DNA of 64,000 nucleotides from Octopus bimaculoides (Eukaryota): NCBI RefSeq assembly GCF_001194135.2, contig NC_068989.1, positions 48,293,607 through 48,357,606 on the forward strand, given 5' to 3'. The position numbers were made by a program, and so were the translations under genes. Below are positions 1 to 64,000 of the stretch, one piece after another; position 1 is the first letter of the stretch; each line of letters starts with the position of its first letter. Below the pieces are notes generated by a model. It did not search any database and had not been told where the DNA came from. It worked only from the letters and a program-made list of their open reading frames with translations.

Positions 1-609
1 TGGTATGGCCCTTATAAATAAGATGAAAATTATTATTTTAGCAAAATAATTAGAGCGTCATACAAAATGCGTTGCGGCACTTAGATATCTCTTCTAGCCA
101 ATATGCTCTGAGTTCAAATGTTGCTGAGGTCAGCTTTGCTTTCCTCCACTCAATTACATGGAGTACTAGTCAAGTACCAGGCTCGATGTAATCGACTGAT
201 CTAAAAACCTCAAATTCCTGGAGTGAATCACTGGAAAATGTTTACACACATAGTCTATCCTTTCTTTTACCAGTCATGAGATGCAATATTGTTTGTACCT
301 GGTGACAGACGACACTAAACTAACTAGGCTAATTCGGTTCTCGCACTATTTTTGTAATGCCATAGGATTAATTTGTAATACCATATGATTAAACAGTAAC
401 ATAGCAGCGTCGAGCATGAAAGAGATCTTGTAATCTGAGCTCGTAAAGCAGTTATAGTTAGGGTTCTACACATGAAATTATTCTGCACATGAAATCATTT
501 CATTACTCTCCTTTTATTTTGCTAATGAACATTCTACCAATCTCATTTGTCTCCCTTTATAAATGTTGTGACGTGCCTGTATAAAATAAACCAATTTTAT
601 CACTTAATA

Positions 610-1075
610 AAGGTCGAGAGCTGGCATAATTGTTAGCACACCGAGCAAAATGCTTAGCGGCATTTTGTCCATCTTTAAGATCAAAGTTCAAATTCAGTTC
701 TGCCGAATTTGATTAGCCATTCATCCTTTCAAGGTTGATAAAACAAGTACCAGTTGACCACTGGGGTCGATGTAATCAACTAACACCTTACCCCGAAATT
801 GCTGACTTGATGCCGAAATTTGAAATCAATATTATCAGTTAATACAAGGCGGCGAGCTGGCAGAATCGTTAGGGCGTCAGGCGAAATGCTTAGCGGTATT
901 TCGTCTGCCGCTACGTTCTGAGTTCAAATTCCGCCGAATTCAACTTTGCCTTTCATCCTTTCGGGGTCGATTAAATAAGTACCAGTTACGCACTGGGTTC
1001 GATGTAATCGACTTAGTCCCTTTGTCTGTCCTTGTTTGTCCCCTCTATGTTTAGCCCCTTGTGGACAATAAAGAA
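610..1075 (+). mobile_element. Two tandem copies of tRNA-derived SINE family A (head ggcgagctggcagaatcgttag)
   Basis: A/B-box-like head (…gagttcaaattccgccg), central cctttcatcctttcggggtcgat..aagtaccag block; 848-1075 is near full length; many further copies in the window. Confidence 0.85.
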
Positions 1076-1748
1076 TTAAATATTATCAGTTAATTTTCGG
1101 CTATTGTAAGCCGAGGGAACGACACAGTTTCGAATTTGGATTGTTTTTTTTTTATATATATATTCTTAACTCAAGAAGAAAGGCAATGCCCATGGCTTCT
1201 TTGCAGGGCCACCGAAACTGTTAAGAGAGAAGTATAGGAGTATCTTCAAATCGGGGACCTGGCCTGGATTCTTGCAACAGAGTGGACTCCGCTAAAAACA
1301 CCCAAAGTACCAGACGGTTAGTAGTTAATCCATATTACGAATTAAGTCTACCACTCGAGAAGCTATGGAAGGATTTGAACTCAGATCTCAAAATACTGGA
1401 GCAAATATTCTAAGGTATCCTATTCAACTTTCCTATATTTCTGCTAACTAACCTCCCTTGATTGCTATTGTTTATAAATCCCAGAAGGGTAAAAAGTAAA
1501 GTTGATCTCTGACAGATTCGAACCTGGAGCGCAGGAAGTCGGAATATATCAGATGTTCTAACGGCTCTTTCAATTACTCCATCCCCATCTCAGCCCCAGC
1601 CCTTCTTTTTGTATTTCTATGACTACATTATCCAATGTGTTTTGTCCTTTTTAAAACAGTAGCGTGTGAATTGAGGAGATTTTGTTGTTATTTCTCGGAG
1701 CCCGCTGAATCTGGAAATCTCCAAGAAATTTCACTACGCTTAAATACA

Positions 1749-1782
<34 letters not shown>

Positions 1783-2021
1783 TTGAACTTCTGCACAGCT
1801 CTATCTGCCAAATTGAACTCTCAAAATCACAACGGTATTAGTTAACCCAAGGATACAAAAATATCACTTGCCCAAAATGCCGCGTAGAGCGATTGAACAC
1901 TAAAAATGCGCGAGAGTGAAACGAACTTCTTAACCACCTAGCCATGCCCGCGCATTTTCGTGGTTTCTCTTCTACCGTGCTTGTCAATGTCAAATATAGA
2001 TATCAGCACCACTGGCTAGAT

Positions 2022-2345
2022 CAGTGGTTTCCAAACTTTTTCAGGTTGACCCCCCACCCCCACCCCTTGACACCCAAGCCACATTCCTACTGCCCCTACC
2101 CCAACTAACCATCGCAAACATAGACCGCTTTCTAAAGCAAATTCAAAGTAACTGTATTTCACAAATAAAACTTAACCTAATGAACCCATTATTTTGTTGC
2201 TTTTACATGAATTGCCACCCCCATTATCGTCCCAATTTTTACATGAATCGCTACCCCATCATCACCCCACATTTCTTCAATGTCCCCTTGGAACTTTCCA
2301 CCGCCCCAGGGGGCTGAGCAATACTGCCCACTTTGAGAACCACTA
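2022..2345. mobile_element. hAT (Charlie-type) MITE
   Basis: TIRs cagtggtttccaaa / tttgagaaccacta; 8-bp TSD ggctagat/ggttagat. Confidence 0.8.
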
Positions 2346-2401
2346 GGTTAGATGGACGGATGTAGAAAGGGTACCTGATTGTTAGAGACGTTAGAATAGA
2401 A

Positions 2402-2413
2402 AAAGATACATAA

Positions 2414-2461
<48 letters not shown>

Positions 2462-2600
2462 AGAGAGAGAGAGGCAGACAGACAGACACGTAAGAAGGTA
2501 CTTTGGGATGAATAGGTACGAAAAGTATATATACAGTATGTGTGTGTGTGTGTAGAGAGAGAGGGAGAGGGGGGCGAGAGGGAGAGAGATAGAGGTAGAT
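2402..2600. repeat. (GATA)n, (GA)n, (TG)n compound microsatellite
   Basis: Direct reading. Confidence 0.95.
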
Positions 2601-3427
2601 TTCACAGCCTTTCCTTCTTGTTTTCTGTTGCTGTTTCCTTGTGACCACGAGATAGATATGTTATGTAAAATGTGTCAAAGTGTGGAAGCGAACAGATTTT
2701 CTTGCGTAATAATACATCAGGCGCAACTCAAAAGTAACATGGGAAACACAAAGACAATTTATTCCCAGCAAAACAAAGCTAAATTAATCTAAACTGATCT
2801 AAACAACTAACTAATCACAACAGTGTACACACGTGTGTATATGTGTGTATATGTATAGGTATGTGCGAGTGTATCTATATAGATATACATATATATATAT
2901 ATATANNNNNNNNNNNNNNNNNNNNNNNNNNNNNNNNNNNNNNNNNNNNNNNNNNNNNNNNNNNNNNNNNNNNNNNNNNNNNNNNNNNNNNNNNNNNNNN
3001 NNNNNNNNNNNNNNNNNNNNNNNNNNNNNNNNNNNNNNNNNNNNNNNNNNNNNNNNNNNNNNNNNNNNNNNNNNNNNNNNNNNNNNNNNNNNNNNNNNNN
3101 NNNNNNNNNNNNNNNNNNNNNNNNNNNNNNNNNNNNNNNNNNNNNNNNNNNNNNNNNNNNNNNNNNNNNNNNNNNNNNNNNNNNNNNNNNNNNNNNNNNN
3201 NNNNNNNNNNNNNNNNNNNNNNNNNNNNNNNNNNNNNNNNNNNNNNNNNNNNNNNNNNNNNNNNNNNNNNNNNNNNNNNNNNNNNNNNNNNNNNNNNNNN
3301 NNNNNNNNNNNNNNNNNNNNNNNNNNNNNNNNNNNNNNNNNNNNNNNNNNNNNNNNNNNNNNNNNNNNNNNNNNNNNNNNNNNNNNNNNNNNNNNNNNNN
3401 NNNNNNNNNNNNNNNNNNNNNNNNNNN

Positions 3428-3475
<48 letters not shown>

Positions 3476-3478
3476 GTA

Positions 3479-3534
<56 letters not shown>

Positions 3535-3810
3535 TTTTATTCTCGATTTCTTTTTCCATCGTCATCATCATCAACAACATCATCATCAACGTCATCGTCG
3601 TTATCACTGTTATCTTCATCAGTAGCAGCATCGTCATCGTGATTGTCTTCACCGTCATCCGCATCGTCGTCATCGCTGCCGTTGTCGTCTTTATCAACAT
3701 CATCATAATCATCATCATCATCATCATAATCATCATCATCATCATCACCAATGTCATCATCGTCGTCTTCATCTTCCTCAATATTGTCATCATTATCATC
3801 ATCACTTTCA
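3428..3810. repeat. (CT)n/(CTAT)n followed by degenerate (CAT)n microsatellite
   Basis: Direct reading; source of spurious poly-M/I ORFs. Confidence 0.95.
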
Positions 3811-3996
3811 AAATCATCGCTCTACTACTTGTTATTTATCTGTTATCACCTTTCTTGTTATTGCCGCCAGGTCATAATATATACAATATAACATACACAA
3901 AGTTGTTACAGAATATATGAGGATGAACACAACAAATCTATATAAAAATTTATAGAAAAATTGGTGGAAGGAGGAAGATGTTACGCAACGCACATA

Positions 3997-4041
<45 letters not shown>

Positions 4042-4764
4042 ATATGTATATGTATATACACACCAACACACACATGCTGATTTTTTATTAAGACTTGTTA
4101 AAATGTCTTTTAATTGCACACGGCACAAAATCATTATTACAGAAAACAATTAAAGGTATATCTGCAAAATGAGATATAATTTAAGGAAGCACAGACACAC
4201 AAAAAAAAAACAAGATAAACTACACATGCGCACGATTGAGAACAACCAACTACGTTGGGTCAGGTTACCCCACTATTTTTGGAACTATCCAGTCCTCATT
4301 TTAGAACTTGGTGCATCCAAGGGCACCTGCGAGAAATTTCTGAGTTGGAGAAAAGAAAATTATTAAACATCCCCTGAGAATATCTGTTTATGAGGTGACC
4401 AACCATTGGTGTGATCTTCAGCAATATCCTATCGTCTGGATCTCTTTTAATCTCCGTCTCCTTTTTTCTCCTTCTCGAACGCTGTAAGGTCGTCATTATT
4501 GCGCTTCAGAACGCACACCATTAATTCCAGGGCCGCTTTGCTTATTTTCTGGCTCGTAAACCTCTGGTCGTGCCACGGATAGCAGTGCCTTTTTAATTTT
4601 TTTTTTTTTTTTTGCGGCGTCATTGACTTCCTTCTGTAATTTCATTTTTTCTTTCTTTTTTTACTGTCCGCCAGGGTTTGTCCCTCCTATCCACCCTCCA
4701 TTTGCTTTTTGTCGAAAAAGGATGGAGTAATACCAATGGAAGGGTAGGAGCATCCACATTTTTT

Positions 4765-4940
4765 TGGTTGTTGGCTTTCGCTTCTTTTGGTCGTTGGCCT
4801 TCGCTTCTTTTGGTCGTTGGCTTCCGCTTCTTTTGGTCGTTGGCCTCCGCTTCTTTTGGTCGTTGGCTTTCGCTTCTTTTGGTCGTTGGCTTCCGTTTCT
4901 TTTGGTCGTTGGCCTCCGCTTCTTTTGGTCGTTGGCTTCC
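4765..4940. repeat. 23-bp minisatellite (CGCTTCTTTTGGTCGTTGGCYTY), about 7-8 copies
   Basis: Head-to-tail units with no spacers. Confidence 0.9.
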
Positions 4941-5808
4941 TAATCAGTTTCCAGTTTGACAACTCTTCGAGCTGAGAATTAAATGATTTTTACCATCGTT
5001 TCCGGGTTTGGTGCCCTGAGAATACTAATCGCTATATCATGCTGTTGTTGCTGTTACTGCTAGTGCTGATACTGCAGTCTCTAGTGTTCTCTTCTTTGTC
5101 TTTTGCTTTCCACGAAGAAATCACTAGATATAACATTGTAATTTTCACAACTCTTCTCGAGAGATATATCAGGCAACTTGATATGTCTGTTGTGCAGGTA
5201 TATCAAGCAACAGTACTTGTGTATCCATATCAAGCAACAGTATATACATACGTAATTAAACTTCTTATTTAAATGAACCATATCTTCAAAAATTTAGCAG
5301 ACATTTCCAGACATTATAAAAATTAACAATTCGATTTATAGGGTATACAAATTTAATAGTTTAGAACTATAAACAAGAAAAAAATGTAAAACAATGAGAA
5401 AATAAATTATTTTCTTTCTTCTATGTTATTTGAAACCGTATCCTCCACATTGCGAAGATATTACTTTTAAGCGCTTCATAATCATGTTTTTGTTTTTGTT
5501 TTTTTTGTTTTTTTTTTCATGGTAACACCAAGGTAGACCTACCTAATCGTTTACTAATCGGTTATTAACTTTTAAACAACGTTATCAGAATGTTGATTAG
5601 GACTTGAAATAATCTTTATTAAAGAATGTTATTTATGGTTGAAATTTAATCGATTAATAACAGATACAGATCAAGTCATACTAATTGTATTGATTATCTC
5701 CTTTCGTATGCTTACAGATCATTAATCAATAACTGTAAATATAATTATTTAAAAACTTGTATAAATGTGTTGATTTTAAAATAGTTACACGATTGGGTAA
5801 TATATGCA

Positions 5809-5844
<36 letters not shown>

Positions 5845-6231
5845 NNNNNNNNNNTATATTTGTGTGCTTATATGCGTGTATATGTACATGTGTACATGTA
5901 TGTATGTGTGCGCGCGCGTTTCTATGCATCTATTAATTATCAGTGGAGTAAATAATTTGATATCTACATATATATAAGATTTCAAGTAATCATATTTGCA
6001 GTTATTGGAAAAATGGTTTGCAAGCATGAGAAAGCGGATAATCAATATAATTAGTATGACATAAACTATATCGGTTATTAAGAAGTTAAATTTGAAACAT
6101 ATAAATAACTTTCTAGGACTAATAAATCTGTTACATATGCATATATATATACATACACATACATATGTGCGTGTGCGTGAGTGTGTATGCGCGGTGTCCG
6201 TACGTGTGTACGTGTGTGCGTGCGTGTGTGT

Positions 6232-7230
6232 GTATTGACTCTGCTATTATAGGGAATTGCAAAATCTATGATCTTACAAAGTTTATTTATTTTCTCCTCT
6301 GTGAACATATCTGGTTCTTACCTTAATAGTACTGTCAGTCATTATGGGGAAATCCCACGAGATCTTGTGATTCTCATTTCCTATCAAAGTTTCTGGTTCA
6401 TGTTTCACTTTTCTCTTGTTTCGAAATCACACACTCGGATAACATCCCAACTCACTCTTCTGCTTACATATTCATGTTTGCATTTATACTCCTTTTGTGC
6501 TTGTACACTGCACTCAGTCAAAAAGTGATTGATACTTTCCTTTCCTGTAAATTCTACATATGCTGTCTGATTGGGTTTTGTCGATCTTTGCCTTTATCAG
6601 GTTTGTTCTAAGGGCTTGTTCCTCTGTGGCTATAATTAGTATTTCTGTTTCTCACTTCAAGTTTCCGCTCATCAAGCAGAGCCAACGATCTTTATTTCTA
6701 ATATTTTCGGTTTGTTGTATGAATTGGCCATATATCTCTTTCCATCTTTTTGTTCTGTTCTTCCTTTTCTCATTCTCTGAATTTTTCTACCGTTTCGATT
6801 ACTTTTTTAGTATCTCTGGCAGCCGACAGTATTTTTTCTTTACTCTGCACAACATAATTTTTTCAGACCCTGTATCGCAGTATTATTAACAGTGTCTTTT
6901 GCGTTTAGTAATCCTTTGCCATCTTCCTTTCTTGATAGACAGAATCAGTTGATACTACCTTTAGGACCGAGTGCGTCGTGCATTATGAGCAGCTTTCTAG
7001 TTCTTCTATCCAAGTTTCGTAGCTCGATCTTTGTCCATTGCAGAAAGGGAGCAGAGTATCTCAATATGGGCGCAGTCCATGTATTTATAGCTTTAATGAT
7101 GCTCCAGCTATTTGATTTCGTTCCGGGCGCCTTCCTAATACTCTTCAGTAACCTTCTCTCTCATTTCTTCTTCCCTTATCCTATCGTTTTGCAGCACTCC
7201 TAGATATTTGTACCCCTCATCATTCCACAG
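6232..7230 (-). mobile_element. R4/Dong-clade non-LTR retrotransposon, post-RT, CCHC and RLE fragment (decayed)
   Basis: Minus-strand peptides AINTWTAPILRYSAPFLQWTKIELRNLDRRTRKLL, ESINHFLTEC..QAQKEYK and CKIIDFAIPYNSRV; frameshifts and stops. Confidence 0.8.
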
Positions 7231-7249
7231 CGATCTAATGATGTTGTTG

Positions 7250-7250
7250 G

Positions 7251-7329
<79 letters not shown>

Positions 7330-7340
7330 ATTATTATTAC
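7250..7340. repeat. (ATT)n(GTT)n(ATT)n microsatellite
   Basis: Direct reading. Confidence 0.95.
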
Positions 7341-7660
7341 TACCTCCGCCTTAGCGAAGGCGGAGGTGTTGTTTTCAGTCTTGTTCACCCACCCACCCTC
7401 CGAATATGTCATGGCATCTGCGAAATTACTTGTGAAAATGGATCTTGTTAAATTTCTTCCAACTACTTGAAATATTTCGAATTTTCGTCAAATTTTGCTG
7501 TTTTTTTTTTCATTTCATATAGTGATGTAACTTCTTTATAATTAATTTCTAGCCAAAAAAAAAATGAATGATTTTCATCAGCATACAAAACTACACCTTA
7601 AAATTAATTTGCTAAAAATTTGAAATACTTAAAGTTGTTGAAAGATATTTAACAAAATCC
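7340..7660 (+). mobile_element. Helentron/DINE-like non-autonomous element end
   Basis: Hairpin tacctccgccttagcgaaggcggaggt followed by gttgttttcag, resembling the acctccgcc..ggaggttatgttttc starts of such elements. Confidence 0.45.
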
Positions 7661-7829
7661 GTAAAAATATTTGTCTTCATGTTTTCAGCGTGAAATACGC
7701 TACATGCTCTTAACAGAATTTTACCTCCAAAATTCTGCTTCTTAATATTTAATATCTTAATATTCCAACATGATTAAATCCTTTTCATTTTAAGAAGTAG
7801 TAAGCACGAGAGGACATTTATTTAAATTC

Positions 7830-9530
7830 AATCTTATTTTGTCGTCCAGCAAATCAACAGCCACTCCTGCTACAAAAGAATACGAATTAACTGTTGCAAA
7901 AATTAAGACTAAAAAGATATCTCACTGTGTCTTACAAAATGTCAATGCAAACAACAACAGAAGCGACCATGACAACAATAGAACCAACCAAACTAATGCA
8001 ATCATCTCCACCTGCGAAAGCAACAAGAAAAACAATAATGATGACATCTAAGACAGTAACATCAAACCATCAGTTACTCAAACTCAAAATCAGGTCCGTT
8101 GTTTACTTGTGCAATGCAAATGTGAGTTTATTTAGCTTTGAAAGACGAATGGGGTTCTAGCCAGGCCAGAAATAATTGTGCTTCCCCGAGAAGAGCGGTA
8201 AAATAAAGAACCCATACCAATAATGCCTTAACAGAAAAAGCAGATGTGTTGATAACCTAACAACAGCACAAGCAGAGAAATACTAGGAGGATTTGTAAGA
8301 ATCGGTATGGCATCTGAGGAGAGGAAGGCAGTTTGGAACGGTAGGATAAGTGACATCAAACAATATACCACCTGAAATAAACTTTAATTATTTTAGAATG
8401 TCTTTAGATAAGTACGAAAAGAATGTTAATATGAGAAAGACCCACACACAAAAAAGGAGGCCGAACTAAAAATAAAGGTACAGATACTGCTATCTCAAGA
8501 AACCTAACAAAATATACCCGAACACATTCACCTGAAGAATGGTTATCTCGTAAGAGTTGTGGTGAAAGGTTGGAGGACCAAATGTTACTCTTGTGAAAGC
8601 ACTGACCACCAGAAAGTTTTTGTCTACTTTGTAAAAAGAATTTAAACTGCTTTGTTTCCTACGTCGCAGCTACATCAACAACTCCAACACCAGCACCAAG
8701 GACTGCAGAAAACAAGACCCTAAATGCAGACATACACAAAAATCAGTCTTCAACTTCCCCCTCTAAGTCATCGTCAGATAATAACGAGAAAAAAGGATGG
8801 ACCAAGGGAATAGCAAGTGATCACCAGAAAAGTCCAAAAACAAAGGATGAAAAACCATAGCTTCATCACAAAAAAAACAGACGTAAACAAAATGTCGAAA
8901 AACACTCAAAATTGTCGCCCACCAACATGTGACCAAACAACATTAAAAATAACAAAAATAACAAACTCCAAATCCCCAACAACAACCAAAACCTGCTACA
9001 ATGCTGGATAACACAGCGAAACACGCAAATAGAAAGCATTGTCAACTTCACCATCTTAAACAAAAGCAACAGTGAGCTGATGGACGGCCTAAAAAAAAAC
9101 TCATTGTAAAGACGAAATAACAGAAGGGGAAGAATTTGATATATTCATCCCTCAAACGCCTAAAGGCAGATTACTAATAATAGCGTCAAAGGTCATTAAT
9201 CGTGCCCTCTTGAGCAATTTCCTAGGGAATCTTGAGATTTTTAGCAAAAACTAATCAAGACATTAATTATAAGGGCCTTTTAAAGAACTTCCGCCGAGAA
9301 AACAACATAGACCACGCCCTATTCTCGATTGTGAAGATGAGTGACATCCATCTGCTTTCTCTCAGAGTAGAATGTATAAATGTCCGTGTCAGTTGGGGTC
9401 AGCTTGAAAGTAAGGTCACTTAATCAATGACTTCAGATCATTAGACGTAGATGTGGTAGCCATTACCTAAACCAGTATTTCTGAAACGCACACACTGAAC
9501 TCAATTTTTGATGACTACAAGACATTGACA
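7830..9530 (+). mobile_element. L1/Tx1-like LINE, decayed ORF1 and start of endonuclease
   Basis: IPEHIHLKNGYLVRVVVKGWRTKCYSCESTDH zinc-knuckle-like peptide (about 8515-8610); NVR...DFRSLDVDVVAIT-like APE start (about 9380-9470). Confidence 0.6.
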
Positions 9531-10341
9531 ATTCTTTTACAGAAACAGTTTCAATAAAGTCAACCCGAGGCTATAGTAGATGACACGTGCTTTTCAAATT
9601 TGCTTTTAAAATTCTTAGAGCTCTCTATTGTATCATTAATAATCAATCTTCAACAACGTATCGAACAAGATCGTAATGTTTTGATTCACATGGACAACCG
9701 TTCTTTCCTTCAGAGGGCACAATACCTTCAATTGGTTTGTCATCACAAATATTAGATGACAAACGTAAAGAGGTAGATCTAACTGATGTCTGTAGTGCAT
9801 CGTTAGACTTTAAGGCTGATAGAATAGTTTTCAATGTTTCTTTTTTTGGTTTCTGCTTCATGTTGAAGACGCAATTTTTTACTTCATGGCCGCTGTTTAA
9901 ATTTAGATTCACTGGCCTAAACCGCTTAGCAGATAATCCATACGCTTAGCGACATATATTACAGNNNNNNNNNNNNNNNNNNNNNNNNNNNNNNNNNNNN
10001 NNNNNNNNNNNNNNNNNNNNNNNNNNNNNNNNNNNNNNNNNNNNNNNNNNNNNNNNNNNNNNNNNNNNNNNNNNNNNNNNNNNNNNNNNNNNNNNNNNNN
10101 NNNNNNNNNNNNNNNNNNNNNNNNNNNNNNNNNNNNNNNNNNNNNNNNNNNNNNNNNNNNNNNNNNNNNNNNNNNNNNNNNNNNNNNNNNNNNNNNNNNN
10201 NNNNNNNNNNNNNNNNNNNNNNNNNNNNNNNNNNNNNNNNNNNNNNNNNNNNNNNNNNNNNNNNNNNNNNNNNNNNNNNNNNNNNNNNNNNNNNNNNNNN
10301 NNNNNNNNNNNNNNNNNNNNNNNNNNNNNNNNNNNNNNNNN

Positions 10342-13070
10342 TGAATCTAAATTTAAACAGCGGCCATGAAGTAAAAAATTGCGTCTTCAACATGAAGCAG
10401 AAACCAAAAAAAGAAACATTGAAAACTATTCTATCAGCCTTAAAGTCTAACGATGCACTACAGACATCAGTTAGATCTACCTCTTTACGTTTGTCATCTA
10501 ATATTTGTGATGACAAACCAATTGAAGGTATTGTGCCCTCTGAAGGAAAGAACGGTTGTCCATGTGAATCAAAACATTACGATCTTGTTCGATACGTTGT
10601 TGAAGATTGATTATTAATGATACAATAGAGAGCTCTAAGAATTTTAAAAGCAAATTTGAAAAGCTCCGTCAAAAACATGTCGGTTACTGTGATCCAGCAC
10701 ACAGTCCAGATGAATTATCAGTGGCAGAAACTGATAGCATTATTATGAACAGGTAGCATCCTATTACAGTTTTCCGAAAGTTACAAATAAACGTAGAGAA
10801 ACTAGAAACGCAGTAGCTTCGCTGTGACAATGATGTATAGGAAAATTAACAACGGTGAACATCGTCTTAGAAGCAAGATGAATTTTCTTTCTTTTTTTCC
10901 GGAAAGCGCAGATACAATTTATTGCTTTTGCTGCAACGTTCTTCACTGTTCAAATGAGTCTTTTTTTTTTTTTTTTAGGAAAATCTGGAAGTATGCTCAT
11001 GAATATTTGCAGTTGCATGAAAATTCAGTACATCATGCGGAATGTCTTAAGAAGTGGTTTGAGACATCACTGCGATTGCAGACTAATAAAACTATTTATA
11101 AAAAGACGAAGACATGGAAAAAGAACGAGAACACTAGTATAAAGCTTTGGAACGTTTAATGAACATTCTGTATGTAACTGATCACAATTTACCTTTCGGA
11201 AGAACTTCAAATACATTATTTACACCGTACAATGAGATATTTTTTTTCTTTTCGACAGTGTTGAGCAACTTGTAAAATTTACTCTGACAATGAACGTCGG
11301 GTTGTGTCTATTTCCGTCGGGTTTATGTCTAAAGAAATTCACATTTACTATTGAGGAAAACATTTTCAGAATGAAATAATCAATTTGTTGGAAAATGTTG
11401 TTCAGGAAAATATATTAAACCGAGCTAAAGAAGACAAATATTTCATCCTTATCTTAGACTATATGCCAGATATAAGTCATGTTGAGTAGCTTTCAGTTAC
11501 AATATGATTTTAGATGTATAAATCATCTCAATAAAGAAACTTTTTGCTAGTTATAAACCAGTTATAGATACTACAAAAGGCGAATTTTTATACGAAAGTA
11601 TACTTGACTTTCTGAGAGAGATCAAGCTAGAATTCCATAACGGCAGAGGTCACGACTATGATAATAGTTCAGATATGAAGAGGAAGAATTAATAGGTTCA
11701 GACGCAGATCATGATGGAAAATCCACGATTTTTTATGTTATCTGATTGTTGATAGTGTAACAAGTCACCGAATATCCACTTCATTGCTTTGGTACTGTCT
11801 GGCGTTTATGTTTTATTTTCTGCCTCTCCTGAACGACAGTATATACTGGATAAAAATTATTAAATACCTAACTGCAAAACTATTTTTACGGGACTAGATG
11901 AAATGCAGATTAGAATATACGACAAAGCCATTAAATATGAAATTATGAGAATACAAGACCTTAATTTTCAGAAATATCTGCTTTTGGTGAGAAAATGCGA
12001 AATGAAGCAGAAACTTTTGTAATCGCAGATTATAGTGATGATGAATGTCTGATATGTCTTAGACAGAGTAAATGTTGTCAGTAAAACTGTACAGAATCCC
12101 AACGCGGAACTTGTCAACAGCGGTTTCATAATTAAATAACGTCACTAATTAATTATCATGCAAGGAATGTGAAGCACCGCGAGTAACAGAAAATAAATTT
12201 CCTTCAAATGTAGATGCTGAACCGATTTTCAAGAGTAAAAGAATATATCGAAAAAAAAAAATCAATTCGAATATGAATCTAATGACGAAATCTGAAATGC
12301 AGATCACCCAGGTAGGAGTCTCTTTTTTAATTTTTAATAATGTGTTCAATGTAATACTCGACACAATGTGAATATTTCATGAGAGATATTTTGAAGAGTA
12401 ACAAAGTTGTAATAACACATACATAGATAGCATTAAAATTTTACCGTTAAAAATTATCTGAAATTAGCATATCAACGTTTGGCGGACAAGTTAAGGTACT
12501 ATGGCTGAACTAGATATTCCTAAAGAACTACTATGAAGATGTTGAAAGCTTCTTGAAAAATCCATTATATTCCACAATAACAATAACTTACAGGATGTCA
12601 GGCCAAATCTGTGGTGGTATGCCTAGAATAATTGTGGCCACTAGAAAGAGTGAAGTTTCAGTTAAGTGACCCCAGATTTCGAGTTCTTCCCTAATTATTG
12701 CTATCAGATACTTTAAGTGTCCTTAGAATTGTCAATTTCGTTCACTTAAATAGGAAGACCTACTAACATTTCAAAAGTTAAAAAACTTGAGCTCGAAGAT
12801 AAACTCAGCGACGCCTCTTTCTACATTGTATTATGAGATATCTGATAACAAGCAACATCTTCAGTAGGTTTGCTGATCTGTTGGAGCCTGTAATTACATT
12901 TCTGAAAAAGGAAAAGAATAAAATCCTATCAACTGGAAAATTATGAACAGAGGCAATAGTGACGACCAGAGATGAATAGATGAAGAGAGGCTCATTCAAC
13001 TTACCTATCTCACAGTTTTCTTGGGAGGAGAAAATCAACGCAGAAACCAATACTAGTGTCGAGTTATCAG
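10342..13070 (+). mobile_element. hAT transposase remnant (ZMYM1-like)
   Basis: TIYCFCC...LHENSVHHAECLKKWFETSLRLQTNKTI (TTF zinc finger), QNEIINLL...KYFILILD..PDISHVE, GRGHDYDNSSDMK, and a degenerate dimerisation region (EERL); many stops and frameshifts. Confidence 0.8.
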
Positions 13071-13269
13071 GCTCAGATAGTTAGTCTGAAATGGTGGGGG
13101 NNNNNNNNNNGGGGGGGGGGGAGGAAAATCACAGAAATAATGTTTAGATCTCACAGTGTATTCTGTATAAGAAAGGCCAATGACAGTGTCATAATCATTA
13201 CACAACTCGGTTAAAGGCCGCCTTAAGAGATTTAATGGTTCTAGGCTTCAGCCTGCCAAGGTTATAGGT

Positions 13270-13910
13270 AAATACGGTACAGAATAAATGCAAGATCTGG
13301 TTCCTTACCGATATCATGAATCATCAACGAACTCACAACTTGACATCCAACGAAAGGATAAGATGTTTCTCATCTTACACTGACAATTTTAAACTTTCAG
13401 AATTAAATTCCAGTGGGAAAGTTTAAAAAATTCCTAATATTGAAATAAAAGACTGCAAATTAGAAGAATACACCTATAATTTACAGGGATTATTTCGTAA
13501 TTTCCTAACCAGGTTTAATGATTTGCAGAAGTTGAAGCCTTACTTCACCTTTCTTGTAAATCTATTTATTGTTGACGTGATCATTGAAAGTTATCTAACT
13601 CTCCAACACCCAGTTCAGAATTGTCTACTGAGGAAATGGAACTAATGGATTTTACAGGAAAATCTTGGCCTAAAAGTGGTCCACAAATCGCAGACTATAA
13701 CTGTATTCTTGAAACAAGTTCTAGAAATATAAAATCCTGAACTCCATTTTCCGCACGACATTCTGTAATGAAGTGTGTGAAGTTGAAACAGCGTGCACTT
13801 CCTCCAACTAAACACCTGACAGAACTATTCTGTTCAATCTTGACAATGATACATTAAACCTAAGCGGAGAATATGGACAGGTTAAAACTCCGAATAACTA
13901 AGATACAGTT
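13270..13910 (+). mobile_element. Charlie/GTF2IRD2-like hAT transposase 3' remnant
   Basis: LWFLTDI..., FLTRFNDLQKLKPYFTFLVN and EMELMDLQ-like peptides. Confidence 0.55.
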
Positions 13911-14035
13911 CATTACGAAGTTCAGACTAACAATAAACCGCCTGTGGGAGCTTGAAACAAAGAGACAGATATACTGTTTTCAGGACAGTTATAGACTTCC
14001 GACCACTCAGCTACTCGAACACAAACGAAAACAAA

Positions 14036-14074
14036 CAGTCTAATGAAGGGTTGTGAATCCGAAAGCGCTCAGTG
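14036..14074 (+). ncRNA. Degenerate minimal hammerhead ribozyme (probably inactive)
   Basis: cagt-CTAATGA-A-GGGTT(gtg)AATCC-GAAA-GCGC-TC-agtg: hammerhead layout with palindromic stem III AGCGCT, but CTGA mutated to CTAA and a mismatch in stem I. Confidence 0.4.
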
Positions 14075-14076
14075 AA

Positions 14077-14168
14077 CAAGCAACAAGGCTCAACCCAAGC
14101 AACAAGGCTCAACCCAAGCAACAAGGCTCAACCCAAGCAACAAGGCTCAACCCAAGCAACAAGGCTCA
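14077..14168. repeat. 19-bp tandem repeat CAAGCAACAAGGCTCAACC, about 4.8 copies
   Basis: Four perfect units plus one partial. Confidence 0.95.
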
Positions 14169-15550
14169 GTCCAGAGATATTTTCCAATAAAAGTAACTTT
14201 CTATGTATCTATCTAGCAATATATCAAGCTATCTATCGACTTAGCTCTATTTTGTCCATGTATCTAGCTATCTACCTTGTCTGATAATACAGATAAACAC
14301 ATAAACCCAGTATGAAATAAAAACTTAACAACAATAGTTCTCTCATTTAGATGTGCCCAAGGATATTTATTAAGATTACTAAACTTTAATTTAGTTATCT
14401 CTCTATCAACCAAAACTATGCATTTATCGATCAATTAATATTTCTGTCTATATATTTATCTAGAGATAATATTTAAGAAAGAGACCTCAATATTATGTAA
14501 ATAGAGGAATTTATCTGTAAATAATATGTGACAATTATTTACAGATATATATATATATATATATAAATGAATGATTTATACCTGGTAGCTTACTGGTAAA
14601 GCACGGTCACTTTNNNNNNNNNNNNNNNNNNNNNNNNNNNNNNNNNNNNNNNNNNNNNNNNNNNNNNNNNNNNNNNNNNNNNNNNNNNNNNNNNNNNNNN
14701 NNNNNNNNNNNNNNNNNNNNNNNNNNNNNNNNNNNNNNNNNNNNNNNNNNNNNNNNNNNNNNNNNNNNNNNNNNNNNNNNNNNNNNNNNNNNNNNNNNNN
14801 NNNNNNNNNNNNNNNNNNNNNNNNNNNNNNNNNNNNNNNNNNNNNNNNNNNNNNNNNNNNNNNNNNNNNNNNNNNNNNNNNNNNNNNNNNNNNNNNNNNN
14901 NNNNNNNNNNNNNNNNNNNNNNNNNNNNNNNNNNNNNNNNNNNNNNNNNNNNNNNNNNNNNNNNNNNNNNNNNNNNNNNNNNNNNNNNNNNNNNNNNNNN
15001 NNNNNNNNNNNNNNNNNNNNNNNNNNNNNNNNNNNNNNNNNNNNNNNNNNNNNNNNNNNNNNNNNNNNNNNNNNNNNNNNNNNNNNNNNNNNNNNNNNNN
15101 NNNNNNNNNNNNNNNNNNNNNNNNNNNNNNNNNNNNNNNNNNNNNNNNNNNNNNNNNNNNNNNNNNNNNNNNNNNNNNNNNNNNNNNNNNNNNNNNNNNN
15201 NNNNNNNNNNNNNNNNNNNNNNNNNNNNNNNNNNNNNNNNNNNNNNNNNNNNNNNNNNNNNNNNNNNNNNNNNNNNNNNNNNNNNNNNNNNNNNNNNNNN
15301 NNNNNNNNNNNNNNNNNNNNNNNNNNNNNNNNNNNNNNNNNNNNNNNNNNNNNNNNNNNNNNNNNNNNNNNNNNNNNNNNNNNNNNNNNNNNNNNNNNNN
15401 NNNNNNNNNNNNNNNNNNNNNNNNNNNNNNNNNNNNNNNNNNNNNNNNNNNNNNNNNNNNNNNNNNNNNNNNNNNNNNNNNNNNNNNNNNNNNNNNNNNN
15501 NNNNNNNNNNNNNNNNNNNNNNNNNNNNNNNNNNNNNNNNNNNNNNNNNN

Positions 15551-15599
<49 letters not shown>

Positions 15600-16425
15600 T
15601 CTTCCTACTTTTCCATCCGTAGATGTACCTATCAATCTACCAACTCGGACAATACAGTTAAGCACTAACACTAGTAACATCATCTAAGCTCTTATTGTTC
15701 ACTGCTTATCACACTATCTTATTCTGTGTTATACGAAACTTAACAGCATTTAACTGCATACTCGTTTTATTCAACCTTGAGAATATTTCGACCAGATTTT
15801 CGACGTACGGCTACCATGGAGACCAGACCTATGCTAACAGTACATGGTGGTTTTTAAAACCTGATAATTGTATCATTGCCTATTTTTCATTAAAATATTA
15901 ACAGACTGTAATTTTATGACGTGTTATCTGATTAAAATATCTCCGATTTTATTGGCTTCGTTTTTTATCAAATTTTCCTCCGTGTTTTGACCAGATATTT
16001 ACTAAAACAAATAAATATCATTAAAAATACTTCAGCTTTCTTTTCTTATTTTCCTACAATTTAGTTATATATTTGGCAATCTAATTTCATGTTACTGAAA
16101 TGCCAATTCACATAGATTTCTTTGAAGTTTCCGTAGTTCGTTACTGTATTAAATACGCTCGATATAGTTAAATCGGTTATCAGTCAAGATTTTGAAAACA
16201 AAAATGTGGTTTATATGTGTATCTTGTGATACTTGAAGCTAATACAAATTACCAGTTTTAAGAACTACACACATTAATAAATATTAATCTATACATACAT
16301 TTTAAGATTTTTCATACACATTCGTAACAAAATGTGTGTAACAATAAAATTGTGCTATAGGACCTTGTTGAATGTTGTTCTTACATATATATTTGTACGT
16401 AGGTATGCGTGTACGTATAAATATA

Positions 16426-16552
16426 CAGGGTGTCCACAAAGTCTGGGTACATAGGGATTAACACATACTTTAAGAAATTATTATTTCTTATATTTAATTG
16501 TTTATGTTATGATTTTATTTACTCCATGTAGCCAGACTTTGTAGACACCCTG
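16426..16552. mobile_element. Tc1/mariner MITE (127 bp)
   Basis: TIRs cagggtgtccacaaagtctgggtacat / atgtagccagactttgtagacaccctg, flanked by TA. Confidence 0.85.
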
Positions 16553-16553
16553 T

Positions 16554-16599
<46 letters not shown>

Positions 16600-16629
16600 T
16601 TGTGTATAAATATGACTATATATAATATA

Positions 16630-16925
16630 TATGAGGATGCATAACCAAGTAGTGAGGGTGTTGCTCTCACGATCGCGAGATCGTGGTTTCAATTTCTAGA
16701 CTGGGTGGTGCGTTGTGGTCTTCCGCAAAACGCTTCATCTCACGCTGCTCTGCAACCCCTTCGATATCTGTTAGGTGACACACCGTGCAGATGTTCAGGT
16801 AACGTCGATTTGATGAATGGAGTGAGCTAACGCATAGTACATACATTTGATCACTATAAATAAATCATTTGTACAAGTCGTTCGGCAAAAGCTGAACACT
16901 CATATGTCGTTTTCGACGGTAGAGT
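16630..16925 (+). mobile_element. tRNA-derived SINE
   Basis: tRNA-like head (agtagtgagggtgttgctctcacgatcgcgagatcgtggtttcaattt), followed by a body and a (TA)n(TG)n tail. Confidence 0.6.
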
Positions 16926-16933
16926 TCATCATG

Positions 16934-17025
<92 letters not shown>

Positions 17026-17585
17026 TATGTATCATACATACATACATGCTTATGTTTATGTATGTATATAGAAGTTTCGCTGATTCCTCCTTTATAATGA
17101 ATGAACTTGCAGTATGAAGGTGCGTGACTTAGTGTTGGTTCATGAGAATAAAGTCGTAGTTTCAAGTCCTGGTTCGGACCTTGCGTTGTGTCCTTTAGGC
17201 ATTTTATTTCCCCGTTTTCAAGTCTATTCAGCTGTAATGAATACCAGTCCAGTGCTGGCACATCTCTCTTTTCTCCAGCTGTCAAAATATTCGGCCATTT
17301 AAAGCGTAAGAGGGCCAATGAGACTTGCACGTCAGCCTGAGACTACACGGGTACCTAAAACAATTAGCGAAAGTATGTCACATGATATCCAGCGGTATTC
17401 ACTCCCAGCTGATAGATGACTGAGCTGTAACTTGCATTACACATAGTCCTCCTTTATAATAAAACCACCGGACCATGCCAAACCATTAGGTTTCATATCA
17501 AAGTATTCCATATTCCATATTCTTCCCAAACAAAAGAACCCACAAGAAGCGGTGATAACAATTTTAAGCTTATTCCTCTCCCTGG

Positions 17586-17900
17586 TGCGGAGGCACATGG
17601 CCTAGTGGTTAGAGCAGCGGACTCGCTATCAGGGGATCGCGGCTTCGAATCTCAGACCGGATGATGTGTGTGTTTATGAGCGAAACACCTGAGCTCTACG
17701 TGGCTTCGGCGGAAGGTAATGGCGAACTTCCGTTGACTCTTTCGCCACAACTTTCTCTCACTCTTTCCTCCTGCATCTAGCAGCTCACCTGTGACAGACT
17801 GGCGTCCCGTCAAGATGGGGAACCTATACGCCAATGAAACCGGGAAACTGGCCCTTATGAGCCAGACATGGCTCGAGAAGGAACAAGCAACAAGAACAAC
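17586..17900 (+). mobile_element. tRNA-derived SINE family C with V-domain-like block
   Basis: Head ggaggcacatggcctagtggttagagcagcgg..ttcgaatc; gactggcgtcccgtc block; 3' aaaccgggaaactggcccttatgagcca shared with 41086-41323 and 43243-43470. Confidence 0.8.
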
Positions 17901-18376
17901 TTCTCCTAGGTATATATTCTGACAAGAACTAAGGCCATCTCACCGTTGTCTTACAACGCGCTCTACACTCGATACAAGACGAAACCAGGTATACGGAAAT
18001 TACAAAAATTCCTTTGTTGTTTTGCCCTGTGCAACTATTTATCTTAGCCATGCAGCTAATTATTTTCCGTGTCGTTTCTGGTAGGTCAACGGGCCCAGAT
18101 ACGTAACGTACATATTTTTTCGTAGTTTTCGATTACTTTTGTACGCTTCTTGTATTCTTTTGTATATCGCATTCATTTTCTATCGTCTTGTCCTCGCTAG
18201 ACAATTCCCTAATAGCATTTGTTATAAAACTACTGGCACTCTGAAGCGAGCGATTCTGTTGTTAAAGGGCCGAAATTATTTTCGCTTTCACTCAACAGCT
18301 TCCGAAAAGCGAATAGCAACCATGTTTGTATTTTTCCACGTCTTTTTCGTTTAAGCATTTGTGTATGCTTAGTTTT

Positions 18377-18409
<33 letters not shown>

Positions 18410-18433
18410 ATACATATAATTATACACACACAC

Positions 18434-18496
<63 letters not shown>

Positions 18497-18643
18497 CATA
18501 TACAGTTTATTTAAACCATGTCCAATGGCCTCTTACACTTGGAGTTTCCACGGCGTGCTGCCGCTTCTTCAGACAAAGTTGTGTATGTTTGTAGAAGCAT
18601 AATCAGGAATACTACGCTTTTGTTTCTATGTGCTCATAGTTAC

Positions 18644-18705
<62 letters not shown>

Positions 18706-18987
18706 GGCGTGTGTGTGTGTGTGTGTGTTTCATACGTAATCGTACAAAATATAGAACATTATAAATTCTATAAAACACAAACACTTATACGCTTAGGAAC
18801 ACAAGTGTAATATTTCTGATTACGTTTATACATACACATATACAACTATACATACATGCATACATACGTACAACTATATACATATGTACTTATATACATT
18901 GATTCATATGTACTTTACACATTCATACATACATATACATACATATATGCATACATACACATACACATATATACACATACAACCATG

Positions 18988-19019
<32 letters not shown>

Positions 19020-19399
19020 TCTAGATGGATAATGCAGACGACATAAAGTAGATTGAGGTCACCGTGATTGACGAACTCTATAGAAAACAACGAAAAGAAC
19101 CAAAACAATCAAAGAAAGATAGATTAGAATCAGAACAATATCGATCCTAATTGATTATTTCATAAAATAAATGTACAGACTTTTGGAAGAATTTGTGTCT
19201 TCTGTATAAAAATACACTTAAGAAAGTATATTAGAAAAAAATTGTTGTAAATATAGAAATGTTTTAGAGTGTATGCAGCTTAAGACGAAGGAATTTTCGT
19301 GCAAGATTGTGCTCAGCTTGTCTATTCTGATTTATTCCTTTAATCTATGAATTGTGTTTTATGTTATGATATCAGGCTGGGCCGAATTTATATTTGTGT

Positions 19400-20560
19400 G
19401 ACCTTATGTTGTATGAAGCCTAAAGGGACCCTTGTTAAAAAGTGTTGACACCAGAGAATCTAACAAAAATGTTTAAAGGCAGTGAATTTTGAACCCCTGA
19501 ACAGGATTTCGTTTAGCGTATGATGTCAAGGGATGATTGTGTAGAACATTCTGTTGCGGGTTCCGTATTCGACCTCAGGTCGCACAAGTTGGATCTGGTA
19601 GTTGCTGCAGAAATTAAAATGAGCGGACTGCGAGCCTTTTCACCCCTCCTAAATGGCTACGAGAAATTCATTTTTCCATGCCAACCTGGAGTGGGGAGTT
19701 GTCGCAGTTCTGCTCAGGAAAAATTTAGCAAGAACAATCTTTGTTGACCCGGAGAGTAGGTTGGTCGTACTTGATGTGATTCACAATAGTGGTAAGACCT
19801 TCAGGCTTGTGGCTGTCCACGCCCCTTGCGGAGCTGGACAGTCGGACTATTTCAGAGCCTTGAGAATTTTCTAGGAACATCACATACTTTGGTGTTGTTA
19901 GGAGATTTTAACACAACTTGCGATGCACGCGTAGATTGTGTTGGCTAGAATTCTATTAGGAAAGGAAACCCTTGCCTCAAAGATCTGTTCAATCGTTTTC
20001 AGCTGGCAGATCGATACAGACGAGGCTACCCGAATGCGCCATTGTGGACGTGGGTGAATAGTGACGATTGTCTAGATCTTATTTAGACAGGCTAATAGTT
20101 AGGATTAAAGATAAAGAGTTAGTTAAGTGTCCACAATTCCATCACGTCAACTTCAGTGACCACAAATTTCTGACCTGTAGGCTAGACTTAGATAGGTTCT
20201 GTAGACAGAAACCCGGCTACTGGAATCTCAACAAGTCATTTTGGCTTGTGAGGAGTACAGGAGCCGGATTAGGCAATTTGTATTGAGGGCATTAACCGGC
20301 CGACGCCGTTATTAACAAATGGTGGTATGATCTCAAAAGAGCCATAAAGTCTGAGTCAATTAGATTTAGTCAATTAGAGTCGCTAAGAAAAATAGAATAG
20401 AAAGGGCTTTAGTTAAGGCTCTAGAGGAGGCATTGAGGTCTGGCTCGGCGTCTCAAGTTTTAGCAGCGAGATTGGCGCTCAACCAACATCTCTAGGCGAA
20501 ATACGAAGGGTGCATTACTAGAGCAAAGTTAGAGCATTAAAATAGACAAACACCATTTTA
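19400..20560 (+). mobile_element. L1/Tx1-like LINE ORF2 endonuclease remnant
   Basis: RLVVLDV...FRLVAVHAP...LVLLGDFN...SRSYLDR...FSDHK...PGYWNLN APE motifs, broken by frameshifts. Confidence 0.85.
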
Positions 20561-20692
20561 CTGTAGTTTTTCATGCAGATGGCATGTCGAAGTTATTTAT
20601 TCCCTACCCAATTTTGTTTCTCTACGCTAACTAGTACGCATTTTTGAATATTTGCTCAATGATTCAAATATGACTTCTTAAACAACTACATA

Positions 20693-20906
20693 TGAGGAGA
20701 TGCGGAGAAGTTCCTGGCATTAAGGGTATTGCAAGAAGCCTGGCTGGAGGCCCAACCTCCCGAGTTCTTTTGCAGGGCTTAGAAAAACTGAAGGACCGTT
20801 GCAATAAGTATGTGAATCTGAGAAGGGAATATGTTGAATAAAATCAGAATTATCTGATCCTCCGGCATTTTCTTTTACCCAAAGCCAGGAACTTTTCAAC
20901 ACCTCG
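20693..20906 (+). mobile_element. Internally deleted mariner element / MITE
   Basis: TIRs gagg..agaagttcctggc / gccaggaacttttcaacacctcg; retains a transposase C-terminus-like stretch (aataagtatgtgaatctgagaagggaatatgttgaataa). Confidence 0.7.
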
Positions 20907-21737
20907 TCGAAGAAGTTTATGCTTCATTGGTGATGTTATCGAATCATTTTGGTAATCACGGTTGTCCCCAGTGATTGCCAAAATGATAGTAATTCTTTCT
21001 TCTGAAATTGTCGTCAAGAGCGAAGGGCTTGCCGATTACATCAACCCTATTGTTCGAGTGGTATTATTTTATCGACCCCGAAAGGATGAAAGGCAAATTC
21101 GGCCTCGGTGAAACTTGAACTTAGAACGTAAAGAACCGTAAGTAATACCGCTCAGCCTTCTGTCCGACGCGCTAAGTGTTTTGCCAATTCGTCGCTTTTA
21201 TAGCGGTTTCAAATTTTGACATAAGTCAGCAATTTCTTTTATTTTCCAGAGTGTCAGTTGAAGTGGTCAGTACAAAAACACGTTACAAGTTGTCTGTGGA
21301 TATACATGAAATCGGATGAGGAGGAAGAAAAGGGCGAAGAGAAATGGAATAAAAAGTACATATAATAAGTAATATACGACTAAAAAGTATAATAAATAAT
21401 ACATGGCTAAAAAGTACATTTAATTACTAAATATATGAATACATGGATAATATAGTCCTCTTGATATAGGAGCGCATCCATCTAGAGCCAATCAAGGGCT
21501 TTCAATGATCCACAATCACCTTCACCATCAAGAGCACATACCCTCTCGAAATTATTGCCCTCCGACCTACAGGCACACGCTTAGAGTAGTTCCATCCACT
21601 TCAACCATACTTACCACAGACACCCACCTTTTGACGAATTCAGTGGTGGAGAGCACCCTTCTCCATTTTCAATTCCCTTTCCATGGAGTATCTAAAAAAG
21701 TCGACGCGGGTTTGACTAAAGAAGAACGTATCTGTCC

Positions 21738-21960
21738 AGGCGCAGGCATAGCTGTGTGGTAAGAAGCTTATTTCCCACTCACATGGTTAAGTGTTTTCTA
21801 TTATAGCCTCGGAACGACCAAAGCCTTGCAAGTGGATTTGGTAGATGAAAACTGAGAGAAGACTTGGGGTTGATTCATTCGACTAAAAATTCTTCAAAGC
21901 GATGCCACAGCATGGCTGCAGTCTAATGACTGAAACTAGAAAAGGATAAAAAGATAAAGA
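21738..21960 (+). mobile_element. tRNA-derived SINE family B (head ggcgcaggcatagctgtgtggtaagaagc), internally deleted
   Basis: Shared blocks gaccaaagccttg..agtggatttggtag and cagcatggc..cagtc..atgactgaaac; other copies about 34860-35255(-), 38825-39235(-), 43745-43935(-), 43965-44125(+), 49085-49330(+), 60205-60380(+), 63295-63495(+). Confidence 0.8.
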
Positions 21961-22970
21961 TAATTCTTTCAGCCTTGTCCGTCACGAAACTACTTCGCAA
22001 AGGCTACCAGACGGAAGAAAACAGCCTTCTAAGTCCTATTTGTAGTGGATGGTGGGGTGATCTTTTCGATGGACTCGACCGATAGCCGGATCCGTTCTAC
22101 ACCGGAGAAATCTGTTCATCATAACTCCATAGGTCAGCAATGCCTAGACATGAAATGCTGCTTGAGTGCGCGCAGTATGGTTTCATCGTATATCTAGGAC
22201 AGTCTGTCTGGCAGTACTTCTGTGCCGGTAGAATTTATCTTAATAAACTAAAGATTTCTGGAAGTTATCCATAGTAATCTTCGACTTGAAAATCCTCCTG
22301 AGCAGAGCAGCCAGCTCATCCTTATCGACGCCAATACTAATTGTTACAAATTTTGGCACAGAGCCAGCAATTTTAGTGGAGAGGGATTAGTCGATAACAC
22401 CGACCCCGGTACTTGACTGTCACTTTATTTTATCGACTCCTAAAGGATGGAAGACGAAGTGGACCTCGGTGGAATTTGATCTCAGAAATACTGAACCTGG
22501 CACTCTAACGATTCTGCCAGCTCGCCGCCTTAATAAGCGTTTCAAATTTTGACAGAAGGTCAGCAGTTTTGAGGGGCGGGGTTAGTCGATACTATTGACC
22601 CCAGTGTCTGACCGGTAAAGTTGATCTCGGAGAGATTTAAACCCAGAAAATAGGGCCGGAAGATTCTAAAGATTAATCAATAATATGTTTTGGGGATCTT
22701 TACCTTTTCGTGGGCAGCTCGATTAATTAATTTTCTTTAACTAAACACTTTGAAACTTTGTATACTGGTAGAATGTGTCATCTAGAACATCTTTTACTCT
22801 TAGCGTTGTTAAGAAAAGTTTCTATTTTTGAAGTTATTTCGTGTTAAAGTTGTCGTATTTCGGTGATTTCAACCAATCAATGACGTGTATTCAGCTGAAT
22901 AAAATTACTGCAGTTGTTTGTCAACAACTTCCGGCGCTAAGAGTAAAAGATGTTCTGTATGACACATTCT

Positions 22971-23190
22971 TATTTCTTTATTGCCGACAAGGGGCTAAAC
23001 ATAGAGGAGACAAACAAGGACAGACAAAGGAATTAAGTCGATTACATCGACCCCAATGGGTAACTGGTACTTTATTTATCGACCCCGAAAGGATGAAAGG
23101 CAAAGTCGACCTACTCAGAACGTAACGGCAGACGAAATACCGCTAAGTATTTCGCCCGGCGTGCTAACGTTTCTGGCAGCTCGCCACCTT
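22971..23190 (-). mobile_element. SINE family A, near full length, nested in a GGATC-MITE-family copy (about 22691-23346)
   Basis: Reverse complement of 848-1075. The flanks tatgacacattct repeat on both sides and continue the MITE sequence. Confidence 0.85.
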
Positions 23191-23595
23191 ATATATGACA
23201 CATTCTACCAGTAAATGAAGTTTCAAAGTGTTTAAAGAAAATGAATTAATCGAGCTGCCCATGAAAAGGAAAAGATCCTGTTTTTTCCTTAGCATTATCA
23301 TTTCTTGGTAATTATTTCCTAATAGCTTTCCAGTAATCTCTGCATTNNNNNNNNNNNNNNNNNNNNNNNNNNNNNNNNNNNNNNNNNNNNNNNNNNNNNN
23401 NNNNNNNNNNNNNNNNNNNNNNNNNNNNNNNNNNNNNNNNNNNNNNNNNNNNNNNNNNNNNNNNNNNNNNNNNNNNNNNNNNNNNNNNNNNNNNNNNNNN
23501 NNNNNNNNNNNNNNNNNNNNNNNNNNNNNNNNNNNNNNNNNNNNNNNNNNNNNNNNNNNNNNNNNNNNNNNNNNNNNNNNNNNNNNNNNNNNNNN

Positions 23596-24065
23596 TGAGT
23601 TCAAATTCCGCTGAGCTTGACTTCGCCTTTTGTCCTTTCATGGTCGATAAAATAAGTGCCGGTTGAGCACTGGGGTCGATGTAATCCTCGAAATTGCTGG
23701 TCTTGTGCCAAAATTTGAAACCAATATTAATGATCTGTTCGACTTTCTTTACTTCACTTATTATTGCTTTTTACCTTTTTCGATGAGTTATAATACACTT
23801 GAGCACTGTGTAAGAAATTCATTATTATTTTATTATAAAATAAGGCGGTGAGCTGGCAGAATCGTTAAACACCCCCGGGCGAAATGCTTAGCTGTATTTC
23901 GTCTGCATCTACGTTCTGAGTTCAAATTCCGCCGAGGTCGACTTTACCTTTCATCCTTTTGAGGTCTATAAATCCAGTACCAGTTGAGTAGTGGTGTCGA
24001 TGTGATCGATTGTCCCTTTCCCCACATAATCCAGGATTTATGCCTATAGTAGAAAAGATTATTTT
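23596..24065 (+). mobile_element. Two SINE family A copies
   Basis: Similarity to 848-1075. Confidence 0.8.
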
Positions 24066-24487
24066 ATTATAAAATATGCTATGAGAAAGAGGTAGTGATG
24101 CAAGCGGTCAGTTTAGATATAAAAGTTAAGACGAAAAGAAATTTTTAAAGCAGTTCAATAAAGCTAATTTCACAAAATGATATTGATTTCCAGTTGGATC
24201 CAGTCTATTTCGTTTGTTATTGATTATGGGCCTACAGAAAGACATGAAAAATCGGCGCTCTTCTTCATTCCTTTAATCTCCTAATCTTGTATTGAACAAA
24301 TCACTGAGTTATTCAAGGGAAACAACTCCACAAACTATTTAATTTCGTTATTAAATTTTATCACGGGAAACCACTGCACACCTGTATATTTTTGTAAAGG
24401 GAATATTTGTGTATTTCTATGTTATGTTCGTGTGTGCGACTGTTTTATGTGGAATTTTATATGCGCATGTGCTTATGTAACAAATAA

Positions 24488-24519
<32 letters not shown>

Positions 24520-25589
24520 ATCATGGCAAAAAAAAAGGGGAAAGAAGAATTATACAGGGGCAAGCTTTATTCTACTGTCACAGGAAATCACTCCACAAAT
24601 GTTTCTGTTTCTGAATAAAATATTTGTAAAGCACATTTCAACATGTGCTTGAATATGCAACTGTCTAGATGTATAAGTAATTGTATGTGTGCATTGGCAG
24701 AATCATTAGAGGTTCAGCAAAACGCTTTGCAGTATTTCCTCCGACTCTTTACGTTCTGAGTTCAAATTCCGCTGAGGTCAACTTCAACTTTCGTACCTCC
24801 AGGCTCGGATAAAACAAATACCCAATCAAGTACTGAAACTGATGGTATTAATAATCGTCTCCCCTCAAAATTTTTGACCTTATTCCTAAATCAAAAGCAT
24901 TATGAAAGAGAGTGGAAGCAACAAATTTTCCCTGATATTTTTGGAAAGGGGTCTGGTATTTGTCAGTTTTAAGAACCACTCTTATTAATTCAATCCTTCC
25001 CTGCACAGACCCTAGGCGTCACCTTGAGCAAGTGCTAACAGTTTCTCTTACCTCCCTTGCCAGGGGATATTGTGAAGTCCCAAGTCCGGAAGAACAGGTG
25101 GGAGTGGATGGCACAGACATCTTCAATGGTTGTGATACTGTATGATGATCACAACCATTCATTACCTCTAATTGTCTTTAGACTCCTTGGCATTTGACCA
25201 AAGTATCTCACTGTCAAGATTGTGTGGAAACTGATATGTAAAGGTATTTCCATGTTAGACAAAACCACTCAATAACGTGCCTCCGAATACCCTCTTTTCC
25301 AAACTCATCTTCTAGCAACAGAAATACATCTCCTAGTCACAAAATAACGCAGACACAACAAACTGTGTAATGGCTGTCAGACATATGAACCGAGGTAGAC
25401 ACGTATTTCAGCAGGTGTAGCAGTATCTGAGAAGTCCTTTCTAAGATTCAATCTGCTTGACCTGTATTGGGAAGAAACAAGAAAATTGACTTCGAACATA
25501 ACCAGTTTCAGCGTTCCCAGCTGATCTTAGAATCTAGAGAATCACTTTCTGAGAGCGAAAGAAACACTATAAAATAAAATTTGGATCTG

Positions 25590-26200
25590 GAAATATTCAA
25601 ACTCTTACTGACAAACCGAACGGCCTTCAGCTTGAACAACAGTCAGAACTCGCTTCCAAGGAAGTAGCACGCTTTAATATCTATATTGCAACATAGTGAC
25701 ACAGAACTGGCTGGTGGGGACCAGCTAAAGGGATATGACTATGGATATATTTTCTTTTGGAAAGGAAAGGAAAGCGCTTACATGGAGTAAGTTTTGTGAT
25801 CCGGTCGAGAGGCTATTATGATCCAGTTGACAGGCTATTAATGATCTGATCAATAATCTATGAATGAACTACCTATCTGTATCAGTTAAAGATTGGTGAT
25901 TATCCATATAAAGCTTATTAGTTCTAACAGATACGCTACAGCCATCAATGTACGTCCGTGTAGACACAAAAAATAAGGAGAAACTTGACGCTAGCTTAAA
26001 CTCCGTTTTATTTAGAATACCAAATTAAGATAAAAGTCATTTTGCTTGACGGTCACCATGGTAGAGTTTTCAAAGAGTCCAACTTCTGGAATGACGCAAT
26101 TAAGAAGGAGGGAATGGGAAGGATTAGATAACTCGAATGATGTTCTGCTCCTAATTAAATGTCAGAAACACGATACAGTGGTCATTATTATGACCACAGA
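25590..26200 (+). mobile_element. RTE-clade LINE endonuclease remnant
   Basis: NIQTLTD...KEVARFNI..., GYIFFWKG, RLHGVSFVI, DKVILLD, NSNDVLLL.KC.KH: BovB/RTE-type APE N-terminus. Confidence 0.7.
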
Positions 26201-26876
26201 ATCGTCTGCACGCCGGACAAAATGTTTAGGGACATTTTGTCTGTCTTTACGTTCTGAATTCAGATTCTGCCGAGGTCGACTTTACCTTTTATCTTTTGGT
26301 GTCGATGAAATAAATACCAGCTGAGCACAGAGGTCGATCTAATCGACTGGCATCCTTCCCAAAGATTTCTGGTCTTGTGCCTATAGTAGAAAAGATTATG
26401 CCAATTAGAGAGATAGAAGGGCTCCTGACAGTATTCGTGTTCAAAGTGCTGGTATATAATTGGATTATAATTGATTGTCATCATACGGACCCTCGATGAA
26501 AATGGTGTACCCCTATCGATAAACCGAGCTCGCTAAAATAAGTACTAGGCTGAAATAAGTTCTGGGATCTTTAAGAACAACTAAACCCCTTGACTGGAAT
26601 CAGTAAAAGAATAGAGAATAGGCACAAAACGTATGGGTAAATGTTAAATGAGTTGAGTAAATGACTTGGTACTATATTACCTATCCTGGAAGAATAAAAG
26701 GTGATGTGTAGCTTCTAGAGAACAAAAGTTAATAATACAATGCATTTAAGTTCCACAACCTACGGTCTCAGATACCGCTACCACCTTCTACCAAATCATC
26801 ACTTGAACAGTGAAAATTTTTTTCCAATCATAAATACAATACATTTAGATCCTCCGTATTTTTCAATCGCCCCTTC

Positions 26877-26922
<46 letters not shown>

Positions 26923-26984
26923 GTCTTACTCTCACTTTCTTTCACACACGCACACACACACACACACATATTGATATTATAAGA

Positions 26985-27605
26985 CGCACGAGATGGAAAG
27001 CATTTTTCTTCGACTAATCTGCACCACACTCGGACAAAGTCCACTTTAACATCAGGTCTAGAATATTCCCACCCAGATCAAAGAACTCTAAGCTTTCGAA
27101 GCAGACATGCTGGGCATTATACCAAACCTTAGGTTCCGTAAGTCCTCATCCATCTTTCAACGTAGACTTAGATCCGATATACACCTCCTCAAAAATACAG
27201 AAAGAACCCTACTATTTTCAGATAAGACAAATAACCTTTATAATATAGATCAGGGATTTCAAACTTTTTGACTTGCGGACCCCTTTATATTTCAGGCTTT
27301 ACCTTAGGGACCCCCTTATAAACGCTTATGAAATTTATACATAAATATTTGCTTAAAATAACATATATTTTTACATTTGTTTATTTAACAGTATTTACCA
27401 AATAGGTTTATTGTCAATTAAAAGATTTCGATTAAAAACCATATATAAAATCAAATTGCCCATAAAAAGTATTTGCTGTCCACGGACCCCCTGTCTTGTC
27501 CTTGCGGACCACCTGTGGTCCGCGGATCACAGTTTGAAAACCACTGATATAGATAATGACCACTACAACAGGCTCTTAGAGAACAACATCACGCAAAAAT
27601 ATAGA
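26985..27605 (+). mobile_element. Penelope-like retroelement fragment, interrupted by a hAT MITE
   Basis: RWKAFFF...FSDKTNNLYNI|DNDHYNRLLENNITQKYR reads through once the MITE and one TSD are removed. Confidence 0.75.
27251..27546. mobile_element. hAT (Charlie-type) MITE
   Basis: TIRs cagggatttcaaact / agtttgaaaaccactg; perfect 8-bp TSD atatagat. Confidence 0.9.
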
Positions 27606-29039
27606 NNNNNNNNNNNNNNNNNNNNNNNNNNNNNNNNNNNNNNNNNNNNTATATACTCGTGCGCGCGCGCGCACATACGCACACCACTCACACAAGCACG
27701 CGCACACAGACGCACACTCATACCAAACATAACAGCTTGAAAACAGCTTTTCTCAATTACTATAGAAAAAAAAAGCAATCACGAAGAGTAGTCTCCCTTA
27801 CGCTGTATACACTCTTAATCTTCGTGGAAGCTTGCAGGTGTTATTTTCTTTGGTAGTTTTGTTGTATAACTATAAACACATGCCATACGGGCGTAGAGTG
27901 AGGCGGGTCGTTTCTGTACGTTAATGCGGTTTCTTGCTCGAATTATATTCATCTAGGATTAAAGGTTTATGATTACGTAGTATCTGAGAGATAGATGTGT
28001 TTGTTTTCTCATCCACATTCTTGCATATTTTATCTGTTACGACATTTTCTCAAGTAGCTCGCTTTTAAATTTGCAAGATGGCAGAATCGTTAGCAAGCCG
28101 GACAAAATGCTTAGCAACATTTCGTAAATTTCTGTATTAACTCCCACACGATTTTCACTAAAAAAAAAAAAAACCCTGGATTTTTTTTTGCGGGGAATCA
28201 AGTACCCTGACCTCCTAATATGCTACAAATCCCTTATTTTGGTTCGAAAAAAAAAGGTGGGGGTGGAGACCGCTGCCCACCCCCCTCCACCTCCATCCTG
28301 CACTCATTGGAAATTTTTATTTTTTCGTTGAATGAATTCTTGTGACCTCCCAATATGCTACAAAACTCTTTTGGGTGTCCGAAAAACGGGGTGGGGTGAG
28401 GTGGAAGCTTCGGAAATTTTGGCATATATGTATATATATCATTGGTGATATATCATTGGTACTTATCAAACACGAATTGGGCCATTGTCACTCTGTAACT
28501 TCTACGTATTATTAATGTGTGTGTGTGTGTGTGTGTATAATGGACCCGAAAGTTGTTGTTCGCAAACAGCAGCAGTAATCTTCTTCAGCTGAATACATGT
28601 CATTGATTGGTTAAAATTACCCAAATACGACAACTTTAACACGAAATAATAATTAAAAAATCTGGCCGTCAAATTGAAAAGATCCATCAATTCTCCTATG
28701 AAAACAGCAGGATCTGCAAAACTCGCCTCGGGGGAAATTCTCATCCCTCTGACTCATAAATAATTTGTTGCACCAATTTATGAGAAAAGGGAGGCTCCAG
28801 GACACATGCAAGATTATATATCGCCGCTTTAAGATAAAACTATAGATAATAGCGTGCAAAAAAACTGGGTTAAAAGCCCTTTGGAAAGAAAAAGTCGAAT
28901 GCCGTTTTAGGTTTTTAAACCAATGCTATTATTAATAGCTTTATCTACTTCGAGTTCAACTTTTAAAGGCGATTTTTTTTAATAAATGCCATACAGGTCT
29001 ATGGGATAATAAAAGTCCTGATATTCTTAACAGAACAAG

Positions 29040-30240
29040 GGAGGCAAACTAGCAGAATTGCTAGCAAGCTGGGCAAAATGTTTAGCGACATTTCGTCTGT
29101 CTTTACGTTCTGAGTTCAAATTCCACCGGGGTCAACTTTATCGACTCCTTTAGGAATCGATAAAATAAGTACCAGTTAAGCACTGTAGTCGATGTAATCG
29201 ACTAACCCTTCCCCCAAAATTGCGGGCCCTGTCCCAAAATTTGAAACCGATATGTTTAATAGAACAAAAATTATTTCAAGACTAAGTTTAAAATAGTATT
29301 CTGAAAAGAGTGATTTTTATAAAGCGCATATTTTGTTTCTTTGTTGTGCCAACTGAGCCACTGAAATATCATCTTACACTTCCAGGGGTTACGAGCACCC
29401 TAGTTGGGGAACCTCCGGCTTATGTCATTCAAATTATTTCGACAACTACAGGAAACAAATTCAGCTGTATCTAGACATTGGTGAGCCGGCAGAGTCGTAA
29501 GTATACCGGCAACATGCTTCCTAGGCATTTCGTCGATCTTCATGTTCTTAGTTCAAATTCCGCCGAAGTCAACTTTGCTCTTCATCTTTTGCAGGCGATA
29601 AGATAAGTACCAGTTGAGTAGTGGGGTCGATGTAATCGACTTACCCACTCACCTGAAACTTCTGGCCTTGTGCCAAAATTTGAAGCCAATATTTAGACTA
29701 TTATTATTATTCAGGTCACTGCCTGGAATCGAACTCAGAATCTTGGGGTTAATAGCATGCCTGTGGGCATTTGCAGTGTTTTCTCCAACTCTTTACGTTC
29801 TGAGTTCAAATCTGATATCAATTGTACCTTTATTCCCTCCAGAGTTGATTTAGATGAAATACCAGTCAAGTACTGTGTTGAAATGATCGACTAGCCCTTC
29901 CCTCAAAATTCCTGGCTTTATGTCAAACTCAGAAGCCATTGTTATTATATTATAAACTAACCCCTCCCCTCAAATTTCTGGCAATATGTCAATGTCAGAA
30001 CTCATTATTACTTTGAAAAGCAAGCGTCGTGGGTTAGCAGAATCGTTAGTGCGTTGGATAAAATACCAAGCAGTATTTGTTCTAACACTTTATGTCGTCG
30101 AGAGTTCAAATCCTGCTGAGATCGACTTAGCCTTTTATTCCTCCAGATTCGATAAAATGAAGTATCGGCCTGGTACTAACTTTCATATAATCAACTAACT
30201 CTCTCTCTCTCTCTCTCTCTCTAAACCTTTGGCCTTATGT
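29040..30240 (+). mobile_element. Cluster of about four or five same-orientation SINE family A copies
   Basis: Repeated gagttcaaat..cctttc..gataaaataagtaccag..gatgtaatcgact..caaaatt modules. Confidence 0.75.
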
Positions 30241-30366
30241 CACAATATCGTTAGCTTGGTGCTAAATTTAGAAATAAGATGGTGAGTTAGAAAGTAATGC
30301 AATTTTAATATGCATTACTTTTTGATTCATTATTGCATATATAAAAGTTAGTCAAAAGGTAATGTA

Positions 30367-31710
30367 TCAGGTCATCCCATAAGTTCTGTCCGAATTTTGA
30401 ATAAAGAAAACAAGTGATCAAATGCTATATTTAATTGAAATTTAATCATCAATGTACTTTCGCTGCGTATCTATGACTTCCTTCCATCTATTTACAAGCT
30501 TTTTAATCCCATCAAATGTAAAACTCTTTTGGTTTCAAAGCGAAGAACTCTGAAATGTCAGTTTAGACCTCCTCCTGGCTTGCGAAAGTTATGTCCCCCA
30601 AATGATTCTGTAAACTACGAAACAAATGATAGTCTGAAGGAGCAAGGTCGGGAGAATAAGGTAGATGAGGAATTTTTTCCCAACCAAGCTCTTCGATCTT
30701 CTGTGGTGTGATCTTTGCAGTTNNNNNNNNNNNNNNNNNNNNNNNNNNNNNNNNNNNNNNNNNNNNNNNNNGGTAATGTATCAGGTCATCCCATAAGTTC
30801 TGTCCGAATTTTGAATAAAGAAAACAAGTGATCAAATGCTATATTTAATTGAAATTTAATCATCAATGTACTTTCGCTGCGTATCTATGACTTCCTTCCA
30901 TCTATTTACAAGCTTTTTAATCCCATCAAATGTAAAACTCTTTTGGTTTCAAAGCGAAGAACTCTGAAATGTCAGTTTAGACCTCCTCCTGGCTTGCGAA
31001 AGTTATGTCCCCCAAATGATTCTGTAAACTACGAAACAAATGATAGTCTGAAGGAGCAAGGTCGGGAGAATAAGGTAGATGAGGAATTTTTTCCCAACCA
31101 AGCTCTTCGATCTTCTGTGGTGTGATCTTTGCAGTTTGGGGTCGCGCATTGTCCAGATGAAACATCACTCCCTTTCGATTCACTAAAGCGGGCCTCTTTT
31201 TTATTCAAAGCTTGGTTCAAACGCTCTAATTGGTGACAGTAGACTTGAGCATTGATTGTTGCATTAGGTGGTGACAATTCAAATTCTTTTGCAATCCCAC
31301 CAGATAGAGAGAAAAACCTTTTTTCCATGAAGTTCCCTTCTCGGTTGTGGTTGAGCTTTTTCCCTTTTACCAAGCTACTGTTTACGACGTTTAACATTTC
31401 GATAGAAGATCCATTTTTCGTCACCAGTCACAAGTCTATCCAAAAAGAGGGAAATGAGTTCGCGAGAATGGATAGAAGAGCAGATGTCAACTCGGGATTT
31501 GTGGTTGCTCTCGGACAATTCATGGGGCACCCATTTTCCAAGTTTAGGAACCTTTCCAAGTTGTTGAAGATGACGATGAACAGTTGTATGGTTTGAACTA
31601 AGCTTTATTGCCGATTCTTCAACTGATAATGCAGGATTCTCTTCAAGTAATGCCTCAAGGACTTATCATCAAACTCAACTGGACGTCCTGTTCGATCTTC
31701 ATCTTCAAGG
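30367..31710 (-). mobile_element. Mariner transposon (transposase pseudogene); left 365 bp duplicated across an assembly gap
   Basis: FHLDNARPQT...WEKIPHLPYSPDLAPSDYHLFRSLQNHL motifs; TA+tcaggtcatcccataag terminus; frameshifts. Confidence 0.9.
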
Positions 31711-31933
31711 NNNNNNNNNNAAAAAAATGAAAAATAAGAGGGGGATAACTCTTAATGATTTCGTCAGCACAAATTCATAAATAAGTATTTTATTTGACAA
31801 TTTGTCTGCCCATTTTTCAGTTCTCACAACACCCTTTCCCTACGAGAATTCATTAATTTCAGTTAATTAATTTCTATAATCGGAGGTTTCTTCCTTTTCA
31901 AGGTGAAGTTTCACACGTGGATCGTATAACAGA

Positions 31934-32005
31934 ATGGCGTTATTATTACACAAAATAAGGCATGCGACCGTTTCTGACTGTGAAGACATTGTCCGTCTCC
32001 TGCAG
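31934..32005 (+). CDS. SAT-like copy 1, coding exon 1 (MALLLHKIRHATVSDCEDIVRLLQ)
   Basis: ATG at 31934; 72 nt ending CAG|gtattt. IRHATVSDCEDIVRLL matches the SSAT N-terminal IRPATAADCSDILRLI motif. Confidence 0.9.
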
Positions 32006-35000
32006 GTATTTATTTATATAACAGCAGTTTCCCCAACATTTTCACCTCGGCACAAATGTACAATAATGAAAAAAGTTCTAGAAGAAAAACAGCGTTTAAT
32101 TTTTTAAATATTTGATAAATGTTAAGATGTTTATTAATGTTGTTATGCAATAAACCTCCAGCTGAGCAATAACAAAACGATTACTGTACCGAACACTTAA
32201 CATTCGGTGATTTTTGGCGGGAATGACGGAAGCCTGGGATAGCTTACCCATAGAAGTAGGATTTTCTCCGTTTTGACGGAGATTTTTCTCTTTCTTTTTT
32301 CTTTTTTTTTTTTCTTTTTTTTCACAACACACATTTAAAATGATAGGGTAAAGCATCTTATGAAAACAAAGTTTTGTGTGCGGGAAGTAAAAGACTTTTT
32401 CAAATATTTTCTTTAAAAAATATTTGGATCTTTTTTAAAACGGGGGCCACATTTTTCATTAACGAAACACTTTGAAACTTGGAACACTGGTAGAATGTGT
32501 CATATAAAACATCTTTTTCTCTTAGTCTTCTTTAAAAAAAAAAGAAATCCCTAAGTTATTCCATGTTAAAGTTGTCGTATTTCTGTAATTTCAACCAATC
32601 ACTGACGTCCATTCAGCTGATATACATTAAGTGCCGACTACATAAACAAACGATTCTGAAACAATTCTATCGGTGATAGGGTTAGGGTTAGGGTTAGGGT
32701 AAAACAGCAAATTTAAAAAGAAAAAAGCAAATAAAACGAAGAAAAAAAAAGAAAATGAAAAAAGCAAATAAAACGAAGCTATGGCTTAATCAGCCAAAGG
32801 AGTAAATGTAAACAACTGAATACTTGTCAGTGATTGGTTGAAATTATCGAAATAAGACAATTTTTTACATGAAATAAATTCGAATACAAAAATATTTTCT
32901 GTTCTATAACACAAAATAGATAAGTATACGAAGTTTGAAAGTCTTTCGGTACCAAAAACACTACGTAAAACATTAATGAAAAATGTGGCCCCCGTTTTAA
33001 AAAAGATCCAAATATTTTAATCATTTGATAAAATCTTTTTAGTTAGTGGACACTTATTTTATGTTATTTTTATTTTTATTTTGATCTTTATTTATTTTAT
33101 ATTTGTCCATTAGGCTTTTTGGTAGTTTTGAATTTTTAGTCATTATATTTAACTTTTAATAAGCTGTTCTATTTGTATTTCATTAGAATATATATTTTTA
33201 CATTCTGTGATTTTATGTGTATGTATTATTTTTTTATGTGTTTGTAGACCATGGTGTTTTTTTATATATGATTAAATGTTTGAAGGGTAGTGTTGTATGT
33301 AAAGTCATTGACCCAAATTTAATGTTTGTTTTATAACCAATGGTTCTTTATACATATATACACATATGTATATATGTGATATCTTAATCTTGGTTCTTTA
33401 TACATATATATACATATGTATATATGTGCTATCTTAATCTTTTTGATGTGACTCTATACTGTTTTCTCCCCCATCGTGTTCTCTCCCATCCTTTTCTCTA
33501 ATTCCCTTTTTCTCCCCTCCACCATTTTCTATGTGTGTCTCTCTCTCCCCCTCTTTCTCGTTTTCTCTCTCTCATTGCTCACATGTGACCAATGTCCATC
33601 TTTCTTTTCCTTACACGATCATCTTTCTTTTCCTTCAGGACTGTCCAAACGACTGGATGTATTTATCTCTCTCTTCTGTCATTTCTTTTGTCAAAGAAAA
33701 TATTTCTCCAGCATTCGCTATTTAATCCTTGTTCTGATCTAATGATCCTCCATGTTTGTTTCCGTTCGGTTTCCTTGTATGTTTACGCTGTTCTGTTTCA
33801 GTTCCCAACTTTGACCCGCCATAAATCCCTCAAAAAACTGTGGTGAACTACCTTCACTCAATGGGCAAGGTTCAGAAACTCACTGCCTGGGTGCCACACA
33901 CTTTGAGCGAAAACAACAAAAATCAACCCTCCACAATCACTGCCAGATTGCTCGCTCAACATTGCTCAACACATGGTCACAGACAGTATTTTCTTTACTG
34001 CATTGTCACTGGCAATGGAAAATGGTTCCTTTATGCCAATATGAAGCAGTGAAAAGAATGGCTCAACCCCAGCAAACAAGTGATTCCACGAGCAAAACAA
34101 GACCTTCATCCTTGAAAGACCATGTTGTGTGTGTGGTAGGACTGGGAAAGCATAATTCATTACGAACTGCTTGAATACAACTAAACACTCAATGCGTATT
34201 CTACATTCAACAACTGCTCTGACTCAACAAAGCAATTCAGCAAAAAAGGCTGAATAGGTGAAATGGCATTCTTCTGCAACACATCACCAATCTGACCAAA
34301 GCCGCAATTCAAGAATTCTAATAGGAAGTGCTCCTTCATTCTCCAGACTCGGCACCATCAAATTTTCATCTCTTTCTCACTTTCAAACACTTTGTGTGGT
34401 TCGTCGTTCAGTAATGACATGGAACTGAGGGCTTGGTTGGATAAATTCTTTGAGTCAAGACCAGGAGATTTCTATTGCCAAGGCATCAAAAAAACCTATT
34501 GAACGATGGGAGGAAGTCATAAACAACAACAAAAAGTACATTATTGATTAGTTTGTTGTAGTTTTTTTGTTTAAAATAAATTTGAAAAAAAATGCTCTTG
34601 AATTATTCCTCAACCCAATATATTTTGAAAGAATTGGAAACGGGTGTTTAAATAACATAGGACTGAAGATTCTTGTTGAGATGGAAAGGAAAATGATAAT
34701 GATAATTCTAATGCTGCTTTTAATACTTATTTTTGGAGAAATTAATTTAAAAGCTGGAATTTTAATTTTTAAAATATTTTTTAAATATTTTGTGCTGCTC
34801 CATGTATCTTTTTCGTATTTTTATATATTTATTTATTTTTGGATGGTTTTTATCTTTTACTTGTGTCAATCATTGGACTGTGATCATGCTGGGGCACCGC
34901 CTTGAAGGGTTTTACTCAAATTGACCCCTTTATTTATTACATATTTTATTGGTCTCTTTTGCCGAACTGCTAAGTAATGGGAACATAAACCAACATCAAT

Positions 35001-35037
35001 TGTCAAGTGATGTGTGTAGGGTGGGTTCTAGCACAAC

Positions 35038-35099
<62 letters not shown>

Positions 35100-37029
35100 C
35101 ACACACATATATGATAGGTTTTCTTCCACACAGTTTCTGCTACCATATTCATTCACAAGACATTGGTCAACCTGATGCTACAGTTGAAGACACTGTGGAA
35201 CTGAACCCTAGACCACATGGCTGCAAAGTTAGCTTCTTGCCATATATCCATTGCCTTTTTTGGCATGGGTTGGACAGGTTGTCACAGTCAGAGTAAGTAC
35301 ATATTTGGTGGTACTGCTTACCTAGACAGATCAGGGTCTTCAGCTTTCTTGCATTTTACTTTTTGTTTGGTTTCTACAACTGGATGTCCTTTCTCACACC
35401 ACAGAGTATACTTTCTAGAGTGTACTGGGTGCTTTTTTTTTTCATAGCACCAACACTAGAGAGGTATTGTGTCCTTGACAAAACTGAAAGGTTCTCACAA
35501 CTTTACACTTTACAGAAAGTACTGGATATGTTTTTCATCACACTAGCACTAGAGAGGTAGCCATGTCCTTGACACAACTAAAGAAACCTCTTGCTCACTA
35601 GCTTTCTTAATAGAGTGAGCAACATTAATGATAGTCCTAAATGATTGTAATGAGAGTGGTATGTGATAAATGATGGAGAGATAGCAGTACTCAGTATTCT
35701 GAGATAAGCTTGCATATTGAAGGTAATTTCACAGAGAGGTAGAAATATGACAGAAGTTTATGTGGCCCAGGAGATAGGTCAAAGATCAAGGCCTAGTATG
35801 GGTGGGAGGAAAGAAATGTGCTGGTAGAATATGGAATAATGACTAACTGTACAAAAGGAGTTGTGGAAGAAGGGGTGAACATGGTACATATGATCCAATG
35901 TAGCCACCTGTGCAGAGACGATAGGATGGGCTGCAGTGGGGTGGTTAAGTGATGAGTGTTGTGGAAGGGAGGATGGCAATGTAGATGGGTCCTGTAGCAG
36001 TGATCAACACAAAGAAACATGAGGAATAGGGTCGTTATAGGTGCAATAGCATTCTTAGTTATACTGGAAGTAATGTATGGTAAAGAGTAAAGATCTCCTA
36101 CCATCCTTCACTACACCAGAATGTATAGTACAGTATGAATTGCATGGAGTGAATGATTAGAAGATGAGCAATAGGGCATGGGTGAAAGAATATTGTGTAT
36201 GACAAACTGAAGATGAATAGTGATGGCAAGGATGAGACAGTGCATTGTGTGATGAACATGAGAGACATCTGCTGCCATCTTTAGTTACACCAACAACAGT
36301 TTGAGAAGAAGATGCCAGTACCGCCTGAGTGGCTCTCATGCCAGTGGCACGTAAAAGCACCTACTACACTCTCGGAGTGGTTGGCATTAGGAAGGGCATC
36401 CAGCTGTAGAAACTCTGCCAAATCAGATTGGAGCCTGGTGTAGCCATCTGGTTTCACCAGTCCTCAGTCAAATCGTCTAACCCATGCTAGCATGGAAAGC
36501 GGACGTTAAACGATGACGATGATGATGATGATGGAGTGGTTGAGTGAAATGGATGAGAAACAAAAGGAATAGAGGCATGAGCAAAAAAGAGACATTGTGA
36601 CATTGGGGATAGTAATGTGGGTCATAAAAAGATGAGTGATAAGGATGTGTGATGCAAGAGATGAGAGCTATAGATGCAAGTGACAAGGGCAGTGAGTCAA
36701 ATGATATGGATGTTGGAGTAGTGAGAGATCATCAAAAAGGTTAACGGTATAGACTTGACGGTATATATGTATGTGCACATATATATATATATGTGCACTC
36801 ATGTACACACATGTAATGCTACCAGCCAATGTAATGTGGTCCTTTGTCATCTCCTCCTTGAAGTGTAACAGCTTCACATCTATCTTCACCACTTCATCTA
36901 GGCTTCATGTTTTTATTTAATATAAGTTATAAATTATAATGTAGAATCAAGTATCTAACAGTCTATAAATGATGAAGTAGATACATAATGTATTTGATGT
37001 ATTTTATAATTGGTAATCTAGATTTATTT

Positions 37030-37065
<36 letters not shown>

Positions 37066-40000
37066 GATAGATTGTGTGAATGATAATGTTCATAGTGTTT
37101 TTGAGTAGAATTTTTTCTTGTTAATACAAGGAACAAGAACAAACTGGAAAGAAGAGAAAACCACTTTCTGTTGATGGTAAGTTATTTTAAGCGGCCATAT
37201 TCAACCCAAATATTCTACCTGTTTTATGCTCAAACCAGACAAATCTGGCTTCTCACATCTACCTTATACACATCTACCTTATAGTGTCATTCTGAAAATA
37301 CACAATCATATCGAAATTTTGAAGTTATGAGATAAAGCATGATTCATTCAAAACAGCATGAATAAATAAGCATTGCATTTGACAGACTAATCTGAATACT
37401 AAAGGTTTAAAATGTCAAACAACACTGAAGTTCCATATCTTTGAATGTTAAAATTATATTGGGTTGGTTGCTAAATTTTCAATGACATTGAGAAGTTATT
37501 GTATGAGAAAAATGCATGTGAGACATGGATTTTTAACAGGTTAAGCAAAAGCATCTAGTTCAGTGGTTCCCAGCCTGGGGTCCACAGACCCCTGGTGGCC
37601 CGCAAAGGTAATACTGGGGATCTGTGAACTAAATTCAAAATTTTGTATGTATATATATATATATATATATATGTTGTTGGAACTCCGTCGCTTACGACGT
37701 CGAGGGTTCCAGTTGATCTGATCAACGGAACGGCCTGCTCGTGAAATTAACGTGCAAGTGGCTGAGCACTCCACAGACACATGTACCCTTAACGTAGTTC
37801 TCGGGGATATTCAGCATGACACAGTGTGACAAGGCTGGCCATTTGAAATACAGGCACAACAGAAACAGGAAGAAAGAGTGAGAGAAAGTTGTGGTGAAAG
37901 AGTACAGTAGGGTTCGCCACCATTCCCAGCCTTGTGGAGCTTTTAGNNNNNNNNNNNNNNNNNNNNNNNNNNNNNNNNNNNNNNNNNNNNNNNNNNNNNN
38001 NNNNNNNNNNNNNNNNNNNNNNNNNNNNNNNNNNNNNNNNNNNNNNNNNNNNNNNNNNNNNNNNNNNNNNNNNNNNNNNNNNNNNNNNNNNNNNNNNNNN
38101 NNNNNNNNNNNNNNNNNNNNNNNNNNNNNNNNNNNNNNNNNNNNNNNNNNNNNNNNNNNNNNNNNNNNNNNNNNNNNNNNNNNNNNNNNNNNNNNNNNNN
38201 NNNNNNNNNNNNNNNNNNNNNNNNNNNNNNNNNNNNNNNNNNNNNNNNNNNNNNNNNNNNNNNNNNNNNNNNNNNNNNNNNNNNNNNNNNNNNNNNNNNN
38301 NNNNNNNNNNNNNNNNNNNNNNNNNNNNNNNNNNNNNNNNNNNNNNNNNNNNNNNNNNNNNNNNNNNNNNNNNNNNNNNNNNNNNNNNNNNNNNNNNNNN
38401 NNNNNNNNNNNNNNNNNNNNNNNNNNNNNNNNNNNNNNNNNNNNNNNNNNNNNNNNNNNNNNNNNNNNNNNNNNNNNNNNNNNNNNNNNNNNNNNNNNNN
38501 NNNNNNNNNNNNNNNNNNNNNNNNNNNNNNNNNNNNNNNNNNNNNNNNNNNNNNNNNNNNNNNATATATATATATATATATATACATAAGGATAAGCATA
38601 TTAAAAGGGGTCCATGGGAAAACTCATTTAAATAAAAGAGTTGGGAACCACTGATGTAATTAAAATTCTTTCATAGAAAGTTTTGCTGTATGATACATCT
38701 AGTGGTCCAAGTCAAATAAACTTGGTCTTACCTGTGTGATGTTTCTTTGTAATCTGCATAGATTAAAGGCAAAAGAAATCACAAGCCAACCCCAAATCTA
38801 ATTTTGCTATCAAAATTATATCTTTTACTTGTTACAGTCGTTTGGCTGCGGCCATGCTGGAGCACCCACCTTCAAGAATTTTTTGAGTCGAATGAATTGA
38901 TCCCATTACTTTTTTAATGTCTGTCAAAGCCTGGTACTTATTCTATCAGTTGCTGTTACCAAACTGCTATGTTACGGGGATGTAAACACACTCGCACCAG
39001 TTGTCAAGCAGACATACACACACCCACACACACAGGTGTATGTGTGTGTATATATATGTATGTATATATGACAGGCTTCTTTCAGTTTCTGTCTACCAAA
39101 TTCACTCACAAGGGTTTGGTCAGCTTAGGGCTATAGGAGCTATGCAGTGCCATAGGAGCCAAGGTGCTATGCAGTGGGACTAAACCCAGAACCACCTGAT
39201 TAAGAAGCAAACTTCTTACCACATAGGCATGCCTATGCTTATGATGCTCAAGTTTGTCTAAAATATAGCAATTCACTCTCAGTCTTGAATTATGACTAGG
39301 AAATAATACCTATGGTTTAACTCAAATTATTCAGTCCTGTATAGTTTTGACACTTGGGGTTACTCTTTGAGCATTGAGCATGTTATATTTAGAAAATGCA
39401 ACTGACACTAATCTTTCGTCTATAAAGCTAACAGTAATCATTCACCTATTTACAGATAGCATTTATGTCATGCCTATGACACAGATGCTAATACTAATCA
39501 TAGTTTTGTTGTGACACCTTGAGCTAACACTAATCATTCATCTTTGTCATAAGTATGACACTTATCAGTTAACATTGATCATTCAATCATATATATATAT
39601 ATATATATATATATAGATAGATATATATATATATATATATATANNNNNNNNNNNNNNNNNNNNNNNNNNNNNNNNNNNNNNNNNNNNNNNNNNNNNNNNN
39701 NNNNNNNNNNNNNNNNNNNNNNNNNNNNNNNNNNNNNNNNNNNNNNNNNNNNNNNNNNNNNNNNNNNNNNNNNNNNNNNNNNNNNNNNNNNNNNNNNNNN
39801 NNNNNNNNNNNNNNNNNNNNNNNNNNNNNNNNNNNNNNNNNNNNNNNNNNNNNNNNNNNNNNNNNNNNNNNNNNNNNNNNNNNNNNNNNNNNNNNNNNNN
39901 NNNNNNNNNNNNNNNNNNNNNNNNNNNNNNNNNNNNNNNNNNNNNNNNNNNNNNNNNNNNNNNNNNNNNNNNNNNNNNNNNNNNNNNNNNNNNNNNNNNN

Positions 40001-43000
40001 NNNNNNNNNNNNNNNNNNNNNNNNNNNNNNNNNNNNNNNNNNNNNNNNNNNNNNNNNNNNNNNNNNNNNNNNNNNNNNNNNNNNNNNNNNNNNNNNNNNN
40101 NNNNNNNNNNNNNNNNNNNNNNNNNNNNNNNNNNNNNNNNNNNNNNNNNNNNNNNNNNNNNNNNNNNCTATATATATATATATATATATATCTATATATA
40201 TATATATATATATAGAGAGAGATATATATATACAAACATATATATATCTGTGTTTGTCCCCCTGCCAATTTGGTAGGTCTGGTGTTTTGTCACTTGCCAG
40301 AAATATTTCCATATCATCTATGTGTCTATTGTTTGAACTCTTAGTGCACAATATCAAATTTCTAGGTTTCTCTGTCATACATGTTGATCAGTATTATTAT
40401 TACTTATTACATTGGGATCGTTGGGAGGTTGGTGTTGCTGCCTGGGTAAACTGGTTGGGAGCACGTGGTTAGGGTTTCTTCATTGGAATGAATTGTTGGG
40501 GTGCTTAACTATGTTTGGAATGCTGGGGAGCTGGTTGTGCTGTCTGGATAAATCGGATGAGGATCCGTAGGCCGAGTTTCTTCATTGAGGGGTAAAGGGG
40601 ATCTCTTGGATGTTTCTAGTTGCTGGGGAGCAAAAATTACTCCTAACTCTAGGTTAGTTTCTTCTAATGTTTCTAATTGGTGAGTAGTCCTTGTTATTAG
40701 ATAGAGAATGGTTTACTTCTAAGCAATGGCTCAGTTTTATGTGTTTGTGTTCTTTTGGATGTTGATTGTTTGATTTAGGTGGACGTGTATTTATTTCTGT
40801 AGATGCATTTGTTCTGGATTTTTTTAGGAAGGGGTTATCTGAAGTGTTGTCTCTTTTAAATTGAGCTTCATAACTAAGGAAGAAATTAACACTGTTTTCC
40901 CATCATTGCAGGGAATTTATTTCTTCCGACTCACAGCTGTCTTTCCATAGTTTTATAACACTTTCCAAAACTTGTTCATCAGCATGTTTAGTGAGTTCGG
41001 TGAGCATTTCTTCATCAATCGTTTTATATTTTTGTTTATTATTCGATGCTCTGAGTTTGAGTATATAAAAAAATAAATGCACCCTTTTAAAGCCTAGCCA
41101 GGCTCATGGGCCCGGTTTCCCAGTTTGTATGGCGTATGTGTTCCCCATCTGGACGGGACACCAGTCCATTGCAGCATTACTCATTTTTGCCAGCTGAGTG
41201 GACTGAAGCAATGTGAAATGAAGTGTTTTGCTCAAGAACACAACGCATCGCCCAGTCCAGGAATCGAAACCACAATCTTACGATCATGATGCCAACACCC
41301 TAACCACTAAGCCACGTGCCTCCTACATTTTTCCTAGTGCTAATTTCTCCCCAAGTTTACTTTGCTGTTCGGGTTCTTGTGGGATTGGTTTAATTTGTAG
41401 TTTGCGTGGTAGAATTAAAGGTGTTGAGTTAATCCATTTTTCATATATTTCTGCTTTACTGTTATTTTTTATCATGTTCCAAAATTAAAATTTTCTAGCG
41501 TTAAGATTTTTTAACCAAATATGGCTAATGCGACTTTTAATTAAACATGCTGACATTGGTATATTTTCGTTATGGTTTAGGTATTTTGGTGATGAATCTT
41601 TTTCAAAGTTATTTGCGAAAAATGAATGCAGTGTTGTGCATAGCTCGTTCAAACTTTGACTAACTAATCGTAAAGTTGGAAATGGCTCAGAGATCCAGTG
41701 TAATATATGAACCATGTTCTGTTCTGGTTTAAACCCTTACTGTATATTCTGTCATATTTCATTTGACTTCATCTGATGCAAAATTATTTCACACAAACAC
41801 CCTCCACCTTGGTCAGATAAATAATGGCTCTGCTTGAGACTGAGTAGAACTATTATTTACCCAGTTAACTGTTGTAATAAGCATTACTGTAAATTGTTCC
41901 AGCGTTCTTTGATTACAGATATATCCATTTTATTTCTTGAAAGTGAAAACAAGAACATGCCAAAGAATGTAACAGTCAGTTGTCATTTCAGTGACTATGT
42001 GGGATGCTGTTTTATTAGTTCAACTAAATTTCCTAATTTTCTCTGTAAAATATTTCCCTATGATTGGTGTTATTTAATCCGGCCATATCCAGCCCAAATA
42101 TTCTACCTGTTTTATGTTAAAACTGACCAGATTTAACCTCTCACACCTTTCCTACAATGTCATTCTAAAAATATACAAGCACACCTTTGAGATCCTGAAG
42201 TTACTTGATAATGCATGATTAATTCAAAATAATTTGAATAAATAAACATTACATTTAACAAAGAAATCTGAACGCTAAAGAATTAAGGAAGTTTATACCA
42301 AACCTTTATCTATTTGTTAACAAATGCTATATCACAAATGTTTTCATTAGTTAAAAAATGTCTGGAGTTCTCTATTAACTTCTCAAATTTCTTTTAGTTT
42401 CCTAACACAAAGCTGAATAAGATATGATGTGACAACAAACCTTTTATCCAAAAACATAGTTTTCAGATGTTAAACTACTTTCTCTACAAACCGTTCCTTC
42501 TCTCAACAATTCAGTTTCTCACAATTTACAGTTATGGTAGATGAAGAAACAAGCTAATGGTTGTATTTTTATATCTACTGTGCTTCAGAGCTAAAAACCC
42601 ACTGCTTTGATGGAGAGAACTCTTTTAATATCCTCATTGCTGAAATGAATAATAAAGATTCTTCTAAAAGTAAGTGTTATTGAAAAATTTTCTTAAATAT
42701 TTTTTGCATCTTCTGTTGCAGAATCCAGTTTTTTTTTGGTTTTTTTTTTACATATAAACCATAAGTGTCTAGCAATGGCATTTAATGCTGGTTTCTTATT
42801 GTCCCAACAAATATTATAGGTGATGCTCCTCATTACAAATGGGTTTTCACTGAAGATTTAGCATGGATAGTCATTTCTTCAAACAAGAGCAATACATACT
42901 AAGCCCACCAAATATTGATGTTGAGAAATTCTGCTGTTTAAACAAAAATATTAGGAGGTACTCCTGTATTCAGACAATAGGAAATGCTCTTCTATCCAGA

Positions 43001-44122
43001 CAGTGTCAATAGAAGGTACTCCTGTATTTAAACAGAGATATTAGGAGATACTCTTCTACCCAGACAGGAACAGTAGGAGATATTCTTCTGTTCAAACAAA
43101 GATAATTGGAGATACTCCTGGCTGAGCTGATAAATATACACCTTAGTTCAGACTGTGACAATGGGTGATGGTCAATTATTTAGGATAATACAATAGGGGA
43201 GATGTATCAAGACAATAGGAGATGCCTCTGTGTTGAGAAAGAGAGGCGCATGGCTTAGTGGTTAGGGTTTTAGACTCATGATCGAAAAATTGTGGTTTCA
43301 ATTCCTGGACCAAGCAACATGTTGTGTTGTTGCTCCAGTCCACTAAGCTGGCAAAAATAAGTAATCCTGTAACAGACCAGCGTTCCATCCATGTGAGGAA
43401 TATATACTCATGTAACCAGGAAACCAGCCCTTATGAGCCAGTATGACACGAGAAGGTAACTTTACCTTACTTTTTTACCCTTCTGTTCATTTCAATAGTT
43501 TATAGGTTTATAGGTATCATTTCATGAGTAATCATCCCTCTAACCATTCGGTAGGTCTGGTGTTTTGTCACTTGCCAGAAATATTTCCATATCATCTATG
43601 TGTCTATTGTTTGAAGTCTTAGTATACAATATCAAATTTCTAGGTTTCTCTCTCATACATATTGATCAAGGCCAAAATACTTAAAGCTACTCTCTACCCT
43701 ACACCTTACTCCCTTTATTTTTGCCATCTTTCATTTTTTTATTTGTTTCGGTCATTATACTGTGGCCATGCTGGGGCACCACTTTGAAGAATCTTTAGAT
43801 GAATGAATCGATACTAGTACTTTTTTTTTAAGCCTGGTATTTATTCTGTCATTCTCCTTTGCTGAACTGCCAAGTTCTTGGGACATAAACAAACCATCAC
43901 CAGTTGTCAAACAGTGATGGGAGGCAAACACAGGCACAAAGATACATACATAGATATATGTATGGTACAGGCATGGCTGTGTGGTAAGAAGCTTGCTTCC
44001 CAACTACATGGTTCCAGGTTCAGTCTCACTGTGTGGAACCTTGAGAAAGTGTCTTCTATTATAGCCTCAGGTCAACCAAAGCCTTGTGAGTGGATTTGGT
44101 AGATGGAAACTGAAAGCCCATC

Positions 44123-44188
<66 letters not shown>

Positions 44189-46868
44189 TGAGTCGTCTAA
44201 GGGACCATAAGTTAGGGAGAAGATGCACTCATATAACTGTTAGTAGAGTAGGTATATTATCTGAATTCTATACTGGAGGATCCTAGAAAGATACAAGCTG
44301 TATTTCAATAGTAGCAAGAATTGCAGATTATGCCTGGCTGAGAAGAGAACGATTTTAAAAGGTACCCAACGCCCAGATGTTTACCAGAATAGCAGGAGTG
44401 AAGTGTTTACTCCTTGTCCGCATGAAAGAAAGTACATTTATCATGCCTGTGCAACCCACCATGACTGCAACCACAGGTCCCCTGCCTTGACCTTCTGCAA
44501 ATGACCAATACCCTATATATATATATGTATGTATGAATGTACAACCTTAACTAACACAGAAAGAAAACACTTTAGCAAACACAGCAATGGATGCCTACAA
44601 CCCCTGTAAAAAGTTATACGTACAGTACCACCATACATATCCCATTTCCACATGAACACCAACCTGAAAGATGCACACAATTCCCACAAATACTTCAGGA
44701 TAGCTCTTACCGACTTATAGCATAAGCAACCCAGTGGCAACGTCTCGGTACCAAGGGACATAATTCTTAATTATATCCCCTACCCAGTTCATTTCATCTT
44801 TTCACAGCAACCACAAAATATTCTTGTTAATAACTTTGATGTCTCGTTTACAGATGACAACAACATTCCATTGGTTGGCTATCTCCTCTACAACTATCAC
44901 TTCTGTGTATTTGACTCCAAGAGTTTACGAATCACTGATGTCTATGTCTCTGAAGTCACAGAACATAAAGAAAACATCTTGAGAGATCTTGTTGGCCATT
45001 TAGTCAAGGTATTGTTTGTAAGTACATACATACTTATGTGCTTACATTCTCTTTCTCTTTTTAATTTAGAATGAATTTTCATCGCCCACCAAGGTTGTGA
45101 AGGAAAGCATCTTGTTTTGTTCATCATTCTTTAATTCAGAAGTTCTTTCAGATTTTTATAGTCCCAGATATTGTAATCATTTGTAGCATATAGATTAAGG
45201 ATTTGTGTTCTCTCCCCAAGAACCAAGTTCAAATTTACTTTGCTCCAGATGGGTTTATATGTATCCTGTTGTTCCAATAATAATAGATATGAAACTGAAA
45301 GTGTATCTTTGATACTGAATTTGTGAACTTTTTATCAATGGTCCATAAATGTCCTCTTTCTCTTGCCTTGTATTTTTCTAACCACACTGATGTCCAGAGG
45401 GCAGCTGATTTTCATAACAGAACATATATTGGATCTTGTTCAAAACGGGGGCACCAGTATTTTCTTAACGAAACACTTTGAAACTTGGGACACTGGTAGA
45501 ATGTGTCATATAAAACATCTTTTTCTCTTAGTCTTCTTAACAAAAAAACGTACATTGCAAGTTATTTCATGTTAAAGTTGTCGTATTTCTGTAATTTCAA
45601 CCAATGACTGACGTCCATTCAGCCGAATACATTAAGTGCTGACTACGTAAACAAACGATTCTCAAACGATTCTGGCGGTGATAAAATTATTATTTCCTTG
45701 TCAAAAAATGGCTGAAGCATATTGGCAGTAGCNNNNNNNNNNNNNNNNNNNNNNNNNNNNNNNNNNNNNNNNNNNNNNNNNNNNNNNNNNNNNNNNNNNN
45801 NNNNNNNNNNNNNNNNNNNNNNNCCATTTAAACTGCCAAAGGAGTAAGTATAAACAGCTGAATACTTGTCAGTGATTGGTTGAAATTATCGAAATAAGAC
45901 AATTTTTTACATGAAATAAATTCGAATACAAAAATTTTTTTCTGTTCTATAACACAAAATAGATAAGTATACGAAGTTTGAAAGTCTTTCGGTACCAAAA
46001 ACACTACATAAAACATTAATGAAAACTGGTGCCCCCGTTTTGAACAAGATCCCATATATTTTCCTCGTAGTCCCACACAACAATATCTCGCCAGTTTTAC
46101 TTGATGTTTTAATTTTTAAGTTCCACCAATATTCTTTTAACCCACCAGTCTCAATAGAAACAACTACAACTTAGTCTGTAGGCGTTTTCTTTATTGTTAT
46201 CCTGTTACTGACTGTTCTAGCTACTGCATCATACCCCATGGAAAGATAATATCTGGAAGACAGTCTCTTGCAGTCAGCAATGATGTGATTGGTGTCTTCA
46301 GTCTTGGTCTTGCACAATATGCATTTTTGTTTTTCTGTCAGTGTTTTCTGTCTTTTATACTTGGTGGGGATCTCTTCTTCTTGAATTGCATGAGTGTAGC
46401 CTTCAAAATGGGATATCATAAACTTGTTGCTACTCTATGCTAAGCTTTTGACATAATCAGTTCCTTCTATGTTTTGTTTTTTCTGCTAAATACCCATGTA
46501 TTATCTTCTCAGTGAACTGGTTCATTTCATTTTATTTTTCTCTTCTGATAAATAGATTTTATCAATACTCTTTGGAGAGAGACCTGCTTCATACCACTCC
46601 TCAAATTCACTAGCAAACTATTAAAAAATGTTTCTATTCCATACTTTCATTGTGTACAACTCACCAGTATAATCTCAAGTAGATATATTTCTATATTCAG
46701 ATGTCTGTACAGGAAGAGTGTGACCACATAAGATGGACTGTAGGGAACAACAACTATCTTGAAAACATTACCAAATATTTTGAAGCATTTAATATGTCAA
46801 AGGATGATGGTTGGTTCTTTTTCAAACTTGGAAAATCTCAAGTGGATGTAATTAACAAAGGAAGTTAA
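31934..46868 (+). CDS. SAT1/SAT2-like: Divergent diamine/spermidine-spermine N1-acetyltransferase-like (GNAT) gene, copy 1; join(31934..32005,37131..37176,42589..42669,44854..45008,46701..46868); 522 nt, 173 aa
   Basis: Five exons with GT-AG introns join in frame to MALLLHKIRHATVSDCEDIVRLLQEQEQTGKKRKPLSVDELKTHCFDGENSFNILIAEMNNKDSSKNDNNIPLVGYLLYNYHFCVFDSKSLRITDVYVSEVTEHKENILRDLVGHLVKMSVQEECDHIRWTVGNNNYLENITKYFEAFNMSKDDGWFFFKLGKSQVDVINKGS*. It is colinear with human SAT1 as recalled (IRPATAADCSDILRLIKE...CLVAE...IVGFAMY...LEDFFV...EEGWRLFKI; 171 aa), with intron phases 0,1,1,0 at equivalent positions. Confidence 0.9.
32426..33009. mobile_element. Unclassified MITE, GGATC termini, 8-bp TSD (intron 1 of SAT-like copy 1)
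   Basis: About 36-bp TIRs ggatcttttttaaaacgggggccacatttttcattaa; perfect TSD aaatattt. Confidence 0.85.
32677..32700 (+). repeat. Short interstitial (TTAGGG)n tract
   Basis: tagggttagggttagggttagggt. Confidence 0.9.
33830..34618 (+). mobile_element. Mariner transposase remnant
   Basis: GKVQKLTAWVPHTLSE, CIVTGNGKWFLY, MLCVW.D...IHYELL, SPDSAPSNFHLF; right TIR followed by TA. Confidence 0.85.
36285..36520 (+). mobile_element. RTE-type LINE 3' end or RTE-tailed SINE
   Basis: aggaagggcatccagctgtagaaac...aacccatgctagcatggaa..cggacgttaaacg followed by a (GAT)n tail. Confidence 0.6.
37131..37176 (+). CDS. SAT-like copy 1, coding exon 2 (EQEQTGKKRKPLSVD, phase 0 to 1)
   Basis: ttttttcttgttaatacaag|GAACAAG...GTTGATG|gtaagt; 46 nt; clear paralogue at 63868-63913. 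Confidence 0.9.
37190..37412 (+). mobile_element. piggyBac-like MITE family copy, 14 bp downstream of the exon 2 donor
   Basis: Colinear with 48585-48805; ends ctaaaggtttaa. Confidence 0.65.
37561..38653. mobile_element. hAT (Charlie-type) MITE with a nested minus-strand SINE (about 37672-37946) and an N-gap
   Basis: TIRs cagtggttcccagcct / agttgggaaccactg; TSD atctagtt/atgtaatt (6 of 8). Confidence 0.7.
40272..41760 (-). mobile_element. Penelope-like element N-terminal remnant, interrupted by a SINE
   Basis: Minus-strand peptide IYEKWINSTPLILPRKLQIKPI resembles PLE N-termini; terminal 119 bp repeated at 43550-43668. Confidence 0.45.
41086..41323 (-). mobile_element. SINE family C (tRNA head, CORE-like and V-like blocks)
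   Basis: Reverse complement begins ggaggcacgtggcttagtggttagggtg; contains cagtccactcagctggcaaaaatgagtaat. Confidence 0.85.
42589..42669 (+). CDS. SAT-like copy 1, coding exon 3 ([E]LKTHCFDGENSFNILIAEMNNKDSSK, phase 1 to 1)
   Basis: gtgcttcag|AGCTAAAA...TCTAAAA|gtaagt; 81 nt; aligns to SAT1 DLLEDGFGEHPFYHCLVAE. Confidence 0.88.
43243..43470 (+). mobile_element. SINE family C
   Basis: gaggcgcatggcttagtggttagggt...cagtccactaagctggcaaaaataagtaat...cccttatgagcca. Confidence 0.85.
44854..45008 (+). CDS. SAT-like copy 1, coding exon 4 ([N]DNNIPLVGYLLYNYHFCVFDSKSLRITDVYVSEVTEHKENILRDLVGHLVK)
   Basis: tctcgtttacag|ATGACAAC...GTCAAG|gtattg; 155 nt; overlaps track ORF 44871..45074; aligns to SAT1 [26 protein letters not shown]...LKNLSQ. 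Confidence 0.9.
45431..46052. mobile_element. GGATC-terminal MITE, second full copy (intron 4 of SAT-like copy 1)
   Basis: TIRs ggatcttgttcaaaacgggggcaccag / ctggtgcccccgttttgaacaagatcc; perfect TSD catatatt; internal sequence colinear with 32426-33009. Confidence 0.85.
46075..46560 (-). mobile_element. R4/Dong-type LINE C-terminal (CCHC) fragment
   Basis: Track ORF: AIQEEEIPTKY...CILCKTKTEDTNHIIADCKRLSSRYYLSMGYDAVAR. Confidence 0.7.
46701..46868 (+). CDS. SAT-like copy 1, last coding exon (MSVQEECDHIRWTV...DDGWFFFKLGKSQVDVINKGS*)
   Basis: tttctatattcag|ATGTCTGTA...AGTTAA; 168 nt; aligns to SAT1 VAMRCRCSSMHFLV...SSEEGWRLFKIDK. Confidence 0.9.
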   Translation: MSVQEECDHIRWTVGNNNYLENITKYFEAFNMSKDDGWFFFKLGKSQVDVINKGS

Positions 46869-47616
46869 TTTAATAGTGATAACCAATTTTATCTTCNNNN
46901 NNNNNNNNNNNNNNNNNNNNNNNNNNNNNNNNNNNNNNNNNNNNNNNNNNNNNNNNNNNNNNNNNNNNNNNNNNNNNNNNNNNNNNNNNNNNNNNNNNNN
47001 NNNNNNNNNNNNNNNNNNNNNNNNNNNNNNNNNNNNNNNNNNNNNNNNNNNNNNNNNNNNNNNNNNNNNNNNNNNNNNNNNNNNNNNNNNNNNNNNNNNN
47101 NNNNNNNNNNNNNNNNNNNNNNNNNNNNNNNNNNNNNNNNNNNNNNNNNNNNNNNNNNNNNNNNNNNNNNNNNNNNNNNNNNNNNNNNNNNNNNNNNNNN
47201 NNNNNNNNNNNNNNNNNNNNNNNNNNNNNNNNNNNNNNNNNNNNNNNNNNNNNNNNNNNNNNNNNNNNNNNNNNNNNNNNNNNNNNNNNNNNNNNNNNNN
47301 NNNNNNNNNNNNNNNNNNNNNNNNNNNNNNNNNNNNNNNNNNNNNNNNNNNNNNNNNNNNNNNNNNNNNNNNNNNNNNNNNNNNNNNNNNNNNNNNNNNN
47401 NNNNNNNNNNNNNNNNNNNNNNNNNNNNNNNNNNNNNNNNNNNNNNNNNNNNNNNNNNNNNNNNNNNNNNNNNNNNNNNNNNNNNNNNNNNNNNNNNNNN
47501 NNNNNNNNNNNNNNNNNNNNNNNNNNNNNNNNNNNNNNNNNNNNNNNNNNNNNNNNNNNNNNNNNNNNNNNNNNNNNNNNNNNNNNNNNNNNNNNNNNNN
47601 NNNNNNNNNNNNNNNA

Positions 47617-47837
47617 TATAATCAATAAGTTCCTTTAATTCCTACATATGTTTCAAAATTTATGTGCACTTTACTCCAAAAGACATGCGCTAAATGCATT
47701 TAGCGCATGTCTTGCTTTTGTAAGTTGGTTCCCTGATGATGAATTTATGTGCATTTCCAGCACCTCTTACTTCTTTGGAGTAGAGTGCACATAAATTCTG
47801 AAACATATGTAGGAATTAAAGGAACTTATTGATTATA
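47617..47837. repeat. Inverted repeat (64-bp arms 47617-47680 / 47774-47837) plus 34-bp perfect palindrome 47680-47713
   Basis: Arms differ at 2 positions; palindrome AAGACATGCGCTAAATG|CATTTAGCGCATGTCTT. Confidence 0.9.
47725..47819 (+). ncRNA. Type I minimal hammerhead ribozyme candidate (Penelope-type)
   Basis: Stem I TTGGTTCC(47725-32)/GGAATTAA(47812-19); CTGATGA 47733-39; long stem II GAATTTATGTGCA/TGCACATAAATTC; GAAA 47800-03; short stem III in palindrome ACATATGT; GTA cleavage triplet (cut after 47811). A U-U pair closes stem II. Confidence 0.65.
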
Positions 47838-48584
47838 CGCGTTTTGCTCCATTTATTATTATTCTTCATATCTACTCAAAATACATCATTTTAACATGGA
47901 ATTTCTACCCAGTTTTTGTGTGATTTTTGCTACCTTGGTAACTATTAACATATTTATGGATATATATTTATATATATATTCACACACACATGCAAACACC
48001 TGACAAACTCTTATTGAAGATGATTTATGAGTGTTCAGCTTTTGTCAAATGACCTGCACAAACGATTTGTGCTGTACATTAGCTAACTCTCTACATCAAA
48101 TCAACATTTCCTGAACAGGTGCATGGTGTACCACACCTCAAGAGTCAAAGTGATCACAGAGCAACATGAGAAGAAATGTTTCACTCAAGAACACAATGTA
48201 CTACCCAGTCTAGAAATTGAAACCATGATCTCATGATCATGAGCGCAACACCCTAGCCACTAAACCATGCACACTCACTACATACATAATTATTAATAGA
48301 TAGACAAACAGATAGATATGCATATATTCATATTTATATATACTAACTTGTCCATTCGATGTGGGTGCAAACATTTTTTGGAGAGAAATGAAGTGGGACA
48401 TTGGACAAAAATAGTTATCAAACACTGTTCTAAATTGTGAGATAAAACCTCAGCAATCAGCTTTGCCTTGTTCTGAGTTAATTATTAAGAATATCAGTAA
48501 TGTATATTAACATCATAATAATAATAAAGAGTACCAGTATGGTATAGTAATATATAACAATAATACAGAGTAATGTTAGTTTAA

Positions 48585-48805
48585 CCCTTTAGCATTTAAA
48601 CCGGCCATATCCGGCCAAAAGTATTCTGCTTGTTTTATGTTCAAACTGGCCAAATCTGGTCTCTCACACCAACCCTACAATATCGTTTTAAAAATTAACA
48701 GCTACCTCATCAAAATCTCATAGCTACAAGATAATGCATGATTAGTTCAAAACAATGTGGATGAAAAAGCATTAATTTTGGCAGAATAATGCAAACACTA
48801 AAGGG
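48585..48805. mobile_element. piggyBac-like MITE
   Basis: TTAA-ccctttag...ctaaaggg-TTAA; relatives at about 37190 and about 42078-42285. Confidence 0.8.
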
Positions 48806-49381
48806 TTAATCAATTATTCATATTTCTTATAAACACTTTGTCCTCGTTTCTTCTTAAAACAAAGCTTCATTGGCACTGTGATAACAGTGTTTTGTCCTAT
48901 ATTCCTGATAAGAACATTTGTCAATTAATTTCAGAACATTGTTTTGTTTCAATAGGAAAATTCTAGAAAAGCTCAATTATTATGAAGAGTAATCAGCCTA
49001 AGATTTGGGCTCAGTTTTTCATTCGCTAGTAGTGAGGTTGATAAGAAATGCAGTATTGAAATTCAAGTAACTCAAAGTAATTCAAAGCCTCAGGCCGACC
49101 AAAGCTCTATGAGTGGATTTGGTAGTCGGAAACAGAAAGAAGCTTGTTGTATATATATCTGTGTGTATATGTTTGTGTGTCTGTGTTTGTCCTCCCCCAC
49201 TATTTCTTGACAACTGATGTTGGTGTGTTTACATTCCCATAACTTAATGGTTCAGCAAGTTACGTCCCCATAACTTAGTGCTTTGGCAAAAGTGACCACA
49301 GTCAGATGACTGAAACAAGTAAAAGAATATATTTTGACATAATCAGTCAAACGAATAAAAGAATATATATATATACATATA

Positions 49382-51170
49382 CAGTAGGCCCCTGGTATTC
49401 GCGGGAGTTACATTCCTAGAGCACCCACCTGCAAATAGTGTAAAACCGCGAATATTAGACGCGGTCCATAAAAATGCCTATAAATGTTAAAATATACAGT
49501 AAGATATTATAAGTATACATATGTGTATATTTATATATATTTAATGATAATTTAATAAAAAATAAAGCAAAATGCACAGTTATTCACCAATAATGAATGA
49601 TATTGATTTAAGACAATGATGACAAAAATAATGAAAGTAATGACTGCACAGCAAAGTAGATTTAAAGCTCTTCAGGTGTTCTAGGGGATGTTGTACCTTT
49701 ATGCAAGGCTTTCTTGGTGGGGTTGAGGAACATTGTGATGGGATGTTGCTGTCATTGTTTCTTCATGGTGGTGAGGAGAGTTTTATATGTCTGTATGGCA
49801 GCATCAATGGCATTTTTAAATTAGAGAGACCAAACCATATAGGGATCTCATGCTTCCACCTTCCCTTGCAATTCCTTTTCTGTTCTTAAAAGGTCGGACA
49901 GACGTTTGATTGCTAGGTTCACCTCATCCTCCTCTTCCTCAGGATCTGGTGCTTCCTCCTCTTCACTGGCAGATTTCCTTAACTCCAACAAATCTTCGTC
50001 TGTTTCAGAGTGGGCATCGATGACGTCGTTGACCTCATCTTGTGTGATGTTGTCAAAACCTTCACCACCAAGTACCTTTGCCAGTTTCATTGCATTGTTG
50101 ACAGCTACATGCTGAATATCTTCAGGTGAGAAGCTTTCATAGTCAGGGACACACTCTGGCCTCACCTTCTTCCAGCATGCGATGAGGGTTTCTCTTCTCA
50201 TGTCATTAAGAGTAGCATGGATGACTGACAGGCATGTTGTGACCGTGAAGTTACACCAGTACTCCTTTAACTTGAAATTGTTATTTGAATCCATTGCATC
50301 CACAAGGTATTGGAGAGAGTTCCAAGTGTAAAGTGCCTTGAAGGCACGGATCACGCCTTGTTCCACAGGCTGGATGAGGGAGGTGGTGTTGGCAAAGAGT
50401 GACCACCAGCATTATCCATAACAAGCAACACCTTGAATTTCATGCAAACATTTTGGAGATATTCCTTGGCTTGAAGGATGAAGCATTGGTGGAACCAATT
50501 CAAAATTAAACTTTTGGTAATCCAGTCCTTGGAGTTGTGCATCCTGTGGACAGGCAGCAGGTTTTTATTTTTATTTTTGAAGGCCCTTGGGTTTGCGGAC
50601 TTGTAGATAAGTCCCGGTTTCACCATGAAGCCAGCAGCATTGCCACACATAATTAGCATCTTTCTGTTCCTTAAATCCTGGGGCTCTAGCTTCATCCTTC
50701 ATGATGTACATCCTGGAAGGCATTTTCTTCCAGAACAAACCAGTCTCATCCATATTGAAAACCTGTACTGGCTTGTATCCCTTGTGTTCAATGATCTGCC
50801 TAAAGGTCTCAAGGTACTTCTCGGCGGCTTGTTTGCCAGCTGATGCTGCCTTCTATGCAGGGAAACACACTTTATTTTAAACAGTTTCTGGAATCGGTCA
50901 AACCATCCCTTGCTGGTTTGAAAATCTTCGGGCTCCCATACTGTCAATGGTCTTGGTTGCAGTACTTCAGTGCTTTCTGCTTTGTCGAACTACTGGTATA
51001 ATTTCAGTGCTTTCTTGCAGATGATGTTATCACTCAAGATGATGCTTTGCAGTCACTGATCCACAATGCCAAGGCAGATTCCATCCTGATGAAGTGCTTA
51101 TTTCTCACCATCGTTATCTTTTTGGCACATTCACAGAAACTTTGGTGTATGGCAGGAAGAAATCAAACAA
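49382..51170 (-). mobile_element. Tigger/pogo (TIGD1-like) transposon remnant
   Basis: KGWFDRF, NMDETGLFWKKMPSR, CGNAAGFMVKPGLIY, LVMDNAGGH, IQPVEQGVIRAFKALY; TA+cagtaggcccctggtattcgcggg terminus; frameshifted. Confidence 0.9.
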
Positions 51171-53439
51171 ACTTTTATAGTAGTAGTAGTGGTAGTAGTA
51201 GTAGTAGTAGTAGTTTGGGCGGCATCTTAGTGCTTTAATAACACGCCACAAAAAAACACAGCACTCAACAAAATAACGGAGATAGCTACTGGATGCAGAT
51301 TTTCCAAAAAAAAAAGCCTACAAAAAATTCTTCATTGCATCTAATATGCACATACCACCAATGAGAGATTGAGTAGAGATTAAAAATAATCATGATTTTG
51401 AAAAATTTTGTTTGTATTACCACTAGATATAGTAATCTATACTATAATAATGATAATAATAATAATGTGAGAGAGAGAGAGAGAGGGACCAGCAAGTAAC
51501 CTAATTTCAATGAGTCTATATTGGCTCATGACTTTAAAAATTATCCTGTTGAAATAATGTGCATGATCAAATGTAGTGATGATTTAAAAGGAGTGCTGGT
51601 ATAAAATTAACTTTCAGTCTTGTGTTGTAAGCTGATAAATACGGAATATTTTTATTAATAATTTAGCCTTAAAAAGTGTGAGAAACTATATATATCGCCA
51701 CAAAAAAGTCATAAGAAATCGCAGACAATAATTATGATTCTGCGAATATTTGTACAGACAGATGCAGTTATGTGTTTTGACAATTTTTTAAAAGCTTCAC
51801 GGGAGTAGGTAAGTTCTTGTGTTTCCCAGTTATCAAAAGGTCACATAACCTTGAACTGTATGACTAACTTACTGAATATTTTATTCATAGAATGTTGCAA
51901 TTGTTTAATTTAAAGACATTAGTGACACAATGATATAAATGAATAAAGCAAAAAATTAATAAATTAATTAAACAAAGACAAACCAAGCTATTTTTTTCAA
52001 TCCAGACTGAGAGTGAATACCCAGTTGGATGAGTTTCTCTTTATTTCCTCCAGCCTCATACATGATGTGGAATGGACTTGAATATAGCACAATAAAATAA
52101 CAAGTCATTCAAGAATTATACTGTGATTTTATGGAATGAAAAATTAGATAGCATGTACTTCCATAAATTTACTTCATGTGAGCTTCGGTGTCCATGGAGA
52201 GCATAGACAAATTTCTTTCTCAAAGTCTTGTTATCCTCTCCACACAGAAACTGCTGTAATATTGAATTGTGACCTCTGGCAGATAACTAATGAACTCTGT
52301 TGCCCAACAGTATGCTTCTAATTACAAAATCTATCTTAATGAATGTTAGATCATGGATAACTTCTGATTTGTCTGGAAAATGTCAACAGCAAAGGAAATG
52401 TATTTCATGTTTCGTCTGTACACTATCTTTGAATAAGAATGACATAACTCTGCATTTAAAATCCCTTAACTTGAGTTAATCATTATCAGCAAACATTTTT
52501 TGATCTGTGATTAAGAGGGTTCATTGATTTTGTTACTGCTAATGTCAGCAGGATGAGGGCCCTGAATCAGCCGAACTGCATTTGTTTTGGAAATGTAACT
52601 TCTACATTGAAGATCGTCTTTTTTTAAGTAAGGATTTTTTCCAATTCCTGATTACAATGCAGCTCAGCTACTTGTTCTCAAGAACCTGTCACAGCACAGT
52701 CAACCTCATCACTACTTACAGCTTATAAATCAGAACTTGTTGAGTCTGTAAATAAACCTTACCAAAATATTTAAGATTTACCAATTTACCAATGCTGGTA
52801 CTTTGAAACTCTTGGGATTTGAAGAATATTCATCATATTTTGTGGCCACAGCAATCTGCTTTGCAAGAGTGAATCAACACATTGTTTATAAAAGTTTTTG
52901 TTTTAAAGAATGACAAAATGTCTGTTGACACAAAAAAAAATCACTGGCTTTTGTTGATATACATAGGAAGATGATAAAAAGTAGAAATGTAGAAAAACTT
53001 ATTAAATATTACCGAAAATAAAAGAGACATGAAACAAAGCAAATCTATACAAGTTGTTTTGTTAGTACTTATCTTATGGTTCTTGTATAACATACAGACT
53101 CTGAGTAAGCATACTAGTTAGCATTTGTTCCATATCGGTCATTGACATTTGTCACAGAAATATTTTAACCTCACCTAAAGAAACAAAACACATCATGACT
53201 TCTGTGAAATTAAATTCATGATCATGAAATGAATGAGATATTTATGGGTCACATCAAGATTCATTTCTGTGAGCTTGGGCAAGGTTATAAGCAAAAAAAG
53301 ATTAATGAATGAAGATGCAAACAAAAGAAAAGGTTGAAGTAAATATGAAAAGCATGACAAAGCCAGAACAGTGAAAAAGAAGCAGACTAGGCTAGGAAGT
53401 GCTAATAATCTGTAGATGATTTAAGTTTATCAATCAATA

Positions 53440-54986
53440 TCTATAAAACACAAGATGTTTGTGTGTGTGTGTACGTGATGTGGGTTATGCACGTCCACAA
53501 ATTAGCACGCATGTCGCTCCAATTTTAAGAGAACATTGTTCATGACCCTATCTGTGTTTTTGTCAACTTTTTCTCAGAGAGGCACCCGCGTATAGCTGTA
53601 AAAATCGATAAACTTTTACCAATTTTGAAGTTTGTTGACATGGCGAAGTCAAATCTGTGCGTACGCGCGTGAAGGAGAGAGAGAGNNNNNNNNNNNNNNN
53701 NNNNNNNNNNNNNNNNNNNNNNNNNNNNNNNNNNNNNNNNNNNNNNNNNNNNNNNNNNNNNNNNNNNNNNNNNNNNNNNNNNNNNNNNNNNNNNNNNNNN
53801 NNNNNNNNNNNNNNNNNNNNNNNNNNNNNNNNNNNNNNNNNNNNNNNNNNNNNNNNNNNNNNNNNNNNNNNNNNNNNNNNNNNNNNNNNNNNNNNNNNNN
53901 NNNNNNNNNNNNNNNNNNNNNNNNNNNNNNNNNNNNNNNNNNNNNNNNNNNNNNNNNNNNNNNNNNNNNNNNNNNNNNNNNNNNNNNNNNNNNNNNNNNN
54001 NNNNNNNNNNNNNNNNNNNNNNNNNNNNNNNNNNNNNNNNNNNNNNNNNNNNNNNNNNNNNNNNNNNNNNNNNNNNNNNNNNNNNNNNNNNNNNNNNNNN
54101 NNNNNNNNNNNNNNNNNNNNNNNNNNNNNNNNNNNNNNNNNNNNNNNNNNNNNNNNNNNNNNNNNNNNNNNNNNNNNNNNNNNNNNNNNNNNNNNNNNNN
54201 NNNNNNNNNNNNNNNNNNNNNNNNNNNNNNNNNNNNNNNNNNNNNNNNNNNNNNNNNNNNNNNNNNNNNNNNNNNNNNNNNNNNNNNNNNNNNNNNNNNN
54301 NNNNNNNNNNNNNNNNNNNNNNNNNNNNNNNNNNNNNNNNNNNNNNNNNNNNNNNNNNNNNNNNNNNNNNNNNNNNNNNNNNNNNNNNNNNNNNNNNNNN
54401 NNNNNNNNNNNNNNNNNNNNNNNNNNNNNNNNNNNNNNNNNNNNNNNNNNNNNNNNNNNNNNNNNNNNNNNNNNNNNNNNNNNNNNNNNNNNNNNNNNNN
54501 NNNNNNNNNNNNNNNNNNNNNNNNNNNNNNNNNNNNNNNNNNNNNNNNNNNNNNNNNNNNNNNNNNNNNNNNNNNNNNNNNNNNNNNNNNNNNNNNNNNN
54601 NNNNNNNNNNNNNNNNNNNNNNNNNNNNNNNNNNNNNNNNNNNNNNNNNNNNNNNNNNNNNNNNNNNNNNNNNNNNNAGGTTGTTGGTAAGCTTTCCTAA
54701 GTTACTCCAATCCAGATCCCCAATGCAAACCTTCAGATCAGCCTTCTCCTATGCAGATCTCTAATGCAACATTTAAAAAAAGAGTCAATAAGTGAAAATA
54801 ACCAATAAACTGATTCCTTATGGGATTTCCCAATCAAATTGCCAGCAAACCATTTTCAGCCAAACCAATTTCAACGGATTTCGCTCAAATCTGATGTCGA
54901 TGTTACTTATTTTTGGTTTGAAATAAAGGACTTAATCATTTAATAATCCGAGCTTAATCCCGAGCAGCGCCGGGTTATACTGCTAG
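53440..54986 (+). mobile_element. Non-autonomous Helitron candidate (about 1 kb is N)
   Basis: A|TC 5' end (tctataaaacac..), 3' hairpin cccgagcagcgccggg then CTAG|T, no TSD. Confidence 0.6.
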
Positions 54987-55169
54987 TATACTGTAAAACA
55001 TTCCTATGATTTGAGATGCATAAGCTAGAAAGAATATTTTTATGGTGGAGGAAGGTAAAATGAAGTATGTATGAATAAGCTTGCATATAACAATATAAAA
55101 AGGTATAACTATATAGGTAAAAGATCAGACAGAAAGAGACGGTATGTATGAATACACACACACACAAAA

Positions 55170-55385
55170 GGCAGTGAGCTGTCAGAAACATTAGCACGCT
55201 GAGCAAAATGCTTAGCGGTATTTTGTCTGCTGCTATGTTCTCAGTTCAAATTCCGCCGAGGTCGACTTTGCCTTTCATCCTTTCGGGGTCAATTAAATAA
55301 GTACCAGTTACGCACTGGGATCGATATAATCAACTTAATCTGTTTGTCCCCTCTGTGTGTAGCCCCTTGTGGGTAGTAAAGAAAT
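55170..55385 (+). mobile_element. SINE family A, near full length
   Basis: Similarity to 848-1075. Confidence 0.85.
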
Positions 55386-55658
55386 AACACACACATATCC
55401 ATATATATACATATATGTAAGAGTGACAGGACCAATGAAAGAAAAAGGCACTCAACACATTTAGTAGGAGTTACATGCATTATTATTTTTAAAAGTTTCA
55501 TTCTGTTCCATGTGGCTTAAAGTTTCACAGGTCCCTAACAGAAACTTGTCACTTTCAGGCCTTGATTACCAAATCAGTAATCTAAGCCTGAAAGAGATAG
55601 GTTTCTGCTAGAAGGTCACAAAAGTTTAAGTCACATGGAGTGAAATCAAACTGTTTTA

Positions 55659-55733
<75 letters not shown>

Positions 55734-55762
55734 TATTATAATAACAATAATAATAATAACAT
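55659..55762. repeat. (TAA)n microsatellite
   Basis: Direct reading. Confidence 0.95.
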
Positions 55763-55829
55763 CATTATGATATCATTAATCAGCTTCCCCATGGACTGAT
55801 TAACGATACATCTAGCAATGGTGTCACAA

Positions 55830-58145
55830 AAAAAGAAAAAACACTGGTAATTGCGCAACCTGATAATCGCTACTTCATATGAGTAACAGTGAAAAAGCAA
55901 GATATTGTGAATAACAGTGGTAATGAAACCGAAGCCAATGATTGTGACAGTGTTACACCCGGTAGGCTCAGAGATTCTGGTCTCGCTACAGCCTATCGAT
56001 ATCCAGAAAGGGACCACCACACACGGCATAGATGGAGCAAGCAAATTAATGCTGTGTTCATGGAATGTTACTACCTGTGCAGCCCAGTAGATGAAAATGG
56101 TGCTCAAATTAGGGGTTACCGTCAACATATATATGATCATTGGAGAGAAAATGGATTGTTTCAACTCACGGAACAGAGATTATGTGATCAAGCTAGAACA
56201 ATAAGAAAAAACTGTTCACAGAAGTAGAGCTCGAAGCTATCAAAAGACGGGTCTTGGAAAATAGCAGCAGAAATAACGATGAAAATGCAGTTCTTACTAA
56301 TAAGAGTAATCTCATAGAACTGGAAAGGGGCTGTGGTAGTTTACCTGATGAAAGACATGTAGATGGTCTAAAAGAAGACAATAAAACTAATGGCGACGTG
56401 ACAGATGAACAAAAGGCAATCTACAACAGAATAAAGGCAAGACTACAGGAGAACAATAGCGACATTATTTGGAACCTTAAAAAGGTTGATCGATGGAAAC
56501 TGAACCAATGTCAAGGAAATTCTGAAATGCATCAGAACAAACAACATCACAGAAACAAACAATTTGATCAAGGCAGCAAGTATTATTGTAGCAGAAAACG
56601 TGGGTGTTGATGTCAAGAAAAACAAACATAATGGGAGTGACAAGAGAAAAGACCCATGGTGGAAAAGAAGAATCCAGGCAGAGTTAGACATGCTCTCAAA
56701 GAAATCTCTGTGTTAGACTGAAAAGAGAAAGGGGAACTTAAAAGCAAACAAAAATACAGGGCGCTGAAAAGGAAGTATAATATTGAAAGAAAGTAGTAAT
56801 GGAGGAACTGAAACAGCACCTCGTTGCAAAGATGTTAAGATACGACCAAAGAATGAAGGGTTACCACCAGAATAGGTTATTCAGAGTAGATCAGAAGAGA
56901 TTCTATAAAGAAGTAAATGGAGAGTGTACAGATGAAAAGTTGATACCAGATAACAATGAAAGTCAAAGGTTTTGGAGTGACATCTGAAGCAAAGACAAGG
57001 AACACAAGGAGACTGAATGGTTGCAAGAACTGAAACAAACAGTAGTCTGTCCAAAACAGGCAGAACTAGTCATTTCAGTTAGGGAAGTGAAGGAAATCAG
57101 CAAAAAAATGAGCAACTGGAAGGCCCCGGGACCAGATGGAGTTCAAGGCTATTGGAACAAAAGATTTGGTGAATGACATGCACGAATAGCTGTGCAGCTC
57201 AACACCTTGTTAAACGCCAACCAAGTAACACCAGAGTGGTTGACATTGGGTAGGACAGTGCTGTGCCTGAAAAACATTGAAAAAGGCAATACGGTAGACA
57301 ATTACAGGCCGATATCCTGTTTGCCACTTATGTGGAAGTTATTGACAAGAATACTCACAGACTCAATGTACGAACAACTGGAAAAAAATGGAGTCCTGCC
57401 ACATGAGCAGAAGGGTTGCAAGCGTAAGTGCAGAGGTACAAAGGATCAACTCCTGATAGACAAAACTGTACTTAGAGACTGCAAGAGGAGCAAAAGTAAC
57501 TTAGCTATGCCATGGATCGACTATTGTAAGGCGTACAATATGATCCCACATTCTTGGATTATGGAGTGTATTGCATCAAATGTTGAGCGATTGCTTGGAA
57601 AAAGTATGGCAAATTGGAGGACGGACCTGACAGCATACGGAAGAAGTTTAGGGACAGTAGAATTTGGAGGAGCCCCTTCCAAGGGGACTGCCTGTCCCCA
57701 CTGATCTTTGTACTGTGCTTGATATCACTAACACTGATTTTGAGGAAAGCAAAAACTGGGTATGTATTCAAAAGCTGCCAACAAAAAATCAATCATTTGT
57801 TATTCATAGACGACCTCAAACTTTATGGTAAAGATGAAGCCCAACTCAGTTCCCTTGTTGATATGGTGTATACCTTCAGTGCTGATATCAGAATGGAGTT
57901 CAGACTGAGAAAGTGTGGTGTGTAAGTCTTGAAGAGAGGCAAAATCAAATGTATGGGCAAGCTAACAGTACCATCAGGAGAGGTTATGAAGCAGATGGAA
58001 GAGACAGGCTATAAGTACTTGGGGATTTTGGAAATGGATAAACTGATGGAGAAATAAATGACAGAAAAATTTAAGGTGAAGTACTTGCGCAGACTGAGAC
58101 TGATCCTTAAGTTGAAATTAAACGAACGAAATAAGATCTGTAAAA
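55830..58145 (+). mobile_element. R4/Dong-clade non-LTR retrotransposon, 5' region through RT (decayed, 3' truncated)
   Basis: RWSKQINAVFMECYY..GYRQ..TEQRLCDQARTIRKN; DPWWKRRI; NWKAPGPDG; [16 protein letters not shown]; [14 protein letters not shown]; [10 protein letters not shown]; HLLFIDDLKLY; YKYLGILE. Confidence 0.92.
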
Positions 58146-58526
58146 ATTAACACTTCCTTCTCCAAGCCTAGATTCGAGACCTGCTTTGTTGTGAGTGAGC
58201 CAAAGTGTGTTGTTAAGTACGATTGGATTGATACAGGAATAGAAACTACAAATGTCAAACTGGATAAACTTAGTGCATTTCTTGTTATTAATAGAACTAA
58301 ACCAGTCAACCACTTGGAACGAATTTGACCATAATTTAAGCTTTAATTTTTTAACTAAGGTAGGAATATATTTGTCTAGGATATTTTTGCTAACTACACC
58401 GATGTCAGAACTAGAAGGACAAATAAGCCGTAAGGATGGGTTATTAAAAAAATTTTGTTTGTGATCTTTTAAAATAAAATGAGATTGTTTAGGATCAAGG
58501 GGTTCTGTCTTCATCTGTAAGTCATA

Positions 58527-59574
58527 TGCAGCGTACACTTGAGGAAAATTCCTCTCCTCTCTATTATATATACATATGAACGTAGTAGATAACAGCTAGC
58601 CTTTGGCTGCATTTTGGACCCTGTTGTGTCCACTACTCTGATTGGTTGGTATTGGCGCAATTTGTCTCTTGCTCTATCGTGCGCCAATATGCAACCCAAC
58701 CAATCGCAGCTTTCAAATAAGGTCACGTGTGACAGCCTATTTTATACCTCAGTTTGAGCCAACTGCTTCCTATAAAACTCCAGCTTCACATCGTCTCAAT
58801 GTCCTTGGTTCCAGACCTTTTAAGGTCTAGCCACTGACCACACAGGACGCAGTCAGTACCAGCGACAACACAACAGCAGCCACATGGAGACTTATCAACA
58901 TCGTCCAACAGAATTCGATGACCTCCATCTCCATTGCCACCATTCATACTAATGTCAATATCATCTCTCTACGTACACAACAGCCAGTACCTCGCACAGG
59001 TTCTAAGACAGTGTTCGTGAATTACTTCACCCTGGATCAACAGCAAATATACAACCTGCGAGAACTCCTGTACCAAGTGACCCAGGTAGCAGCATCACAG
59101 CCACAACTTCACGTACGACATGTACCTCAACTGGCTCTGCATAGCAGCCACAATTTTACGTACGACATACCTCAACCAGCTCTGTATCATCGCCACAACT
59201 TCTTAATACAGCATTTCAACTATCGTGTACAATTGACTACGAACTGATATTTATCATTCTTGTGTCTATGAACATTCTTCTAACTTCATATTATAGACTC
59301 ATTCAATGCTCGGTACTTAACGCACATGTATATACCTATGTCTATACACACACACTTTGTTCTCATGATGGCCTGTCTATTATTGGGTAAACATGACACG
59401 CACACAGTCACACATGTTAACATATCAATAAAGTCTTCTCTTAGACATTCTACCCGGTTGCGTCACTCTTTTTCCTCTGGCTCATATATGCATTTATTCT
59501 TTTATATTTATTGTATCGACCGTGTGATGTACTAAGGAGCCATTCTTGTCACCTCACTTCACACGGTCGTTACA
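58527..59574 (+). mobile_element. Solo LTR (1048 bp), probably Gypsy-type
   Basis: TG(cagcg)...(cgtta)CA termini, 4-bp TSD CATA at 58523-26 and 59575-78, host reading frame restored on excision. Orientation inferred from TATAAAA (58771) and AATAAA (59427). Confidence 0.8.
58638..58777 (+). promoter_or_regulatory. LTR promoter-like module: paired inverted CCAAT boxes and TATA box
   Basis: gattggttgg..tattggcgca / tgcgccaata..ccaaccaatc, then TATAAAA at 58771-58777. Confidence 0.45.
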
Positions 59575-59967
59575 CATATTTCTCCATAATTTTCTTAGCT
59601 ACAAGATTGGCTTTCCTGATTGCACTTTTACTAGTAATCCTATAATTCTTTTGAATTTCTTTTCTATGTAATTCTAGGTAATAGTCCTTGGTAAGCCTGT
59701 ACAGGTTTCCTGTTTTATCCGATTGAACTAGTATCTCATCCATGCTGTGAATTTCTTTGGTGATATTAGGAAGATACCTCAGATGTTTATTCCTTAAGGG
59801 TGAACGGTGGGATTTCACATTCCTCATGATAGATCAGAGATCGTCTTCAAACTGTTTCAATCTTGGGTTAGGTGGAGGATTGTTTTTAGATTTGAACAAT
59901 TTTTTTAATTCAGAAGCTGGATCATTAGAGGGCTGTTTAATATCTTTATGTATGTGTGTGTGTGCTT

Positions 59968-60200
59968 GTGTTATTTCTTTACTACCCACAAGGGGCTACA
60001 CACAGAGGGGACCAACAAGGACAGACAAACAGATCAAGTCGATTATATCGACCCCAGTGCGTAACTGGTACTTATTTAATCGACCCCAAAAGGATGAAAG
60101 GCAAAGTGGACCTCGGCGGAATTTGAACTCTGAACGTAGTGGCAGACAAAATACCACTAAGCATTTCGCCCGGCGTGCTAACGTTTCTGCCAGCTCGCAG
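59968..60200 (-). mobile_element. SINE family A, near full length
   Basis: Reverse complement of the 848-1075 type. Confidence 0.85.
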
Positions 60201-60403
60201 CCTTGGTGTATGTGTGTAAGTGTGTGTCTGTGTTTGTACCCCCACCATTGCTTGACAACCGATGTTGCTGTGTTTACTTCCCCGTAACTTAGCCGCATGG
60301 GAAAACACACCGATAGAACAAGTACTAGGCTTACAAAGAATAAATCCTGGCTGCAGTCACATGACCGAAACAAGTAAACCAATAAAAGACCATGCCATTT
60401 TAA

Positions 60404-60431
60404 TCCCGAGCAATGCTGGGTATATCTGCTA

Positions 60432-60432
<1 letters not shown>
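60404..60432 (+). mobile_element. Helitron 3' terminus
   Basis: cccgagcaatgctgggtatatctgCTAG|T, same family end as 54958-54986. Confidence 0.55.
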
Positions 60433-60509
<77 letters not shown>

Positions 60510-60520
60510 ACTAGTATATA
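60433..60520. repeat. (TA)n microsatellite
   Basis: Direct reading. Confidence 0.95.
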
Positions 60521-60948
60521 TATAAAACCAGTTCACTTCCCATCTTTATCTTATTATAGCTTTCTCTCTCTCCCTTTCTTTCATCAATTCTTAGGTTTAT
60601 ATGAGCATTTCTTTCTGCCACATAAACTTTAATATATTCTCATCTTCCCCTCATTGTCTTAGTTGCTTTTTTCTCCTCCTATACCCTCTGACACTTACAT
60701 AATCATAAATCTTACACTTTCCGTCCTTTTATTCCCTTCCCTCATGCATTATATACTTTCTGCATTGTCACTGCTGTCTGTTGAATGTTTTATATGTAAT
60801 CTTTCAGTATCTACATATCATTATCATTCCTTTTCTGCTTCTTTTCCACAGCTCTTCATGTGTCTTTTCTTTATCTACCTCTTTTACATTCTTATATTTT
60901 TGTATTTATTCTTTCCACCCTCTTTTAACATTCATTTACATTTATATT

Positions 60949-60951
<3 letters not shown>

Positions 60952-61020
<69 letters not shown>
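60952..61020. repeat. (CT)n microsatellite
   Basis: Direct reading. Confidence 0.95.
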
Positions 61021-61025
<5 letters not shown>

Positions 61026-62429
61026 TTCATTCTTCTCCCTGTTTTCTTTCATATATATACCTCTTTGCCTTTCATCCTTTTGGGGTTGATAAAATAAATA
61101 GCAGTCGAACACTGAGGTTGATGTAATCAACTAGCCTCTCTCCCACCAAAATTTCAGGCCCTGTGCCAATAGTAGCAATTGTTAGCGCATTGAACAAAGT
61201 GCTGTAATAACTATTGCTTCTTGTTGGCTGCATATAAGATGATAAACAACACTCATGGACAATTAATAGAAGCTTTATTTACTGCACATATTCAATAATC
61301 TTTTGGTCAAGGGATGAAGAATCTGTGGGTCATTGGGTGAAGAATAAAGACAACAATTTATACACACTGGGAGAGACAACTCTGGAGTTTATGGTAAAAT
61401 AGCTGGTATGTGTAGATCGATGACTGGGCTGTCACAACTAGGAAAATATTGTGTTAAATTCAATGCCAAATTTGTACTTTCAATCTGCAGAGCTGGAGAA
61501 AGGATAAAATGAGAATGAAGTTGTTAAAACAACAGTCTCAACATTCTGAGGTTACCACCAAAAATCCCCCCTTCTATAAGGCTCATTAGAAGGTGCTAGA
61601 CAATCAAAGCACATCATGGCTCAATGCTGATTGGTCAGTTAATTGGCCAGCATTCGCATGGCTGTCCAGTGATTTGGTTTTAAATCTGCTACAATGTTTA
61701 GCAGCATTTCTTCTGGTTTTACATTCAAAGTTCAAATGCCAGCAACTTTACCTTTCATTCTTCCAGGCACAATAAAATAAATATCAGTTGAACACTGGTA
61801 GACATAACTGACTAGCCTCCCTCACACCAAAATTTTAGGCCTTGTGCCTATAGTAAGAAAGGATTCTTAACCTTGTTTTGGATGAAAGGTGGATTAGTAG
61901 AATCACATTACAGCATTGGAAAATGTGAAAATTAATATTTATAAAATTTAAGTTTTAATTTCTTGAAATTATTTCCCCTTTTCTTTAAGAGTAGCTCAGA
62001 TTTGCTGCTAGGTTATTTTTGTTTTCTTCCTCCAACTAAGAAAGTTAAATCAGTCAAAAACTTACTTTTTTCCCTCTGTCATTCATACTTGAATTATCCA
62101 AATTCTTTATATCTACCCACATATGGGTTTTTTTTAGCTCTCCAATCACTTTTCTTAATCATACAAATTACTGTTGGGTAAAAATATCATTAATGACTTT
62201 ATCAAATTTCATATAAGAACCTAAATAACCAGAACTAAATTATTTCAAAATACAATTTTTTGGGACATTTTCTTGACAAGTCTGTATTTTCAGATTTAAG
62301 ATACTGTTATGAAAGCTTGCTTTAGTGCATGGTGGGGAGAGCATAACATAAAAAAGGGTGGGAGGAGACTTGATTAGTAAGAACAAAAGATAAAGAGATT
62401 GTTCATTATCAACATCGTGTTATTTCAAG

Positions 62430-62498
62430 ATGATGGCAGTAACTGTTTCGCGGCATGCAATAGCTGATGACTGTGAACATATTATTGGTTTATTCAAG
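62430..62498 (+). CDS. SAT1/SAT2-like: SAT-like copy 2 (tandem paralogue), coding exon 1 (MMAVTVSRHAIADDCEHIIGLFK)
   Basis: ATG at 62430; 69 nt ending AAG|gtatgt. RHAIADDCEHIIGLF is homologous to RHATVSDCEDIVRLL of copy 1. Confidence 0.85.
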
Positions 62499-63226
62499 GT
62501 ATGTGCTGAATACTTTAAGTGAACTTTTATTTGTTAATTAATTTTGGGGGCTAAAATATATTTAAGTATCATAAAATCTTCATGTAATCTCCTTTATTGT
62601 GACAGCCAGAACTGCAGCATTTTATCATTATGAACAAAGTGAGCTCGTCATATTATATTTATTTAGTTGTCCAAATAACAAAATAACAATCAGCTCTTGC
62701 ATTGCATCTTTTTTCATGCACTCCTTTGTTGAGCATTCAACTTTACAGTCCAAACCAAAATAATGCAAAAAACAAAAATATTGAAAAATACTTGACTGCC
62801 CAAGTCATTTTACTTGCTTGAAGAACTTTTAATGTATATGTTGCAACTGTGACTATTCTATATGATTTTTTTTCTCTTTTGTCAACTCTCTCAATATATT
62901 GAGCAAAATTTAATATAATTCCTGATAAAAATTATTTCAGAACAATACAATTTAAAACAAATGCTAACTCCTATCTAACTAATTATCATGAATTGTATTA
63001 AATTTATTGAATATTATTGTAACCCTTGTTCACTATTTTGTCAGTGTTTGTGTTTGTGTGTGTGTGTGTGTGTGTGCGTGCACGTGCGCGCACATGTGTG
63101 TGTGTGTGTACATACACACATGGAATTTTGGTTTAAGCACCCCATATAACTCCTTATAACTTTTTCTGTTGGACTTAGAAAATTTTTGCGAATTTGTGTT
63201 TTAAACACTGGAGTTGATACGATTGT

Positions 63227-63296
<70 letters not shown>

Positions 63297-63867
63297 CTTT
63301 CTGTTTATCCCCCACCAGGTGTTGGTATGTTTATGTCCCCATAACTTAGTAATTCAGCCAAAGAGATTCATAGAATAAGTATCAAGCTTAAAAAATAAAA
63401 TAAGTACTGGGGCCAATTAGTTTGACAAAAATTTCAAAGTGGTGCCCCAACTTGGTCACAGTCTAATGACTGAAACGAGTAAGAGATAAAAGACATTACA
63501 CACACATATATATAAATATTTTTTTTCTTGGAACCATGTCTGCATCAATGAATTATTGAATTTAACTTTTCTCTGAAAGATAATGAGGCGATAATGTTGG
63601 GTGTCAAAAACATTGAGTGATCAAGAATGACCAATGAATGTGTGATTGAAAGAAAGACAGGGAATTATTTGTTTATGTGAACTCAAACTGATCAATGAAT
63701 TGGATCTTTTTGGTGCAGACCTGTTCAAAAAAGCCATAATATGAAAATTGTAATCTTCATAATTAGAGGTCTTAATAATATAGATTATATGAAACTTTCA
63801 GTTAATTTTAATTATAGTGTTTAACTGGTGTTTGATTATGAGAATATATTTTGGTTCTCAATACTAG

Positions 63868-63913
63868 GAACAAGTAAAATCTGGAGAAAAGAAAAACCCA
63901 CCTTCTGTGGATG
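63868..63913 (+). CDS. SAT-like copy 2, coding exon 2 (EQVKSGEKKNPPSVD); gene continues beyond the window
   Basis: ttttggttctcaatactag|GAACAAG...GTGGATG|gtaagt; same 46-nt length and phases as 37131-37176, with similar acceptor flank. Confidence 0.87.
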
Positions 63914-64000
63914 GTAAGTATATGTCCCTTATTGCTTAACTTTGTTCCAATCAGTCTTGAATGTGAAATAATAATTAGTGTATTTACAAACATGAAAATT

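Follow-up and report, generated by a model that had tools for sequence, protein, structure and literature searches.

In polyamine catabolism, the rate-limiting step is catalysed by SSAT. Structural studies propose E92 as the general base, acting via water. The binding of acetyl-CoA by GNAT proteins is made mostly through backbone amides. The pseudo-HAT domain of O-GlcNAcase is a GNAT fold that has been kept by selection and that lacks the residues for acetyl-CoA binding. Replacement of the tyrosine at position 140 by phenylalanine (Y140F) abolishes the activity of SAT1 (PMC7271128). Our literature search found no description of non-catalytic relatives of SSAT, and SSAT-like pseudoenzymes of cephalopods had no paper devoted to them; a transcriptome paper on O. 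maya was the one match of relevance.

The locus described here lies on chromosome CM046609.1 of Octopus bimaculoides at ~48.29-48.36 Mb. The window, i.e., the whole stretch of 64,000 nucleotides that was analysed, contains one complete SSAT-like gene (copy 1, type A) and exons 1-2 of a second (copy 2, type B). The best explanation of the data as a whole is that the five-exon genes of this cluster encode non-catalytic (pseudoenzyme) proteins with the SSAT fold, a reading to which we give a probability of roughly 0.58.

Gene structure and tandem arrangement

Copy 1 consists of five GT-AG exons spanning 31934-46868 on the forward strand (Table 1), the middle ones of which were found via stop-to-stop reading frames. 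Splicing them reproduced exactly the 173-aa protein of the original prediction, and the product is identical to RefSeq XP_052826633.1, isoform X4. An alternative donor of exon 4 at 45017 adds VLF in RefSeq isoforms X1 and X3, and an alternative acceptor of exon 5 at 46683 adds IYFYIQ in isoforms X1 and X2. Copy 2 corresponds to XP_052826634.1 (174 aa) and is complete in L001. Its exons 3-5, for which a check of motif A had been proposed, are present just beyond the window and also lack the motif.

The two genes had been described as divergent same-strand paralogues with a common exon 1 and a 46-nt exon 2 in the same phases, and the peptides, exons and flanks were all confirmed. In each copy exon 1 has a phase 0 end (CAG/gt and AAG/gt), and exon 2, 46 nt long in both, is bounded by AG and GTAAGT, with one base left over. 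With its flanks, exon 2 is 83% identical between the copies over 60 nt. Taken alone, the short exon peptides are not significant in the window (tblastn E 0.61 and 1.4), and the homology of the two copies is settled because the full proteins align with 46% identity (BLASTP E 2e-49). A human SAT1 query gave weak tblastn matches to exon 1 of both copies and to exon 5 of copy 1, and to no other exons. Searches of both strands with copy 1, type B, type C, cuttlefish and gastropod proteins revealed no further SSAT-like copies in the window, and the same queries found no SSAT-like sequence in it upstream of 31934. An Rfam scan of the window gave no match.

Table 1. Exons, exon-encoded peptides and assembly gaps at the SSAT-like locus, in window positions unless L001 is given.
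Feature	Position	Strand	Description
Copy 1 exon 1	31934..32005	+	72 nt from ATG, phase 0 end, donor GT; MALLLHKIRHATVSDCEDIVRLLQ
Copy 1 exon 1, peptide	31958-32005	+	RHATVSDCEDIVRLLQ
Copy 1 exon 2	37131..37176	+	46 nt; EQEQTGKKRKPLSVD (37131-37175) plus 1 nt; AG/GTAAGT
Copy 1 exon 3	42589..42669	+	81 nt; ELKTHCFDGENSFNILIAEMNNKDSSK
Copy 1 exon 4	44854..45008	+	155 nt; degenerate beta4/motif A region LRITDVYVSEVTEHKENILRDL
Copy 1 exon 5	46701..46868	+	165 nt plus TAA stop
Copy 2 exon 1	62430..62498	+	69 nt; MMAVTVSRHAIADDCEHIIGLFK
Copy 2 exon 1, peptide	62451-62498	+	RHAIADDCEHIIGLFK
Copy 2 exon 2	63868..63913	+	46 nt; EQVKSGEKKNPPSVD (63868-63912) plus 1 nt
Copy 2 exons 3-5	L001 12580-12660, 13024-13184, 16175-16342		just beyond window
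Gap	37947..38563	.	copy 1 intron 2
Gap	39644-40167	.	copy 1 intron 2, second gap there
Gap	45733..45823	.	copy 1 intron 4
Gap	46897..47615	.	29 nt after copy 1 stop codon; 3' UTR or intergenic
Gap	53686-54677	.	intergenic

The array was expected to continue past the window, and a third copy (L002, type B) was indeed found there, followed by an orphan exon 1 and a thimet-oligopeptidase-like gene. Copies 1, 2 and 3 are all on the forward strand, head-to-tail, within ~60 kb, and the interval from copy 1 to copy 2 contains transposon fragments only. The genes are thus adjacent same-strand paralogues with no unrelated host gene between them, in an arrangement conserved in relatives. Beyond the window, copies 2 and 3 share a stretch of 349 bp with 97% identity whose start abuts a 10-N gap. 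A blastn-short search did not recover exon 2 of copy 3; this exon is probably unassembled, because it is precisely at that gap that the homology with intron 2 of copy 2 sets in. The identity of the genes and the tandem array as described here are very nearly certain.

The array had been described as invisible to the ORF track, but its genes are not hidden: RefSeq already holds the exact 173-aa protein as well as copy 2, and in O. maya an orthologue of the B type has been measured as 'SAT2' (PMC8976471). The RefSeq names are thialysine acetyltransferase (SAT2) for copy 2 and for isoforms X1, X3 and X4 of copy 1, and SATL1 for isoform X2.

Assembly gaps and collinearity with relatives

None of the five N runs (0/5) touches an exon; the closest lies 29 nt beyond the copy 1 stop and the others are at least 716 nt from exons. 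The blocks flanking each gap keep their order and orientation on the gap-free O. vulgaris locus, and no additional SAT-like exon was found there in the introns that correspond to the gapped ones. The order in O. vulgaris is A, then B, then a Peptidase_M3 (oligopeptidase) gene, as in O. bimaculoides. Argonauta also has both types, with B adjoining the Peptidase_M3 gene and A on a separate scaffold.

A gap-rich assembly, the near-identical 349 bp shared by copies 2 and 3, and the want of an assembled exon 2 in copy 3 could suggest that the duplication is an artefact of haplotypes or of scaffolds mis-joined at N gaps. This explanation is very improbable overall, and for the A/B pair it is already refuted: at 46% protein identity, copies 1 and 2 differ far more than alleles do, in the gap-free O. 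vulgaris assembly A likewise precedes B and the same oligopeptidase gene follows, and both types occur in Argonauta.

Homology, fold and phylogeny

The A/B proteins are full-length homologues of SSAT1 and of thialysine acetyltransferase (SSAT2). A phmmer search matched residues 6-164 to residues 4-162 of PDB SSAT1 (E 3.8e-9), and hhalign of the A/B profile against the canonical profile gave a probability of 99.85% and E 6.4e-31 over 164 aligned columns. A HMMER profile search collected 520 relatives, almost all of them canonical SSAT-like. AlphaFold predicted a GNAT topology for copy 1 (pLDDT 89.9, pTM 0.83) and copy 2 (pLDDT 88.0, pTM 0.84), with the GNAT order beta1-alpha1-alpha2-beta2-beta3-beta4-alpha3-beta5-alpha4-beta6, and the best Foldseek matches were SSAT1 and SSAT2 (TM 0.68-0.81). 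Pfam gave no family match for copies 1 and 2 even at E up to 10 or 0.01, whereas the octopod type C passes Acetyltransf_1 with 32 bits (cut-off 20.7). Exon 2, which the original prediction had called remodelled, has diverged and is basic but is no new invention; SSAT helix alpha-1 and the next loop align with it.

The phylogeny proposed as a check, with human SAT1 included, recovered a divergent cephalopod clade. Neighbour-joining bootstrap values were 97% for A, 96% for B, 97.5% for A+B and 96% for the entire divergent clade. In this tree, built without SATL1 and SAT2, the octopod genes group with cephalopod sequences only, apart from human SAT1 and the rest of the animal sequences. Within that scope, the grouping speaks against orthology of octopod A/B to any single vertebrate paralogue. 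The canonical SSAT of the cuttlefish Acanthosepion pharaonis (P0044), the only cephalopod in which a canonical SSAT was found among the matches listed, falls outside the divergent clade. The proposed lineage-specific expansion amounts to few genes, with three copies in O. bimaculoides and two in O. vulgaris. The wider clade spans cephalopods and is not confined to octopus; it takes in cuttlefish relatives and the more conservative type C.

The A and B lineages arose before the Octopus/Argonauta split. As had been proposed, the A/B duplication is younger than the divergence, the basic exon 2 and the loss of motif A included, because both types with the same features are found in Argonauta. Tandem duplication recurs in the clade, since the cuttlefish CAE1317262.1 is modelled as two tandem domains. 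Otherwise, the locus is an ordinary lineage-specific tandem duplication whose gene models are already annotated automatically in RefSeq.

Selection and expression

Seven genes from three species (O. bimaculoides, O. vulgaris and Argonauta hians) have open reading frames and canonical splice sites at identical positions. Across comparisons, dN/dS was 0.17-0.55, with 0.29 for copy 1 and O. vulgaris A (Fisher p 0.002), 0.39 for copy 2 and O. vulgaris B (p 5e-4), and 0.17-0.32 between Octopus and Argonauta (p 9e-8 and 4e-12 for the two pairs tested). The reading frames, splice sites and fold of A/B are under purifying selection. Values of 0.3-0.55 are relaxed for an enzyme and are silent on what the constraint protects. 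Evolution has been fast, with orthologues of Octopus and Argonauta ~50-58% identical.

In the oviducal gland of O. maya, qPCR of a B-type orthologue under the name 'SAT2' gave a difference that was not significant (PMC8976471). This gland is a site of sperm storage in which mating alters polyamine genes. Each of the O. maya 'SAT2' qPCR primers fits the spliced B-type CDS except for a single mismatch, and the forward primer crosses the exon 2/3 junction. These primer matches, which concern the B type only, are indirect evidence that the B-type orthologue is transcribed in this gland. No Logan transcript contigs with these exact A/B proteins were found. Automatic gene models of the locus disagree, and in three species they include fused A+B and B+B' predictions.

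Such models, together with the absence of the exact proteins from Logan contigs, the loss of catalytic residues (see below) and the fast evolution both between A and B (46% identity) and between Octopus and Argonauta orthologues, could be taken to mean that A/B are decaying pseudogenes or annotation artefacts without protein-level function. Such a reading is highly improbable in view of the five open exons with canonical splice sites at identical positions in all seven genes, the dN/dS values significantly below 1 and the spliced B-type transcript detected in O. maya.

Loss of catalytic and cofactor residues

Residues were compared in a MAFFT table and in hhalign columns for all seven octopod A and B genes. 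Among canonical sequences (n=22), there is no variation at R101, G106, Y140 or D93 and almost none at E92. In all A and B genes, E92, the proposed general base, is replaced by T, and Y140, the general acid, is replaced by T in A and by S, G or E in B. The acetyl-CoA pyrophosphate loop R101-x-x-G104-x-G106 has become E/Q...N/F/S...L/C throughout A/B. Motif A (Q/R-x-x-G-x-G/A, at the start of alpha3), which reads R-G-F-G-I-G in the human protein, reads E-H-(K)-E-N-I-L in copy 1 and Q-Y-E-F-I-C in copy 2. The acidic ELAKYE...EE stretch of helix alpha-1 is lysine/arginine-rich in A/B. D93 and N133 are kept, as is W154 in most copies. A tyrosine two residues past the position of Y140 (KYF) is nearly invariant in A and B and could in principle substitute for it. 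A three-residue deletion in the motif A loop was ruled out with both MAFFT and hhalign; the length of the beta4-alpha3 loop is kept in B and is one residue longer in A.

Degenerate motif A alone is not proof of lost binding, because GNAT contacts with acetyl-CoA are largely through backbone amides. Judged from the sequence comparison, loss of catalysis in the A/B proteins is somewhat favoured: the residues needed by the enzyme are lost, so that the proteins probably no longer acetylate. The alternative is that A/B are still active acyltransferases with re-engineered cofactor binding and catalysis (e.g., by the KYF tyrosine and D95) and a new substrate, which would probably not be polycationic because helix alpha-1 is basic. 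The high-confidence prediction of the GNAT fold, the long-lasting purifying selection, the preserved length of the beta4-alpha3 loop and the conserved tyrosine after Y140 are all consistent with activity. In the same clade, moreover, type C, P0014 and P0030 have lost E92 and keep R-x-x-G-x-A/S/C, so losing E92 was not in itself enough to stop the motif from being retained. Activity is nevertheless rather unlikely, as R101, G104 and G106 have all changed at once (to E/Q, to bulky or polar residues and to L/C), along with E92 and Y140 in all A/B, no Pfam GNAT model recognises these proteins, and Y140F by itself is enough to inactivate SAT1.

As non-catalytic SSAT-fold proteins, A/B would act by binding, without polyamine acetylation. 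They may be partners or decoys of an active SSAT-family dimer, or they may bind a different, probably acidic, ligand. A broader scenario, which we regard as speculative and doubtful, is that coleoids evolved a dedicated family of dead SSAT-fold proteins, with octopod A/B as its extreme, that would regulate polyamine acetylation non-enzymatically (e.g., by inactive SSAT heterodimers or ligand sequestration). The oviducal gland would be a possible site, and the fused A+B models would represent read-through single-chain pseudo-dimers.

The fold has been kept under selection at least across the Octopus/Argonauta split, with degenerate relatives in cuttlefish, while the cofactor loop and both catalytic residues were discarded. 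If non-catalytic, these proteins would provide a clean natural example of a GNAT pseudoenzyme. Transcriptome studies that give such genes the labels 'SAT2' or 'thialysine acetyltransferase' take them for polyamine metabolism, as the O. maya oviducal gland paper does, and for A/B this interpretation is probably wrong.

Comparison with known systems

Copy 1 finds its best PDB match in SSAT1/SAT1 (PDB 2b3v, 2jev, 3bj7; TM up to 0.81), with the same predicted GNAT fold, homology over the full length and 171 aa in SSAT1 versus 173 aa. The octopod proteins share with SSAT1 the N-terminal R-x-A-x-x-x-DC motif, the LVGY beta3 strand, D93 and N133, and most copies share W154 as well. However, octopod A/B are only ~22-24% identical to SSAT1 and match no Pfam GNAT model, and the acidic polyamine-facing helix alpha-1 (ELAKYEYMEEQ) has become EQEQTGKKRK or EQVKSGEKKN. 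SSAT2/SAT2 (PDB 2bei; C. elegans 8yv7) is the best structural match for copy 2. E92, Y140, R101, G104 and G106, which are all replaced in A/B, set both enzymes apart from the octopod proteins; the RefSeq name of A/B was transferred automatically from the best hit, and A/B lack the catalytic residues by which the SSAT2 enzyme is defined.

Other members of the divergent clade share the EQ...-type exon 2 region and the loss of E92. Octopod type C (XP_014777891.1, P0161, P0011) differs from A/B in keeping R-x-x-G-x-S/C, in passing Pfam Acetyltransf_1 and in lying tens of Mb away on the same chromosome. The cuttlefish 'speG' CAE1317262.1 (P0008) differs in that the last small residue is all that its copies have left of the motif (N/S-K-K-S-V-A). 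The O-GlcNAcase pseudo-HAT offers a precedent for a non-catalytic module in which a GNAT fold is under selection without acetyl-CoA-binding residues, but it belongs to an unrelated GNAT subfamily and is a domain of a larger enzyme in another biological context.

Structure of the tandem array

Octopus bimaculoides carries a tandem cluster of old paralogues of the spermidine/spermine N1-acetyltransferase (SSAT) family that have neither the cofactor loop nor the two catalytic residues and are retained under selection. The window lies at about 48,293,607–48,357,606 of chromosome CM046609.1 (GCA_001194135.2), to which window positions 52430–64000 are 100% identical. The original prediction quoted four peptides from exons 1 and 2 of two such genes, and all four are encoded on the + strand where they had been placed, with canonical splice sites around them in the DNA. 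The five exons of copy 1 (type A) are separated by GT-AG introns throughout and join in frame to give the 173-aa protein already proposed, which matches RefSeq XP_052826633.1 (thialysine N-epsilon-acetyltransferase-like isoform X4) exactly. The other three isoforms, X1–X3, can be built from the window by use of a second donor for exon 4 (45017) and a second acceptor for exon 5 (46683). Copy 2 (type B) corresponds to XP_052826634.1 (P0005; 174 aa, thialysine N-epsilon-acetyltransferase), the first 38 residues of which are encoded by the two window exons. The two copies share their phases, as had been noticed: exon 1 ends in phase 0, and exon 2 leaves one base over. Across 60 nt comprising exon 2 and its flanks, they are 83% identical.

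Coordinates of SAT-like exons and transposon fragments (L001 and L002, O. bimaculoides sequences reaching beyond the window)
Feature	Sequence	Position	Strand	Remark
Copy 1 exon 1	window	31934-32005	+	72 nt
Copy 1 exon 2	window	37131-37176	+	46 nt
Copy 1 exon 3	window	42589-42669	+	81 nt
Copy 1 exon 4	window	44854-45008	+	155 nt
Copy 1 exon 5	window	46701-46868	+	168 nt
Copy 2 exon 1	window	62430-62498	+	copy 2 start at 62430
Copy 2 exon 2	window	63868-63913	+	46 nt
Copy 2 exon 3	L001	12580-12660		
Copy 2 exon 4	L001	13024-13184		
Copy 2 exon 5	L001	16175-16342		
Orphan exon-1-like ORF	L001	22484-22552		~6 kb past copy 2; MVAPTVSWHTTADDCEHIIGLFE then GT donor
Copy 3 exon-1-like segment	L002	2555-2620		
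Copy 3 exons 3-5	L002	9075-12130		RefSeq partial model XP_014783682.2
Mariner-type transposase fragment	window	31029-31424	-	Pfam Transposase_1, E 1.3e-6
Pogo/Tigger-like DDE_1 transposase fragments and RVT_1 reverse-transcriptase fragment	window	49848-50695, 57192-57704	-, +	E 3e-15 (DDE_1), E 2.5e-7 (RVT_1)

No further SAT-like copy was detectable elsewhere in the window on either strand. Positions 1–31000, upstream of copy 1, contain many N gaps and simple repeats; no SAT-like exon was found there, nor any Pfam-matching long ORF among those tested. The mariner-type fragment sits ~500 bp ahead of the ATG of copy 1, and the 15.5-kb spacer that separates copies 1 and 2 showed the other transposon fragments and no host gene. 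Automatic annotations also include fused proteins (P0166, P0002, and P0003) joining copy A exons 1–4 to copy B exons 2–5, predicted alike in O. bimaculoides (older release), O. sinensis, and O. vulgaris. The join runs from window 44854–45017 to 63868–63913 via the donor at 45017, and either read-through transcription is recurrent here or the predictions share an artefact. The A copy of O. vulgaris has its own exon 5 and stop codon intact.

Five N runs fall within the region of the two genes (two in copy 1 intron 2, one in intron 4, one intergenic, and one beginning 29 nt past the copy 1 stop codon), and none touches an exon. The gap-free O. vulgaris locus (L003) is collinear with the window (~28.8 kb to the window end), its aligned blocks flank all gaps in the same order and orientation, and its orthologous introns contain no extra SAT-like exon. 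The gene model is therefore independent of gap content, and an assembly artefact as the source of the A/B pair is poorly supported.

Continuation beyond the window and in other octopods

It had been suggested that the array may continue past the window, and exons 3–5 of copy 2 are indeed present there, with the orphan exon 1 and a third copy (type B) further on. No exon 2 follows the orphan exon, which lies between copies 2 and 3, in the sequence searched. Copy 3 is succeeded by a thimet-oligopeptidase-like gene on the opposite strand, and it has no exon 2 in the assembled sequence (L002). Copies 2 and 3 share a 349-bp stretch of intron 2 (L001 11500–11848) at 97% identity, possibly because of gene conversion or a fault in the assembly. 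Because this homology begins exactly at a 10-N gap (L002 6350–6359), 16 nt past the expected end of exon 2, the missing exon is probably unassembled and hidden in the gap.

Only two copies, A and B, are present in O. vulgaris, within 36 kb and followed by the same oligopeptidase neighbour. O. vulgaris B is a mosaic (L003 39160–46336 vs L001 10001–16342 and L002 2555–12130): exons 1–2 and the upstream region are copy 2-like (exon 1 91% identical to copy 2 vs 80% to copy 3), and exons 3–5 are copy 3-like (94–99% to copy 3 vs 77–89% to copy 2). The mosaic suggests that two B copies recombined unequally within intron 2 in the lineage leading to O. vulgaris, with a deletion as the result. A 2015 model from O. 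bimaculoides, A0A0L8G6L6, combines copy 2 exons 1–2 with copy 3 exons 3–5, the same parts as in the mosaic. In Argonauta hians a single B gene adjoins this neighbour, and a single A gene lies on a different scaffold.

Family membership, selection, and expression

The copy 1 and copy 2 proteins are 46% identical (E 2e-49), and copy 1 aligns along its full length with human SSAT2 and with SSAT1 of mouse and human (E 4e-9 to 9e-8). A profile of six A/B proteins matched the canonical profile (22 sequences) with 99.85% probability, and neither copy 1 nor copy 2 matched any Pfam model. AlphaFold models of copy 1 (pLDDT 89.9, pTM 0.83) and copy 2 (pLDDT 88.0, pTM 0.84) have GNAT topology, with SSAT1 and SSAT2, respectively, as best PDB matches (TM-scores 0.68–0.81).

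Frames are open across all exons in the seven A and B genes examined from O. bimaculoides, O. vulgaris, and A. hians, and splice positions are identical but for a 3-nt shift of one acceptor in copy 3. By the Nei–Gojobori method, dN/dS was 0.29 for copy 1 vs O. vulgaris A (Fisher p 0.002), 0.39 for copy 2 vs O. vulgaris B (p 5e-4), and 0.55 for copy 3 vs O. vulgaris B (not significant). Between Octopus and Argonauta, orthologues gave 0.17–0.32 with saturated dS (p 9e-8 and 4e-12 in the two pairs tested). Overall, selection on these genes is purifying but relaxed, and decay of the A/B pair into pseudogenes is poorly supported.

Each of the published RT-qPCR primers for O. maya "diamine acetyltransferase 2 (SAT2)" fits the spliced B-type coding sequence with a single mismatch, and the forward one spans the exon 2/3 junction. 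An amplicon of 130 nt is predicted from copy 2 and O. vulgaris B vs 127 nt reported for O. maya, a difference that an acceptor 3 nt downstream, as in copy 3, would account for. In the oviducal gland of mated O. maya females, SAT2 is reported as up-regulated by RNA-seq, with a trend by qPCR that was not significant (PMC8976471). For copy 1, no direct transcript evidence was found beyond its four RefSeq isoforms.

Residues lost and kept

Substitutions, numbered as in human SSAT1, agree between a MAFFT family alignment and a profile-profile alignment. E92 is replaced by T in every octopod A and B gene, and Y140 by T in A and by S, G, or E in B. Motif A (R101-G-F-G104-I-G106) reads E-H-K-E-N-I-L in copy 1 and Q-Y-E-F-I-C in copy 2, which settles the question raised earlier of whether copy 2 exons 3–5 also lack it. 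Among canonical sequences (n = 22), R101, G106, Y140, and D93 are invariant and E92 nearly so, and Y140F alone abolishes SAT1 activity (PMC7271128). D93, N133, and usually W154 of SSAT1 are kept in octopod A and B. The "remodelled" exon 2 of the original prediction stands as a diverged homologue and not as a new exon, since its counterpart in SSAT is helix alpha-1 with the loop that follows. This helix is acidic in SSAT1 (ELAKYEYMEEQ), whereas its octopod counterpart is Lys/Arg-rich (EQEQTGKKRK or EQVKSGEKKN).

Judging from these residues, the A/B proteins have probably lost acetyl transfer and would then act by binding. That helix alpha-1 has gone from an acidic to a basic sequence speaks against polyamines as the ligand. 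SSAT is an obligate dimer, which makes heterodimers of A/B proteins with an active SSAT paralogue an obvious possibility. That the A/B proteins are still active transferases, which would bind the cofactor in an unorthodox way and act on a new substrate, is the main rival and is rather unlikely; in its favour, CoA binding in GNAT enzymes is largely backbone-mediated, the loop length is preserved, and a tyrosine two residues past the Y140 position (KYF) is conserved in A and B.

Phylogeny and comparison with related proteins

The original observation and most of what was drawn from it are upheld, including the downstream exons of copy 2, the absence of motif A, and the continuing array. The finding is less novel than first appeared, because the models are already in RefSeq and one orthologue has been reported from a transcriptome under the name of an enzyme. 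We could not find a description in the literature of consistent loss of the catalytic machinery across a conserved cephalopod clade; the loss in A/B merits a note and is no major surprise.

Searched with a HMMER profile, 1.84 billion representatives yielded 520 relatives. The nearest are a two-domain cuttlefish protein (Acanthosepion pharaonis CAE1317262.1, P0008), a similar Logan transcript (P0009), two further Logan sequences, and octopod type C (A. hians P0011, O. vulgaris P0161, and O. bimaculoides XP_014777891.1), whose gene lies on the same chromosome as the A/B array, tens of Mb away. Neighbour-joining bootstrap values (200 replicates) were 97% for A, 96% for B, 97.5% for A+B, and 96% for the whole divergent cephalopod clade, in a distance-based tree with long branches where attraction of fast-evolving sequences is possible. 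Gastropod, arthropod, and human sequences fall outside this clade, as does a canonical cuttlefish SSAT (P0044; LEDFYV, RKIGMG, and NFYKRYGA).

Among the invertebrate SSAT-like proteins of the representative library, many have a length of 320–350 aa and two full GNAT domains (P0008, P0010, P0013, P0018, P0019, P0022, and others, from animals that include cuttlefish, thrips, and a parasitoid wasp), and tandem duplication or fusion of an SSAT-like gene therefore seems to recur across animals. Two unrelated-looking proteins from Logan assemblies, P0054 and P0056, also lack motif A (PEENTDENQLGLL and PNTNYLDAGKQLL) and carry Q at the E92 position, which suggests a separate loss in another lineage.

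E92 is lost throughout the divergent cephalopod clade. In type C and its allies R-x-x-G-x-A/S/C is retained, and these proteins still pass Pfam, unlike octopod A/B. The cuttlefish copies are intermediate at motif A (N/S-K-K-S-V-A), whereas in octopod A and B the motif is wholly gone.

Follow-up and report, generated by a model that had tools for sequence, protein, structure and literature searches.

A candidate non-catalytic SSAT-derived protein encoded by one of two tandem genes in Octopus bimaculoides

Gene A and its surroundings

The window analysed here, a stretch of 64,000 nucleotides from Octopus bimaculoides (assembly GCF_001194135.2, contig NC_068989.1, positions 48,293,607 to 48,357,606 of the forward strand), contains a five-exon gene of 173 codons on the + strand, referred to as gene A (31934-46868), whose exons 4 and 5 occupy 44854-46868. 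A paralogue, B, lies in tandem with gene A from 62430 and extends beyond the end of the window. The following features were located, in window coordinates:

31934..32005, + strand: gene A exon 1, ATG, codons 1-24, MALLLHKIRHATVSDCEDIVRLLQ; donor GT
37131..37176, + strand: gene A exon 2, codons 25-39 plus 1 nt, EQEQTGKKRKPLSVD; AG/GT
42589..42669, + strand: gene A exon 3, codons 40-67, split at both ends, ELKTHCFDGENSFNILIAEMNNKDSSK; AG/GT
44854..45008, + strand: gene A exon 4, codons 67-118, beta3-beta4-alpha3; product ...SLRITDVYVSEVTEHKENILRDLVGHLVK
45009..45017, + strand: exon 4 extension of gene A, 9 nt to an alternative GT donor; 'VLF' in RefSeq isoforms X1 and X3
45420..46063, no strand assigned: foldback (MITE-like) insertion in intron 4, 644 bp, species-specific
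45733..45823, no strand assigned: assembly gap of 91 N in intron 4, in the middle of the foldback element
46683..46700, + strand: exon 5 extension of gene A, 18 nt from an alternative AG acceptor; 'IYFYIQ' in RefSeq isoforms X1 and X2
46701..46868, + strand: gene A exon 5, codons 119-173 and TAA; product MSVQEECDHIRWTVGNNNYLENITKYFEAFNMSKDDGWFFFKLGKSQVDVINKGS*
62430..62498, + strand: paralogue B exon 1, MMAVTVSRHAIADDCEHIIGLFK; full protein UniProt A0A0L8G6L6
63868..63913, + strand: paralogue B exon 2, EQVKSGEKKNPPSVD plus 1 nt; length and phase equal to those of gene A exon 2

The spliced frame of gene A is 522 nt long and stop-free up to the TAA at 46866-68, its four introns all run from GT to AG, and its translation is identical to RefSeq XP_052826633.1. 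An intact 173-codon frame with canonical splice sites had been described in an initial sequence-only reading and was confirmed in full; that reading had missed that RefSeq already carries gene A under an enzyme's name, that it has a tandem neighbour and that it falls in an old cephalopod clade with losses in common. RefSeq holds four variants of the junction between exons 4 and 5. Exon 1 corresponds to GNAT beta1/alpha1 and retains SAT1 R7 and D13-C14 as R9 and D15-C16. In exon 2 the SAT1 alpha1-alpha2 segment ELAKYEYMEEQ, with its Y27, E28 and E32, has given way to a shorter, basic one.

The assembly gap begins 724 nt past the exon 4 donor and ends 877 nt ahead of the exon 5 acceptor. Since it is intronic, the reading frame is unaffected, provided that exons 4 and 5 adjoin; in the gap-free O. 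vulgaris assembly the two exons are found in identical order, strand and frame, with 2.8 kb between them. The foldback element around the gap has outer inverted arms of 42 nt (93% complementarity) and inner arms of 67 nt (75%), and no such element is present at the orthologous O. vulgaris site. The introns had been described as transposon-laden, but the Pfam-supported transposon ORFs that were found all lie outside gene A; apart from simple repeats and assembly gaps, the foldback element was all that was seen within its introns. A tblastn search of the window, the O. vulgaris assembly and the Argonauta locus turned up no other exon that would encode a canonical motif A, so the pseudo-enzyme reading was not overturned by an exon restoring RGxGxG.

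Homology of protein A and the fate of its diagnostic residues

Using phmmer, protein A was compared with the PDB, and SSAT1 (3bj7) was matched collinearly at E=3.8e-9 (residues 6-164 against 4-162). Seven SSAT1/2 sequences were matched at E<=8.5e-8, with 23-24% identity from end to end. An AF2 monomer model of protein A (pLDDT 73, pTM 0.71) was searched with Foldseek, in which ranks 1 to 22 were all SSAT1, SSAT2 or thialysine acetyltransferase (TM 0.6-0.7) and the best match was SSAT1 at E=5.5e-13. Pfam gave a different picture: neither the 173-aa nor the 182-aa isoform matched any Pfam family, GNAT included, at E<=10, the gathering score of Acetyltransf_1 (PF00583) was not reached, and at E<=1 a GNAT match was lacking for octopus B and for both Argonauta proteins (A and B), whereas canonical Sepia SSAT scored 54 bits in the Acetyltransf_1 search. 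The SSAT homology and fold that had been proposed from the letters held up in the phmmer search and in the structure prediction. On these alignments and this model, protein A is a true SSAT homologue by descent, within the GNAT superfamily.

Residues were mapped using HMMER and MAFFT alignments of protein A to SAT1. In GNATs the motif A loop, R/Q-x-x-G-x-G/A, binds the pyrophosphate of the cofactor, and E92 and Y140 of SAT1 are the proposed base and acid pair. Both alignments place T94 (codon 44934-36) at E92 and T142 (codon 46770-72) at Y140, as had been read from the sequence. The neighbouring D93 is kept as D95, which is invariant in the alignment. Where motif A once lay, residues E103-R110 (44961-44984) are EHKENILR, with no Gly; R101, G102, G104 and G106 of SAT1 correspond to E103, K105, N107 and L109. 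The earlier claim that no motif A glycine survives stands with the gapped and the ungapped pairing alike, but the ungapped pairing on which it was based is off by one beyond H104, which is a one-residue insertion in the beta4-alpha3 loop relative to SAT1. W132 is lost and N133 is kept as N135, while R142/R143 are replaced by Y144/F145. The C-terminal strand was correctly recognised as retained: G153-W154 are kept as G155-W156, the strand-swap motif GWRLFK of SAT1 has its counterpart in GWFFFK (46809-46826), and GW-x-x-F is retained across A orthologues. Most of Y27, E28, E32, D82 and W84 of SAT1, which line the polyamine channel, are absent from protein A.

When 109 SSAT-type domains were scored for E92, R101, G104, G106 and Y140, canonical sequences had four or five of the five residues, and octopod A and B were the only domains with none. 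The mutation Y140F in SAT1 abolishes activity (PMC7271128). Judged from these replacements, acetyl-CoA binding and activity appear to have been lost in protein A, although against this, deviant motif A sequences are tolerated by some GNATs.

The cephalopod clade, selection and expression

In a neighbour-joining tree the divergent clade, in which A and B are joined by Argonauta and Sepia relatives, had 98% bootstrap support, A and B together 100%, A 96% and B 100%, with canonical Sepia SSAT outside. A and B are a tandem pair older than the split between Octopus and Argonauta. By this tree and alignment, gene A is a member of an old cephalopod clade of degenerate SSAT-like proteins with shared losses. 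In C, another octopod paralogue, R101 and G104 are retained while E92 and Y140 are lost. The proteins form a graded series from canonical SSAT through the C type (R101 and G104 kept) and the Sepia type to octopod A and B, with nothing kept. In the aligned sequences, the order of loss within the clade is E92, W132 and Y140 first and motif A later, in the branch of A, B and the Sepia type. In place of motif A, the A, B and Sepia types have dissimilar loops, and no new conserved site is evident there. A Sepia two-domain model joins two dead domains and may be an annotation fusion. Outside the cephalopods, severely degenerate SSAT domains (at most one of the five residues kept) were found only as one half of two-domain proteins in which the other half is canonical (four proteins). 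Canonical SSAT is present in Sepia; a word-based search with the canonical Sepia protein as query returned none from octopods, and a live canonical SSAT partner may be absent from them.

The O. vulgaris orthologue of gene A, taken from the gap-free assembly, is intact, with GT-AG introns and with exons, order and frame as in O. bimaculoides. The Argonauta hians orthologue has five exons with matching phases (dN 0.35, dS ~1.1), and its protein is 53% identical to protein A. Between the two Octopus species dN/dS was 0.29 (NG86) or 0.51 (YN00), and nonsynonymous changes were below the neutral expectation (P=0.027). Third codon positions were more divergent than first and second positions (P ~0.01), exon 5 with its acceptor was 96.9% identical against 86-91% in the intron, and the probability of an open ORF by chance at K>=0.8 was <1e-3, counting substitutions only. 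The open frame had been taken as a sign of selection, which agrees with a dN/dS of about 0.3-0.5 and an ORF kept over a dS of about 1; as the ratio is below 1, the check for a decaying pseudogene also left the pseudo-enzyme reading in place. These comparisons of coding sequence indicate that relaxed purifying selection maintains gene A, which is fast-evolving, not neutral. The constraint is relaxed relative to paralogue C; its weakness (omega 0.3-0.5, 53% identity to the Argonauta protein) counts against a maintained function.

Evidence for expression of gene A comes from RefSeq models only, built on the same assembly, and this too weakens the case for a maintained protein. So do the O. sinensis and O. 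vulgaris annotations, in which A exons 1-4 are joined to B exons 2-5 and A exon 5 is skipped. No SRA-derived (Logan) protein clusters with A, and no proteomic evidence for protein A was found in a literature search. The 'SAT2' qPCR amplicon of O. maya maps to paralogue B, with a predicted product of 127 bp equal to the published size, and 'SAT2' transcripts occur in the oviducal gland of that species (PMC8976471). Members of the clade carry the automated names 'thialysine N-epsilon-acetyltransferase-like', 'diamine acetyltransferase 2-like' and 'speG'.

Interpretation and comparison with known systems

Homology, fold, Pfam silence, replacement of all five diagnostic residues and conservation of the ORF support the candidate SSAT pseudo-enzyme first proposed from the sequence, and gene A probably encodes a non-catalytic, selectively maintained SSAT-derived protein. 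On its aligned residues, protein A fits the definition of a pseudoenzyme, a homologue of an active family without the conserved catalytic and cofactor motifs, and canonical acetyl-CoA-dependent acetyl transfer would seem to be beyond its reach.

SSAT is an obligate strand-swapped dimer with active sites at the subunit interface. It is conceivable, somewhat short of an even chance, that dead protein A is a non-catalytic dimer subunit that tunes acetylation. It could pair with a second copy of itself, with the neighbouring B or with a paralogue able to bind CoA (C, or canonical SSAT if present in octopods), and the dimer would titrate or tune polyamine/thialysine acetylation without catalysing, in a prozyme-like or dominant-negative manner. 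In favour of the idea, covalent pairs of a dead and a live SSAT domain exist outside cephalopods and GW-x-x-F is kept in A orthologues. It is weakened by the lack of any octopod protein in the word-based search with canonical Sepia SSAT, by the basic residues of protein A at acidic polyamine-channel positions, by the dead-plus-dead Sepia model and by the AF2 model, which is weak at residues 133-161 (pLDDT 41-56), where the swapped strand is expected. We think it unlikely that the whole ancient dead-SSAT clade, predating the octopus/cuttlefish split, consists of regulatory subunits, prozyme-like or dominant-negative, of polyamine or thialysine acetylation, possibly acting in sperm-storing reproductive tissue. 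In a stronger version, canonical SSAT may have been lost in octopods and polyamine catabolism rewired around the dead paralogues.

A GNAT shell re-used outside polyamine acetylation, as a binder or scaffold forming homodimers only, is a rather unlikely alternative; it might bind a different protein or a small molecule, for instance in reproductive-tract secretions, or be an abundant structural protein resembling enzyme-crystallins. Such a role would suit the loss of the CoA site and of most of the polyamine-site residues, the alpha1-alpha2 loop turned basic, the joining of two dead domains in Sepia, the octopod canonical SSAT missing from the word-based search and the expression of paralogue B in the oviducal gland, and mammalian SSAT1 and SSAT2 reportedly have protein-binding roles (integrin alpha9, HIF-1alpha/VHL). 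However, a new conserved surface or motif did not emerge, the crystallin comparison drew no support from these results, with no link to lens or other structural tissue found in the literature searched, and D93 and the dimer-swap motif are kept, as in enzymes. The retained D95 could be a sign that protein A is still an acyltransferase, working with non-canonical residues or another acyl donor or acceptor, in which case its RefSeq name would be essentially right. The part of the GNAT core whose backbone pairs with the pantetheine arm (beta4, beta5) is confidently predicted by AF2, a Tyr two residues past the lost Y140 (K-Y-F) is common to A and most B proteins, and catalytic residues can migrate in pseudoenzymes, according to a review (PMC10211241). 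Retained catalysis is nevertheless very unlikely, given the loss of all five diagnostic positions, R142/R143 and W132, the nil Pfam GNAT signal, and an ex-pyrophosphate loop that is unconserved between the A, B and Sepia types and in A has a one-residue insertion and three Glu, which would be expected to repel the CoA phosphates.

In another reading, gene A is, or is becoming, a pseudogene whose exons ride in A-B read-through transcripts with a functionless ORF. An omega of up to 0.5 (YN00), the fused annotations that leave A exon 5 unused in O. sinensis and O. vulgaris, the four junction variants in RefSeq and the lack of a Logan protein clustering with A are all in keeping with decay. Yet O. 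bimaculoides, O. vulgaris and Argonauta hians all have an undamaged ORF, eight intact splice sites and unchanged intron phases across a dS of about 1 (P<1e-3 under neutrality, substitutions only), exon 5 is conserved above the flanking intron, and changes are concentrated at third codon positions relative to first and second, so that decay is the least credible of these readings, with very little chance of being right.

The preferred reading of a maintained, non-catalytic protein can be set beside several known systems. SAT1/SSAT1 and SAT2/thialysine N-epsilon-acetyltransferase resemble protein A in length (~170 aa) and collinear homology, and are its best structural match. Protein A shares with them R7, D13-C14, V-G-Y, G-K, D93 and the C-terminal G-W strand-swap motif; it differs in lacking E92, R101, G102, G104, G106, W132, Y140 and R142/R143 (N133 being kept), in the additional residue of its beta4-alpha3 loop, in its shortened basic alpha1-alpha2 loop and in being Pfam Acetyltransf_1-negative. 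In the invertebrate two-domain SSAT-like proteins one half is without motif A and/or E92 and Y140, and this dead-plus-live architecture is recurrent; its dead module shares a polypeptide with a canonical partner, while the octopod dead modules are separate tandem genes, both dead. MshD (mycothiol synthase) and N-myristoyltransferase are two-domain GNATs with a non-catalytic half, and O-GlcNAcase has a pseudo-HAT domain. Like protein A these have a GNAT fold without acetyl transfer, but they belong to other GNAT subfamilies as domains of larger enzymes, whereas protein A stands alone.

The literature searched yielded no description of a dead SSAT clade, and automated names present its members as enzymes. 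In at least one transcriptome study, on O. maya, up-regulation of paralogue B was taken as a change in spermine/spermidine metabolism (PMC8976471), an inference that would need revisiting if the clade proteins are non-catalytic. The graded series from canonical SSAT through the C and Sepia types to A and B offers natural material on a GNAT enzyme turning into a pseudoenzyme. SSAT catalyses the rate-limiting step in polyamine catabolism, and at other steps of the pathway dead paralogues that regulate live enzymes have evolved repeatedly. Antizyme inhibitor, a dead ornithine decarboxylase homologue, is like protein A a polyamine-pathway pseudoenzyme with its fold kept, and its binding function is the sequestration of antizyme. 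The trypanosomatid prozymes (dead AdoMetDC and deoxyhypusine synthase paralogues) form hetero-oligomers with the live enzyme and activate it (PMC5201418, PMC3663545). Like gene A, they are dead paralogues of an oligomeric polyamine-pathway enzyme kept by selection beside paralogues, but heteromer formation with a live partner and its activation are known from the prozymes, and enzyme family and fold differ. If the clade does have the regulatory role considered above, pseudoenzyme control would have arisen independently for a third time in polyamine metabolism, the other two cases being antizyme inhibitor and the trypanosomatid prozymes.

Gene model and surroundings of gene A

The peptide encoded by the open segments 44854-45008 and 46701-46868 matched one protein cluster, RefSeq XP_052826630-33, which is annotated as isoforms X1-X4 under the names 'thialysine N-epsilon-acetyltransferase-like' or 'SSAT-like protein 1'. 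These segments are the last two exons of gene A, a five-exon SSAT-like gene. The exons were mapped using the 182-aa isoform X1 (P0004), and the 173-aa isoform X4 (P0002) is the model of the sequence-only reading. The open 173-codon frame and canonical splice sites described in that reading were confirmed: introns are GT..AG throughout, and the 522-nt spliced product contains no stop and translates exactly to P0002.

Exons and alternative splice sites of gene A
31934-32005, + strand: exon 1 (E1)
37131-37176, + strand: exon 2 (E2)
42589-42669, + strand: exon 3 (E3)
44854-45008, + strand: exon 4 (E4)
45009-45017, + strand: alternative donor at the E4/E5 junction, 9 nt downstream of E4 (RefSeq isoforms)
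46683-46700, + strand: alternative acceptor at the E4/E5 junction, 18 nt upstream of E5 (RefSeq isoforms)
46701-46868, + strand: exon 5 (E5)

Use of the alternative donor and/or acceptor in RefSeq isoforms X1-X3 adds 3, 6 or 9 residues (VLF and/or IYFYIQ) in predicted helix alpha3. Collinearity with SSAT is restricted to the 173-aa form, and the alternative sites are probably splicing noise. No alternative exon 4 restoring the canonical motif A (RGxGxG) was found by tblastn in the window, at the O. vulgaris A/B locus (L001) or at the Argonauta hians locus (L002), with three canonical SSATs and the distant octopod paralogue C (P0095) as the four queries.

A run of 91 Ns (45733-45823) is located inside intron 4, far from either splice site, and in the gap-free O. 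vulgaris locus (OX597822.1, 10001-46336) all five A exons are found in the same order, strand and frame as in the window. The gap lies at the centre of a foldback (MITE-like) element (45420-46063) with terminal inverted arms of 42 nt, 93% complementary, and inner arms of 67 nt. BLASTN of intron 4 paired window positions 45421-46056 with only 238 bp in O. vulgaris, the foldback being absent from the orthologous position, and within the window its terminal 28-mer was found at its two arms only. Insertion of this hairpin-prone element could plausibly have broken the assembly here. In the O. bimaculoides chromosome record (L003) gene A has the same span of 14,935 bp, which fits the same assembly, so that it provides no independent check of the gap. 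A second gap, of 719 Ns (46897-47615), starts 28 nt past the A stop codon, leaving its 3' UTR and polyadenylation signal unread in this assembly.

Gene A has remnants of transposons on either side, and many (TA)n- and (AT)n-like microsatellites adjoin most of the 14 assembly gaps of the window. Rfam and tRNA scans of the whole window gave no matches. The tandem paralogue B begins 15.5 kb downstream of A on the same strand.

Other features of the window
4762-4940: short tandem array of a 23-mer, 7.8 copies
14077-14168: short tandem array of a 19-mer, 4.8 copies
31029-31424, - strand: mariner Transposase_1 fragment, about 500 bp upstream of A exon 1
49848-50695, - strand: frameshifted pogo/Tigger-type DDE_1 transposase, between A and B
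57192-57704, + strand: reverse-transcriptase (RVT_1) fragment, between A and B
62430-62498, + strand: paralogue B exon 1 (P0082 / A0A0L8G6L6)
63868-63913, + strand: paralogue B exon 2 (P0082); the gene continues past the window end

Fold, lost residues and selection

A word-based homologue search with the E4+E5 peptide recovered only its own cluster, and Pfam gave no match to this peptide and none to the full protein even at E<=10. The full protein was nevertheless recognized by phmmer against PDB sequences, with mouse SSAT1 as the best match (E=3.8e-9, collinear over residues 6-164), followed by human SSAT1 and SSAT2 at about 6e-8. Of the SSAT and Acetyltransf_1 matches that the sequence-only reading proposed to look for, the SSAT match was obtained and the Pfam GNAT match was not. 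In an AlphaFold2 model built from an 11-sequence family alignment (mean pLDDT 73, pTM 0.71), the elements beta1-alpha1-alpha2-beta2-beta3-beta4-alpha3-beta5 follow the GNAT order and are predicted with good confidence; the poorly defined part is residues 133-161. When this model was compared with the PDB using Foldseek, ranks 1-22 were SSAT1, SSAT2 and thialysine acetyltransferase (best E-value 5.5e-13, TM 0.6-0.7).

Residues of A were paired with those of the reference enzyme SAT1 in HMMER and MAFFT alignments, which were concordant. In GNATs and SSAT it is established that motif A (Q/R-x-x-G-x-G/A) is the pyrophosphate loop and that SAT1 E92 and Y140 are the base and the acid; R101 and R142/R143 also count among the catalytic and cofactor positions. 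The losses claimed from sequence inspection, namely all motif-A glycines, E92 and Y140, were all recovered in these alignments, as was the retained C-terminal GW strand. SAT1 Y27, E28, E32, D82 and W84 are polyamine-channel residues; in A, a shortened basic segment, EQEQTGKKRK, takes the positions of the first three, D82 is replaced by C, and W84 by F.

Correspondence of SAT1 and A residues
E92: T94
D93: D95, kept
R101: E103, then inserted H104
G102: K105
G104: N107
G106: L109
W132-N133: N134-N135
Y140: T142
R142/R143: Y144/F145
G153-W154: G155-W156, kept

Activity of SAT1 is abolished by the substitution Tyr140Phe (PMC7271128). Three features of an SSAT enzyme are missing from A (motif A, E92/Y140 and a score above the Pfam threshold), and from these losses it probably could not carry out canonical acetyl transfer. 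By descent A falls in the GNAT superfamily, on its SSAT branch, and by the operational definition (PMC10211241) it qualifies as a pseudoenzyme.

Comparison of A between O. bimaculoides and O. vulgaris revealed 27 differences in 522 nt (dN=0.037, dS=0.128), giving an omega of 0.29 by NG86 and 0.51 by YN00. In mutation simulations with the transition fraction held constant, 15 or fewer nonsynonymous changes were seen in 2.7% of runs. Exon 5 and its acceptor region are 96.9% identical between these species, versus 86-91% for aligned intron-4 blocks. Against Argonauta, dN was 0.35 and dS about 1.1 (saturated), with omega 0.32-0.48, and third codon positions differed more often (0.41) than first and second positions (0.30; Fisher P=0.012). 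The Argonauta ORF is open with all splice sites intact, and under neutral substitution at K>=0.8 the A ORF stayed open in fewer than 1/1000 simulations. The two Octopus species are 92% identical in A, 88% in B and 98% in C, so that A and B evolve faster than C. These substitution patterns indicate that gene A is under relaxed but real purifying selection. A ratio near 1, which the sequence-only reading had associated with a decaying pseudogene, was not seen, and decay of the gene is one of the less likely explanations. SSAT homology and fold, lost residues and selection together support the core of that reading: A derives from SSAT, has the GNAT fold, lacks the residues for CoA pyrophosphate binding or catalysis, and is kept by selection.

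A cephalopod family of degenerate SSAT paralogues

Among 1.84 billion representatives searched exhaustively with HMMER, 73 relatives were detected, the nearest being all from cephalopods. These included the A orthologues of O. vulgaris and O. sinensis, the O. bimaculoides tandem paralogue B (P0082), Argonauta hians A (P0007) and B (P0008), Sepia pharaonis P0009, octopod C proteins (P0095, P0090 and P0013) and the SRA-derived P0010, P0015 and P0019. In a neighbour-joining tree (200 bootstraps) all of these formed a divergent clade, separated with 98% support from gastropod, insect, human and Sepia canonical SSATs; the A+B group had 100% support, and A and B taken singly had 96% and 100%. The grouping of A and B places their duplication before the Octopus-Argonauta split. 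Members of the clade have 'EQ' in place of 'EL' after exon 1 (P0019, with 'ES', is the exception), and A, B and Sepia-type members have in common a short deletion in the alpha1-alpha2 loop. The genes whose exons were mapped (O. bimaculoides, O. vulgaris and Argonauta A, and O. vulgaris B) agree in their intron phases and in the lengths of exon 2 (46 nt) and exon 3 (81 nt). A is better described as belonging to an old family of degenerate SSAT paralogues in cephalopods, represented here by a tandem pair. In Argonauta A, exon 4 (15071-15300 of L002) is 230 nt long versus 155 nt in Octopus, and the loop preceding beta3 carries an inserted low-complexity stretch of 25 codons rich in Ser and Asn.

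E92, W132 and Y140 are absent from every member of the divergent clade; R101 and G104 are still present in C-type proteins, P0015 and P0019, and are gone from A, B and Sepia-type members. Acetyltransf_1 scores were 54 bits for the Sepia canonical SSAT, 33-36 bits per domain for Sepia-type and 24-32 bits for C-type proteins, with no hit for octopod A and B. Among 109 SSAT-type domains (all hits), only octopod A and B had none of the five diagnostic residues (E92, R101, G104, G106 and Y140). Non-cephalopod domains in this table with one or none were found only in two-domain proteins, each time paired with a canonical domain. The degenerate half, which has lost motif A and/or E92 and Y140, is C-terminal in P0021, P0054 and P0066 and N-terminal in P0046. 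Isoelectric point and charge did not separate dead from live members.

Sepia P0020 is a fully canonical SSAT (VED, RKIGMG, DWN, FYKR). A word-based protein search with this enzyme retrieved no octopod protein, and its closest match was P0096 (67% identity), from SRA run SRR32601320. Sepia pharaonis P0009 ('speG', 318 aa) contains two complete degenerate domains, the second beginning with its own Met directly after the first, and looks like two tandem genes fused by annotation and not a true two-domain protein. Paralogue C of O. vulgaris (L005, OX597822.1, 63.3 Mb) is located on the same chromosome as A/B, about 59 Mb away, with no other SSAT-like genes within 10 kb. Octopod C passes the Pfam GNAT threshold and keeps R101 and G104, without E92, G106 or Y140. 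Within the genome, it is the leading candidate for a partner able to bind CoA.

B is 44% identical to A, with the same exon sizes and phases, and likewise has none of the diagnostic residues. The basis for expression of A is RefSeq models only. In the annotations of O. sinensis and O. vulgaris (P0006, P0078, P0080, P0089), A exons 1-4 (or 1, 2 and 4) are spliced directly to B exons 2-5. A exon 5 appears in none of them, yet its DNA is intact in O. vulgaris (26553-26720 of L001, 96% identical). Since the intron phases are common to both genes, the fused products are in frame; they could come from a conjoined transcript or be an artefact of the gene models.

SSAT is a catabolic enzyme. RNA-seq of the O. 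maya oviducal gland showed a 'Diamine acetyltransferase 2 / SAT2' transcript as a DEG, higher in mated females, with a qPCR trend that was not significant, and its rise was discussed as polyamine 'synthesis' (PMC8976471). The published RT-qPCR primers (PMC8976471 Table 5) map to B. Against the O. vulgaris B coding sequence, 1 mismatch was counted in the reverse primer and 3 in the forward primer; the first 18 nt of the latter align to O. bimaculoides B exon 2 (window 63895-63912) with 1 mismatch. The amplicon predicted on B is 127 bp, the published size. The O. maya 'SAT2' is the orthologue of degenerate paralogue B, and its enzymatic reading is doubtful.

Possible roles of A and precedents

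SSAT is an obligate dimer, in which the C-terminal strand is exchanged and the active sites lie at the interface. This architecture, the retained swap motif in A and the dead and live domains fused in other proteins point tentatively to a role for A as a non-catalytic dimer subunit, which might tune acetylation with itself, B or a CoA-competent paralogue as its partner; we regard this as a possibility with somewhat less than an even chance of being correct. The main alternative is that A is a binder or scaffold unrelated to polyamines, favoured by the loss from A of the polyamine-channel residues, by the pairing of two dead domains in the Sepia model P0009, and by the search with the Sepia enzyme, which yielded no canonical SSAT from octopod proteomes. 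Residual non-canonical activity of A is, like decay, less likely. Crystallin-like recruitment, suggested in the sequence-only reading, was dropped as a leading idea, as no supporting evidence was found.

Literature searches turned up no account of a dead SSAT clade nor, apart from the O. maya mention, of these cephalopod genes, and no paper mentions their UniProt, RefSeq or LOC identifiers. Functional precedents exist for A as a pseudoenzyme. Multi-domain enzymes with dead GNAT modules provide one precedent, and antizyme inhibitor is among the nearest functional precedents in the polyamine pathway. Equally near, and in the same pathway, are the trypanosomatid prozymes of AdoMetDC and DHS (PMC5201418, PMC3663545).
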